From Albugo candida (Eukaryota), in contig JBDOQK010000038.1 in assembly GCA_040437565.1 (NCBI GenBank), positions 186,001 to 250,000 on the forward strand: a DNA stretch of 64,000 nt. The letters are read 5' to 3'. Below, piece by piece: positions 1 through 64,000 of this stretch. Every line of letters begins with the position of its first letter. The first letter of the stretch is position 1. The position numbers were made by a program, and so were the translations under genes. The notes under the pieces were generated by a model. That model had not been told where the DNA came from. It saw only the letters and a program-made list of their open reading frames with translations, and ran no database searches.

Positions 1-1545
1 TCCTCGGTATCGTAGGAATACATGCATTCTTCTAATTCTCTTCCGGTCTATCACATTGATTTTCGACTTTCAACCAGCTGATCAAAACTCCCACTAACAC
101 GAAATACATGTGATATTCGGATGCTTTCGCTAGCAATGTTTGATTCAAGCTCGCGAGCTCAGTGCACAATGGCTTGCTTCATTCGTGCCTGAAGAAGATC
201 CAGATTTCCAGTAGATTTTTGTAGATACAGATTCCAGTAGATATTTGTAGATATCGCTTCAAAGTCGAATGCGCTCCTTCAACCGCCGACGTTGAAGCAT
301 TATCAAAATGCATCATCTTGTCAGTCCAGGAAGCAAAAGTTTTATTTTTCACGGAATCCATGTTTTGTCTAAACAGCTGACAGCGTCAAATTTTCCAAAA
401 TATATAATCTGAAATGCGCTCCATCCTGCATCGCAGTTTGCATTTTTCTTCATTTTACAAACATTTGTCCAGCTTTTCGAAAACTCATCATTACTCGTTC
501 GTGCCAAATTCTTTCTTGCAAGTTCCCAACTACATTTTTTCGAGATGCCACATGCATAGGAGATGTGCGCAGTTTGGAAATATTTCTTCAATGGAAACAG
601 CTAGTGCCAAATCGCTATCTTTCACCGAACGTCTAAAGTCTGTACCAACAATTTTTGCAACTGACCAAGTGCCCAGATGTAGTCTGCATTTCCCTCCCCT
701 GGTAGAAATGCAAATGCCAAGTAAAATGTTGACCTCGTTCCCGCTCGTCCAACAATGCTCAGAAGAGGCATGTTGAACCTGTTCATTTTGAACGTACAAT
801 CCAAGAAAAGAACCCTTCTATACTGGCCAGCTAAACGTGAATGGATGTTGGATGGGCCATAAACAAAATGTGTGACGCGCCCATCACCGGTAGTTTATAC
901 ACTATACGCCAACGTTCTTCATGTGAGTTTATCGATTATTGCCTGTTTCATCGACCTGCGTAACAATTCCTTCAAAAGAGAGTGTGCTTTGGCGTTGTAG
1001 ATGTTTTTTGCCGTAGCCAGTGACTCGGGAAATTCACGACGCAATAGCGTAAATCCCTGACGTGGGTGCAATCCAGCTGATACAAGCTTTTGTACGCGGC
1101 CCTTTTCTTTTTCAGTCATTCTGGGAGACCAGCCGTATTATCTGAAAGTTAATGATTGCATGGATGTTTCGCATTTTGACATTCCAGCAAATATCTCCGC
1201 TCTTCTTTCCGAAAGCTTCCCAAGGACACCCCTGAAGGCTGTTTCCTGGCTTTCGTGTCTTTCCCTCAACATTTCCAGCAGCGCTTTTCCTATTCTTCCG
1301 ATCAAGATCACAAGCAAGCAAAACTGTCCTGTCCTTTTAAACGTTTGACCGATACCCCATAGTCAGACTCACAACACAAGTGGCGAACGTGTTCAATGAG
1401 ATCACAACGAGTGGCAGAAAGTTGGTTGGAATTGATGGAAGAGGAAACTATTCCAGGTGGGTGGAGATAGTAGAAAGTTGGGTGGAAACACCCCCGTAAT
1501 AGGAATGGTCAGAAAGCCACGTGGTGGGTGGATATAGCAATTCCC
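1..1545 (-). mobile_element. Decayed MULE/Mutator-family DNA transposon (frameshifted transposase pseudogene, runs off the left edge)
   Basis: Consecutive minus-strand ORF fragments carry MULE transposase motifs in the expected order: FAR1/WRKY-like LACD...GCPWEAFG..W.V (1112-1321), MDCTFKMNRFNMPLLSIVG (622-804), DSDLALAVSIEEIFPNCAHLLCMWHLEK (530-799), and WTDKMMHFDNASTSAVEGAHSTLKRYL (179-361). GGGTGGA-rich subterminal repeats at 1416-1545 end in GCAATTCCC. Confidence 0.88.
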
Positions 1546-2213
1546 TAAAAAAGGTGATATCAAGACCTTTTATAATTTAGTTTGTATTTAATGCTGTAAA
1601 GTTAACAGTCGTAAGCGGTACATTCAATAAGCTCGGTAAATTCATGGACACGAGCATTGGTCACTTAACAAAGACTCAACCCTATTACATTAGCTAAAAC
1701 AAGGGCACGACGAAAGTATCATAATTTTCTGATTCGATGCGTGAGATATCAATTCAATCAAACGCGTAATAAAAACTAAACACNNNNNNNNNNNNNNNNN
1801 NNNNNNNNNNNNNNNNNNNNNNNNNNNNNNNNNNNNNNNNNNNNNNNNNNNNNNNNNNNNNNNNNNNNNNNNNNNNNNNNNNNAACAGTCGTAAGCGGTA
1901 CATTCAATAAGCTCGGTAAATTCATGGACACGAGCATTGGTCACTTAACAAAGACTCAACCCTATTACATTAGCTAAAACAAGGGCACGACGAAAGTATC
2001 ATAATTTTCTGATCCGATGCGTGAGATATCAATTCAATCAAACGCGTAATAAAAACTAAACACCCATCAGGATGAGTATGATTGATTGAAATGTCTTACG
2101 ATCTTCGAATTCTAACGAATAGCCCCACAAAAGAGTGGTCCACACATAAAGAAACGAATTTTTGCATTGGCCAAAGTATTAGCGCATCGTTTCCTCTAAC
2201 TTGTACACTACAG

Positions 2214-2632
2214 TGTTCCGTACCCAGCTCAGTTAAGGGTGTTCGCCCGTAGTACTTTTATTTAGACACCTGTCTGTTACTACAGTTTGGTGGTTATCTA
2301 CTCTATTCTAATCACTAGTATGTAACGCTCTGAAGAGCNNNNNNNNNNNNNNNNNNNNNNNNNNNNNNNNNNNNNNNNNNNNNNNNNNNNNNNNNNNNNN
2401 NNNNNNNNNNNNNNNNNNNNNNNNNNNNNNNNNNNNNNCTGCCGGAGGTCGTTAGTTCGATTCCCGGCAGTGTGGGCAGCGGTTTGAGCCCACCCAAGCA
2501 ATAAACTTGGAAAATATCTGCCTCACTAGTTTTGAGGTCAGACTTAAGTGATATTCATACGGTCAGGGACTCATGATAGGACAAGGAAGGTACTTAAAAA
2601 ACCAGATAAACAGTGCAATGAAATCTTTGACA
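2214..2632. mobile_element. Dispersed ~420-bp repeat, copy 1 (solo-LTR-like or retroposed; spans a gap)
   Basis: 2439-2632 aligns by eye with 27310-27502. Termini are TGT...ACA. A 14-bp direct repeat TCTAACTTGTACAC flanks it at 2195-2208 and 2634-2647. Confidence 0.7.
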
Positions 2633-2812
2633 ATCTAACTTGTACACAAGTTTCGCTATTGGTGGAAATACGACTTTCCGTTCAACTACAACCTCGACTT
2701 TTCACCAATAAGCTCCCTCCCGTACCTAAGGGAAACTATACGCCTGCAATAGAATTTGGTATGCTTATAAGAAATAAAGTCAAAAAGTGGTATTACGTAT
2801 TACGTATTATCT

Positions 2813-3439
2813 CTAATCTTTCTGTCTGACACTGCTGAGGATACCTACCGCAGTCAAAATGAAGGTAGACGACACGTTGTCGCTTGTTTCGTTTTGTATT
2901 AACAGTGTTGACTGCTCCATTGTGTGAGCTTCGTTGAAGTCGTTCATCACTGTAGTTTGTAATTTCGTTCGAAAGGCTCGGAAATCGTGCAAATGCGTCA
3001 CATACTCAGGTTCCAATCACCTTACATACCGTAATGTTTGCCTGTTTCTCGTACGCGGGAGAAGAAGATGGCATTTGATCCTTTTCCATTTATTTTATCA
3101 TAGCTTCAATACCCTAATGGTATTGTTTCTGGGCAATTACTTGGCTTTTTCGTTTGGGGCCCGTACCAAGTAGAGGTATACAAGCACCTCAAACTTGATT
3201 GTAAACTTTTCTTTTTCAGTTGTGAGCGAGCATTCAGATATCGGGAGTTTGGAATCTCGATCGTTGACGTTCACCGCTTCAGTATTGTATCTCACTTTGG
3301 TATGACACACATTCAACGTCAATGAGTTTATACATTTGCTCTTTGCGATGAAGATAAACTCTACGACTGATACCATCGCCTTGGAGAATATTAAAACCCA
3401 AGATGAAGATACTGCTATGTCTTTCGGTAAGACGATCAA
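2813..3439 (-). pseudogene. Possible fragmented hypothetical gene
   Basis: Two same-strand ORF pieces (3137-3439, 2813-3016) with protein-like composition and a hydrophobic start; no recognisable domain. Confidence 0.2.
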
Positions 3440-3881
3440 ATCTGTCGTTTGTATAATGTTATGAAACTTTCTTGTCTATAATGTCTTGGAAAGAAATGCA
3501 GGAAATTCACTATTCTCGAATTGACTTGAATCAATCTACAACTCAGGCTTATCCCGTTGTAGAACGATAAAGTTTCATCAATCGGAAGCAGAGCGACATG
3601 GTATACTACAAGATCGGCTTTAGTGGCAAGATCGGCCGTACAGTACAGTGTGTGTTAGAAATGATCGATGTGACAGTACTCGTGCATTCGAAGAGAAACA
3701 AATGGATATTAGTTTTCAAAACTGTCTATCCAAGCCGTTCGTTATAACTTTTTTCTGGTGCATCTATCATTTATGCGCACGCAGGAACTAAAAAACGTGG
3801 AGTGAACGAGAAAAGGAACGATACCAAATTTCAGACTAGAAATTGGATAGTTGCGTGCGTTACGAATATACGAAATCGAAA

Positions 3882-4418
3882 TTATGATTTTTCCTGCAAA
3901 TTAATTATTTGCAAAAGCACAACTCCTTCATGCGTCCACATAGTTACAAAAGTACCGGATGTGTATGATGGATCCTCAATGATTTTAGCGATCTCGTTGA
4001 AATCGAAACATTTGTTGCCTTTCTCATTGTAGTGCGCTGCGTGAGTGAACCCAGGTATACAATCCACAGCAGCCGGAGTTGGTTGGTCCGCTGGAATGAA
4101 CAGGGTTTTAAACATCTGTGGACCGAATAAATTGCACTCACGTCCAGCGCTATAATAACGCAAACATTGTAGCTCAGCGCTACAACCTGTGAGTCGCATT
4201 CGCCATCTGCAAATTCTCCATCATCTATGAGCGTGCTGAAGCCATTTCCTGGTCCATACTGTACATTGTTGATGTTGACAGTGACGAAGAAACAATGCAT
4301 AGCTCCGTTTATCTCTGTTCCGGTAATTTAAGGGCATTTTCACACATATAGAAATCTGATGCCAGTGCCGTCCGATCAAAAGTGCGGGCTTCGACGTTGA
4401 AGATCATTTAATTGGAAT
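3882..4418 (-). pseudogene. Secreted PAN/CBEL-like family, locus A (5' end in gap; diverged near-duplicate of A')
   Basis: Near-identical to 4539-5106, with scattered substitutions, a ~30-nt deletion near 4327 and a 1-nt frameshift near 4186. Confidence 0.7.
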
Positions 4419-4538
4419 NNNNNNNNNNNNNNNNNNNNNNNNNNNNNNNNNNNNNNNNNNNNNNNNNNNNNNNNNNNNNNNNNNNNNNNNNNNNNNNNNN
4501 NNNNNNNNNNNNNNNNNNACGAATATACGAAATCGAAA

Positions 4539-5180
4539 TTATGATTTTTCCTGCAAATTAATTATTTGCAAAAGCACAACTCCTCCATGCGTCCACATGG
4601 TTACAAAAGTATCGGATGTGTAAGATGGATCCTCAATGATTTCAGCGATCTCGTTGAAATCGAAACATTTGTTGCCTTCCTCATTGTAGTGCGCTGCGTT
4701 AGTGAACCCAGGTATACAATCCACAGCAGCCGGAGTTGGTTGGTTCGCTGGAATGAACAGGGCTTTAAACACCTGTGGACCAAATAAAAAGCACTCGCGT
4801 CCAGCGCTTAAGTAACGCAAACATTGTAGTTTAGCGCTACAACCCTGTGAGTCGCATTCCCCATCTGCGAATTCTCCATCATCTATGAACGTGCTGAAGC
4901 CATTTCCTGGTCCATACTGTACATTTTTGATGTTCACAGTGACGAAGAAACAATGCATAGCTCCGTTTTTCTCTGTTCCGGTAATGGCGTTGGCATTGGC
5001 GTCAAAAATTTCATCGTAAGGGCATTTTCACACATATAGAAATCTGATGCCAGTGCCGTCCGATCAAAAGTGCGGGCTTCGACGTTGAAGATCATTTAAT
5101 TGGAATTAAAGACGACCCTGGACGACATGGTATCGTGACGAAAAGATGAGAGAAATAAATAGGAAGCATCGCGTCATCAT
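4539..5180 (-). pseudogene. Secreted PAN/CBEL-like family, locus A' (stop plus frameshifts)
   Basis: ATG 5180 gives the signal-like MMTRCFLFISLIFSSRYHVVQG*. Shifted frames then give SDFYMCENALTMKFL / DANANAITGTEKNGAMHCFFV (family N-domain motif), CDSQGCSAKLQC...EC (Cys module) and a reduced C-domain HYNEEGNKCFDFNEI. Confidence 0.75.
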
Positions 5181-5823
5181 TTTGGTCGAAGTAACTTTGT
5201 GTGAGCATTGTGCGTGGTGGTTGAAGACATGCGATTTGTGAAAGTGAAGATGTTGGTTAAGAACATTAAATTCGTGACTCACAAATGTATAACACGTAGC
5301 GATAACTGAGAACGTACGTAAACAGTATGGAGCATGCTCGCGCGAATATTGCTTGAATATAATATCATCAAGTGATTCTATTTCAAAACTTTGTCAAGTC
5401 GTTATTTTATTACATGCAATTACAACACGCTACGAAATGGTACAATGCGTAGAAAGGTTTGGATTAAGAATATGCGAATGTTTACTCTTTTTAAGAGGGA
5501 CACGCACGTTATTGGGTTTGTGACGGGCACGCATTTCTACCGTGCATAATATGGCTTACATGCTCAGTACAGTGTAATAGGAAGTATCGTGTGCCTTCTT
5601 TTCAGTTGTGAAGGGCAGCAATACATGTATGTAATATTACATATATGCATAAAGTATTCGATTGATACGTTGCTCCCTGTTTCCTTTCATCGTAAAAGAA
5701 GAAAAGGTATGTTAAAAGAGAAACGTTGAAAGCCTAACGTATTTGTGACGAGGAGGAGATGATATCGCCGATGATTTTCCATGTACCAAGTGTTGACAGT
5801 ATTTTAAAAATGCTTTTGTTGGT

Positions 5824-6152
5824 CTAGAGGTAGAAGTGAAAGGAACTACATTTGGCATTAACCTTCTTTGTCGACACGACTACATGCAGGTGCAACGGCA
5901 ATACAAATTTGACTATGTCACACTTCACAGGACGTCCGTCTGGTCCCACATGGTCACCGTACCTTCTCATCCCATCTGTCATGTTGTCATCAAACAGCCG
6001 TTCAGGTGAGGTATGATTTATGTATACTGTTGAATAAAAATATTCGTGGAATGGGTCGTGCAGTTGATACTCAAACCCTTGACGACCTGTCAGAAAGACG
6101 ATCTCTTCTAACACCAAGTAGTAGAACGATGATAAGTAAACTATGAAAGCGC
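5824..6152 (-). pseudogene. Possible decayed secreted protein, perhaps a distant PAN/CBEL-like family member
   Basis: An out-of-frame hydrophobic leader (RFHSLLIIVLLLGV) precedes ORF 5824-6117. EYFYSTVY...GRPVKCDIV loosely parallels ERFYNTIF...SVICEFI of locus G. Confidence 0.3.
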
Positions 6153-6989
6153 AATTGAAGTAGGAGAAAGCTTTACTGTTTCTTTCTACTACGTTTGTAC
6201 TTGACGCTATTAAGTATACACTCGTACCCAGCAGATTCTGTTAGCTTCTTGAAAAACAGATACAATGCCGGAGCCCTAATTCTATACAGTATCCTAATTG
6301 TCTGATTAGATGCGTCATAATATCAATTCATGTTTGATGAAAGACGGCTTAAAATCAAAACCAATCCGGATAAGATGACATGAAATGTCTAACGTCGAGG
6401 TATACAAGCTATACATCATCGAATGTATAGCAAGCTATTCCTCTTGCCGTCGAACGCCTTATTTGCAGACACATAATTGACTACGTTTCGATGAAGTNNN
6501 NNNNNNNNNNNNNNNNNNNNNNNNNNNNNNNNNNNNNNNNNNNNNNNNNNNNNNNNNNNNNNNNNNNNNNNNNNNNNNNNNNNNNNNNNNNNNNNNNGTT
6601 TGATGAAAGACGGCTTAAAATCAAAACCAATCCGGATAAGATGACATGAAATGTCTAACGTCGAGGTATACAAGCTATACATCATCGAATGTATAGCAAG
6701 CTATTCCTCTTGCCGTCGAACGCCTTATTTGCAGACACATAATTGACTACGTTTCGATGAAGTCTAAAGGTAGCGGACAATGAGTAGTAACAGAGCCACT
6801 ATTTCGGCCTGAGCGAAATTGCAATCCGCAATTGATTCAAGTAGAAGAGAAATGATGATATAAGGATACATCAAAGTCGAGTAAGATTTGTGAAGAAAAA
6901 TTGGATATGTGGAGACTCAAAAAGATAGAAACAATGGAAAAAAAAATTTGCAGGCAAACGAATTCGATTACACAACTACAACACGTCAC

Positions 6990-7649
6990 TCAAACCACGG
7001 GTCCGAATTCTCCAACACCTGAAAGGGAACCCGTGGAATGATAGGCTGCGATCACTTTGCGGTAGCATTTACATAGTTTTGTGTTCGCATTATAAGTGAA
7101 AAACGGCCATTGCTTGGTGCTGCTTCCAGCTCCACCCGAGCTGCATGTACATAGTCGCACATATGGAGCTGGAAAAAGACGGGTGTCCTCATCATAGGCA
7201 AAAAACGCAATGTCAATGAGATATTCTTGTTGTCGTGTACAGAGATAATCCTCTTTGATGTCAAAAAGAAGTGACGAGGTTAAGCATTGTCCAAAATTGC
7301 AACATCCAACATCCCTGCAACATCCCTCGGTGAAGCAAGAAAAACCTGTCGAACAGGCGGGGTCATCCACTGTGGAAACCACGTAACCAGGACCGAATTT
7401 GGTATTCTTGAGTTGTTTTTCATCCGCTAGTCCGATAGTACAGGTGTGATTATCTGCAATGTAATATTAATTTACTCCGAACACGCCAGAGTCGATAAAG
7501 CTATCACACAAACTTAGCGATTCCACTTGCAAAGTAAGCAAAAACGTATAGTCTGAGAGTTGCTTGGAAAGGTATCGTTTCAATAAAGCCGAAGCGTTGT
7601 CCGTGAGCGCAAGGAAAAGAAGGATGATATGGAATGATTGGCCGACCAT
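6990..7649 (-). pseudogene. Secreted PAN/CBEL-like family, locus B (single in-frame TAA at 7467-7469)
   Basis: ATG 7649 gives MVGQSFHIILLFLALTDNASA (signal peptide). ORFs 7467-7685 and 6990-7382 share a frame and are joined by the open YYIADNHTCTIGLADEKQLKNTKFGPGYVV. Cys module CSTGFSCFTEGCCRDVGCCNFGQC; C-domain FTYNANTKLCKCYRKV. Confidence 0.8.
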
Positions 7650-8596
7650 TGTGATTGTTGTTGCTCTTGGAAAATGAGAGAACAATCTTTGAAAACAATG
7701 AAAAATTGGTGAACATAGAGAGAGTGTAACTCGATAAAGTTTATGGTATGGAGCACTGAATTTGAGGCTTACAACTCAATTACAAATTACGAACCATGAA
7801 GCCATTTTGCCCGACTTTTACCGCAGCATACTTTAATCAAGTGACCATGACACCATGCTCTTTTCAGATCAGATTCATCGTACAGAAGCGTCCAAGAAAG
7901 GATGCGATATAAAATATTGGTAGCTTTGTTATTGCATAAGGTTTAGCACGCACTTTGTTGGTATTCATTTCAATCGCACGCAATATGGCTTTTCGTGCCA
8001 AAGTACTGAGAATCCGATGCGACATTTTGCCTTTTTTTTATGGAGTTGAATAGTGAGTAGATATTACATATATATGCATAGGTTTTGGATAAGTTACAAT
8101 TTGCATCCTTTTCGTACTCCAAGCGTTTTGTGATTGTGGCGTGGCGAAGAGAGGGAGCCACATTCCCCAATTGATTTCCATGTATCCATTCGTAGAACGA
8201 TCAAAATAAGTGATGAAAGCGTAAGAGGTGTTGTACGGTATCAAAGGAGGAGAAGGCTTTCGTTCAGTGATGACGTCAGCATATCATAAGTATCATTTAA
8301 TTATAATTTAAGTCATGTACGATTCTACCTATCTGCTTCAGTAGAGATGCGGGTCGAAGGTAAGTGCAGACTTGCTGCTTGAGCAAGCGCAGTGATGTTT
8401 CCTCATGTAGTGTTTGTTTTTGGTGTAAGCCTTTAGAGAATGTATTGTACTCATTTACAGGTCAAAGTATGGGAAGAAAAGCTTATTCATGGAATATAAA
8501 TCAGACACACTATTCTAGAACTAACATAACCGATGCAAAGAGAGCTTCTCGGGTCAGTTAGTAAGCTCGTATCAAGTGTAACCATGGCAGTCCTAT

Positions 8597-9487
8597 TCAG
8601 GAAGAGGATTGGTTAAAATTGTCATTATCTTGACGAATCGCCGCACGAAAAGATCCACCGACTCGATACAAATTAACTTTTGCATTGGCCAAAACATCGC
8701 TTCCAATTATCCACGCATTATTTCCATCATACCTCGTAAATTTTATATTGCTTTCGCTATTGATAGAAATCGTTTCTTTATGAGAAAACTTTACTTCTGA
8801 CCAAGCAGCATTATTCTTAATCAACTTGGTCCATTCCTCTGTCCGTGGGTGGTAGGTATTTTGCCGACGTTTAGATGCATGATCTCCAGGAATACTCAGA
8901 GCAAGGATTTCCGGGTAGTAAATGCCTTTAACACTTGGATCGAAAATTACAAAAGGAGCCGGTACTGCCATCAATTCTTTATCCTCCCTCAAAATTTTTA
9001 CGCTAAAGAACATAATTTTCCACGACGACAGTTTTGGCTCCAAGGGATACATGCTTGTTTCAATACACGCGCGTTGATTCGATATGAGAACGGATTGCAT
9101 ATGATCGAACGTGACACAAAATGTATCTCCTTGCTGCCAAATGGTATTTTCCGGCGTGAGTAAGAATGTGGACTTATCTAATAAAATCTTGGGGTCTTTT
9201 CGACATAGGAATCGTAATGACTCGTCCTTGTGAGGAATGACAAGTTTATTTGTGAACAAAACGATTTCAAACTCTCCAGCGTTAAAGTCATCGCCGTTGT
9301 GGACATTGCATTCCACGTTGATGGGAGGTATATCTTTTTGTGCAGGATTCTTAGAACGTTTGCGATGGAGGAGTTTGTCGCTTGAATGTCGGTTGAAGGT
9401 TTCAGGAGTGTCGAAAGGATCGTTTCCCTTAACGACGTATCGAAGAATTTGGATGAGAAGTACGGAGTAAATGCGGTATATCTTCAT
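8597..9487 (-). CDS. Hypothetical, probably secreted protein, 296 aa (effector candidate)
   Basis: Intronless ATG-started ORF; hydrophobic N-terminus MKIYRIYSVLLIQILRYVVKG; basic RKR stretch near residue 42; no domain recognised. Confidence 0.7.
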   Translation of the reverse strand: MKIYRIYSVLLIQILRYVVKGNDPFDTPETFNRHSSDKLLHRKRSKNPAQKDIPPINVECNVHNGDDFNAGEFEIVLFTNKLVIPHKDESLRFLCRKDPKILLDKSTFLLTPENTIWQQGDTFCVTFDHMQSVLISNQRACIETSMYPLEPKLSSWKIMFFSVKILREDKELMAVPAPFVIFDPSVKGIYYPEILALSIPGDHASKRRQNTYHPRTEEWTKLIKNNAAWSEVKFSHKETISINSESNIKFTRYDGNNAWIIGSDVLANAKVNLYRVGGSFRAAIRQDNDNFNQSSS

Positions 9488-10053
9488 GAGTCGACTTGTT
9501 GGGAATAGGTCGAATTTGCTAATGGGAATGAGGATGCATCATGAGAATGCGGTCTAGATATGTGGATAGGGTCAAAATAACGGCAAATAACGGCAATTAA
9601 CGACTTTCACATTCCCAGTCATTGTATTGATGGAAACGTATGCGTCGTCGTAGTACTTCAACACAAGCTCAAGCCTTTATCAGTGATGCAAGTTGGTACG
9701 TGATAGCACGCATCCACAACGGCGCAGAAAATCCAGGTTCAAACGGTTAGTTGAACGGACTGACTAATGACACTTCAACTGTTTTGTTAAGCCAAGTAGT
9801 ATGCATTCCCTCATTATAGAATGGTACACGAGGAAAGATCCGCACGTTTGCAATTCATAAAAAGTGCTATTCCAAGACGAATGTTACCATTCTAGAAATT
9901 TTCATCGGCACGTAAACTTTACCCAAAGTTTGACCGAGGCGTAGGAGCCGTATTTGAAGTGGTAGAACTCAAATAAAATATAAAATGATTTCATTACGAT
10001 AGCTTATACGTGTACATTGGAGTAACTAGTAGACATAATTTCATAGCAGGCAC

Positions 10054-10893
10054 TTAGGTCATGAGCATACGATTTTCTACCTTCAATTTGTCGGCGTTTC
10101 TATCCATAAAGTGCACGTCTAATGATGGAAGGAATGTATCAACCCAGTCCAAAGGATCCACAGTAGGCTCTATCGGCTGAAAGCGCAAGTTGTTCATGTG
10201 GCTGTACGTGAATTTAGGAAGCGGAGCGATCGGAAAAGGTTCCTCTTGATGTGTGCCACTCACATGATATGGATGATCATGTCTTGGGTGCACGTGTCCA
10301 TAAAACGAGGTTGGTGCACTTTGCGAGGACTCTGGATACGTGTATATATCCATCTTCGTATACGGTCGTGGCGGCAAGGAGAACGTTCGGAGGGGAATGG
10401 GGACCGGATAACGAGATGAATCGTTACGCTGCACGCTCCAGTCGACCTTATTTGGAGCCCTTAATTTCAATTCTATCGGATTGCGTTCACTGAGTGAGTT
10501 TGCTTCGAGAAGCTTTCTCGTGTGTGCTTTCATTTGTACCACCTTTTTTCGAGTGATGCGCCACGCCAATGTAGGATCATCTCGGACGAAAAATTTGTTC
10601 GAGAATGTGCAAATAGTCGCTTTCGATTTTGTCCATTTTCGGAAATTAAAATAGTTCAATTGACGCTGGAAACTTGCGTATTTCCTGTGTTTGAAATACT
10701 TTGGGAGAATTAAATCGGTCATCATGTCCATATCGAGAATTTCAAACGCCTTTCCGTCAGGAGTCCACCGCATGATATGTTTATTCTCATTATGTAATAT
10801 GGTACGAAGAGATTTGAGGAACGGGGCGACTCCGGGTTCAAGTTTACTGACGAGAAGCCGAGATAAATCCGGTGAGTCATTACGGTTATACAT
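10054..10893 (-). CDS. HSF-type DNA-binding transcription factor, 279 aa
   Basis: APFLKSLRTIL...IMRWTPDGKAFEI...ILPKYFKHRKYASFQRQLNYFNFRKW matches the HSF DNA-binding domain. Confidence 0.93.
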   Translation of the reverse strand: MYNRNDSPDLSRLLVSKLEPGVAPFLKSLRTILHNENKHIMRWTPDGKAFEILDMDMMTDLILPKYFKHRKYASFQRQLNYFNFRKWTKSKATICTFSNKFFVRDDPTLAWRITRKKVVQMKAHTRKLLEANSLSERNPIELKLRAPNKVDWSVQRNDSSRYPVPIPLRTFSLPPRPYTKMDIYTYPESSQSAPTSFYGHVHPRHDHPYHVSGTHQEEPFPIAPLPKFTYSHMNNLRFQPIEPTVDPLDWVDTFLPSLDVHFMDRNADKLKVENRMLMT

Positions 10894-11706
10894 TGTGGGG
10901 TATACGAGTTCTTCTTGTTACGTGGCAAAATGATGAATACATTGAAGGAGGGTCTATCGATAATACAATCGTATGAATCGTGAGGGAATGTGGGGAGTGA
11001 AACCGGGAAAGTTGTGATGGGATTGGCTTATGTTTGTTCAATTGTACAAGATTCGAATTCTGATTGGTTAAAGTTATATGGCTCCTCGTTGAATCAACCC
11101 ACACAGATCGTTGGTTGTATCTTGCGCAACATCTCACTACGTTATAGAACGTGATATCCCACGCTGTTAACCTTATTCGCGTGATGTTGTAGCAGTAATA
11201 GGAGATATCTCAGCGGTTTACGCGTTAAGAATGTTCGTAAACAAGCTCATAATACGCAAAAGGTGAAGACAATGTTATTGCCAAGTATAATTCAAGTGAA
11301 TATTACACAACTACCGGATCAAGTGGTTGCGTGAACACGATCACACAACAGAAAGTATGATGCGACACGCATGTAAGTGGTGCCCTAACCATACATGTAG
11401 CGTAAACGCAAGGATTTTATAAACTGGCTTTCGTCGCATCTTATGGCTCGACGCCACAAGAAAACTGGTTTTCAAAATCCGCCAATCACATGTTCGAAAC
11501 TGATGTAAGATAAAGTATCCGATCACTACCTTCCTATTGGTTCCATCCTTTTTTATTTATATCGTTGGAATGGAAACCGATCTCTGCTATGCGTAACGTA
11601 TCTACAGACAAAAGCGTATTTATCGAGTGATCCGTTACAAATTGCAAGTGTGCGTGTTTTTCACAACAACGTCCATTACATTTTTTCTGTCATTGCTTTT
11701 TGGCTT

Positions 11707-12123
11707 ATGACAGCTCCTGTACCAATCGGCGGGTACCTCTATAAACTCAAGTCGCACGACACACTGTTATCTCCACAATGGAATCGACGGTACTTTGCTT
11801 TGGAAGGCTCCAAATTGAAATATTACAATAAAGAAAACGCATCACAAGCTTCTAAAGTTATCGATCTGTTGAGTATTGATTCCATTCGACGGTTCGAGAC
11901 TGGCGATCACGGCGCTTACAGTTTTGTAATCAAAACACCAATGCGAAGTTACTTTTTACGTGCGGAATCAAAAGGTGATATGAAACGATGGGTACGCGGT
12001 CTTTCGGAGCAACAGGAACTTTGGAAAGAAGCGGCGACGAAAGGAAACGGCGATCAAGTGAAACGCAAGCCAAAGCATTACAGTGATCAGTATGCCGACC
12101 AAATACCGCGGGTGCGCGCCTAA
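11707..12123 (+). CDS. PH-domain protein, 138 aa
   Basis: ATG 11707; GYLYKLK...WNRRYFALEGSKLKYY...IDL...FVIKTPMRSYFLRAESKGDMKRWVRGL is a canonical PH-fold signature. Confidence 0.9.
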   Translation: MTAPVPIGGYLYKLKSHDTLLSPQWNRRYFALEGSKLKYYNKENASQASKVIDLLSIDSIRRFETGDHGAYSFVIKTPMRSYFLRAESKGDMKRWVRGLSEQQELWKEAATKGNGDQVKRKPKHYSDQYADQIPRVRA

Positions 12124-12173
12124 GTACGGTCAAAATGACGGAACAGAGTGTATGCTATAATATAATAGGACCA

Positions 12174-13661
12174 TCATTGTTGCGCGTTTGATCGATTTAT
12201 CCGATCCAGAGACTTGTATTCGAGTATCTTTTCCAATTGAGTGAGAAATAACGCGGTAAGGACGGATGGATACTCGTACGTTTCTCTGCTGATATCCGCA
12301 GCTTGAAAGTCACAAACCATTGCGGTCACGACAGTCACATTGGCGCATTTTTGAAGCTTTTCTATCGCAATCGGAGAAATCATTAATGTCACAAGAATGA
12401 TTGTTTTGATAGTGTTCCATTTTAACCAATCAATAGTCTTGCACGCTGATTGACCGCTTAACGTAACTAAATCGAGCAACAGGACGCAGTGATTTTCCAA
12501 GTTGGACGGTAAGGTTGACTGCATTAGTTTTAGTGTATCTTTCTTCCCGTCGTACGTCCCGTTCACCGATCTGATTCGGCCTGTTGCTACGGACGGGTCA
12601 AGATACTGAAGGGCGTTCAGCATCGGTGACCCGTTTTGCTCCAAAGAAACTCCACAATAAGGAAACGACATCACCAAGCCGCTTTTCATCTCTCCGTTGT
12701 CGAATAGGATAGCTGCTTCCTGATTGGGTACTTTTGAAATGGCTTCCTCCAATAACAATCGTATCACACGTTCGACGGTGCGTTCAAACATATTTGTGCT
12801 CATTGAGGAAAATTGTTTGAGTAGAAATGTAATTATTAATTTCATGGCCGCTGAATCGACTTGATGAAATTGACCGGTCGACCCGTTCTGTGTGGACCCG
12901 TATGACCATGTGGGTGTACCCAACTCGACTCGGATAGAACGTGTGAACTCGCACTTGAGTTCCTCTGCGGTCACGGACACTTCAGAGACGGTAGAGCACG
13001 GTGACTCGGGTAAGTTCGGATTCGTCATTCTTCCGACTTGTGTGTGTTTCGGATGTTTTGCAAACGGGTTTTTATTGCGACGAGATAAAACCTGGGTTCG
13101 GTTTTTATTCAAATTACATATTGCGGCTCGACTGACTTGATACTCCTTGGCCAAGTCGGCTTGTTTCTCTCCGTTTTCAATGCGTAATAAAATGGTCCGA
13201 CGATCGATTTCGCGAAGATATCGCGACCGTTTATTGCGTTTTCTTACATTCGTTTCGTTACGATTTATCGGTATAATAGATAGATTGGCCGTATCTGATT
13301 GGGACAGAACGTTGAGCGACCGTTTACTACCGAGTTCGCCATCTTTGTCGGAATTCTGATAGAGCTTGCCGATCGGAAGAGCATAGGATCGCTTCTTGGC
13401 CCACTCGTGCACCATATCCTCATTACAAGCCTGCACGGATGGACGCGGAACAAGAGCTGGCACGCTCCTATTTTGTAAAGCTACTTCCAGTTCGTTGGAA
13501 TGATATTCTTCACGACCACACAAAATAGTAGACAATGCAGGTAATGTTGCTCGAAATTGATCATTTGGTTCTGATTTTAGTGTTCGCGTGGAGGTGAACC
13601 TTAATTCTGGATCTGGATCGTTAGAGGGCATTGTGGTATCTGTACGCGGTAACCGATCCAT
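12174..13661 (-). CDS. CENP-B/Psq-type HTH fused to a degenerate uracil-phosphoribosyltransferase-like domain, 495 aa
   Basis: HTH: YLREIDRRTILLRIENGEKQADLAKEYQVSRAAICNLNKNR. UPRT-like: FERTVERVIRLLLEEAIS...CGVSLEQNGSPMLNAL...LPSNLENHCVLLLDLVTLSGQSACKTI...IILVTLMISPIAIEKL...VTVVTA. Confidence 0.85.
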   Translation of the reverse strand: MDRLPRTDTTMPSNDPDPELRFTSTRTLKSEPNDQFRATLPALSTILCGREEYHSNELEVALQNRSVPALVPRPSVQACNEDMVHEWAKKRSYALPIGKLYQNSDKDGELGSKRSLNVLSQSDTANLSIIPINRNETNVRKRNKRSRYLREIDRRTILLRIENGEKQADLAKEYQVSRAAICNLNKNRTQVLSRRNKNPFAKHPKHTQVGRMTNPNLPESPCSTVSEVSVTAEELKCEFTRSIRVELGTPTWSYGSTQNGSTGQFHQVDSAAMKLIITFLLKQFSSMSTNMFERTVERVIRLLLEEAISKVPNQEAAILFDNGEMKSGLVMSFPYCGVSLEQNGSPMLNALQYLDPSVATGRIRSVNGTYDGKKDTLKLMQSTLPSNLENHCVLLLDLVTLSGQSACKTIDWLKWNTIKTIILVTLMISPIAIEKLQKCANVTVVTAMVCDFQAADISRETYEYPSVLTALFLTQLEKILEYKSLDRINRSNAQQ

Positions 13662-15067
13662 TCACGGTACTTAGTATTGAATCGCGCAGTCAGCACTTGA
13701 CTCGAATTTCGATTCTGGTAAAGAGGATCCTTGAAAGTAAAGAGAAGTAACTCTTTGGGCCAGGTGACAAAGCGCGTTGGACAATCTGTCTACAAGTAAA
13801 TTAAGTAAATTAATCGAAACGAAAACGCGGCGTCGCTAAGTGCGTTTCACGTCGACGAAAAAAAATTGGTGCGAGGGGTAGGCGAGCCGAATTTCGTCAA
13901 ATTTCTCCCAATCCAATTATCGTACAATTTTCACTTTACGCGCATTTAAAAATCATGAAGATTGTTGTGACATCATTCTTACATAACCGAAATGAATTGG
14001 ATGACGAGCAAATACCATCGCGCGACAAATCCAAAGCGTAGAAAGCAGAGAAGACTGATGCATTTTGCGCGTCATACAGCACAACCCACCGAGAGTCATT
14101 CATCCATGCCGAAAGGGCGTGAGACGGATGCAAAACCGTGGTATCAGACAGCCATGCAAGCCCATTCAGAGTCGTTGGATATCATTATGTTAGAGTATGG
14201 TCGAAATTCCGTACGGAATTCGTTCGGGAAACATTCTTTTGCCGAAACGAGTGATGGTCCTTGTGCGGCAACATATGGGGCACAACAGCGGTGTTCTTTT
14301 ACACCCACTCACAAAGCACTGTCACATGAAAAATCGAAATGCAACTCTATTTCGTCCAATCAGAACGTACCTCGGATACTTTATTACAAGTAGGTATTTT
14401 GAAATAAAAGGCCGTGCCACTTTACGCACATTCATATTTTACAAGCAATGGTGAAGCAGTGAGGAAAACGAGTGCCGTCGATTACGAAACGACTAACTCA
14501 CATATAGATGGATTGGAAGAGATAAGGTCGATTGTACCGTGTCTTTTGCATGAAAATCTCATTTGATGGTCATAATTATCAATTTAGAGAGGCTACCTAT
14601 GTTGCATCAAATGCTGAAGAAAATCGAATGGTACAGTCTGACCTCTATTATCAGATACTAATTTGTAGAGGCTTTCTTAGATTGACGCAAACAGCTCTTT
14701 AGAGCATTCTATTGAAAAAAACACGTATCAAGATACATCTTTGCAATATCGATCAAATTATGCAACCTCTCAATACTTGCCTGAATCACCACCATCAATT
14801 ATTGCATCCAATCGATCAATTGTTTCCGGTACAAAGTCGTTTTGGAACAGGCATTCTTGCTCAGTGTCCTTCCAGCAGTGTTTGAATGCAATCAAAAAGA
14901 ATCACAGAATACTGAAAGGAGTCAAAAAGGACCGATAAAGTGGCCGAAGCATACATTCTCTCTAAGCTCGGAAAAAGACGATCTAACGAAACCGTCCAAT
15001 GAGCTTTCACGAATGCATAGCGCTACGAATTTCAAATCGGTTCGACTTGTTATGAGTATGTACTGAG

Positions 15068-15454
15068 ATGATCCTACATGCATTCTCACAGAAAAAAATA
15101 TTGGAAGAAACTAGCCAAGAGCTAGTGTCCGAGACGTCGATCTCTCAGAATAGCGTGCTCGAACGGCCGCCTCCAAATTGGCAAAGCAAACTCTATATCC
15201 TCCATTCCGACATTGTACGGTTTGGACGGCATTCAGGCAAAAGTGAACAAAGCTCTGAATGGAAAATGAGCACCCGAACACGTCGGATATTCCACCAATG
15301 CGCAAGTAGTGTCGATCTGTCAAGTACGGGCGCCCATAACGACGAACTTGCGCAAGTGCAAAGTGTCGCAATCTACTTGAGCACCATCATTCAGTGCTAT
15401 CAGATAGAGGCCACTATTACAACGAAAAGGGTAAGTGGATTCAGTATAAATTGA
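15068..15454 (+). CDS. Possible hypothetical protein (may be one exon of a gene at 14.7-15.5 kb)
   Basis: 128-aa ATG ORF that fills the space in a gene-dense island and ends 15 bp from the convergent neighbour; no domain recognised. Confidence 0.3.
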   Translation: MILHAFSQKKILEETSQELVSETSISQNSVLERPPPNWQSKLYILHSDIVRFGRHSGKSEQSSEWKMSTRTRRIFHQCASSVDLSSTGAHNDELAQVQSVAIYLSTIIQCYQIEATITTKRVSGFSIN

Positions 15455-15469
15455 GTGCACGATTTGTTA

Positions 15470-16051
15470 CTATTCCGAATGAAAGTAATCAAGCGCCACA
15501 AGCATGAGTGCATATGGAATGTTTTTTCGAAAGTATGAGACTTTAAGGAATGGAATCGTCGCAGCGGCTGTAGCCACGCTAATGTTGATCGCGTCTATGC
15601 GCGTCTCTTGCTTGAATTCAAGCGCTGCTTTGACGCCTTGGTACGTCAAGAAGAAGCTACGATCGAGTGATAAGTACGGAATAGTACCTAAGAGATAAAA
15701 TGAAGCTGTGTACCTTGAAAAAGAAGCGCCGGTCCACACGGCCGTTTTTGCGATCGCGTTGGTTGTGACAGACGACACTTTGCCGTACTTTTGATAAGTA
15801 CGGATTCCATCAACTGGACATAAATCGAGTTTCATTAAGTGTCAGGTCATCATATTCGACTTACTTGCTCCAAACATTGCGCCTGTAGGAAAGCCGACAA
15901 GCGCGCCAAAAAGTAGCCTATTATACATAGCGGTAGACAGTACACTTTTTGGCTCTATTTTGTCGGTAAAACTATTTTCGACGGGTTCGTCAGCATTCGA
16001 TTTGGTTGTCGATTCATCATAGGACGACCACCTTTGGGAGTCGATGGCCAT
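15470..16051 (-). CDS. Tim17/Tim22/Tim23-family-like small membrane protein (intron 15814-15864; probable in-frame intron 15657-15713)
   Basis: A 51-nt GTAAGT...TCCAG intron joins the two ORFs in frame (GAMFGA|IDGIR). The GxxxG helix GALVGFPTGAMFG, then GASFS..FFLTYQGVKAALE and DAINISVATAAA, follow the Tim17-family layout. Confidence 0.7.
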
Positions 16052-16198
16052 CGATCGTAGCTGTGTAAAGTTCGCCCCATGATCGTCTAAGTACGTTTGA
16101 CAATTGTCTCATTGATAACAACGCACTATATTCAACCTATTCTAGCTCTATCATGAAGGTTATTTGGTCCAACTCGATTGCTGAACATTACTGCAAAT

Positions 16199-17072
16199 TC
16201 ACAGAAAGGTATACGCGATCGTGATTGCGGCCACGACTAAATGACACGTGATACTTGCTAAAAACGCATAAAACCAGTATAAAGTGCGTTTTCCTATACA
16301 CTTTCCGGTCCATGGACAATGATGATCTAGTTCCAGTATACACGCATTGCAATCATAACAGTGTGATGCATTGACTGGTCGCGATATGTGACAACTTGCT
16401 ACAGTATACACTTAGCGCAACGCATACACAACACTATACAATATACATACCGCATACGATCATCTCTTGTACCGGTTCGTCTTCTGATTCCATCGGCGCG
16501 GTGAGCAATGTTACTGGTGGACTTCCAGGAGTGTATACCTCAAGACTGATGTTTTTTCGCTCTTCAAAAATCATTCCGGGATCACTACAAGCTGTCATCG
16601 AGAACAATATCAGCGTCAGGAATGTTGTCACTGCCAATGCAGTTTGACACGCAAGCTCTATGCTTGTTTCTCCCAATTGCCTACATATACTATACATAAG
16701 AGATGATCTATGTCGAGACGAGTATACATCTTACGTCACAGATGCTACAATAATTATTGGTGCCAAAATGATGGTATACGTCAGAAGCATCCAAAATCGA
16801 TCGGGTCCGATGTGACATGTCGTCGGAAAGTATCCAATGTAACCAGAAGTATACGTGCATAGTACCCGCGTAGAGCCGATCGGTATACACCACCTCCATC
16901 TCACGCGTTTCGTCTTCGATCCACGTTTAGGTGCATTCTCTACTTCTAACACTGTTTCTGGCATATGTGCTACTGCGGACACTCTGCTTGTAGGCGTTTG
17001 AGACAGAGGTGTTGTGCTATTTGTCGTGGCATTTTCACTAGACGACACATTCATTCGATGATAGTTGACCAT
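16199..17072 (-). CDS. DHHC palmitoyltransferase, 255 aa, 3 exons (17072-16735, 16680-16451, 16398-16199)
   Basis: CHISRPVNASHCYDCNACILELDHHCPWTGKCIG is the DHHC Cys-rich domain; TACSDPG motif; GT-AG introns of 54 and 52 nt keep the frame (768 nt total). Confidence 0.92.
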
Positions 17073-17576
17073 TTTAGGTTACGGTATACTGCAAATGGGA
17101 GTTCTCACTGTGTACTACGGTTTAATAGTTAGACTCCCTGCCACTCTGGTTTCAACCAATCATCATCGCGCTTTTTATTCCTCTTCCCTAAACGACTTTA
17201 AGCATTCATCACAGCCTGAAGACCTAAGTTCGATTTAATGATCAGGTTCTGATACAACGATGTTTACCTTCTACCTATAAGCCACGACTCTTTCAGTGTG
17301 ACTCGGCGAAGCCACACTATAGGCCAAAAATCTTCCTTTTCAGCTTTGCACTGTGATTTGAGGTAAACTACAGAGCTCCTGAATCCACAGAGCAATAGGA
17401 AATGAACCTCAAGTAAGTTGGCCGACAAAAGTACTTAAAGCGACCGCGTGCGCTCGCGTTTGGAGTACTACTCCATATAGGACACATAAGTTTGCAAAAG
17501 TGTGGTTGTATTCAAGCTACCGTACTAGAAAGAGTATATGTAATCTGCATACGGTGATCAAACTCGGTTCTAGCAC

Positions 17577-18266
17577 CTAATAGTAAATCTGCTGGACCGG
17601 TCCCATTGTCGACTTGAGGTACATCACTTTGATGTTTTGCCAGTTTTTCTTCAACAAAGACGCCAGGAAATTAGCAGCCAGCTGAGTGTTGACAACAATT
17701 TCTTCAGTTGAAAGTCCAACGTGCCCAATAGCAATATTGAGGCACATAACTTTTTTCATTTGGAACTTGATCGTCGCACGCAATTGATCCGCTTTTTCTG
17801 TGAGCGATTCACTTGATCCCACTAAAGTAGGAAACTTGCCAGCTTTGTTAAGTCCAGGACCCAAAAGACGAGGAATTTGCTTGATTAAAGTGTCAGACGC
17901 TAAAAACGCATCGTACTTTTTGGCAAACTTCTTGATCACCTTTTTGTTTTTATTAAACTTTTTCAGGTCGTCCACAGTCATAAAGTCGAACCCATTTTTT
18001 TCCGCTACTTCACAATGTACCGCATTTCCCAAAACGCATATTTTCATGTTGGGACGTGGGACGGTCGGTAGCTTGAAGGTACCGCTGAAACGTTTGTCCT
18101 TCTGCGGGTCGTAGTTTTTAAGTGCGATTTGTAATTCGATCGTTTCCTTGAAGTTTCGTTGCTTTCCCTTGACTTCCTTTCCATTAATAGTGATGGTTTC
18201 ACCACTCGAGTACGCGAGAATCTCATTGACAGCCTTGTCCAGGATTTCACTACTTAATTTACTCAT
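17577..18266 (-). CDS. RPL10A: 60S ribosomal protein L10a (uL1), 229 aa
   Basis: ATG 18266; [27 protein letters not shown]...[20 protein letters not shown]...[18 protein letters not shown]. Confidence 0.97.
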
Positions 18267-18385
18267 GCTTGTCGAGTTTGTATGGGTCGCTTGCTTTCTA
18301 TCCACAAATTTGAAAATGAATCAATGCGGTAGCAGCCACTAGATTTTAACCAATCAGTGTACTGTGCAGCCGAGCGTTATGTAAC

Positions 18386-19129
18386 TTAAATTAACATTGA
18401 GGTTGTGCGTGCACGTCCGCAAATGATGTACAAGTACAGAAGAACGCTAAATAGGATCCAAACTAGAATCGTGATCGTGACGGATGCGACGATATCGCAA
18501 AGTCGACCATAGAAATCAGCTTCATCGTCTGCAATCGTATAAGAGTTGCGCCAAATTATTCCATTCCGCTGTTTTCGTGCATTTTGGTGCTCCACTACTT
18601 CACTTAATATGCGAGCCCGTTTTTGTGTCCAGGACGTTATCACTTTTTGTAGGATAATCGCTTCACGGTACTCGGACTGTCCTTCTTCAATCACGAAATC
18701 TTCGCGAGATGACCCACCGTATTTTTCAGATTTCTTTACGCGAATATCACCAGACGGCTCGGTTATATTCTCAAACGGAATGGGACTCTTTTCTTCTTGA
18801 TCTTCACGCGGACTTTTGAAGTATACGTCTTCTTGAGCTTCGACCCCATCAAGCGCATGAATAGGGAGAAGCTTGGTCTCGTCTTCAGGAACAGATGGAG
18901 AAATTTGATGTCTGCTGCTTTCTGCGCGTTCATCTGTGCCTTGCACACACGTTGTAATGTGATTTGGAAAGCAGTGACGACATAGTATACGTTGGCATAG
19001 TATACACTTTTTCTTACGTTTAAAAACTTTTAAACGTTTCTTGCAATCTGAACATAACACAGGGGATCGTGTCAAATAATGTTTCCTGGAAGAGCTCGAA
19101 AAATCGTATTTTTCTACCATGTTGTCCAT
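18386..19129 (-). CDS. FYVE-like zinc-finger protein with C-terminal transmembrane anchor, 247 aa
   Basis: CSDCKKRLKVFKRKKKCILCQRILCRHC resembles FYVE/rabphilin-type fingers; hydrophobic IVASVTITILVWILFSVLLYLYIIC near the C-terminus. Confidence 0.75.
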   Translation of the reverse strand: MDNMVEKYDFSSSSRKHYLTRSPVLCSDCKKRLKVFKRKKKCILCQRILCRHCFPNHITTCVQGTDERAESSRHQISPSVPEDETKLLPIHALDGVEAQEDVYFKSPREDQEEKSPIPFENITEPSGDIRVKKSEKYGGSSREDFVIEEGQSEYREAIILQKVITSWTQKRARILSEVVEHQNARKQRNGIIWRNSYTIADDEADFYGRLCDIVASVTITILVWILFSVLLYLYIICGRARTTSMLI

Positions 19130-19726
19130 ATTTAATTATTTTGTTATCTGTACATTTCACATAACAGGTTCATTTTTCNNNNNNNNNNNNNNNNNNNNNN
19201 NNNNNNNNNNNNNNNNNNNNNNNNNNNNNNNNNNNNNNNNNNNNNNNNNNNNNNNNNNNNNNNNNNNNNNNNNNNNNNCATAAAGTAGGTTACGGATAAG
19301 ATTCTCACCCTTCTACACTATACTATTTTCCAGTTTAAATTATTGACAATATCGCTCGTAATAGCGATGATTTCGACGTCGAAAATTCATTTTTAGCCTT
19401 TTCGACTTGGAAATGATTTAAATTCGGTTGTTGATCCAAACGGCGCCGTCCGATGTGAAAGAAAGCGGCTCAAATGACTGAGTTATCGCAGTGAGATAAA
19501 CTTATGAATTCATCAATCAATCCACACAATCAACTAACACTACGTCGATATTTAGATTGCCCATACATTCACATAATGAAACCAAAACAACTTAAAGTCT
19601 TATGAAAGAGCTCACTACTTTCGCTACTCCTTCAAACCCTCAGCCACACGACCAACTCGGTGGTTGTCTCAAAATCGCATGTAAGCACAAATTTACCATA
19701 TTGTTTTCTTCCATTCGGTTGACTTT

Positions 19727-21478
19727 TTATTGTGCAACGACGCACTGCTCCGTTGCGTTTATATGCCGTCGCCATCGTCTGGGAAGCATGTACTCATCTT
19801 CTTTGTATTTCGTCACATACTTTTGTAAAGCTTCATGAACAGCTGTATGGTACTCCTCCATACAAACATTCATGTATTCGCGAGTGATACATGCAACCTG
19901 ATGTGCGATGACGCTTACACACTGTCGAACGAGCGATTCGGTGCCACTGGAATGCATGAGCTTTTGTTCGAATGTTTCTAATTGGCATTTCAATTCATTG
20001 CGAAAATCAGAATTTTGCGTTACCAAAAGTGCAATTTCCTCTTCCAATAATTTAATTTTCGAATTCCATTGTGAGGAGTTTCCCTCAAATTGTGTTTGGA
20101 GGCGTTTAAGGGATTGGGGGAATTCACTTTTCACTTTTTTTTGGCGTTCGATTTGCGTTATTTGCATTTGTAACTGCGTCAATTGGCTGGAAAGACCGGT
20201 GAGTGGATCATGTCGAGAACTCGACTCGGCTTCTAATTGTTGGAGCCATTCTTCCAATTCACTCAAACGAACTTGAACGCGACTTTCGAGCGACACGCGC
20301 TGTGTTCCCTCATGAGTGATTTTTCCCTCGAGAAAGTGGGACATTCGAGTGAGGGAAGCCTCATGCTCACGAGAGAGCGCGGAAAGGATTGATTCTGTCG
20401 AGTGAACGGGTGGAGTCGAGTCGGAATGAAGATGGGAATGATGTGATTGGATCACTGGTAGCTCAGAAATTGCATCTTGTACGGATTTGTGAAGTTTGAT
20501 GGATTGTTTTTTTATATCTTTCCCCATTGTGAATCCAAATAATTGAAATAATTGAGCCAATTGTGATTGAAATGAACTCTGTCGTCCTTCGAGGGTGGAA
20601 ATTCGGTCGAGAAATGAAGGTTTCCGTGAATATTGTGAGAAAGAGGGAATCAACGATTGGAGGTATTCCAATTCTTGGGACACATGATGGAGCGTTTTTT
20701 GTAAGCAATGAACCGTTTGGGTGAGATTAGCGCAATGGGAGCAGCATGACGACTTTGTATGCGATACGTCTTGAACAATGGAATGTGGTGGGACAGAATT
20801 GTATCCGTCGAAGGTAGACGCAATAAAGGAGCGCAACGCATCGGTGAGATTTCGGGACGCATCGGCTGGTTGGGACGATTGATTGGGGACATTTGAGACA
20901 TTGCGGCCGGAGATTTCGAAGCTTTGGTCGGCTTGTTGGAAAGAATGAACGTTGAGGGAGAACGATGGATTGGGTTGTAGGTAGGAGAGGTAGGAAGGAA
21001 GTGCTTCTTCCTCACGTTCTTCTTCTTGTTCGCATTTAAAAAATTGTCGTGCCGATTGGGTCGTACCATGTACCGGAGTGAATTTTTGTGTTGACCACAT
21101 GGTAGGTTGCGGAGGTGGAACGTTCCAGGAATGAAGTGGGACGTTCATGTCAAGTTCAGAGGAAGATGTTGTGCCTGGCGAAGATACTGATTTCGAGCCT
21201 TCGTGTGGAGTTTGTTTTGGTGCAACGGTAGTGCCGCTTTCTTCGGATTTCTCTTCCCGATATTTTTGCATATTGTTCCATGCTGGTACGTTACGGCGTG
21301 CAATCTCGTTGGTGACTACGTTGTCCCATTGTACCGTACCAGTGTTTGGATGGGACGTACTGTCCCATGCCGATGCACAAGGATTCAGTGAAGCATTTAT
21401 CTCTTCCATACATTCGCTCTTTATAATAAAGTCTGATTGATCTCTTCGAGAGAGTCTTGCACGTGCGCTTCTCGTCAT
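19727..21478 (-). CDS. Hypothetical coiled-coil protein, 583 aa
   Basis: Long intact ATG ORF; Ser/Pro-rich N-half; heptad-rich C-half (LESRVQVRLSELEEWLQQLE, LSSQLTQLQMQITQIE). Confidence 0.85.
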   Translation of the reverse strand: MTRSARARLSRRDQSDFIIKSECMEEINASLNPCASAWDSTSHPNTGTVQWDNVVTNEIARRNVPAWNNMQKYREEKSEESGTTVAPKQTPHEGSKSVSSPGTTSSSELDMNVPLHSWNVPPPQPTMWSTQKFTPVHGTTQSARQFFKCEQEEEREEEALPSYLSYLQPNPSFSLNVHSFQQADQSFEISGRNVSNVPNQSSQPADASRNLTDALRSFIASTFDGYNSVPPHSIVQDVSHTKSSCCSHCANLTQTVHCLQKTLHHVSQELEYLQSLIPSFSQYSRKPSFLDRISTLEGRQSSFQSQLAQLFQLFGFTMGKDIKKQSIKLHKSVQDAISELPVIQSHHSHLHSDSTPPVHSTESILSALSREHEASLTRMSHFLEGKITHEGTQRVSLESRVQVRLSELEEWLQQLEAESSSRHDPLTGLSSQLTQLQMQITQIERQKKVKSEFPQSLKRLQTQFEGNSSQWNSKIKLLEEEIALLVTQNSDFRNELKCQLETFEQKLMHSSGTESLVRQCVSVIAHQVACITREYMNVCMEEYHTAVHEALQKYVTKYKEDEYMLPRRWRRHINATEQCVVAQ

Positions 21479-22826
21479 AGTTTGATACCGTGACGAAGTT
21501 GAAATCGAGTTGAAGGAATTTCAACCAATCCAATTATTTATTACTGTCGCAGACAAAAAATTACATTATTGATATCTCATCTGCAGACCCAAAATACAGA
21601 TGACTCAATCAAAATCGTAGCCTCTTCCAGCAGCTTTTGTCCGATCAGTCTTCTCGATCGTTTATCGCGCTGCAAAGGTCGGTATAAGTTGATTTATAGG
21701 TCAAATTGCGGGATAGTAGCGACCATGATGCATTTTTTATGTGTCAAATATGTAATTGTTTTTTTACAGGCAATGTACCGCCCAGGTACCGTCCCGCACG
21801 AACAAAGAGAAAGTACCAAGTATTCTACTGAAGCCGCACACTTAATGTTCTGCAAACGTCGTTGTCGAGGGAGCTCGAGTTGTGCTAATGAACGGTTTGT
21901 GAGGTACAGCGTGCTGACACCCTAGATACGGAACACACAGTCCTACTTCTTTGTGAAATCACACGGTTTAGGCAATTTTTGTTAGGATTTCTCAGAAATC
22001 CANNNNNNNNNNNNNNNNNNNNNNNNNNNNNNNNNNNNNNNNNNNNNNNNNNNNNNNNNNNNNNNNNNNNNNNNNNNNNNNNNNNNNNNNNNNNNNNNNN
22101 NNCTTTTGGTATACAAATTCACCATAATAAAGCAGCCTTTACCGAGTTTACAAAATAATGTGTCCACACCATTGTTATAGCACAACACTTCAAAGTCCTT
22201 AGCAATAATAATAGATTCGGCCATTTCGACTACTCGATTAAAATATATCTGTGTCACATTCTTTATATTGGCAAAGAACCTGAGTCTTATATGTGAACGA
22301 TATAGAGAAGCAGTAACTCTATTAGTACACGCCATTACCGCTTTTGCTAAAGCCTTCACCACGCCGAGCCTTGTCAAGGTGGGACGTAACAGTAAAGAAG
22401 CGGTAAGTATATCAAGTTGGAAGTAGAAGCTACGCCTGATGATGGAAATATGATTAAATCATCTACCTTCTTATGATTGGAATACTGAGTCAGGATGGCT
22501 GATCTGATTCCTTTTCTCATAAGTCAAGACATTAAGGTACATCGTGGTACATTCTCGTCTCCGTCCTAATTGTCCCGTTAAACCGTACTTTATATTCATC
22601 GGACATACATTTTGAAGACAATGCGTAGATCTGATGCCATGTCAATCTTACGTTCCTCTTCTAAGATAGTTTCGTTGATCCCCTTGAAAAAGTGTGCTCT
22701 AAAGTAAGAAATTTCTTAGAATATAATCAGATTGCTACTTTGCTATCACAGGTAAAGTCAGCTCTTTCAATTTAATTACAAAAATGATTGAATGCATTTC
22801 GGACCGGTGGTTAAGATTCGGTCAGG

Positions 22827-23352
22827 ATCGCGTGCATTAGCACGTTGACATTCTTGAGTGCCATAAAGCTGATTGATAAGATCGCATCGGGATGCTTACG
22901 TTATACCGTCAGTATGCGCCACCAGGACAAATTTTTTTCCACCGAATCTCCTAGTTCTCGTACCGTATAATATGTGGATACACTTTTATAAACATCCTAA
23001 TTATATGTTCATCACACTACGATTGATACAACTTCACGTAAAAGCGCGCCATCTCGCACATCATTTTCAGCATCATTCTTCAAGCCTTTCATGCATTTCC
23101 CCTATTATCTATCGCACAAAAAAGCCGCAATCGACTGATCTTTGTAACATACGCTCACTCCATCCCATCACATTATAACTACTTCCAATCTATCACGTAC
23201 TAGCGCTCCATCCTTTTCTCCGAGAAAAATTAGGTCCCTCGACGCGACTGCTCTATAACATGTGATTTCGACAATATAAAAACACGTCTTTACACTCTCC
23301 TCCGACTACTTCAACTCATTTATCAAATTTCATCACCAATACCAACATTCTA
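22827..23352 (+). promoter_or_regulatory. Family upstream module of locus C, including an INR+FPR-like core (CTCATTTATCAAATTTC, ~23315-23331)
   Basis: Motifs shared in order and spacing with upstream regions of loci D, E, F, J, K, L and M. The core fits the oomycete INR (YCAYTYY) + FPR (MWTTTNC) consensus. Confidence 0.6.
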
Positions 23353-23958
23353 ATGCCGTCCAAATTAATCCAATCAGCAATTCTGACAATCACTCTATTC
23401 CAACATGCATTCGGCGGTGTCCGAGTTTTCACAAATGCGATTTACAGCGGTGTTGTCACTGGAGAAGTCACTGTCGATGAATTGTACATCTGCGAAAATG
23501 CCATACAAATAAAATTCTTAAACTCGACTGCTTTCATTTCGAAAAAAATCAGTGATTACGAGTACAATTGCCAGTTTCTACACATCGTTGGGCATACGAA
23601 AGACGCCGCTAAAGGGCAACAAGGGAATACAATACATGTTCGACACCGTAATAAGAGTTGTTCGCCTAAGGATGGTTCGTGCTGTAATCACGAACAGTAT
23701 GTTCCTGTCGCCGACAAAGACCCAACTTGCCAAGCATCAAGTGATATCCTTTTTAATGTTCGGAGTTCAGAAGGTAATTACGCCCATGTATTCAAAGTGG
23801 ATAGCCAGGAAAGTTGTCATACTGCGTGCACCAAGGAGCAGAATTGTAAAGGAGCCGTGTTTTACCCATGGGTTGAAGCATGTCAAATGAAGGCGTCATA
23901 TTTCAAATTAACTCGCTTGGACGGCGCCAACCTCCTTAAAAATCGCCGGTTTGTTTGA
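23353..23958 (+). CDS. Secreted PAN/Apple-domain (CBEL-like) Cys-rich protein, locus C, intact, 201 aa
   Basis: Signal MPSKLIQSAILTITLFQHAFG; N-domain YICENAIQIKFLNSTAF...NCQFL; Cys module CSPKDGSCCNHEQY...PTC; PAN/Apple pattern SQESCHTACTKEQNCKGAVFYPWVEACQMK. Confidence 0.88.
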   Translation: MPSKLIQSAILTITLFQHAFGGVRVFTNAIYSGVVTGEVTVDELYICENAIQIKFLNSTAFISKKISDYEYNCQFLHIVGHTKDAAKGQQGNTIHVRHRNKSCSPKDGSCCNHEQYVPVADKDPTCQASSDILFNVRSSEGNYAHVFKVDSQESCHTACTKEQNCKGAVFYPWVEACQMKASYFKLTRLDGANLLKNRRFV

Positions 23959-25591
23959 TCCCTTCGATTAGTTGCATCTCTTTGAGTTTAAAAGTTGACA
24001 AATATGATTGGTCAAATTTACTGACATTTGAAATGAATTTATTAGTGTGGAAAGACTTCTTACTTATAAAAAATAGAGGTAGTTTTCTCATCAGTGATGT
24101 TGACCAGACTTCTCAATTTGCCGGCTACTAAGTAACGGGCCAATTTAGTAAAAACAACTCGAAAAAACAACCTTTTTCATCTCCTTCCTCTCGAAAACAA
24201 TGGTTCAAGTCGACATATCGACACAACCAAGGGTGCTAGCGTCCACTTGTAGTGACGTGGCAACCCTCATGAGTCACCCAGCNNNNNNNNNNNNNNNNNN
24301 NNNNNNNNNNNNNNNNNNNNNNNNNNNNNNNNNNNNNNNNNNNNNNNNNNNNNNNNNNNNNNNNNNNNNNNNNNNNNNNNNNGTACATTCACTCCGCCCC
24401 ACCATCTAATCTCACTGTCCTATGATCTCCCATCCTTCCTTCTGAAAGTGCAAATGCTCTAAAACGCATTTTGCGAATAATGCAAACGACGCGACGTATA
24501 TACGTTCGTCAACGACCACATTTATCTCATTAGTAAAATACACACACTCACATGCACTTCCACGCACTCGGTGGTGTCCCATAGATTGGCTACTAGGCTT
24601 CACATCAACCATTTCCTGTGAGTGATGTTCGATTCTACTAGAACCAGCATTATGTGCGAGACTCATAATGCTCACCTCAACACCAGAAGCCATCCCGGGA
24701 TTCTGGCCGTCCATTGCAATGCAAGTCGGATTTATGTGTTATGAGGAATCAATGCACACCGTTTATCGTCAGTAAAGCAAAATGATTAGCATCACCGAAA
24801 CACCTTATCAGCGTCCTAATCGATTAGGTGGATCGTAAGCTCCCATACGATAACGCCCACTCTTAACGGCTGTAATGCTTACTGCAAGAACAACGCGTAT
24901 GTGGGTGCCTCGTAGAATTGTTGGTTTCTCAATATATATATATTGCCAAATATAATTTCTGACCTCCTTTCATAGAGTCAAACCTTTCTCTTGAATTACA
25001 AATGACATCAGAACTAAATCAATTTTCGAGCCGCTCTGTTTTCTCACGCTAACAGTTTAGAATACATTGGAAGAACGCTCCGACAGAAAATTGATTCATC
25101 ACACTAATTTTAGTAAATTCATTGTAGCTCGCACATGTGCGCTAAGCTTACGGTTCCGTGCGAATGCATAGCAGCTATGAAACACTGTAAGTCGACCACA
25201 CGCCTTTAGTCACCGCGTGCATTTCTTAGTGTTGCCACACCACAGACCACATCATCCTATTTATATGTCCACCACACAGAAGAAGCTTCTGGATGCAGTA
25301 AGTAATCGCAAGACGCAGCACGCCATTCTCTCTACCACAGTTACAACCTCCTTCCACGAGAGTAATTCGCGACATTCGTTTATCTTTTATAAAAACAACA
25401 ATAACCGCAATCATCTCCTTCAAGTTACAATTACACACTCCATCCCACGACTTAATAAATCTATCAAAGACTCGAGTCGATCTTCTCCATTTACGGAGAA
25501 CGTACCCCGAGATAATATTCTATGCAAAATCACACTATCACTTTTGTCCACGACTTTCCTTTTTCTATTTGATCTCAACTCCAACGTTTCA

Positions 25592-26215
25592 ATGCTGTCG
25601 AAATTTGTCACATGTGCAACTCTCATCATCAGTGTTTTCCCGCAAACATTCAGTGATGTCCGTGTGCTGACTCATGTGGACTTCAATATATAAATGTCAT
25701 ATCATTCGTCACGAATAATCGTCGAGTATGTGTCAACGCCCTCCTAGGACACTATCCACTCATTATGAGTAAATTCATGACTAAGGACATAAACAACACT
25801 CATCTCATGTGCAATTTCGTATTTGTTCTCTACGAGCCTGACACTTCTACAGCTGGAAAAGATGTAACAATATTTATGCGTCCAGATCCCCTTCGACACC
25901 AACATGTGAGCGACATGAGGGCTGTGAAATAGAGCAAAGTGTCTTTATTGGTGGACAACTTCAATGCCAGGCGAGGACGCATTCCCTCGCCACTGTCAGT
26001 TTGGTTGGACAAGTTCTTGGGCTTCCAATCACAAGACCAACTCTAATGGATTGCCAAAAAAGTGACTCACTACTATTAGTTGCTTGGCCACCGCTCATCA
26101 ATCACCAGAAAAATCATGCCAAATGAAGTCTTCAATCATAAGCGCCCACTTCAAGGAAGGGTCTGAATCCAATTTGTCGATTACCTGCCGAGCTATCTCT
26201 AAGATAGATACAGCG
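25592..26215 (+). pseudogene. Secreted PAN/CBEL-like family, locus D (multiple frameshifts and stops)
   Basis: MLSKFVTCATLIISVFPQTFSDVRVL signal; shifted frame RVCVNALLG...LMCNFVFV; KSCQMKSS near 26115; family upstream module present. Confidence 0.75.
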
Positions 26216-26289
26216 TGAATATACGTGTTTTCAATTTGCTGAGTAGATCTGCTGCTGAACATTCCTGCCTATACAAAATGAATAGAGGG

Positions 26290-27240
26290 TTGAAAACTCC
26301 CAAACCACGTTTCCAGTCACCGACTGGCGGTCCTTCATATCACTTGAAAAAGCTACGTCGCTGAATGACTCCACTGTCGGAGTTCCCAGTGCTTTATTTC
26401 TTGGTGTCATTCGCAGATTCAGGCGTTGAGTCCTTTTTTTATATTGCGCAATGCACTTTGTCAACTTTCAATTGTGGACGCGTGGATGGTGATTTTCACG
26501 CGTCGTCTTGTAAACAGCAAACTCCAAATCTGGCCGCGTGCTCCACGCCACTCACTGTAGACTTCCAACCAGTGGCTGAAAAGTCCCTGATTGATGGCTC
26601 TTCAGCCGTGCTCGTCATCACGAGTGGCGCGCAGCCTTCGTCGTGAACCTCGTAGCAGTCGGTGGCAGTAGGAAAAAGCGTCAAGTTGGATTTTACATCC
26701 CATGCACGCCTAGTAGGTATTTAATAGCCTCCTCCTTGTCCATAACATGAGAGCCGTCTTTGGCAAGTGGCACGGGAATACTAAAAACGTTTGACACAAG
26801 TCCCATATCCTGAGGGGTTGCCAGTGAGCCAAGGCTGGTGAAAAAGTAATCGACACCTGCAGCGCTAGTGCTGGTCTCCAGGAGGTCCTCAACACATACG
26901 CCAACCATGACTATGTTGGCAACGTCGACCTTGCGATAAAAACAAATTTGCGCCACGCGCTGTTCACTACCGCCTCAGTAAGTCTCGAATGCAGCAACTG
27001 GCTCTACAAGAACCAGGCTTGCTTTTATCCGTATAGCCTCTTATGCTACTACAGCACCATGTTGCTGGTGCTTCTTGTGCTGAGGTCCTCTGGCATCTTG
27101 TCGTCTTGGTCCATGCCCCAGGGAACTTCCAACTAAATATAAAGATGCACTTCTTTGTCGGCCTTCACATTCTTCCCACGTCGACGCGAGCGTCAGTATC
27201 ACTTACACTGTCGACATATCCATCACTTCAGCAAAAGTGA
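26290..27240 (-). mobile_element. Ty1/Copia retrotransposon remnant (RT to RNase H start, frameshifted)
   Basis: Minus-strand fragments: KRLYG*KQAW (LYGLKQA motif, ~27040), VGVCVEDLL (YVDDLL), DMGLVSNVFSI...MDKEEAIKYLL, TDCYEV, and ESFSDVAFSSDMKDRQSVTGNV (SDADFA..DRKS.TG). Confidence 0.85.
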
Positions 27241-27294
27241 GACTTAGTCCCTTCCCCCCACTTGCTCGTTCACGAAATCAACTAATAGCGCCTT

Positions 27295-27510
27295 GAGCAT
27301 ACGGACCCCCTGCCGGAGGTTGTTAGTTCAATCCCCGGCAGTGTGGGCAGCGGTTTGAGCGCACCCAAGGAATAAGCTTGGACATTATCTGCCTCCCTAG
27401 GTGTGAAGTCAGACTTAAGTGATATTGACACGGTCAAGTGCTCATGATAGGATAAGGAAGGTAGTTACAGAACCAGATAACCAGCGTAATGAAATCTTGA
27501 CAAAAAAAAA
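27295..27510. mobile_element. Dispersed repeat, copy 2 (truncated relative to 2214-2632; ends in A9)
   Basis: Aligns with 2439-2632; ends TTGAC followed by an A-run at 27502-27510; lies next to the Copia remnant. Confidence 0.7.
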
Positions 27511-28562
27511 GTGCCTTGACCTGCATGCTCCACATTAATTAAGGCAATGTCAATGGTTTATGAGTAATCTAGCCGATAGATTGAGGCAGCATTTTCTACT
27601 ATACGTGTCAAGTGAATGTGCGCACTACGCAGTAGAGGCTCTATACAAACGAAATGACATGACGTTTTAATGCCGAATACTTTTTTTATTAGAGACAATC
27701 CATTAGTCCCTTAGTACAAAATATCCCCTAATGATTCCGAGACATATTTGACATAATGCAACATATCGACTATGGTTTCCGTCAGAACGTTCGAAGACTT
27801 AAAGGAACGCTATCCCACAATAATCGATTCAATTCATCTTTTTTTTGGTGAGCTGGTGAGGATATATAATTCTGCGAGCAAACCTTGGTATTGCATTACC
27901 AGCTAGTGTTCAACACGCCCGCAGAGATATACGGCATATGAGTTGAAAGAATCACATCAAAAGTATCTCAATAAATATTTCTCATCATTGAAATCTTCCT
28001 TTAGATGTTTCCTACCATTCATATGAAATTTCGACAGCGCAGCGAATTCGATTTGTGCAACCGCAACACGTTTAGAGAGAATGCCACTTTCTCAACAACA
28101 AAGTCTGCAACTTGGAATATTGATATATGGGCGCACAAATTCACTATCGCATCATAGCGAAGATCAACAAAATTAGAGACGATCAATGCTTTATAGTATA
28201 CGAGTAGGATTAGTGATTTATAGCGCAAATTCCCACCCAGGTCACAACTTCAAGTTTTTTTTGACAGTTGAATTGAACTTTCTTTATTATAGCACACAAA
28301 ATTTCATTTCCTCCTACACCAGCTGATCCAGTGCTGACCTACTCCTCACCCTACATGATGGAATCAACCAAATGAATTATAATGAAAGTTATTGCTATTT
28401 GGACGCTCCTGTTCGATCAACATCGCGATCATTTTGACGTTAATATTCTCAGATAGAATACAAAGCTTTCGGAGAAGCCATGTCCTCACCACACACACTT
28501 CAATGATCTTCAAGTAACTTCTCTTGTGTATTCTAATTACGGTCCCGTACGGCCAAATAGAG

Positions 28563-28695
28563 TATTTCTGTGTCCACCCGAGACACGGAATTGGCACCAT
28601 ATTTATGTGTACACCCTACACGGAGGCAATATCGTGTTTATGTGGACACCCTAGACACGTAAGTGACATCAAAAGTTTTGTGTACATCACATAAA
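28563..28695 (+). repeat. Degenerate ~37-bp tandem repeat (about 4 units) in the locus E upstream region
   Basis: Units with core TTT(A/C)TGTG(T/G)(A/C)CACCCTAGACAC; counterpart array at ~36500-36640, with fewer units before loci J, L and M. Confidence 0.7.
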
Positions 28696-29020
28696 GCGAG
28701 AATCTTTCCGGACAAAATGTAAAAACCACATGCCACACGCCTTTCCCTAACCTGGTTTTCAATCAGAACGATTTGCGCCTTTCGCATTACATTTCTACAA
28801 AATAACCGCTATTTCCTGATCCACGTTACACACACAGTCGGTCCCATGATAACGCTATATATCCATCGAGTTTAAGCTCTCCTTCCTTCTCAGATAACAA
28901 TATTACCCACCCACAGGAGGCTCTATAAAGTGTGTTACTGAGGAAATAGTCCACGACTTTACACTGTTCACCAGCTACTCGATCTCATTTGTACATTTGA
29001 TCCGATATACAAACATTCCG

Positions 29021-29773
29021 ATGAAGTCGAAAATTATCAGAAGCGCATTTCTTACCATCACTCTCATCCAACATACATTGAGTGACATTGAAGTTCACCA
29101 GCACGCGGTATACAGCGGGCACATCATCCAAAATATCAAAGTACACTCGACGGTCATGTGTGACAGCGCCATTCAAATTGGCTTTATGGGTGCGAATGCA
29201 TATTTGGAAATCGATAATACCTATGATTAAATTTGCATACTCTTAAGCGTGAAAGGAGTCCCTAAAGACGTTCCTGCCACAGAAAAAGGCGTTCCAATAA
29301 CCTTCAGAGGTAAATCTAGTTCCTGTGCCTTACCGGCCTAATGCTCCCCGACGTGTTGCGGAAATGCTCAATGTGTTCCTGTACTCGAGTACTCGCCAAT
29401 ATGCAATTCTACTAGTGATTATCTCAACAGCATTATACTCGAGGGAAAGAAGCTTGGACCTCCAACCGTAAAGAGTAATCATGCTGCGTGCCAGCAACAT
29501 TGCGCGGCAACCAAATACTGCCAGTCTGCCTCGTTTCACTCATGGGATAGAACCTGTCAACTAATGGCTATAGTCACCGGTCTCTCCTACGTTTACGACG
29601 TCTATTCCGTTAGTGTGATACGTCATCGAGCTTATTGGTGTGTTTCACGTCCCTTTAATTCGTCTTTTACCAATATAAAAGTTTGCGAATATAATGTGTC
29701 CACTTTCTTTTTGGCTAGCAAGAAATTACTTTTCTACATTGCGCCACACACACTCTGTAGTATTTGTTACTGA
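29021..29773 (+). pseudogene. Secreted PAN/CBEL-like family, locus E (two in-frame TAA at 29228 and 29339, no frameshift)
   Basis: One frame: MKSKIIRSAFLTITLIQHTLS...VMCDSAIQIGFMGANAY...*ICIL...*CSPTCCGNAQCVPV...ACQQHCAATKYCQSASFHSWDRTCQLM. Confidence 0.88.
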
Positions 29774-30857
29774 CAGTAGTAGGTGAGAGCTTTGTGGGAG
29801 AACGATGCATTTTCACTGACTTGATGAAACGCTATGATGAGTTTCAATCTTGATGATGGACACAAGCGGCGGTGTGAAGGCGTTGTGATTACACCTTAAT
29901 GTTACATGTAGTAGCTGTTGATTTATTCACGACAATCTATGGTCATGTTTGATAAAGGCTACCTCAACGCTAACGATCACGTACTACTATTGCGCACACG
30001 GATTAGCGGAAGCTTTGGCTGATGTTTTTCAGAACTTCCCATTTAGAGTTTTACAGAACAAAGCCATATTAGAAGACGGTACTTTTCATTAAGGTGCACA
30101 ACGCTATATTCAGGACGACATTTGTGGTGAGACACATAAAAAACTCACCAAATGAAGGGAGGCTCTAATTGACTGAAATAAAGCATCACATTGCATAAGA
30201 GAAATAAACTCGCCGAAAGATCGAAGACGCAGGACGAATGCTGTTTTGTATCAGGGATAAATCAAAGTTATGTGCGAAAAGTGGGAGTTGAACTGATCAT
30301 ACATAGATACTGTGCAACAGCATCATTCCTCACATTTTGCTGAAAGTAACGCTTGTTGACTATTGACGAACACGTACCTTCCGTAAGTGCGCTCAACTAT
30401 CGCACTTACTCATCTCGTTGCATTTGAAGTAATTCCCTAATGGAGCGTTTCCATCAAATCAGACGAGTAATACCGTTCATGACAAGACTTGGTATCGTTT
30501 CTATCGAATGCTTACGAGAACCTTCCCCCAGATGACGACAGCATCGCTATCGCTTGTATTACTGTTGAAAATGTAATTCCTGTATTTGATGCGATAAAAG
30601 TCCTCGCCTTATCGCGTCTCATTACAAATACGAAATAAATGGTACATGATTTTCTATATAGAGCATTTGAAAAGGAACACTTGATTGAACTATTATCCAA
30701 CACTGTTGAGGCGAACGTGCCCCATACCACGTGAAAAATACGTAGCTGTCTCGTTCTACATTTGACACATTTGTGAGCCACCCATTCCATGCGCTACATC
30801 CGCGAAAAATATAAAATCTTCGTTTTGGTCACCGACCAAACACTCTTCTCAGAAATA

Positions 30858-31015
30858 TTCAGTCATTTGGCACTACCACTCAAGACAGTGGCTCTGATCA
30901 AAATCAAGAACCAAACTTCCATCGGCTTCTTCGAATCCAAAAAATTGTCACGATTGGATGAGACTATGGATATCGAAGAGTACACAGAATAAGAAGCCTC
31001 GAAGTGTGCATTGGT
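30858..31015 (+). pseudogene. Internally deleted relic of a locus-G-like gene (locus O)
   Basis: TTGGCACTACCACT (LALPLKTVALI vs LALPLTTLAYI in G) is followed within ~130 bp by CCTCGAAGTGTGCA and a 3' flank matching the end of G (41298-41390). Confidence 0.6.
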
Positions 31016-31089
31016 GATAAAAGCTTAATGAGATGTCGTACGAAAGCAATTACATACGTTTGCCAGAAAAACTCTGTTTCAATTTGTTA

Positions 31090-32150
31090 TTCCTAATCTC
31101 TCTGCACACACAACCAGGAGCTCCTACTACATGAATCTCAAAGTTGTTTTCTCTGCGCTTGAAATGCATATATTTGCCTTGCATATGAAAATACCATCGC
31201 CAACGACATCTCTACTTTATGTATCAAAAACGCACACTCAATGTTTCAGATTTCTATGCTCTTACTATAACACGAACGGACTTCTCGACAAGCGCAGGAC
31301 ATCTCAAGCAATATGAATACAAATAAAATAATGTTTATGGAATTACTTGCACGGGTTGAAAATTTGCGCAGCTATTGACAATCTACTCTTTTTCTGCCGT
31401 AACTCACCAGAATACGAGGCTGTGCCGCGCATGTAGTGCTTATATGATGTCCAGAGACACGATGACCACGAAAGTGGACACCAGGCTGAACAAAGAACTC
31501 TGACAAGAACTAGGATCGAAGTGTCATTCTACTTGTATGGTCCATGCAGGACCCACAAGGAGCACATGATCCTTCCATGGTGAGCTGATCCAGCTCCCAT
31601 GCGATACGAGTCGTTTTTCTTTATCGTAACGATACCTCCAAATGCGTGGATGTGCGCCTCAGCGCGGAGTTCATCACGAATTGGGAGAGATTGTTACGGT
31701 TCGACGGATGGCAGAACAAATGACGCTTCCGATCGATCTGGGCAAAGTTTTGTGTGAATGACTGCATTGCCACCCCAGAGATAGTCTTTCAACGGCGTCC
31801 ATCTCGTCGGAAAAATATCACACCTATAACGTTGTGCAGCGTTGTCATTGAAGAGCGATTCCGAGTCGGAGTAGCATCAACTTTCTCGTCTGGTTGCACT
31901 TGAAAAGAAATGTTGCTCTGACTTCACTGCAGCATTCGAAGGCCAAGTGCGCAATCTACCGTCTCATTGGTTCTCTAGCGATCAGCACCGAGGTCGACAG
32001 TAGCATTTTAAACGTCAAACGAAAGTATACTTGCCGAAGCGATATCAGAAAAGGAAGTGCAATGATCACCACAGAGTCTCGTTGAGATAGTTAGAACGAG
32101 GTAGTTGCAATACGCGCTTATACATTTAGCTCTGTCTTACATGGTGCCGC
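31090..32150 (+). repeat. Segmental duplication block (about 41400-42570; partly 47620-48200)
   Basis: Collinear diverged matches, e.g. ACGCTTCCGATCGATC, ACTTCACTGC.GCATTC.A.GGCCAAGT.CGCAAT and AGCTCTGTCTTACATGG. Confidence 0.8.
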
Positions 32151-32607
32151 GTGTGATCCTGCCGAGATGTTTTCTTGTACTGAGCAGGTAACCTCATATT
32201 CTGTGACTTGAGTTTGAAACTAGATAATCAGAACGCCTCCCAGGAAAGATTGCACTGATATCGTCTACCCACGATAAGAAAATCAAAGGATATTATCTGT
32301 TGGTGTCGTTCCTCCTGCAAGTTTTCCCTCCACACTCCCCATTTGGTTTACTCACGGGTTTCGACCATTTTTGCAGGCTATGAGTCATATAAACTTTCTT
32401 TCGTCTCAAACCAGCACGTGTTCTTTCTTCTATCGTTAGGCTGCTGTAAGCGAACATTTGCCCTATACTATCGATTCCAAATGTTGTATTCTCATACAAC
32501 ATGCCGCCTATTTGTTATTGATGCGTCAATCGGATAATATCCGATCTTGCAAAAACATTTACTCAATGCTTAACAATCATTAGGGCAATATAAGTGTTTT
32601 ATGAGCA

Positions 32608-33420
32608 ATTTAGTCGATAGACCATATTGAGGTCGTATTTTCACATTACGTGCCAAGTGACTTTGCGAACTACGCATTAGAGGCTCTACAAAAACGAAAT
32701 GACATGACATTTCAATGATGAATACAACTTCCATTAGAGACAATTCATTAGACTTTAGCACAGAATATCGCCTATGAGACTTTGAGACATGTTTGACAAA
32801 ATGCAACACGTCAAATATGTCTTCGGTCAGAACGTTTAGAGACTTTAAAAAAAAATTATCACGGAAGTACATGATTTCATTCAGTTTGTGTTGGTCCGCT
32901 GCTGAGGAAATGAAATTCTGCGAGAACACTTTGCATTGCATTACCCGCTGATACTTCAAAACCTCGAATTGTTATTACTATTTTGCCCAATGTGGCCTGT
33001 TCTCGTTTGCTTCTGTTGCCACATTTAGCGTGATATATGCAAATTAGAATGCATTGGATTTGCTACATTGAATAATGTTCAACAATCCAGCCGATATACA
33101 CATTAAATTACAAATGAAGGTGAACATTACGAGCGAAGAATTCTCGGGAGATTTCGTCGAGTTGTTTCATAGAGAATCATCAACAGTAGAGACATTTTGA
33201 CTGCGCTGGATCTCCTAGCGTGTACCTGCGACGGGTTTACGCAGATTATCAGTTTCTTCAGAACAAAGTCTGCGACTTGAAATATCGATAATGGTGCACA
33301 AATCAATATCGCATTATGACATAGGAAAGATCGAATTCTTTATACTACGCGAGAGAGAGGAATGGTTTGTAGCGCAAATTCGCACGGAAGTTTCAAACTC
33401 CGCTTTTGCTTGACAATTCT
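32608..33420 (+). repeat. Segmental duplication block (about 27565-28270)
   Basis: Shared AGAGGCTCTA.A.AAACGAAATGACATGAC, GTCAGAACGTT, AAATTCTGCGAG, ACAAAGTCTGC.ACTTG and TAGCGCAAATTC. Confidence 0.75.
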
Positions 33421-33499
33421 ATGACACTTTCTTTTTCCAACTCACAGATCTCTTTTATGACACCTGTCCTGTCTTCGTTGCCATCAAAACCACTATCAG

Positions 33500-35690
33500 A
33501 GACACAACATCACGCTTGTATAAATCCTCTCCCATAAAAAAAACCTTGAAGTAGCTTCATGCAGATCTGACGTGTCTCTTTGCTGTTCCGATTGGAAACC
33601 ATGAGTTAGCGAGCCCTTCCAATAGTAAAATTGGATATAAAAAACCAACGGTTGTCTGGAGCAATATCTACCATATAAAGGAGTGGTATTTCGGAAAGTC
33701 GCTTGGTAGCTCAGTATCAAACTACAAGTTGATCTTTTTTATACTGCGGAAAAGAGCTGCGTATTCGGTGAGAACAAAAACATCACGGCCCAATACATCC
33801 GTATTGACTCATCCAATCGACTAGAGATGGGGAATACTGAATTAAGCACTCGCTGAAAAGACAATGATTTCGTTCGCCAGTTTGCATCTTGTTGTGTGTG
33901 AAGTGACCAGTGGTAGCAGTACAGTTTGTGCTATCACTACGCGGTGAAAAATCTATAGGTCTCGATTTTCGGTCTCAATTGCGCGGAAAATAATTTCGAT
34001 GTCGCTTAGTGCATTCTACATGTTCGAATAGGAAGTGACGGGTGCACAATACGTCCAATATAAAGAATTCAGTGAAGTATGGATTCATTCTCTTTGCCAC
34101 ACCCAGCGCAAATGATGTACTAAATGCCTATCACTGTCGTCAGAAAAAAGAAAATCCGAAAAATAGAAGCACTATGGAATCAAATGATCAAGCACCAACA
34201 CAATACTGGGACTCGATAGTCTACTTCTTAAGTAATTATGATCAATTGGGCTCAGAGATCATCAGTTCAGATATCGGCGACGTAGCGCAATATGGCTCTA
34301 TGAACGGCGTGACGGATTTTGCAACACCTTTATAAAATGTCTGGGATTACAGTATCTTATATTATATGTACAGGCAGAGAAAGCCTACATTATTCGTATG
34401 CAGTTCTCTATAGGGATTCAGCTTTTGCGAAAGCTCAAAATGGGTCTGACTTCGTGATGCAAAATATCCTTTTAAGAATGACAGTGCCCAATAACTCTAA
34501 ATAAAACGATAACTCCCATCTGTATTAACTACACTAGCTTTTACCTTCGTCTACCGCGCTCCAAACACAAGCAACCATGTGTAGCGTAATAAGCAGGATG
34601 TTGGACGTTATCTGTAAGCTCTCGAATTGAATGTTTTTGTTCAACTGTAAGCTTTTGACAGCACCATAGTTTCCTTATCTTCGTGAGACCAGTCCAAAAG
34701 GTAAGAAGCGGAAAAAGCATAAGAAAGTTTAGGTGGCGATCTCCGCTTCCTGGCTTCGTAAAACATGCGATCCCATATTTTACTTGTCACTCTACGTCGG
34801 CGATATCCGCTGAGGATGGTTTGTAGCTCTGTGAATATGGTTTACTGTCGTGCTGATACAACGTATTGTAACCATCGTTGTGATATTCACCAGCGTGTTA
34901 TCGCGATCGGCCGGTACGCTTAGACTTCGTTTGGGTTTTTAATGCAATTGGAATCCGCTTGGCCAGGCGGAGACATCAGAAACTTTTATAATTATGTTTA
35001 TACTCGGGAGCAAAACGATTCATTACACATTTCTAAGCGAGGATTCCAGCGCTCCATTTGACAAAAAATACATCACACGAATCGGATGTTTTTTTGTCGA
35101 CATAATTCTATTCCCATGAAGCTTACAATAGCATACCAATATCGACTATTACGAGGCCCCAGCAACTCTTAGAGGCAAACTAAGATCCAACAGCAAGTGT
35201 CCCACATTCACATTGGAATCGAATTCTCGATAAAACGACCTTGTGATTGTATAATTTCACTCCATGAAGCTTGTTGATCGTGCTCCTGCTCAGTAGAAAT
35301 ATTGTTGCTTGCAGAATCCAAGTTCTTAAGCCTGACTAGCGATGCAGTTGATTATTCGAAACACACGATACACATAAAGGTGATAAATTTTTCTATCTGG
35401 GGAAAGAGACCAATCCATCACACCGGTATATTGCTCTGAACTGCTGACCAAGCTATTAAATTACCTGAAATAAGAACCTTTCGCGTAAACAGAATCCGTT
35501 CATTGCTCAGAGAATCGGTCAATTGTTATCTTGAAATAATGCAAGTGTCTAATCTCACTCCTACACGATCAGTAGCCTTTCTAACTCGGCCGTTTTGTCT
35601 CCATTCATTAGTACTGAAGGCTCAATGCTCATAACTACTTGGAATTTAGCGGAGAAGAATGCTTCCCATCAATTTTTTTAGAAACATGCT
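33500..35690 (+). repeat. Segmental duplication block (about 48240-50420), likely containing a decayed minus-strand gene
   Basis: Collinear matches such as CGCAAATGATGTACTAAATG, CTCTATAGGGATTCAG, CAGTCCAAAA.GGTAAGAA, AGCGTGTTATCGCGATC.GCCGGTACG and ACTTGGAATTTAGCG.AGAAG.ATGCTTCC. Confidence 0.8.
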
Positions 35691-36965
35691 ACTACGTACA
35701 CTAGTTGAAGCGCTGCATTGAGAAGAGTCCACAACTGCAAAGCCACAGCTGTGAGGTAAAGTACATAATTTAAGATGCTCTGATCGGTAGCCTGTAGACG
35801 AATGCAAGTCTAGATAAAATACTCTGTTATCATTTCTTCTTTGAGTAGAGTGATTCCTTTTAATATGAATAGCACTGCAATATCATGAACTTGGCTGTCT
35901 AGGTTTTTTACTTACAAGAATAGTCAACCTTTATCTGGACCTACCAAATGAGATCAAAATTCGCATCGAGGTCATTCTCACGTTAACATTTTGGATACTT
36001 TTGCAAAAAGCTTCGAGGTAAAGTAAAATCATCACACTAAATCAATATAGCTCGCACATGTGCGGTAAGCATTGGCTCCGTGCGAACGCATAGAAGTTTT
36101 GACACAATTTATGTCGAGTGCACAATTTTTGTCGTCGCGTGTAACCTTAGTGTGGACACCCCAGTTACGGACTACATTTTCTATATATGTGTACATCGTA
36201 CAGAGGCAACATTCAGATGCAAGGCGCCGAACGCCATTCTCCGCAATCGAGTTACAACCTCATTTCACTGGAGTAATTGCGACATTCGTATGTCCTATTT
36301 AACCTACTTCGTAACTTACTGATCAAGTCTTTCCAATGAATTACGTTGGAAGTTGACAGCCATTTAGCCGCTCCTGCTCGATCAACATCGCGATCATTTT
36401 AACGTTGATTTACGCAGATAAGCTACAAATCACTCGACTTCGACACACGAAATAACTCGTTGTGTGCGCTAACTCACGGTGCCGTACGACCAAATAGAGT
36501 ATTACTGTGCACAGCCTAGACATGGGAGTGGCATCGTATTTATGTGTACACCCTAGACACAGACGCAATATCGCATTTGACTTGATGTGTACACTCTAGA
36601 CACATAAGCAATATCGTGGTTTTGTGTAGACCACATAAAAAGAGAATTTTCGGCCAAATTCTGTAAAAGCACGATGCCGCACGCCTAAATCCTGAACTAA
36701 TTCTATGAAAGCGATTTGTGCCTTTCGCATTACATTCCTACAAATTTTCCGCAATCATCAGATCCAAAGTACCAACACTCTCGTTCTCATTATAACGCTA
36801 TCAATCGATCGAGTTTGACCTCGCCTTCCTTCTCAACAAACAATAGAACCTATCCACACGAGGCTCTATAGAGTGTGTGTGCTAACGAAATAATTCACGA
36901 CTTGACACTGTTCATCCACACCTCTGATCTCATTTGTTCATTTGATCCAACATACAAACATTCTG

Positions 36966-38420
36966 ATGATGTCGCAATTTATCGCACGCGCTATCCTTAC
37001 AATCCAACATACATTCAGTGGCGTTATAATTCCCAACCACGCGACATAGACCGGGACCAGCATCCAAAATATGACAGCAAACTTGTTTGTCATGTGTAAC
37101 AGCGCCATTCAGATTGGCTTCTTGAGTGCGAATGCATAGTTGGGAATCCAACACGAANNNNNNNNNNNNNNNNNNNNNNNNNNNNNNNNNNNNNNNNNNN
37201 NNNNNNNNNNNNNNNNNNNNNNNNNNNNNNNNNNNNNNNNNNNNNNNNNNNNNNNNNGATTTACGCAGATAAGCTACAAATCACTCGACTTCGACACACG
37301 AAATAACTCGTTGTGTGCGCTAACTCACGGTGCCGTACGACCAAATAGAGTATTACTGTGCACAGCCTAGACATGGGAGTGGCATCGTATTTATGTGTAC
37401 ACCCTAGACACAGACGCAATATCGCATTTGACTTGATGTGTACACTCTAGACACATAAGCAATATCGTGGTTTTGTGTAGACCACATAAAAAGAGAATTT
37501 TCGGCCAAATTCTGTAAAAGCACGATGCCGCACGCCTAAATCCTGAACTAATTCTATGAAAGCGATTTGTGCCTTTCGCATTACATTCCTACAAATTTTC
37601 CGCAATCATCAGATCCAAAGTACCAACACTCTCGTTCTCATTATAACGCTATCAATCGATCGAGTTTGACCTCGCCTTCCTTCTCAACAAACAATAGAAC
37701 CTATCCACACGAGGCTCTATAGAGTGTGTGTGCTAACGAAATAATTCACGACTTGACACTGTTCATCCACACCTCTGATCTCATTTGTTCATTTGATCCA
37801 ACATACAAACATTCTGATGATGTCGCAATTTATCGCACGCGCTATCCTTACAATCCAACATACATTCAGTGGCGTTATAATTCCCAACCACGCGACATAG
37901 ACCGGGACCAGCATCCAAAATATGACAGCAAACTTGTTTGTCATGTGTAACAGCGCCATTCAGATTGGCTTCTTGAGTGCGAATGCATAGTTGGGAATCC
38001 AACACGAATATGATTGAACTTGCACACTCTTACGCTTGAGAGGAGTCCCAAAAAAGTACCTCTCACTCAAAATGGCGCTTTCATAGCGTTCAAAGAAGAA
38101 TCTCGTTCTTGTCTGCCGTCTACGTCCGCATTCTTCCTGGCGTGTTGCGTACATGCTCAATGTGTTTCAGTACTCGGCTACGCGCCAGCATGCGAAGTGT
38201 CCAAACATCACCTCGATGACATTATGCTCGATGGAAAGAAGCTTTGACTTCCAACTGGAAAGAAAACTCAGACTAAGTGTCGAGAACATTGCGCGGATAA
38301 GAAACTCTGTGTGAGTCACATGTTTCACCTATGAGATAAACCTCTCAATCAATGGCTAAGTGAGAGGTCTCGATTACATTTCCCAGATCTCTAATCCGCT
38401 TCTGTGATACTTAATTGAGC
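36966..38420 (+). pseudogene. Secreted PAN/CBEL-like family, locus F (paralogue of E; 5' part appears twice across the gap, ATG 36966/37817)
   Basis: MMSQFIARAILTIQHTFSGV...*...VMCNSAIQIGFLSANA*...ACCVHAQCVSV...KCREHCADKKLCVSH; several stops and a frameshift. Confidence 0.82.
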
Positions 38421-39565
38421 GTGTTATTGTATTTTTACGTAACGTTAGGTCGTCTTTTGTAAAAATGAAAATTTTCGAATATAATGTGTCCACTTGTTTT
38501 GGAATGTAAGAAATTATCTTACGCGTTATGCCGCACACACTCTCTAGTATTTGTTAGTGGTATTGAGTAGGTGAGAGCTACTGAGATTCAAGTTTGATGC
38601 TGGCCATATCGGTGGTGTGCAGACGTCGTGACCATTCCCTAATGGAATACTCGTTAGTTGCTGATTTTTTCACGCGTTCCGTTTCTTTCCCAAATTTCAT
38701 GGTCATTTGTGATGAAAGCTACCATCAATGCTGACGATCACGTACTACTGTAGCGCATACGGATTAGCGAAAGGTAAAGACTTTGGCTAATGCACTGATC
38801 TTTGAGATATTCCCGTTGAAAGCTCTATAAAACAGAGCCTTTCTACAAGGTCCTCGTCAATTAGGTGCACAACGCTAACTCTAGGAGACGCTTGGAGAAG
38901 TGACTGAAATAAAGGGAGCTTCAATTGGCGGAACACTTTGTATACAGATACACAAACCCGCCGGAAGATTCAAAGACCAGAAGGAAGTTGTATTAAAGGA
39001 AATGTTCAGTCATACGCTAAAGTGGCAGCTGAACAGATAAGATATACAATGTAACAGCGTCTTTCCTCACATTGTGCTGAAGTAACGTCTCTTCGAATAT
39101 TGACGAGCGCGTACCTTCCGTAAGTGCGCTCAACATATCGCACCTACTCGACTCCTCCCACTTTAATTGAATTATTTCAATCAATCAGATTGGCGATCCA
39201 GCTCATGACAATAGTTGTATCATTTCTGAAAGTACGACGTTGCTCAACGATAAAATTCCCCAACAGCATCGCCAGCGCTATGATCGCTTACTTGTCGCTG
39301 TAGAACTGTTAAAAATGGGTCTCTTGTAATCGAAGCGATACGATTCTTCGCTATACTCGACAATTTCTACATCGCTACAAAAACGACCTGCGTTTATTAT
39401 AAGAGCGTAAAGTATAAATTTTTATAATTGGATGAGTAGAATGAGATATTATCTACAGGAATTCTCACCCCGAAAAAGACGAAGAGAACACCCTATACCA
39501 CGCTCTCTCTCGCACGAAATTCAGAATATGTCGCATGGAATGACTAGGGATCGAAATTTGCACTC

Positions 39566-40287
39566 ATACCCTATAAAAAGTCACATGTTCAACTAGTCAA
39601 AATCTTTGCCTTGTCTCATTATCTACCCTATAAATCGCGTCTCATCCCAAATTACAAACAAATAGAGCATTTGAGTATTTAATTCATATTCAACCATATT
39701 GATGCGCTTGCTCCATACCACATGTCACGTAGTTGTCTCCCTAGTGAGCCACAAATTCAATGCTCTATATCACCAGCTGAAAATTTCAAGATCTTCTANN
39801 NNNNNNNNNNNNNNNNNNNNNNNNNNNNNNNNNNNNNNNNNNNNNNNNNNNNNNNNNNNNNNNNNNNNNNNNNNNNNNNNNNNNNNNNNNNNNNNNNNAA
39901 CAAATAGAGCATTTGAGTATTTAATTCATATTCAACCATATTGATGCGCTTGCTCCATACCACATGTCACGTAGTTGTCTCCCTAGTGAGCCACAAATTC
40001 AATGCTCTATATCACCAGCTGAAAATTTCAAGATCTTCTATTTCTTCATCGAACATACCCTATAAAAAATCACATGTTCAATTAGTCATAATCTTTGCCT
40101 TTTTTCATTATCTACCCTATAAATCGCGTCTCATCCCAAACTACGAACAAATAGAGCATTTGAGTATTTAATTCATATTCAACCATATTGATGCGCTTGC
40201 TCCATACCACATGTCACGTAGTTGTCTCCCTAGTGAGCCACAAATTCAATGCTCTATATCACCAGCTGAAAATTTCAAGATCTTCTA
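39566..40287 (+). repeat. 247-bp tandem repeat immediately upstream of locus G
   Basis: 39899-40040 recurs at 40146-40287 on one contiguous stretch (period 247); another unit with a few substitutions at 39566-39798 lies before the gap. Confidence 0.8.
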
Positions 40288-40364
40288 GTCTTCACGAAAC
40301 AAACACTACGCTCATAATCATTCACTCATTCTCTAATTTTCCCCCAAGAACAACAACGACTACC

Positions 40365-41317
40365 ATGCGCGGCCGATACATTCACTTTGTTTGCTTCAGT
40401 TTGGCACTACCACTTACTACATTGGCTTATATCGAACGTTTCTATAACACGATATTCACGGACTACAAATCCATTACTAACGTAACGGCGGATGACACCT
40501 ACCAGTGCGAGAATGCCCTCACGACGGGGCTAATCCCAGCCAACGCGTTTCTGATCCAGCCCAGCATTTCAAGACATTCCGTCATTTGCGAATTTATCAG
40601 TACAAAACAGTCCCCAATCTTTTCTTTCGATGGGCTACAAGGGTCAATAATCGTTGACGATCCTCCAAACTGTAGTCCTACTTGTGGAGATGACAGAGGT
40701 TGTTGCGCCGGTTACCAGTGTATAAATATTGGAACTAAAAATATCAGAGAAATGGTATGCAAAGACATAGGGTCGACCCTTATCGATACCTTCATTGGTC
40801 TTTTGAACAAACCCCCCGTAAACCAGCCAGTTGCAACTGAGAAGGATTGTAGNNNNNNNNNNNNNNNNNNNNNNNNNNNNNNNNNNNNNNNNNNNNNNNN
40901 NNNNNNNNNNNNNNNNNNNNNNNNNNNNNNNNNNNNNNNNNNNNNNNNNNNNCCCCAATCTTTTCTTTCGATGGGCTACAAGGGTCAATAATCGTTGACG
41001 ATCCTCCAAACTGTAGTCCTACTTGTGGAGATGACAGAGGTTGTTGCGCCGGTTACCAGTGTATAAATATTGGAACTAAAAATATCAGAGAAATGGTATG
41101 CAAAGACATAGGGTCGACCCTTATCGATACCTTCATTGGTCTTTTGAACAAACCCCCCGTAAACCAGCCAGTTGCAACTGAGAAGGATTGTAGCTTGTGC
41201 TCTCCCACTTATACAAGCTACAATTACGATACGCAATTGCACGAATGTTCTCATTTGAAAGAAATTACGTTAATCACAGCGTACCCTGGATACAACTCCT
41301 CGAAATGTACATACTAG
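40365..41317 (+). CDS. Secreted PAN/CBEL-like family, locus G, intact 203 aa once the 341-bp gap-plus-overlap is collapsed
   Basis: INR+FPR-like CTCATTCTCTAATTTT at ~40325; signal MRGRYIHFVCFSLALPLTTLA; YQCENALTTGLIPANAF...ICEFI; CSPTCGDDRGCCAGYQC...VC; KDCSLCSPTYTSYNYDTQLHEC. Sequence from 40953 repeats 40612-40852, giving a 612-nt open frame. Confidence 0.82.
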
Positions 41318-42668
41318 TGTAATCTTACATGAGATGTCGTATTCATGCAATTGAACACGTTTACCAAAAAATGTTTGTTTCGATTTTCTTCTTTCCAATC
41401 TCGCAACGCACACAATCAACGCTTCTACTACACGATGGTCCAAGTTGTTTCATCTATGCTTGAAAGCATATAATTGCCTTTGTTCTCACAAACTACATCT
41501 GTACTTTGTCCATCATGTATCAGAATGCGCGCTCGATGTTTTCGAATGAGAGATACGTAAAATATTTGCACTTGACATAGAACTCTAAGAATTGCAATAT
41601 CAGCGACAAGAGTCGGATTTTCCAGGATTGATCACGTGGCACAACTTGGCTTCATTGTGCGGATTGGATACTGCCTCATTGGAATGTCTGTATGTTACTA
41701 CAGGTAGATTAATGGACTTGTCGACATGCATGTCCATCTTAAGCGATTAGCATACATGCAAAGTCGTTTCCATGAAATCACCTGCACGAACTGGAGAATT
41801 TGGAGCTATTGACAGTCCTCTGTTTCTGCTGCTTTGACACACCGCACTACACGGCTGTCCAACATGAGGTTTCTATGTAATGTTCAAAGACACGATGATC
41901 ACCAAATTGGTGTCCTCAACACTGTCCTGAACATACGATTCTGGTTCGGAGTAAGATAGGAGGTGCATTTCACCTGTTTGTATGTGATGGACCCGCAAGC
42001 AGCACATGGTCCTCATTGTCAGCTGGCACAGTATCGTTGCGATCCGAGATGTTTGTCTTGATCGTAACGCTACCATCGAATATGTGGAATGTGCGCACTC
42101 AACGCGGGGTTGTCTTAGTTGCAAATGGATGGCCAGACAAACGACGCTTCCGATCGATCCGGACGAAGATTAGTATTAGTGACTGCATTACCTGCCCCAC
42201 GACAGTCTATCAATGGTGTCCATCTCGTCGGCAGAATAATGCAGATAATGTTGTGCAATGTGGTCGGTTGATTAACCATCTCAACTCCGAGAAGCTTCAA
42301 TTCTTTCGTCTGGTGGTACTTTTCAAGAGAAGATGTCCGACTTCACTGCTGCATTCAAGGGCCAAGTCCGCAATATACTGTCTCATTGGTTATCCAGCGA
42401 TCAGCATCGATGTCGATGTGCAGCAGTGTATGGATCAGACGAAAGCATTCTTTTGGAAGTAATGAAAGAAAGTAAAGTGAAGGGATCGCAACAAAGAATC
42501 TTTAAAAGTTTGAATGCGTGAGCTAAAGCAGGCGTTTATGAATGGAGCTCTGTCTTACATGGCACCAGCAGTTAAGCAGGTGATGAGAGAAAGATGAACA
42601 AACAAATTGTTTATTGAAATGGCACGGGCCGAATTCAAAAGGTTTTACGACTCAAAGTGAATTGAACT

Positions 42669-43275
42669 TTACTTTTTTACTGGTAAGGTTCCAATTTCGG
42701 TTTGCTTATCCAATCTGAAAGATATTATGGAAGTGGCAGTAACTTGCTTTCTCGTGGTTGTATTGTACATGTAGTAAATCTCCTTTCCTTTACTCGTTGG
42801 ATGTTTGTTGGCGATGAATGCCATATGGGGTATGACCCCAGCCTTGTTGTTTGTACAAGTACCCGATACACATATGGAAGGTGAAGCGCAATCAGAAAGA
42901 TCATTGCAAGCTACATTTGCTTTATTCAAACGGTTCGTGGTTGATATATTAAACTTTCCAACTATGTCATAGACAATGCCGGTAAACTCGAATTGGTCTT
43001 TTTCGTAGTGCGTTTTCAAAAAAGCGCATTCCACCGTATTAGTTCCCTTTGAGCCTCTTACGTACACTGCCGTTATACCGGCGAACGATGCTTGCACTAG
43101 TCTGAAACAGACGTCAAAGCCTCCAGTCACGTTGACGATCATAAAGAATTTATCACGTGGAACGTTAATCTTCATGCTATCGGTCACCTCAATACCATGA
43201 AATAGTTCTTCCGCTGGTTTTGTAATCGAAAACACCAACATGGGAAGGATAGTGAATCAAGAAATTAAAGGCCAT
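42669..43275 (-). pseudogene. Divergent PAN/CBEL-like family member, locus H (inverted; probable frameshift in signal peptide)
   Basis: ORF 42669-43241: FDVCFRLVQASFAGITAVYV...VECAFL, CNDLSDCASPSICVSGTC, YMYNTTTRK. An upstream ATG at 43275 (MAFNFLI) is 34 nt away and out of frame. Confidence 0.55.
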
Positions 43276-46200
43276 TATGCTTATGGTTGAAGGGATATTA
43301 AAAATGAATCTTCTAGGGTCCGGCTCGTAATTATTTGCATCAGATGTCACACTGACTTTGTTACACTGCAAGTAAAAATGTATCATTCTTCCATCTGTTA
43401 ATAGAGAGTACAAATACGTCTGTAAGAAGTTCTTGTGGTTGTTAGTAGCATATAGTAATATATTAGTAACGTATGCTCGCGGATGCAACGTGGTAGCAAT
43501 GCGACTATACTGAAGATCAGTCTTGTCATTACGTATGCCTTTATACTTTCGGTACCTCTAAACTTTATGCTGCAAATCATTTGCTTTAATGGGTATTTTG
43601 CTTTAGAAGATAGCTTATGCATTACATGGAGGCCGGAGAATTAAACGAACATCCCATAAATGGTTGATTCAAGACAATATGAAATTCTAATTGAAATATA
43701 GATCGCATGCGTGTCATACATTAGCGACCTCAAACGGCTCCGATATCGATATTACTTCTCGCGTCACCTTATGTGATCGCTGATTTTGAAGAAATCTCAA
43801 CAGAAACGTTTGATGATTCGTTAAGAGAAAAGAGAGTTACAACGAGTGATACAGAAGTCATCAGTCCTCTTCATTCTCAGAAGGGATCTGACTCCCGTAC
43901 TTTTTGCGACTCTAGTGAAAGTGGGATCAAGACGCACGTTCCAACCAACAATGATGACAAAAGTCAGAAACTATCCAGTATCTCTCGAACCTTTCATTGC
44001 GTGAAAACGGCACTATTGGGACCCCAAGCACTCAGATGCGGTAAGTTTCCATGAAGAATTTGACCCACTTTATCGAATTGGCTTTTTGACGTGTGCCATA
44101 TTATTTACACGCTGCTGTATGAGACAACTTCAATATACGCCGAAGCTATACGAACGTTCTTAATGGCTTCGAATCGTTGGCGCACTCACAGGAAAAATTT
44201 CACGACAAGTCTGACCACTGCACGAAGCATTTGAAAACAAAATTGACATCGATACATTACCGATTCTGAGGATCAACAGAGAAACTTATTGATCATATTA
44301 CTTCAAGACGATCTTTCTCACGTGTGGTATAGATATAGCAATAATTCAAAATGTCTTGAGTAGAGCATCGCGTAGGGTAGTCTGAATAGATTCGAACGAA
44401 TGGTCAACACGTTCGAATCCGAAATGTGTAAGACAAATACTTTGGTAGAGACGTTGTCGAGTTATTTATGAATATACCTCATGTAGTGTGACTTGCCTGA
44501 GTTTGAAAATACGTCTGGATAATCCGAATTCCTCCCAGGAACAATTGCGCTGGTATCGTCTTCCCACATTAAAACATGCAAGCATCAAGTCAGATAGTAC
44601 AGAGTATTATTTTTGGGCTCGTTCCTCTTGCAAGTAGTTGTTCCAGACTACCCAGTGCTCTAGATTAGGATCTTTGATATGTATCATGATTTTCGACCAT
44701 CCGTGCAGGTGGTGAGCCATATAAATTTATATTCGTGTCAAATTAGCACGTGTCGTTTGTTCTCCCGTAATGCTGCTGTCGGCGAACCATTCATTTGCTC
44801 TGCCACTTTTTAGTTAAATTGTAGTATTATGCAGAGGAAGGTTTGGGAAAAAGAAGAATTAGTTCGATCCATCACGTTGCAATTTATAATAGCATTCTCA
44901 AGAGATTGTACACATGCAAGCGCTTTTGAATTGAAGGAAAGAAATCTTGGCGACACGTCTGATTGCATCTAATACGATGCGTGCTAATTGAAGTTGCGCA
45001 ATAGGCAATATAGGCTCCAGAAAGAAGCAATCACCAGGTCAGGATGAGGCTCCAGTGGTGTATACATTTTTCATTTGAGATTACTCATTACGCTCCCAAC
45101 AGAATATAGACTCCGGGCTGCGAGACATGATTGACATTATGCACACAGGTCGATTATGCGTATCATCAAACCATTTGAACACTTCAGGGATCTCTATTCT
45201 CGAATTACCCAATTAAATTAAGATTTTGTTGGTGATCTGACACCGTTCACCTGATCATTAGAGACTTTTTATATCCTTGACGACAGGATGGTGGACAAGT
45301 TCTCGTTTTGGTGGTACGTCTGAAGATACAACGCATTCAAATTACTGCCGCAGGTCGCAACCGATGTATTGACAATCATTTCGCCGATTGAATAACTGCT
45401 TCCATTCGACGGAATTATTGCAACTCATCCAACCTTCGTTGAACCACAAAAACTGACGGACATATTACACCACATCGACATAGACAAATGGGTGAATGGG
45501 AGAGCACATCTGCTTGGTGGTAACACGCACTTCGAATGTGGCACCAAATGGATTGGAGAATTACGATTGCAGATTCGAATGTTCTCCGACGCGGTCAGTA
45601 CCACATGGAACGACCAATGTGGTTCCACTGCGACCAAGAATTGTATTATGAAGCTGCTAGCCGTAAACCGAGTACGCAAGACGTTTGTTACATCCTTGGA
45701 AGGGTGGATGAACTATTTCGTACATTTCAGAAATCGTTGCCACGCTGTTCGAGATTCGAAGTCTTCAGGACTTTTTTCGAGAAAGCGACACACGACCAAC
45801 GAAGGAAGCTTCCGTCGACCAATATTACAACGACGAAGAGCGAAATACATCAATCATGGCTGGAATGTTGGGGAGCCAAGGTTTCAATGAAGCCATTCAG
45901 ATACTACAGCGTATATACGCTACAATTGGCCTCATCGTTTGGATTCAACGAAGCACGAGTGGCTGATCGTATAATGTGGGAGTACATAGCAAGGATAGGA
46001 AGCATAATTTTGTATCTATTTTCACGCAGTCCACTCTCAGAAATCGTCTGGTAACCTCCCGCACCAACGTAGAGTCATCTGATGTCCACCTATCGGTCAT
46101 CACGACAGAGATCGGACACAGTGGATTTAGAATGAATTCAAAACTTATATGGCTACATCCTAACATCTTTGATAACCTATCTTGCCCATTCCAAAGCTCT

Positions 46201-47080
46201 AAAGTTTCTGTCTGGCCCTTCGGATGTTGCCAGTTCGATCTCATTTATATAATATCCAGCCCGACATTATATTGTGCACAAAGCCTTCGCGAGGGGCATC
46301 TCTTTCTAGCGAGCGTTCACACAGTAATTTTATGGAAGCGAGGACGCTGCACTTCTTCTAAACCGATCGGAACTGCCGTCTGGTTGATCAGTGATCAGCA
46401 ACTCCGACAGTTTCAACACTTTCCGTGATCGACATCACGTTAAGTACGCACGTTTGGTGTTTTTACAGTGTTAAAACTCAAGTCGAACGCATTCGGCTTG
46501 CAAAAGCGTTCAATATTAACTGGCAACGCAAGGATCATTCGGTGGAATTTTGAGAACTCGACCATCATTGCTTCGGCACACGCACATAAAAATGCAAATG
46601 CAAATCGAATCTAACTCCTAGATGGATGGCTACGTTCAGCCCAGTCTGGCGCTCACCAACTAGCAAAAAACGATACTTATGGACAGCTCTACAATTCGTA
46701 TATCAGTACACGCTGGCTACAGTCTCCTCTTGTCGTGGTTTGTAGGCTACCACGATACAGGGCTGTCAACGAGAAGACATATCGTCCTCTCCCACAGGTA
46801 TTTTCATGAAACGTTTCGTGTATGTACATATGTTATCTAATAAAAGCCTACGCAGCATGAGAAGTCGCTTGGTCTGATTCTAGTACTTCAATTCAACTAA
46901 TATCCTACAATACCAACGGCGAGCATGTTCCATACCTCAAAAAAATTACCTTATGTCTCTCCCTACATTTCACGCATTTGTGAGCTACACATGCAATGCT
47001 CTATATCACCAGCTGGGAATTTTCAAGATCTTCTTTTTGCTCACCGAACAAACACTACTCTCACAATCATTCACTCATTC

Positions 47081-47536
47081 TACCAGTGCGAGAATGTCCT
47101 TACGACGGGGATAATCCAAGCCGATGCGTTTCTGATCCGTTCCGAAGGATCGGTTCATTCTTTCATTTGCGAATTTATCAGAACAACAGGGCCCCCAATC
47201 TTTTCTTTCGATGGGCTACAAGGGTCAATAATCGTTGACGATCCTCCAAACTGTAGTCCTACTTGTGGAGATGACAGAGGTTGTTGCGCCGGTTACCAGT
47301 GTATAAATATTGGAACTAAAAATATCAGAGAAATGGTATGCAAAGACATAGGGTCGACCCTTATCGATACCTTCATTGGTCTTTTGAACAAACCCCCCGT
47401 AAACCAGCCAGTTGCAACTGAGAAGGATTGTAGNNNNNNNNNNNNNNNNNNNNNNNNNNNNNNNNNNNNNNNNNNNNNNNNNNNNNNNNNNNNNNNNNNN
47501 NNNNNNNNNNNNNNNNNNNNNNNNNNNNNNNNNTAG
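47081..47536 (+). pseudogene. Secreted PAN/CBEL-like family, locus I (copy of G lacking leader, ATG and signal peptide)
   Basis: CACTCATTCT is joined directly to ACCAGTGCGAG, so the equivalent of 40333-40500 (168 bp) is missing; the remainder aligns with G. Confidence 0.8.
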
Positions 47537-50500
47537 TGTAATCTTACATGAGATGTCGTATTCATGCAATTGAACACGTTTACCAAAAAATGTTTGTTTC
47601 GATTTTCTTCTTTCCAATCTCGCAACGCACACAATCAACGCTTCTACTACACGATGGTCCAAGTTATTTCATCTATGCTTGACAGCATATAATTGCCTTT
47701 GTTCTCACCAACTAGATCTGTACTTTGTCCATCATGTATCCGAATGCGCACTCAATGTGTTCGAACGAGATATATGTAAAACATTTGCACTTGACGTATG
47801 ACTATGTGGATTGCAACATCAGCGACAAGTTTCGATTCTATTTATGATTGAATACGTGGCACAACTTGGGTTTGATGCGCACATTGGATACTGCCTCACT
47901 GGAATGTTTCTTTGTTACTGCAATCAGACTAATCGACTTCTCGACATGCATAGCCATCTTAAGCAATTAGCATACATAAAAAGTAATTTTAATGAAATCA
48001 CCTGCAAGAATTGAGAAGTTGTGCAGCTATTGCCAATCTTCTCTTTCTTCTGCTTTAACGCACCCGAGTACGCGGCAGTTCCCAGCATGTAGTGACTATA
48101 TGATGGTCAGAGACACAATGATCACCAGATTGGTGTCCTCAACACTGGCCTGAAGATACGATTGTGGCTAGGAGTAAGATGGGAGGTGCATTTCACTTGT
48201 ATGCATCAAAATCACTATCAGATACAAGCCATCACGCTTGTATCAAAATATACCCCTCTTGATTTTGTAAAAAGCACCTTGAAGTAGCTTTATGCGGATT
48301 TAATGAATTTTATTACTTGTTTCCTATTACGCTGGAAAATCAAGAGTTTGTGAACCCTTCCAATACTGTAGTAAGATTGGAACAATGACGATATAAATAT
48401 CCAAGCGTTGGCTGAAGCGGTAGCTTAGAGTATGAAGGAGTGGAATTCCGAAGTAAGTCGCCTATTAGCTCATCGTGAAACTGCATCTTGATCGCATAGA
48501 TACTGTGATGTAGAACTACGCAATAGGTATTACCAAACATAACGGTCCAATACAGCAGTGATTCGATCAAATTATCCTGTCTACTGTAGTGATCAGCAGT
48601 AGAAGAACACTTTCGTGCCAGCACTACACGAGAAAAAAAGGTTTGTGGCTGTCGTTTTTGGTCTCATTTGCGCTGAAAATATTTCCGATCTCTTTGTGCA
48701 TTCTGCATCTTCGAATGAACAAACATTCCATCCATTATCATATACCAAACCCGCAGCGCGTCTTATTCGAGGATACAGTGAAGCATGGCTTCGTTCTCCT
48801 TGCCGTACCCAACGCAAATGATGTACTAAATGATTATAAATATTCAACAACAGCACATATCACAATACTGGGACTCAAATCTACTTCTTTTGAGTAATTT
48901 TGATCAATTGGGCTCATAGATCATTGCGTTCAGGTATCGGCGACGTAGTGCAATATTTCCCTTCCTCCTACCCTTCAACTGACCAGTCAGTCATACTCAC
49001 CACCACGGGTAATGATGGATGTGGATGGCGTGACGGATTTTGCAACAACTTGAAAACTTTCCTGGGATTACAGTATCTTGTATGCTACATTTACAAGCAG
49101 AGGATGCCTACAGTATGTGTATGTTGTTCTCTATAGGGATTCAGATTTTGCGAAAGATCCAATTGGTCTGACTTTGTGATGCAAATAAAACCTTTAAGAA
49201 TAACAGTACCCAATAAGTATCTCACCATCTTGTAATGGCTATACTAGATGACTTTTAGTTTTCGTCTGCCGCCCTCTAAACACAAACAACTATGTATAGC
49301 ATGATAACCAGGATGCAGGACTTTATCTGCGCTCTCGGACTCAATGTTTTTGTTCAGCTGTGAGATTATGACATCACCATCGTTGCCATTTATTCGTAAG
49401 ATCAGTCCAAAAAGGTAAGAAACGGCAAGAAAGAGAAGAAAATTTAGGTGGCGACCTCCGTTTTTTGGCGCGGTAAAGCATGCGATTCCATCTTTTACTA
49501 TGTCGAAGATATCCGTTGAGGATGGTTTGAAGCTCAAAGAATATGGTGGACGGTCGTGCTGATACAATTCATTTTGTTACCATCGCTATGATATCCACGA
49601 GCGTGTTATCGCGATCAGCCGGTACGTCTAGACCTCGTTCTGGGTTGTTGAATCCTATTGGAGCCCGCTTGACTGGTACGAAAAATCAAAAACCTTTATA
49701 ATTATATTTATACTCCAGAGCAGTACGTCTCATTGCACAGCCCTAAGCGAGGATTCCATCTCTTCGTTTGGTCAATATTACATCACACGAAAGGTTTTTT
49801 TTGGTCTACATGATCTTTTCTTTCAAAAATCCAGGTAGCAGCAAATGAATCAAGTTTGCAATGGAATACCGATATCGACTATTACGAAGCCCCAGTTTCA
49901 CTCAAAGTCAAGCTAAGCACCAACGGCATTGGTCACTCATTTGACCTTTCGATAAAATGACCGTATGATTCCATCATTGCACGCCATGAAGCTTGATGAT
50001 AATGCTCTTGTTCAAGTAGAAATATTGTTGCTTATAGGTTCCAGATTCTTGAGCCGGACCAGTGATGCAGTTAGCTATTCGAAACACAAGATACCCATAA
50101 AGGTGATCAATTTGTCTGTTTGGGGAAAGAGACGAAATCATTACCACAGGTACATTGCTTTGACTGGGTGACCAAGCTGTTAGAGTACCTAAATTGAGAA
50201 GTTTTCACGTATACAGAATCTGTTAATGCTCTGAAAATCGGTGTACTGTTATCTTAAGAAAATGCAAGTGTTTAATCTCACTCATGCACGCTTAGTATCC
50301 TTCCTAACTCGTCCGTTTTGTCGCCATTAATTAGTACGGATTGCTTATGTTTATAGGTTACTTGGAATTTAGCGCAGAAGGATGCTTCCAATGAAGATTT
50401 TCAGGAACATGATACTTCACTGAATAATACCCCAAGTAGATATCAAACAAAAAAGGCGTATGAGGGAAGATATGAACTACTGAAGTATCGAATTCAGAAC

Positions 50501-53500
50501 ACAGCTTTGGAAAGCTACCGTTTAAGATCCTTNNNNNNNNNNNNNNNNNNNNNNNNNNNNNNNNNNNNNNNNNNNNNNNNNNNNNNNNNNNNNNNNNNNN
50601 NNNNNNNNNNNNNNNNNNNNNNNNNNNNNNNNTCGCCATTAATTAGTACGGATTGCTTATGTTTATAGGTTACTTGGAATTTAGCGCAGAAGGATGCTTC
50701 CAATGAAGATTTTCAGGAACATGATACTTCACTGAATAATACCCCAAGTAGATATCAAACAAAAAAGGCGTATGAGGGAAGATATGAACTACTGAAGTAT
50801 CGAATTCAGAACACAGCTTTGGAAAGCTACCGTTTAAGATCCTTTCTCCTGGAAGGCAATAGCCCAAGTCGATAATTCGATAGCATCAAGTGTGCTAATA
50901 ACACGTTTTTCTGACGTAAGAAACCTTGCTAAAGTACTCGGCACTCTCAACCCTGCGTCATGAAATAACTAGTAACATGGTCCTGGTTCTTATAGGCGAT
51001 AATTCGACTGTCTTGTCGCCGAACGTTGGAAAAGCCAAAGTAAGTATGAATGTAGCCACACGTCACATTTTGGCTGAACTACTCAAAACGCAGAGTCTTT
51101 TGGAAGGATAAGACTCGAGAGAGCGCAAGTATGATGTGAAGCTCTCAACCAAACGCCTTTTATTACTAATCCATTCATCGAATGTGTCGAATGGGGATGG
51201 AAGGCAATGATCTCGTCGTGTCGGAATGCAATGTTCGAGGGAGCGCAGTTTGTAGATGAAGCAGATTCCAAGACGCGTTTTATTTGATCAAAATTTATTT
51301 CTATCGGTCTTGCCAGCGGAAAAAGCCCATATTAGGGGAGGCGTGGTAAATATATGTCTGTTTAAGTTTGAAGCAAGATCTAAATAACGTTCATGCGGCC
51401 AAACACTCATGATAGGATAGTGCAGTGAATTTATATCCATACAAATAGTGTAATGATATCCTTGACTCTCAGAGCACTTTTATCCTTCCAGATTGAGACA
51501 ACTAAAAGGCCTCAATTTCATGAGACAAAGATGTAATATTTTAGTAGGTACCATATAGAAGAAAGCATCGCCGCATCAGGTCAAGTTTATTCGTGATTTT
51601 AGGTCGCATCTTCGAGCACTGACGGGATTATTCTCCAGTGATTTCTTTCACGTATGTTTGGTAATAGTATGGCGCATGTAAACGCAATTAAGATGTCTCA
51701 TTCAAGGCTGCGACGAAAAAGAATACATAAACAAAAGTGGCGTAATTCTAACGATTGCGCCTGACAATGATGACAAACGCTGAGCGTCGTTCTTGGGATG
51801 GAATTGAAGAATTCTTATGTCATTGCCGATAGGATAGTGATTTAAAAATAATATTTTGATGGAACAACGGATCCAATTGATTTGGATATTCATAATCGAT
51901 GCTTCGTTGGTCATTCCTGCGAGTTTTGTGATGTACCTTTCGCATCATAAAGCAGCAAGTTTATCTCAAAGCTAGCTTACTTTTAGAAATTACTGCTTCA
52001 ATCAAAATATTGCATCGTCAAGCAGCCAGTGTTTGGTACGAACTATGGCCTGGTCAATAAGACACATTGAATATTCGGAAATCATTTGCTCCAACTTTTG
52101 AAATCAAGATTTTGATCGTGATTCCGAGAAACGGCCAACGAAAAGACTATTCTGCATAAACTTCAACAAAGCCAAAAATTTGATGCATCGGATATGGCTG
52201 AAGAAAACTCGCTGGGTCTACTTGACAATGAAGCCACCCAAGTACTCACTCAACAGTTGATCTCATTACTCGAAAATTCAAACAAGCACACGTAGAAGAC
52301 TGTTTCATGTGGGAGTACAAAGCAAGAAATATCAGTTTTTCTCGTTATCTCCCGCGAAGCACTTTACAAATACGACAAGAAACCAAGATAGCATCACGAG
52401 AGCGTTCTATAACGCAGATATGGAAAGCGTTCGAACGTTTATGACAACATCCCAGCCTCTTCAGAAAGCGTCTTCATAACTTTCGAAGATCTACAGCTTC
52501 GTGTTCTTGAAGGATGCTTCTAGGGTGAGCTCAGTTTTGTACTTTGAGGATGTATGGCCCGACATATATTTTTGCGCTCAGTTTCTGTGTGGCCGGGGGA
52601 ATCAGAGCAGCATATTTTTTTCGAATTCGAACACAGCACAGCTATAGCGGGAGCTATTTCCTCCCTGGATCACTTTTCTCATCCCGTCCACGTTGAACGC
52701 ATATTGCTGGTGCAATCGTTCCAACGATACGATTAGATTAAGAAGATTATCAGCAAATTGTACCAGATTTATGTCCTGCAGTGCAAGCGGTCATCTGCAC
52801 TTACTCTTGAACGACAGAAATCGTCGGATGTTCGAAAAACGCTGAGCCGCTCTGAAATTTCTAACTAATATAGTTATTTACACCACGTTTACTGCGCACA
52901 TTCGATACTTTTGCAGGTAGTATTACGATCAAAACGAGTGATTTCTGTTTGCAAAGGTGCCGGACCAACTCGCAACGCAACGATCATTTGATGGGTTTTT
53001 CAAGAGACGACGATCATTGCTGTGGCCACGGTGCTAATGCAAGCGCAACTCTGATGCTAGTTCTAGTGAGATGGCTACGTTCCACCGAATGTGGGGATAC
53101 CGATGTGAAGAATAGTAGTTTTAACTACTTTACAATTTTGACCAGCTGGATAAAGTCTGGTATGCTGACGGTTTGAGGCTACCGCGATACAGGATGACCA
53201 GTAAGAAGACATTTTATCATATTCGCACAAGTTCTTTCAGGACATGTTTTTATACATATATTTGTCATCTAAGATAGCCTAGGCAGCTAGAGAAGTCAGT
53301 TAATCTGATTCCAGTAATATAGACACCTTCAACTGAACCGACACGTTCAAGTCGAGTAATTAGGAAGTTCCAGAGTTTTATCGACGGTATGGAATGTTGC
53401 GATGATCCATGCATTCCGTCGTTTTCGACCCAAAACTTGTGATGTAGCGTTGTGTGAGGTGGTCGCGTAATCATTAGTGTCGCTTACAACCCAGCAGATA

Positions 53501-54305
53501 TCATTCGAAACATTCTCATGTACAAGCGATACGTGTAATGTTCAAGAGCAACGCATTGATTTGCCTTTGAGCATGTCTACGTGTCATTCTTGGAACATAG
53601 CGATCTACGCTTCTTTAACTGCTTTCGTTTAAAACAAATAACTGCATCGAGTTATGACATTGCACCTATCAGATCAGCTTGTGATAAGAACGGAAAGCCC
53701 GGCAGGTTAGTCAAATCTAACAATTAAATTACAATAACGATCGAAAATAAATCGAGTCGCTTCTCCTCGATGAGTATCGCATTCATTCTCACGTTGACCT
53801 TCTTGGAAGATCCGTGCAGTAGTCAATCACTATAGATTAGATCTCATTATCCCACTTACTCATACACACAAAGTAAATGCTCTATTGTGTGCGAAGCCTT
53901 TGCTTCTATGCGAACACATTACAAGTCAACGCATATTTTGTGTCCACCACACACTTTAGAAATGGTTTGTGTAAACACTCTAGACTCGGAAAACACCTTC
54001 CTGTTTTTAGCATTGATCACATAAATGAAGGCAGCTTTTGGTAGGAAAAAGTGAGATACCCCCACATCTGATTCTATGTGTGGCTTCTTGAGCCTTTCCC
54101 TCGAAGTGCTCAGCGGAAAACGCACACATCTGCATAGATCCCATCCCATCACCAATTCTCCTTTCAAGTAATTCAGTTTAAGCCACTATTCATCCTTCAG
54201 TAATAACGCACGCTCTAAAAATATCATACTATAATATAACCACGTCATTTTGCTATCATCGACAATTTCATCGCATTGTTGATTTCGTCGTTCATATACA
54301 CTCTG

Positions 54306-55165
54306 ATTTGGGCAATATTTGTCCAATCCGCCGTCGTCGTCGTTACTCTGTTTCAGCACGCATTCTGTGATGTCAAACTACTGGAAAATGCTCAGTTTAC
54401 TGGGCTAAGTATAAATTCACTTACTGTGAACGATGTTCGAATATGCATCAACGCCTTTCAAGCCAACTTTTTCAACGCATCTGCAATGTATCCGATCTTT
54501 CTTTCTGCCACCAGCATTGTGTGCAAGGTCATGATTCTCACCTCAGAGCCAACAGTCAATCCAACCCCGAATGNNNNNNNNNNNNNNNNNNNNNNNNNNN
54601 NNNNNNNNNNNNNNNNNNNNNNNNNNNNNNNNNNNNNNNNNNNNNNNNNNNNNNNNNNNNNNNNNNNNNNNNNGATGTTCGAATATGCATCAACGCCTTT
54701 CAAGCCAACTTTTTCAACGCATCTGCAATGTATCCGATCTTTCTTTCTGCCACCAGCATTGTGTGCAAGGTCATGATTCTCACCTCAGAGCCAACAGTCA
54801 ATCCAACCCCGAATGCTGGCCATTCAATATACTATATCACTACACGTACACCCGATCCACCTCCTGGTCCATGCAACTTGAATTTGTGTGGCGGAAGTAA
54901 TCAATGCATTCCTCTCATCCCCGAAGGAGAAACATGTTCACCATCGAAGGGATACCTTATCAATGTTTTGATCTTTGGAATTGATCTTGACCTTCCAACG
55001 AAAAAGCCTACTATCGACGATTGCAAAGCTCACTGCATGCTTCATACAGCTTGCGAAGGCACCTCCTACAACATAATCAATACAGAATATCAAATGAAGG
55101 GTCTCATTATTAACCTGCTACGTTTTGACGATATGCATTCCGCCTATGTGGGAATTCAGACATAA
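54306..55165 (+). pseudogene. Secreted PAN/CBEL-like family, locus J (open 205-codon frame after collapsing the 242-bp gap-plus-overlap, but the start codon is ATT)
   Basis: CTG-ATT-TGG-GCA-ATA-TTT-GTC-CAA-TCC sits where paralogues have ATG; FVQSAVVVVTLFQHAFC signal; RICINAFQANFFNASA...VCKV; DDCKAHCMLHTACEGTSYNIINTEYQMK. Confidence 0.8.
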
Positions 55166-56042
55166 CTTGAGGCCGTTTGAATATCAGTGTTTTGATATAA
55201 GTTGTTTTCCTCTCAAAAAAAATGTATTGTCCATTGTGTTTTGTTCCGTCACTTTTAACAGTAGCAACAAAGACTAAGCGAATGTAAATGAAAACCCTTT
55301 TTTACTATAGCCCACTTGAATCAGTTTATTTCTTAAACTATCAGCTAAGCTTTGTCAATTCTCCTCTCTTTGCGTAAAGCTGTCGTCTACTTCGTACAAA
55401 TATTTAGTTTACGAATATTATATATTTCTACGCATGAGTATTCGCTGTGCTACACGTATAGTCAGAGCTATCAATTACATTACAATCAAGCGTTCAAATT
55501 CGTTCAGGATCAGTCATTCCCACATTGACATTTTTGAGACCCCATACATGATAATCCGAGATATCATCTCATCACCACACTAATTACGATATACATAAAC
55601 TGAATTTGGGACTGCTTATGACGCAATTCATGTCTATCCCACACAAGTATTCGCTGAAATGTTTAATACACCAGATTACCGCACCATCCTATCTCTGTGC
55701 CGACCACACAACTTACTCATCTTCTGAGAGAGTTATAGTAAAAGCGCAATGCTGTACGCCATCTCCCAAAGCAAGCTTGATCCTGCTTTTCTCATAGCAC
55801 TTTGAGTCTTTCTCATGATGTTTTCAAACAGAACAGCCGCAATCATCGATTCAAGTGACATACGTACACTCCATCCCACCGCCTCTTTCTACTATAAGTT
55901 CCCGAGTAAGCTCTCCACATCCTTCCTCCGGTGAACACAAATGCCCCATAATAAATGATGCTAACAATATAAAACACGTATATACGCTCATCGATAACTT
56001 TAATCTCATCTTTTTAGATTCATCCTAGCTACATACACTCTG

Positions 56043-56620
56043 ATGATGATGATATTTGGCCAATGCGTGACACTTGACTTCCCACCATCACGCATTCAGT
56101 GATCTCGTCTGCTTGGATAAAATACCGAGTCTTTTAAGCCAATCAGACAAACGGTTGTGAAAGTGTATTTCTGGACGCAACTGTAATCTCGCGGAGATAG
56201 GATTCTCGAAACGAAATTATAAGCGAGCTCATAAAACTCACCTCTCAATCAAATGTTTCCAAAATTTCGCATTGTGGCATTCCAGTATGTCAAGACGATA
56301 CCAAAATATTCTATTATCCTTCTGTCTCGGTACATGAGGTTTTTATAGTGCAAAAGATCGATGTATTTCGGTCGTGGACGGAGAAGCGAAATGCGACCAT
56401 CGAAAGGGTTACACCGCATGGACGTCCGAATTGTTGAATTGATCTCGACGCCGTTAGGAAAGCGTCCACTTTAGGCGATTGCAAAGTTTACTGAGTGAAC
56501 GATGAAAGTTGCGTGGGTAGCTTCTACACCACACTCAATCCAGAATGTCAAATGAAGGCGCAGGTTTGAACTCTCGTATGTTTTTACGGTATCCATTCCA
56601 TGAATATAAAGTTTTAATAA
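56043..56620 (+). pseudogene. Secreted PAN/CBEL-like family, locus K (heavily decayed)
   Basis: MMMIFGQCVT...HAFSDL start; LGDCKVY*VNDESCVGSFYTTLNPECQMKAQV near 56471-56570; family upstream motifs at 55509 and 55837. Confidence 0.75.
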
Positions 56621-58830
56621 AAAGATTGTTGATCTCTGCTCGATGTCGTTGTTTCGATACGCCTGTTACTCTTTCAAAATCTAATATATTGCCAAAGCTT
56701 ATACAACAGTTACATACAGCAATTTCACAATGACATTGAGGCACTCAAATGAATTAAGACGAAGCAAAGAGTAAGCGGAAATGCTAAGATTATAACCCGC
56801 TTGGATCAAGTGGGTGAAGGATGCGTAATTTGCATTCATTCCTTATTCCACCAGCTAGCAGCTGGCCTTTGTCAATCGTTTGGACGGTATTTGTTCTTAA
56901 GCCGTATTTTTCCGGCTATTACATAAAACTGAAATTAGCAAGCTGATTACTTCAAATATAGTCAAATCTATCAACTAGTTCACAGAGTGAATTCCATTCG
57001 AGGCGCTTCTGTTCGATCAGAATCGTGATCATTCTCGCGTTAATATTATTGGATACTNNNNNNNNNNNNNNNNNNNNNNNNNNNNNNNNNNNNNNNNNNN
57101 NNNNNNNNNNNNNNNNNNNNNNNNNNNNNNNNNNNNNNNNNNNNNNNNNNNNNNNNNAAGGATGCGTAATTTGCATTCATTCCTTATTCCACCAGCTAGC
57201 AGCTGGCCTTTGTCAATCGTTTGGACGGTATTTGTTCTTAAGCCGTATTTTTCCGGCTATTACATAAAACTGAAATTAGCAAGCTGATTACTTCAAATAT
57301 AGTCAAATCTATCAACTAGTTCACAGAGTGAATTCCATTCGAGGCGCTTCTGTTCGATCAGAATCGTGATCATTCTCGCGTTAATATTATTGGATACTAT
57401 GCAAACCACTTCGATATATGACCTGATCATTATATTCACTATGGTACATGAATTGTAAGCTCGCTAGTGAGCGCTACACTTGCGAATTTCTGGTTTCGAG
57501 AGTATTTTCACATTTCATGTCCACCACACAATTGCAGTTCCAGAAGGAATGGTCAGTGTGAACACCCTAGGTACGGATTTGTCATCCTATCTATCTGTTC
57601 ACCACAGAAAAAAGACAATGCACGCGAAAGAGCAATATCGAAAGGAATTCATACTCGTTTTTAAGAGCGCATATAAGCCTTTCTCACGGTACTTTAGGCA
57701 CAAAAACGCAATCATCTAAGACATATACACTCCATCCCACCAACCGGTCACGTGATCATACTATCAATCCATCGAGTCGACCCTCACCATTCTTCCCTCC
57801 AGAAATCTAACAAGTACCGCGAATGCTCTATAGCTTATCATCCTAGCAATACAGAACACGACTTTACTCTCTAGACCGTCTGCTTTGAACTTATTTGTGC
57901 ATTTTAGCTTCAGTACAAATATTCCAATGCTAGCGAAATTTGTCCGATCCATACTTCTGACCACCACTCTTTTCCAACATGCATTCTGTGACGTTGTATA
58001 TATCAAAAACGCTTCGTACAACTTTATACCAATAGGTTCTATGCTGTAAGTGAAGTTCGCATATGCGTCAGCCTCCTCCAAATAAACTATCTGGGTGCGA
58101 ACGCATTCAAGCCGATACCGTTAGGGACCCAGACGTATTGCGTCTTTTTTAATCTGCAGTCAAATGTGACCGCCAGTTCTGAGTCGGGTGGAGGCTTTCC
58201 GATATATTATATAACAGCACCAAAATCATGCAAACATCATGATTCATGCCCTCATGATATTTGTTGTGGAAANNNNNNNNNNNNNNNNNNNNNNNNNNNN
58301 NNNNNNNNNNNNNNNNNNNNNNNNNNNNNNNNNNNNNNNNNNNNNNNNNNNNNNNNNNNNNNNNNNNNNNNNGAGCGCTACACTTGCGAATTTCTGGTTT
58401 CGAGAGTATTTTCACATTTCATGTCCACCACACAATTGCAGTTCCAGAAGGAATGGTCAGTGTGAACACCCTAGGTACGGATTTGTCATCCTATCTATCT
58501 GTTCACCACAGAAAAAAGACAATGCACGCGAAAGAGCAATATCGAAAGGAATTCATACTCGTTTTTAAGAGCGCATATAAGCCTTTCTCACGGTACTTTA
58601 GGCACAAAAACGCAATCATCTAAGACATATACACTCCATCCCACCAACCGGTCACGTGATCATACTATCAATCCATCGAGTCGACCCTCACCATTCTTCC
58701 CTCCAGAAATCTAACAAGTACCGCGAATGCTCTATAGCTTATCATCCTAGCAATACAGAACACGACTTTACTCTCTAGACCGTCTGCTTTGAACTTATTT
58801 GTGCATTTTAGCTTCAGTACAAATATTCCA

Positions 58831-59438
58831 ATGCTAGCGAAATTTGTCCGATCCATACTTCTGACCACCACTCTTTTCCAACATGCATTCTGTGACGTTG
58901 TATATATCAAAAACGCTTCGTACAACTTTATACCAATAGGTTCTATGCTGTAAGTGAAGTTCGCATATGCGTCAGCCTCCTCCAAATAAACTATCTGGGT
59001 GCGAACGCATTCAAGCCGATACCGTTAGGGACCCAGACGTATTGCGTCTTTTTTAATCTGCAGTCAAATGTGACCGCCAGTTCTGAGTCGGGTGGAGGCT
59101 TTCCGATATATTATATAACAGCACCAAAATCATGCAAACATCATGATTCATGCCCTCATGATATTTGTTGTGGAAATGATCAATGTATATCAACCATCGA
59201 CGGTGGTCCAAGATGCCTCAAATCCAGTGATTACCTCATCAACGGTTTATTTATTGGAGATGATTATGGCCTTCCTATGATATTGCCCGTGTATACTGCT
59301 TGCAAACAAATGTGCGTGGAAACTCCAGAGTGTGTGGCTTATGTATACAACACACTGAACAGTGTATGTCAAAGGAAGACTACAAGTACATTTGTCATGC
59401 GTCTTGACGATGTCTACTCGGGTGAAATCAAACGCTAA
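58831..59438 (+). pseudogene. Secreted PAN/CBEL-like family, locus L (single -1 frameshift near 58945; 5' part also at 57927-58272 across the gap)
   Basis: MLAKFVRSILLTTTLFQHAFCDV...GSML* shifts to VSEVRICVSLLQINYLGANAF...YCVFF...SCPHDICCGNDQC...FIGDDY...TACKQMCVETPECVAYVYNTLNSVCQRK...VYSG. The span of 608 nt is one base short of 203 codons. Confidence 0.88.
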
Positions 59439-60193
59439 TGATTCTGTCGATGCATATGAAGTATCAGGGCTTATATATAGATGTTTTTTATTCTACTTGG
59501 TGGTTAATCTTTGCTGCTGTGTCGAAAGTGTTCTGCCTATTATACTGATTTTATGTCAGACGCGTAGCACTACGACGTGTACGAGCGTTTTTCGTCAGAG
59601 ATGAGGTTATTGGTGTCACTTGCTGTGATCAGTCGAGTAATTTAAAGCCAAGTATAGGTAACTATGAAACGTTTCCATAGACACGAAGATCATATTTGGN
59701 NNNNNNNNNNNNNNNNNNNNNNNNNNNNNNNNNNNNNNNNNNNNNNNNNNNNNNNNNNNNNNNNNNNNNNNNNNNNNNNNNNNNNNNNNNNNNNNNNNNA
59801 CTATGAAACGTTTCCATAGACACGAAGATCATATTTGGAATAGAAAAAAGACTCATTCCTCTAACAAGTGCGATGACAAAACCCCTCAAATACAAATACA
59901 TATCGAACGATCTCAGCTCAATCGGGCGCCAAAGTGATCTTTAGCATCGCAATTGGACTTTTGGTACACGTGATGACAGGCAAGTCCCGCAGTTCTCAAA
60001 GCCAGCCACGTTCTTGTGAGATAGTGCGAGTGACCGAGAATGCGTTGGGTGGAATGCTTTAGTAGACAGAGTCTCACAGGTACTTACGACGGATTGAAAG
60101 AAACAATTTACGTCGCTTACAACTATTGGCCACGTCACATTCTTCCGCAAGAACGCTGTTTGCATGTGCATTCTTATAGCTTAAAACGACCTT

Positions 60194-60283
60194 GTAAATA
60201 ATCATAGTATAAATGTCCTAGTTTCTGAATACCACGTAAATAGTTATAGTATAAATGTCCCAGTTTCTGAATACCACGTAAAT
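60194..60283 (+). repeat. 42-bp tandem duplication (2 copies)
   Basis: ATAGTATAAATGTCC(T/C)AGTTTCTGAATACCACGTAAAT at 60204 and 60246. Confidence 0.9.
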
Positions 60284-60347
60284 CTGATAAAAAAATTATC
60301 ACTTACAAGGATAGTCACATCTTTCATGTACAAATCGAAATGATCGT

Positions 60348-60952
60348 GTCGCAGTCATTCTCACGATAAAATCCGAGGTTTTATACAAAAGGCTTATAGA
60401 TAAGATTTCGTCATGATAAACTCTACGAAAAGCAAAGAGTCCATCCGCAACGGTCGGATTTCGTTACGGTCCGTACGAACAGATCAGTCACTTATGGCTC
60501 CGTTCATGTGCACCACACACTATAGTCGTTACATGCAATAAATCTTGGGAACACCTTAGATAAGGAACACATCATCCTATTTGTGTGTTCCAATACAAAA
60601 ACAAAACCATCATTTCGTACAAAACTCATTCACAAGCGACGTCGCACGCCAACTGCAAAACCGAGATTCAACCTAATTCGATGCGACCACACCCTTTTGC
60701 ACTGTTCCCGCTATGTGGCGAGTACAAAATAACCGCAATCATCTGATCTTTCTTAAATACACACACCTTCTCACCGCATGATGAATTAGCAATCTGTAGA
60801 GTCCAGGCTTATATCTTTCCGTCGAGACAATGCGGGCTATCAACAGGGGCGCACTATAAAATATCTTATCCGCAAATAAAATAAGACTGTACGCTCTCCA
60901 CCGACTACGTTTATCTCAGTGGTTTGTCCAATCCGCGATTCTTCAATCACTC
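60348..60952 (+). pseudogene. Locus M: family upstream module followed by only a ~30-bp signal-peptide relic
   Basis: Motifs GTCATTCTCACG (~60354), AACCGCAATCATCTGATC (60731) and CACTATAAAA, then TTTGTCCAATCCGCGATTCTTCAATCACTC (FVQSAIL..), matching the start of loci C and J. Confidence 0.65.
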
Positions 60953-61521
60953 ATAGTGAAGTGAAATTCTACGAACTCGTAGCAATCAACGGATAAAACA
61001 TCCTACTCGTTCTCGTTGCGAAGTTCTTGGAACCGAAACTACAACCAAGCAGACACACACTAATCTCGTACTTTACATTTAATCTGTCCGCGGTATCAGT
61101 TGCTGCCATGTGGCTCTCTGCGCCATCTCTCCTACTTGTCTTCTTTTCTCATAAAGAACATTAGCTAGCAACGTGTAAAACAGTCAGAATCTATTTGCAT
61201 ACTTGTACAAATGGCTACTATCGTACCGAACTTCTCAAACAAAGTAAGCAAAAACCGCGTCCTATTTTCCATGACTTGCCAGGAAAAGCCAGATTGTATA
61301 CTGCGCAATTGATTACCAACCGATAGCGTGCCCTATACCAGCTATTACGTGACCATGACGAACCCAAGTGTACCCATCCATTCCTAACCCATGTGTACCC
61401 ATGTCTTTACATCCAGGAGCTTGTAAAATTCCAAACCATATGTTTGTTTACCACCCACGCATTTCGCGGACACAACTTTATCTCATTCTTCAATTTACTC
61501 TCAAGCGCATCAACCTTCACA

Positions 61522-62143
61522 ATGTTAAACTGATCGTTCCAATTCATTTCACTCATCCTTTCGCTAGCGGGCATTACGCCGAAACATGTCACTCGTTATC
61601 CTCCTACCTCGACCAAAATCACGAACCTGAAAGTATGCTTACGATGCTTGCAGACAACGTCTGCATGAGCGACAATGTCCTTTCAATGGAGGTGTTAGGT
61701 GCTAATGCATACAACATCATCGAAACAAACTCAGGTGAAAAAGTCAAGTGCGAATTCTTCAACGTGGACACTGATAAGGCAGAGGTTACTACTGGAGCAG
61801 GAAGCAGCGTTTACGGAAAACATTACCCGAAATGAATCCTGGTTTTACGACATTAAAGGGATGTAGCACTGGAAAATAGTGTGAGGAATCTGACATATTG
61901 GCTACACCTACTTGCAAGAATAACGGGACCATGGTCTCGAATGTGGCGTTCATCTATAAAGACGAATTTGCGTTCAGAATTACAGCGAGCCAGTCTCTTG
62001 AGAGTTGTATAGCTGAATCTTCGCGTCTATACATCACTTACGGTGGCATTACGAAACTCTGTCTTGAGACTGACGGATTTCATGCCGTCATTGCGGATAA
62101 TGGAATCAAATCTGGGAATCGTACAAGTAGGTTTGAGAAGTGA
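61522..62143 (+). pseudogene. Secreted PAN/CBEL-like family, locus N (stops and frameshifts)
   Basis: INR+FPR-like CTCATTCTTCAATTTAC at ~61482; MLN*SFQFISLILSLAG; ADNVCMSDNVLSMEVLGANAY...VKCEFF; SQSLESCIAESSRLYITYGGITKLCLE...IKSG. Confidence 0.75.
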
Positions 62144-64000
62144 GTCGCGTACTTTAGCAAATAAAATAATTTGCCAGAAAATTCATTTCTTTTTCTTGTT
62201 TTAAGTCTCTTTACGCACGTAGTCAACCAATTTCTTGAACATATGTTTTGTTTGTCCGCTTTAGGCACGAAATAATCAACACAACACGTTCAATCCGCGT
62301 TTGTTGCTTCTTCACGCGCAGTATTGGTCAATGTACCTGTAGTAGGCGTAGAGCGAAAGTCTCAGTACCGCAGTCTTATGCCCAACTATCGACTCGTATC
62401 ACAGCTGTCACTCTCCCTCCTTTCTAACACAGTGGCGCTCACCAACGTCTGGACATAGCAGTTCTAGTGCTACAACATGTCATTCTGGTTCTCATTGTGT
62501 CATGAACGAACAACATGCAACAACGGAACGCCAGAGTTGTCCAATAATTGAAGTTAATTGGCAACTCGTCTATCTCCCAACCCAATTTGTTAGACTTCAC
62601 AGAAGAGAAAGATCGCAACAAGTACTCGTCTGATAGAATCAAAGTTTTACAGTACGCGAAATCGCGTCTCCTTGAAGGCATTGCTATCAGTCGTTATCCT
62701 ACTCTCAGTTGGAAAAAGCTATTGCATGTAGCTATCTTTCTTATGTGAAAGAAAGTCATCAACAAGAGAGATACAATATTCAGCAGATGAATACAAACTG
62801 ATTCGCAAACAAAACCCATTCAATCTTAATGTCGCGTTCCTTTCGCCCACGCATCCAATGACAGAAGCGGTAACCAAGCGGATTAATAGCGGCAATACAC
62901 GCTGCTGAGAACCGAAACAGTGGACTGCTTTCCATTCTCCTATACATTTTCTCTGCTTGAAATCCTTACCAGGTGTCGTAATGAGATAGTAATTTCAATA
63001 TATCCAATAGGCCACATGTTGACTCCTCAGCATTGCTTACTATTGTGATAAATTGGAAAGTGTATATTTGTGGATAGGTCCTTAGTTCACTGTTGACTAA
63101 TCTAAGTCTATACCACAGTTTTCTCTATCGTAAAATCTATTCCGTTTGCAACGACATTGCCAACACTGACTTTCCGCGGAACCAATCGTTGGATGTACTC
63201 CGAACATTCTCAGTTGAAAGTTCGTGTGAGTAACATAGATTCCCGAATGTTTTCTTCAACATAACTCTGCTACCTCAATGAAAATAAACTTCCAGAATGA
63301 ACTTGATGCATTGTATTCTACGATTAGACTTTATTGGGTACCGAGTCTTATAATGTTGGATTTATCACATCCAGATTGGCACCCGACATACAAATTTGTT
63401 GCGAACTGACGTCGTCAGCTAGTAATCAGACGATTTGTTTCCTTCCACCAATCGGAATATACGCGGAGTAACTTCACAACATCTTTCTTTCCCTTCAATC
63501 TTCTTTCACTTCGGCACTTCATTCTTGCACGAATCATGTTGAGGAACATAAGTCACAGGATTAAGCAGCACTATCAGTCAAGAAATACCGCAAACAACTT
63601 AGGAGATGGACGAGACTATAGTCTATACTATTGGATGACTTCTCTTTCGAGTCACTTCACTTTCAGGGTTGATATCGCTCCAACATCAGATATCGTGCAT
63701 CCCCAATTTGTCAACAAGGTCAACTGAAAGGCTTCTCTTCTTAACCCCAAAATAGTTCTTGCTTAGTCCCATTCTCCAAGTAGGATTGATAAAACCACCA
63801 ATGCCGAGCCTCAGCTCTGCTTTTTAGTACTGCACAGCGTCGATGCTCCTCATGCGCACGGATAAACTACTATTCTTCTTCAAAACTGCATACCTCACTG
63901 TCAGGACAATAGCACCAAAAGAAAGCTGTAAGAACAACATACATTAGACGAAGGATGGAACTAATCACGGCGTTCTAAGCCTTGTCTGAGTTGCAAGCTG

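Follow-up and report, generated by a model that had tools for sequence, protein, structure and literature searches.

Does this 64 kb stretch of Albugo candida DNA (the window) hold a single family of secreted proteins and, if so, how many of the copies are genuine, which of them are intact, and what could the proteins do? An initial annotation had described about 15 loci, two of them intact, of a rapidly turning-over, CBEL-like family built on one layout.

Shared layout and number of loci

A profile HMM was built from 15 proteins, none of them from the window itself, and compared with the window's six-frame ORFs, using 20 shuffles of all 2751 ORFs as the control. At E ≤ 0.01 it finds at least one fragment at 11 distinct loci, a level reached in 0/20 shuffles, where the best match had E 0.022. 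The fragments at these secure loci (at about 4.5–5.4 kb and 7.0–7.65 kb on the minus strand, and at 23.35, 25.6, 29.0, 37.8, 40.4, 47.0, 54.3, 58.8 and 61.4 kb) run colinear along the profile. The alignment consensus has a signal-peptide-like N-terminus, an N-domain (CxNxLQxxFxxANAF...CxF), a CC(G)xxQC...C module and a C-domain (Cx3Cx5C...CQMK). Positions C47, C73, C110, Q115 and C126 are invariant in an alignment of 16 family proteins, in which the Cx3Cx5C...C pattern of the C-domain is also conserved. The common layout originally described is thus borne out by both the consensus and the external HMM, far above chance, and by alignment and by the matches at 11 loci the copies in the window are one alignable family.

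The number of loci had been overestimated because of assembly artefacts, which account for three of the copies. The window contains 16 gaps of exactly 100 N, and at 11 of them the sequence ending at the left edge recurs at the right edge (ten pairs are 99.4–100% identical, one 94.7–100%). Since the same sequence lies on both sides of a gap, three candidates are unmerged contig overlaps or haplotypes and were rejected as loci of their own. The first, A′ (3862–4418, minus strand), lies flush against the gap 4419–4518, is 94.7–100% identical to part of locus A (4519–5106) and has one frame break more than locus A. The second, 36407–37157, equals 37258–38008 across a gap, so that 36966–37157 is an artefactual second copy of the 5′ part of locus H; the third, 57469–58272, equals 58373–59176, and 57927–58272 likewise duplicates the 5′ half of locus L. 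Two other overlaps cut single genes in two (40612–40852 = 40953–41193, and 54432–54573 = 54674–54815).

The short relics in the initial annotation are present. On the plus strand, a C-domain relic at 56338–56614 matches P0005 residues 134–192 (tblastn, 44% identity, E 1.6e-12), and weak linker and C-domain pieces lie at 24669–24912 (HMM E 0.03; tblastn with the 54.7 kb protein, E 6e-4). A third plus-strand relic, 30684–31180, consists of the flanks of an F-type unit with the coding part missing: it matches the 5′ flank at 46.9 kb and the 3′ flank at 41.3/47.5 kb, and neither tblastn nor the HMM gives a protein-level match. A 190-aa open ORF at 42669–43241 (minus strand), formerly counted as a copy, is not statistically secure, as its HMM E of 0.04 was equalled or beaten in 2/20 shuffles. 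It has an N-domain-like stretch (hhalign to the N-domain only, 51 columns, E 2.3e-4, probability 45%) with a different Cys module and no PAN match in Pfam; a PAN C-domain cannot be recognised, and a signal peptide is not evident. A realistic count is therefore 11 secure loci plus 3–4 relics or doubtful ones.

How far does the family extend? A search covered 1.84 billion representatives, and among the best 150 of 295 matches, which were examined, 16 extend beyond the C-domain region, 13 of them as one continuous alignment to most of the profile and the other 3 as short pieces. The named members are from Albugo candida (P0153, P0129) and A. laibachii Nc14 (P0012), so that the oomycete origin presumed earlier also holds. 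Resting on these three named proteins, the family seems restricted to Albugo, so that the lineage specificity suggested earlier looks right. A description of this Albugo double-apple family was not found in print, in agreement with the earlier suggestion that it may be undescribed.

Fold of the two domains

The C-domain had been assigned to the PAN/apple fold, and the evidence from sequence profiles and from a structural model agrees. Pfam PAN_1 (PF00024, cut-off 21.4 bits) scores 24.7 bits for locus C, 30.0 for the C-part of locus E and 23.9 for each of the relatives P0002 and P0003; locus L stays below the Pfam cut-offs (PAN_4 21.2 bits, PAN_1 19.9 bits), the 40.4 kb locus (F1) has no PAN_1 match, and PAN_1 is found at E ≤ 0.01 in 9/16 family proteins. 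Searching the PDB with the family profile retrieves the apple domains of factor XI (E 3e-9) and TgMIC4 (E 1.5e-8), together with plasma kallikrein and microneme proteins of Sarcocystis and Eimeria. In the atlas, one Pfam set was common to 25/30 feature matches, and PAN_1 was present in 85–89% of members in both rows shown.

An AlphaFold model of the locus C protein from 28 rows is confident (pLDDT 86.8, pTM 0.80), where a first model from 12 rows had reached a pLDDT of 38. In Foldseek it matches the apple discs of prekallikrein and factor XI over 191–202 columns (E 6.6e-6 to 6.5e-5), and SML-2 and the apple-5 domain of TgMIC4 with an rmsd of 1.3–1.4 Å over 63–64 columns. The modelled C-domain shows the apple fold, a helix on an antiparallel sheet with two predicted core disulfides to which the first Cys is added. 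Because Pfam scores above the cut-off, PDB profile matches and Foldseek on a confident model coincide, we take the C-domain to be a genuine PAN/apple domain.

The N-domain is harder to place. It has no Pfam PAN match, hhalign finds no match between the N- and C-domains, and its profile gives 0 PDB matches at E ≤ 10. Both halves of the model nevertheless have the identical order beta-beta-alpha-beta-beta-beta, the N-domain with one predicted disulfide, and they are joined by a short Cys-rich hairpin, CC-x3/4-QC...C. That the whole model matches factor XI and prekallikrein over about 200 columns points to two consecutive apple-like domains. The one predicted model thus gives the N-domain an apple-like topology, with a sequence no longer recognisable as PAN.

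Probable secretion, closest known systems and proposed role

A crude hydrophobicity test finds a hydrophobic core in 21/24 family N-termini (maximum mean Kyte-Doolittle 1.4–2.8); 6/7 housekeeping N-termini used as controls remain below 1.0 and one control ORF also passes. Residues 1–17 of the locus C model are unstructured. The family proteins are thus probably secreted: a cleavable signal peptide would place the mature protein outside the pathogen cell. There it would most likely work as a non-enzymatic binder of carbohydrate or protein, either at the pathogen's wall or at the interface with the host, by analogy with other apple-domain proteins (factor XI, the lectins of apicomplexan micronemes and the PAN modules found in CBEL of oomycetes). 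Binding of a ligand, a host-directed role and a lectin or adhesin function are all suggested by this analogy.

The best single-domain structural matches are the microneme apple lectins (Toxoplasma MIC4, Sarcocystis SML-2 and Eimeria MIC5; profile E 1.5e-8 to 7e-4). They are small secreted parasite proteins of tandem apple domains, as is predicted for the family, but they belong to another lineage and share only 17–19% sequence identity. MIC4 has six apple domains. The apple domains of factor XI and plasma prekallikrein are the top matches in both the whole-model Foldseek search and the PDB profile search, but in these vertebrate proteins a protease is fused to four apple domains, and the whole-model rmsd of more than 8 Å implies a different domain arrangement. 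CBEL of Phytophthora and the CBEL-type Albugo proteins resemble the family as predicted here, being secreted and non-enzymatic with two PAN/apple modules per protein. As described in excerpts of two reports (PMC3206522, PMC3532174), CBEL interleaves CBM1 cellulose-binding domains with its apple domains; the family has no CBM_1, its first domain is not PAN by sequence, and the CC-QC linker takes the place of CBM1. CBM_1 has no match at E ≤ 0.01 in the 16 family proteins; among 22 sequences searched at E ≤ 1, it is likewise missing from the 16 translations of family loci and from two relatives. The label CBEL-like therefore holds for the PAN part and fails for the CBM1 part.

Could the same proteins, with the same fold, serve the pathogen's own wall or development rather than act on the host, for instance in self-adhesion or in building the walls of spores or hyphae, with the decay reflecting redundancy? 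Such a role has already been proposed for CBEL and for fungal PAN-module wall proteins, one of which, according to an excerpt of its report, is a cell-wall protein required for sclerotial development (PMC3338822). It would also suit the lack of translocation-type motifs: RxLR, dEER, LFLAK and CHxC occur in 0/17 family proteins, and RxLR-dEER or LFLAK in none of the 5 window pieces. However, proteins that are so numerous, small and divergent, and for the most part pseudogenised, are more typical of host-facing families, as is finding relatives intact in one genome but broken in the next, and no CBM1 or other domain for anchoring in the wall is present. None of these points is decisive, and we regard a role in the pathogen's own wall as possible but rather unlikely.

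Condition of the copies and growth of the array

Two of the 11 secure loci are intact, the number originally given. Locus C (23353–23958, plus strand) is a 201-aa gene (P0001) with a predicted signal peptide, N-domain, Cys linker and PAN/apple C-domain. Locus F1 (40365–41317, plus strand) is intact, with 203 codons, once the gap 40853–40952 and the repeated 40953–41193 are discounted; the frames agree on both sides of the gap, the HMM gives E 1.5e-29 and 2.4e-13, and P0010 is 46% identical to it.

The other loci are disrupted by stops or frameshifts, or have suffered deletions or the loss of the start. On the minus strand, locus A (4519–5393) is a pseudogene with at least 2 frameshifts and a signal-peptide-like start near 5183, the N-domain lying at 4937–5095 and the remainder at 4542–5027 in another frame (HMM E 4.6e-6; hhalign to the family E 2.6e-4 over 130 columns; tblastn with P0010 E 7e-7), and locus B (6990–7649) retains the full layout in one frame with a single in-frame stop at 7467–7469 (HMM E 7e-18 and 1e-9; P0087 aligns over residues 1–212 with 41% identity, E 4e-42). 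All the following are on the plus strand. Locus D (25592–26215) is a pseudogene of four colinear pieces, including a signal-peptide piece, whose different frames imply 3 frameshifts (HMM E 0.011, 6e-4 and 0.012). Locus E (29021–29773) keeps one frame throughout, with in-frame stops at 29228–29230 and 29339–29341; P0006 is its intact counterpart, 72% identical over all 202 residues, and has a shorter C-end. Locus H (37817–38433), grouped with E in the tree, is a decayed duplicate of it whose reading frame is shifted at least once and interrupted by at least 3 in-frame stops. Locus F2 (46980–47433; HMM E 9e-19) is a partial F1 duplicate in which 166 bases are missing, those encoding the start and signal peptide in F1, and whose 3′ end disappears into the gap 47434–47533. 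Locus L (58831–59438; HMM E 1.4e-4 and 2.9e-34) preserves every part of the layout but is shifted in frame once, at about 58944–58950, and locus N (61359–62143; HMM E 1.1e-8 and 0.016, hhalign E 0.013) is a pseudogene with no signal peptide, an N-domain piece at 61629–61832 and a degenerate C-piece at 61880–62140 in another frame. A 66-aa protein from another record, P0020, is 97% identical to locus N and has the same terminal stop.

Locus J (54306–55165; HMM E 3e-18 and 1.6e-37) is less clear. Its reading frame stays open through the artefactual overlap 54574–54815, but where the paralogues have their start the aligned codon (54306–54308) is not ATG, and one conserved PAN-domain Cys is replaced, which P0005 (79–81% identical) retains. 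Because the frame is open over the whole length, as is that of P0005, locus J may be functional through an alternative start, and the tally of dead copies would then be less secure.

The family region is also the worst-assembled part of the window, with 15/16 gaps (4 before 8 kb and 11 after 21.6 kb) against one in the adjacent housekeeping block, so some of the frameshifts could be assembly or polishing errors. Taken further, a repetitive, heterozygous region might have been so poorly assembled that most of the apparent pseudogenes are artefacts and the array in reality consists mainly of intact genes. All but one of the gaps do fall beyond the housekeeping block, eleven of them represent unmerged overlaps, and in one overlap the two sides diverge by about 5%, as expected of two haplotypes. 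Suspiciously, F1 and F2 share a 241-base tract at 100% identity that stops precisely at the two gaps, and F1 and J look split yet become continuous once the overlaps are discounted. We nevertheless consider this explanation improbable. The three breaks in B and E are in-frame stops without a change of frame, which indel-type errors do not produce, and the frameshift in L is outside any homopolymer run. D and H are each broken at several points and show low similarity throughout, F2 lacks its 166 bases including the start, N's truncated end recurs in P0020, and the neighbouring 2267 housekeeping codons, in 7 uninterrupted ORFs, are unbroken.

The best explanation for how the array grew, as read from the repeats, is tandem and segmental duplication: 39% of the region from 21.6 to 64 kb has a second copy within the window, compared with 0% of the housekeeping block, the E and H units being 70.6% identical over 1.6 kb and the F1 and F2 units 85–100% identical. 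Most copies in the window are broken and relatives elsewhere are intact, a state of the array that fits the birth-and-death pattern proposed at the outset; selection may have caused the decay. The description as rapidly turning over holds in part. Paralogues in the 16-protein alignment are 16–30% identical to the 23353 protein (window pieces 13–39%), with long branches, and so look ancient, though orthologue-like pairs are 72–85% identical; an old family with very divergent paralogues is the best explanation of these sequences.

The Albugo CCG (formerly CHxC) effectors belong to the same genus and, like the family as predicted here, are Cys-rich, secreted, expanded and polymorphic, but they are candidates for delivery into host cells, to which nothing in the family points. 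That the family is a branch of these host-translocated effectors is very improbable: the tripeptide CCG is common in the linker, but the class pattern CxxCxxxxxG (as defined in an excerpt of 10.1101/2021.03.29.437041) is absent from 14/17 proteins and in the other 3/17 falls at residues 165–171, inside the PAN C-domain of one clade, CHxC is found in 0/17, and the Foldseek matches are apple domains, whereas the CCG folds reported in excerpts of the literature are not apple (the N-terminal one being ferredoxin-like). We favour, with a probability of about 0.62, a tandemly duplicated array of secreted double-apple proteins of about 200 aa, which would be extracellular non-enzymatic binders and whose genes would be decaying by birth and death.

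Membership and range of the family

Two proteins, 85% and 82% identical, are close relatives of the 201-aa ORF at 23353-23958. The layout that the initial annotation had described, in which a signal-peptide-like start is followed by an N-domain, a Cys-rich linker and a C-domain, can be seen directly when the 23353 protein is aligned with these relatives and with the other pieces in the window. A profile of this 23353-based alignment was scored against 1.84 billion representative proteins and gave 295 matches at E ≤ 0.001. Among the best 150 of the 295, 13 align to most of the profile without interruption, 3 match as short fragments, and the remainder are multi-repeat PAN proteins that match profile positions ~113-203 only. 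Word-based homologue searches under-sample the family compared with this exhaustive search, yielding 3, 6 and 2 proteins.

To count the copies we used an independent family HMM made from 15 relatives, with the window's own proteins left out, and ran it on 2751 six-frame stop-to-stop ORFs. It detects 11 distinct loci with at least one fragment at E ≤ 0.01, the fragments being colinear along the profile, and 20 shuffles gave 0 matches at the same threshold (best 0.022). Weak traces lie at 24669-24912 (HMM, E = 0.03) and 56338-56614 (tblastn with the relative P0005, E = 1.6e-12), and nucleotide repeat comparison reveals a relic at 30684-31180 consisting of unit flanks only. On sequence similarity, the 190-aa reverse-strand ORF at 42669-43241 is doubtful as a member (HMM E = 0.04; hhalign of the N-domain E = 2.3e-4, probability 45%). 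The earlier observation is largely right, except that its count of about 15 loci included this doubtful locus and artefactual doublets at assembly gaps.

The named relatives are P0153 ('hypothetical protein ABG067_005237 [Albugo candida]'), P0129 ('unnamed protein product [Albugo candida]') and P0012 ('AlNc14C96G5867 protein', from Albugo laibachii Nc14). P0153 is not encoded in the window, where its best match is 32% identical, and the family probably extends beyond the window on the same contig. Because public records already tag one member with PAN domains, the PAN domain of the family was already known; what is new is the architecture, the restriction to the genus and the decaying cluster. 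We found no description of the family in the accessible parts of the full-text literature, including PMC3206522, PMC3130010, PMC3532174, PMC12503489, PMC13585763 and preprint 10.1101/2021.03.29.437041; supplementary secretome-cluster tables lie outside this scope and may list members by cluster number.

Domain architecture and comparison with known secreted proteins

The assignment of the C-domain to the PAN/apple fold, proposed in the initial annotation, is supported by three approaches. Pfam PAN_1, with a curated cut-off of 21.4 bits, scores 24.7 for the 23353 protein, 30.0 for the C-terminal part of the 29 kb locus and 23.9 for each of the relatives P0002 and P0003, and it is found at E ≤ 0.01 in 9 of 16 family proteins. 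Compared with PDB sequences, the family profile matches factor XI (3e-9), Toxoplasma MIC4 (1.5e-8), plasma kallikrein, Sarcocystis SML-2 and Eimeria MIC5, all of them at profile positions ~116-202. Finally, an AlphaFold model from a 28-row alignment (pLDDT 86.8, pTM 0.80, disorder in residues 1-17 only; a 12-row alignment gave an unusable model with pLDDT 38) retrieves from the PDB by Foldseek the apple-domain discs of prekallikrein and factor XI (E 6.6e-6 to 6.5e-5, 191-202 columns), single apple domains of SML-2 and MIC4 (rmsd 1.3-1.4 Å over 63-64 columns) and the PAN domain of hepatocyte growth factor.

In each half of the model the secondary-structure elements run strand-strand-helix-strand-strand-strand, and the predicted structure is therefore one of two apple-like domains with a Cys-rich hairpin between them. 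Since hhalign finds no similarity between the N- and C-domains and the N-domain profile has 0 matches among PDB sequences at E ≤ 10, the PAN character of the N-domain is read from one predicted model, according to which it is a probable second, cryptic apple domain. As such it would illustrate how a PAN module can drift past sequence recognition. At the N-terminus, a hydrophobicity measure identifies signal-peptide-like cores in 21 of 24 family proteins, and these are absent in 6 of 7 housekeeping controls.

The family had also been called CBEL-like, a label that holds for the PAN/apple domain and fails for the cellulose-binding part, as CBM_1 matched 0 of 16 family proteins in a Pfam search at E ≤ 0.01. 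According to PMC3206522 and PMC13585763, CBEL proteins carry CBM1 together with apple domains, and A. candida is reported to have two or three of them. The window family, in contrast, has no CBM1 and is for that reason not CBEL. The CCG effectors of Albugo are defined by CxxCxxxxxG (preprint 10.1101/2021.03.29.437041) and built on a module fold different from apple (PMC12503489). This class-defining motif occurs in only 3 of 17 family proteins, where it lies within the PAN C-domain of a single clade (P0087, P0106 and P0153, which are related to the 7 kb locus) and is probably a coincidence, whereas CHxC was found in 0 of 17. The same motif scan found RxLR, dEER and LFLAK in 0 of 17.

Assembly gaps and the state of each copy

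The window has a G+C content of ~40%, and its long uninterrupted ORFs are confined to ~8-21.6 kb. Within this region, 10054-21478 is a housekeeping block without repeats or breaks, encoding HSF-type DNA-binding, PH-domain, UPRTase-like (with an N-terminal extension), ribosomal L10a, FYVE-like and 583-aa coiled-coil proteins. Adjoining the array, a reverse-strand ORF of 296 aa at 8597-9487 has a signal-peptide-like N-terminus (mean hydrophobicity 2.35) and 0 Pfam families above cut-off, and may encode another putative secreted protein. We also note a 195-base repeat, unrelated to the family, at 2439-2633 and 27310-27503 (87% identity).

The window contains 16 gaps of exactly 100 N each. At 11 of them (1784, 4419, 6498, 37158, 39799, 40853, 50533, 54574, 57058, 58273 and 59700) the sequence at the left edge recurs from the right edge over 39 to 804 bases with 94.7-100% identity; ten of these flanks are 99.4-100% identical, and the remaining one is 94.7% identical over 468 bases and 100% over 90 bases. 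This is the signature of overlapping contig ends that were joined by a spacer rather than merged, and the doublets that it produces (36407-37157 with 37258-38008, 57469-58272 with 58373-59176, and 3862-4418 as a copy of 4519-5106) were therefore not counted as separate loci. Overlaps of this kind also interrupt two genes, at 40612-40852 (repeated as 40953-41193) and at 54432-54573 (repeated as 54674-54815). For annotation, the lesson is that sequence duplicated at 11 of 16 scaffold gaps leaves gene models split or doubled.

With the overlaps accounted for, 23353-23958 is intact, and so is the seemingly split gene at 40365-41317, where the frames agree on either side of the artefactual overlap and the overlapping translations are identical. 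Most of the others are damaged in various ways. The 7.0-7.65 kb locus has a single in-frame stop, and the 29 kb locus has two with 0 frameshifts; the relative P0006, 72% identical to the latter, is uninterrupted over the same length, and the 29 kb locus continues at 29627-29773 for ~48 codons beyond the end point of intact P0006. One frameshift, outside homopolymer runs, is found at 58.8 kb, three at 25.6 kb, at least two at 4.5-5.4 kb, and at least one together with at least three stops at 37.8 kb. The 47.0 kb locus lacks the 166 bases that hold its sister's start and signal peptide and runs into a true gap. The 61.4 kb locus lacks a signal peptide and changes frame; a 66-aa protein of another record is 97% identical to it and ends at the same stop. 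The status of the 54.3 kb locus, as a gene or a dead copy, is uncertain: it is open throughout, with a codon other than ATG at the start position of its paralogues and one conserved Cys replaced, and its relative P0005 (79-81% identity in two pieces) likewise has an open frame and retains this Cys.

Could the breaks be assembly errors? That 15 of the 16 gaps fall outside the housekeeping block favours some error, but the adjacent housekeeping ORFs are unbroken over 2267 codons in total, and in three of the breaks a substitution has created a stop. Introns were rejected as a cause of the frame changes: at 58.8 kb the frames overlap and leave no spare sequence, despite a GTAAGT-like string, and at the 29 kb and 7 kb loci the frame is constant throughout. 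An alternative genetic code for in-frame TAA is ruled out by neighbouring genes that are normal under the standard code and by relatives with sense codons at these positions.

Growth of the array and possible role

In a tree of 27 rows, made up of 16 other proteins and the 11 window loci (X standing at each break; neither the relics nor the 42.7 kb ORF included), the window copies split into at least three deep clades, and branches are long. One comprises the 23.3, 29.0, 37.8, 54.3 and 58.8 kb loci, with the 25.6 kb locus beside it at negligible support (0.11); the larger clade around these (support 0.98) also takes in the A. laibachii protein. A second joins the 40.4 and 47.0 kb loci to the relative P0010, and a third the 7 kb locus to P0087, P0106, P0153 and P0129.

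The similarity extends beyond the coding sequences. The 29 and 37.8 kb units are 70.6% identical across 1.6 kb, flanks included, and those at 40.4 and 47.0 kb are 85-100% identical. When artefactual copies are set aside, 39% of 21.6-64 kb is present a second time within the window, compared with 0% of the housekeeping block, and a multi-kb correspondence links 30.7-35.7 kb with 46.9-50.4 kb. From the unit identities and this difference in duplicated fraction, we conclude that segmental duplication enlarged the array, which is old and is now losing members. Pfam found no family above cut-off, and no transposon domain, in 14 other window ORFs.

Segments at 30684-35693 correspond to 41298-42562 and 46891-50416 with 66-76% identity, downstream of different family units. 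The 40.4 and 47.0 kb copies have in common a 241-base tract (40612-40852, 40953-41193 and 47193-47433) with 100% identity that stops precisely at a gap in each of them, the 5' parts of these copies being far more divergent; either gene conversion or assembly collapse would account for it. About 70 bases 5' of the start are conserved in four copies: in the -70 to +60 region at starts 23353, 29021, 37817 and 58831, the bases immediately 5' of the start codon are 67-76% identical among the four, and may represent a common leader or core promoter.

We give a probability of roughly 0.6 to the favoured explanation as a whole, including that the products would, by analogy, act as extracellular lectin- or adhesin-type binders at the host interface. 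The chief rival is that the proteins serve the wall of the pathogen itself. A more specific version of the host-interface explanation, which we consider rather unlikely, is that the combination of cryptic apple, Cys linker and canonical apple would define an Albugo-specific apoplastic or haustorial-interface class of host-directed glycan- or protein-binding lectins, parallel to the CCG effectors and mechanistically apart from them; host recognition would then drive loss copy by copy, and the sets of intact and broken copies would vary by race and help to set host range.

In white rusts the usual oomycete effector set is reduced, and current work is dominated by the CCG class. A second clustered, genus-restricted family, whose putatively secreted products show a recognisable binding fold, provides concrete candidates for the Albugo host interface in the two intact genes (23353-23958 and 40365-41317), and the intact and broken copies together provide markers for race comparison.
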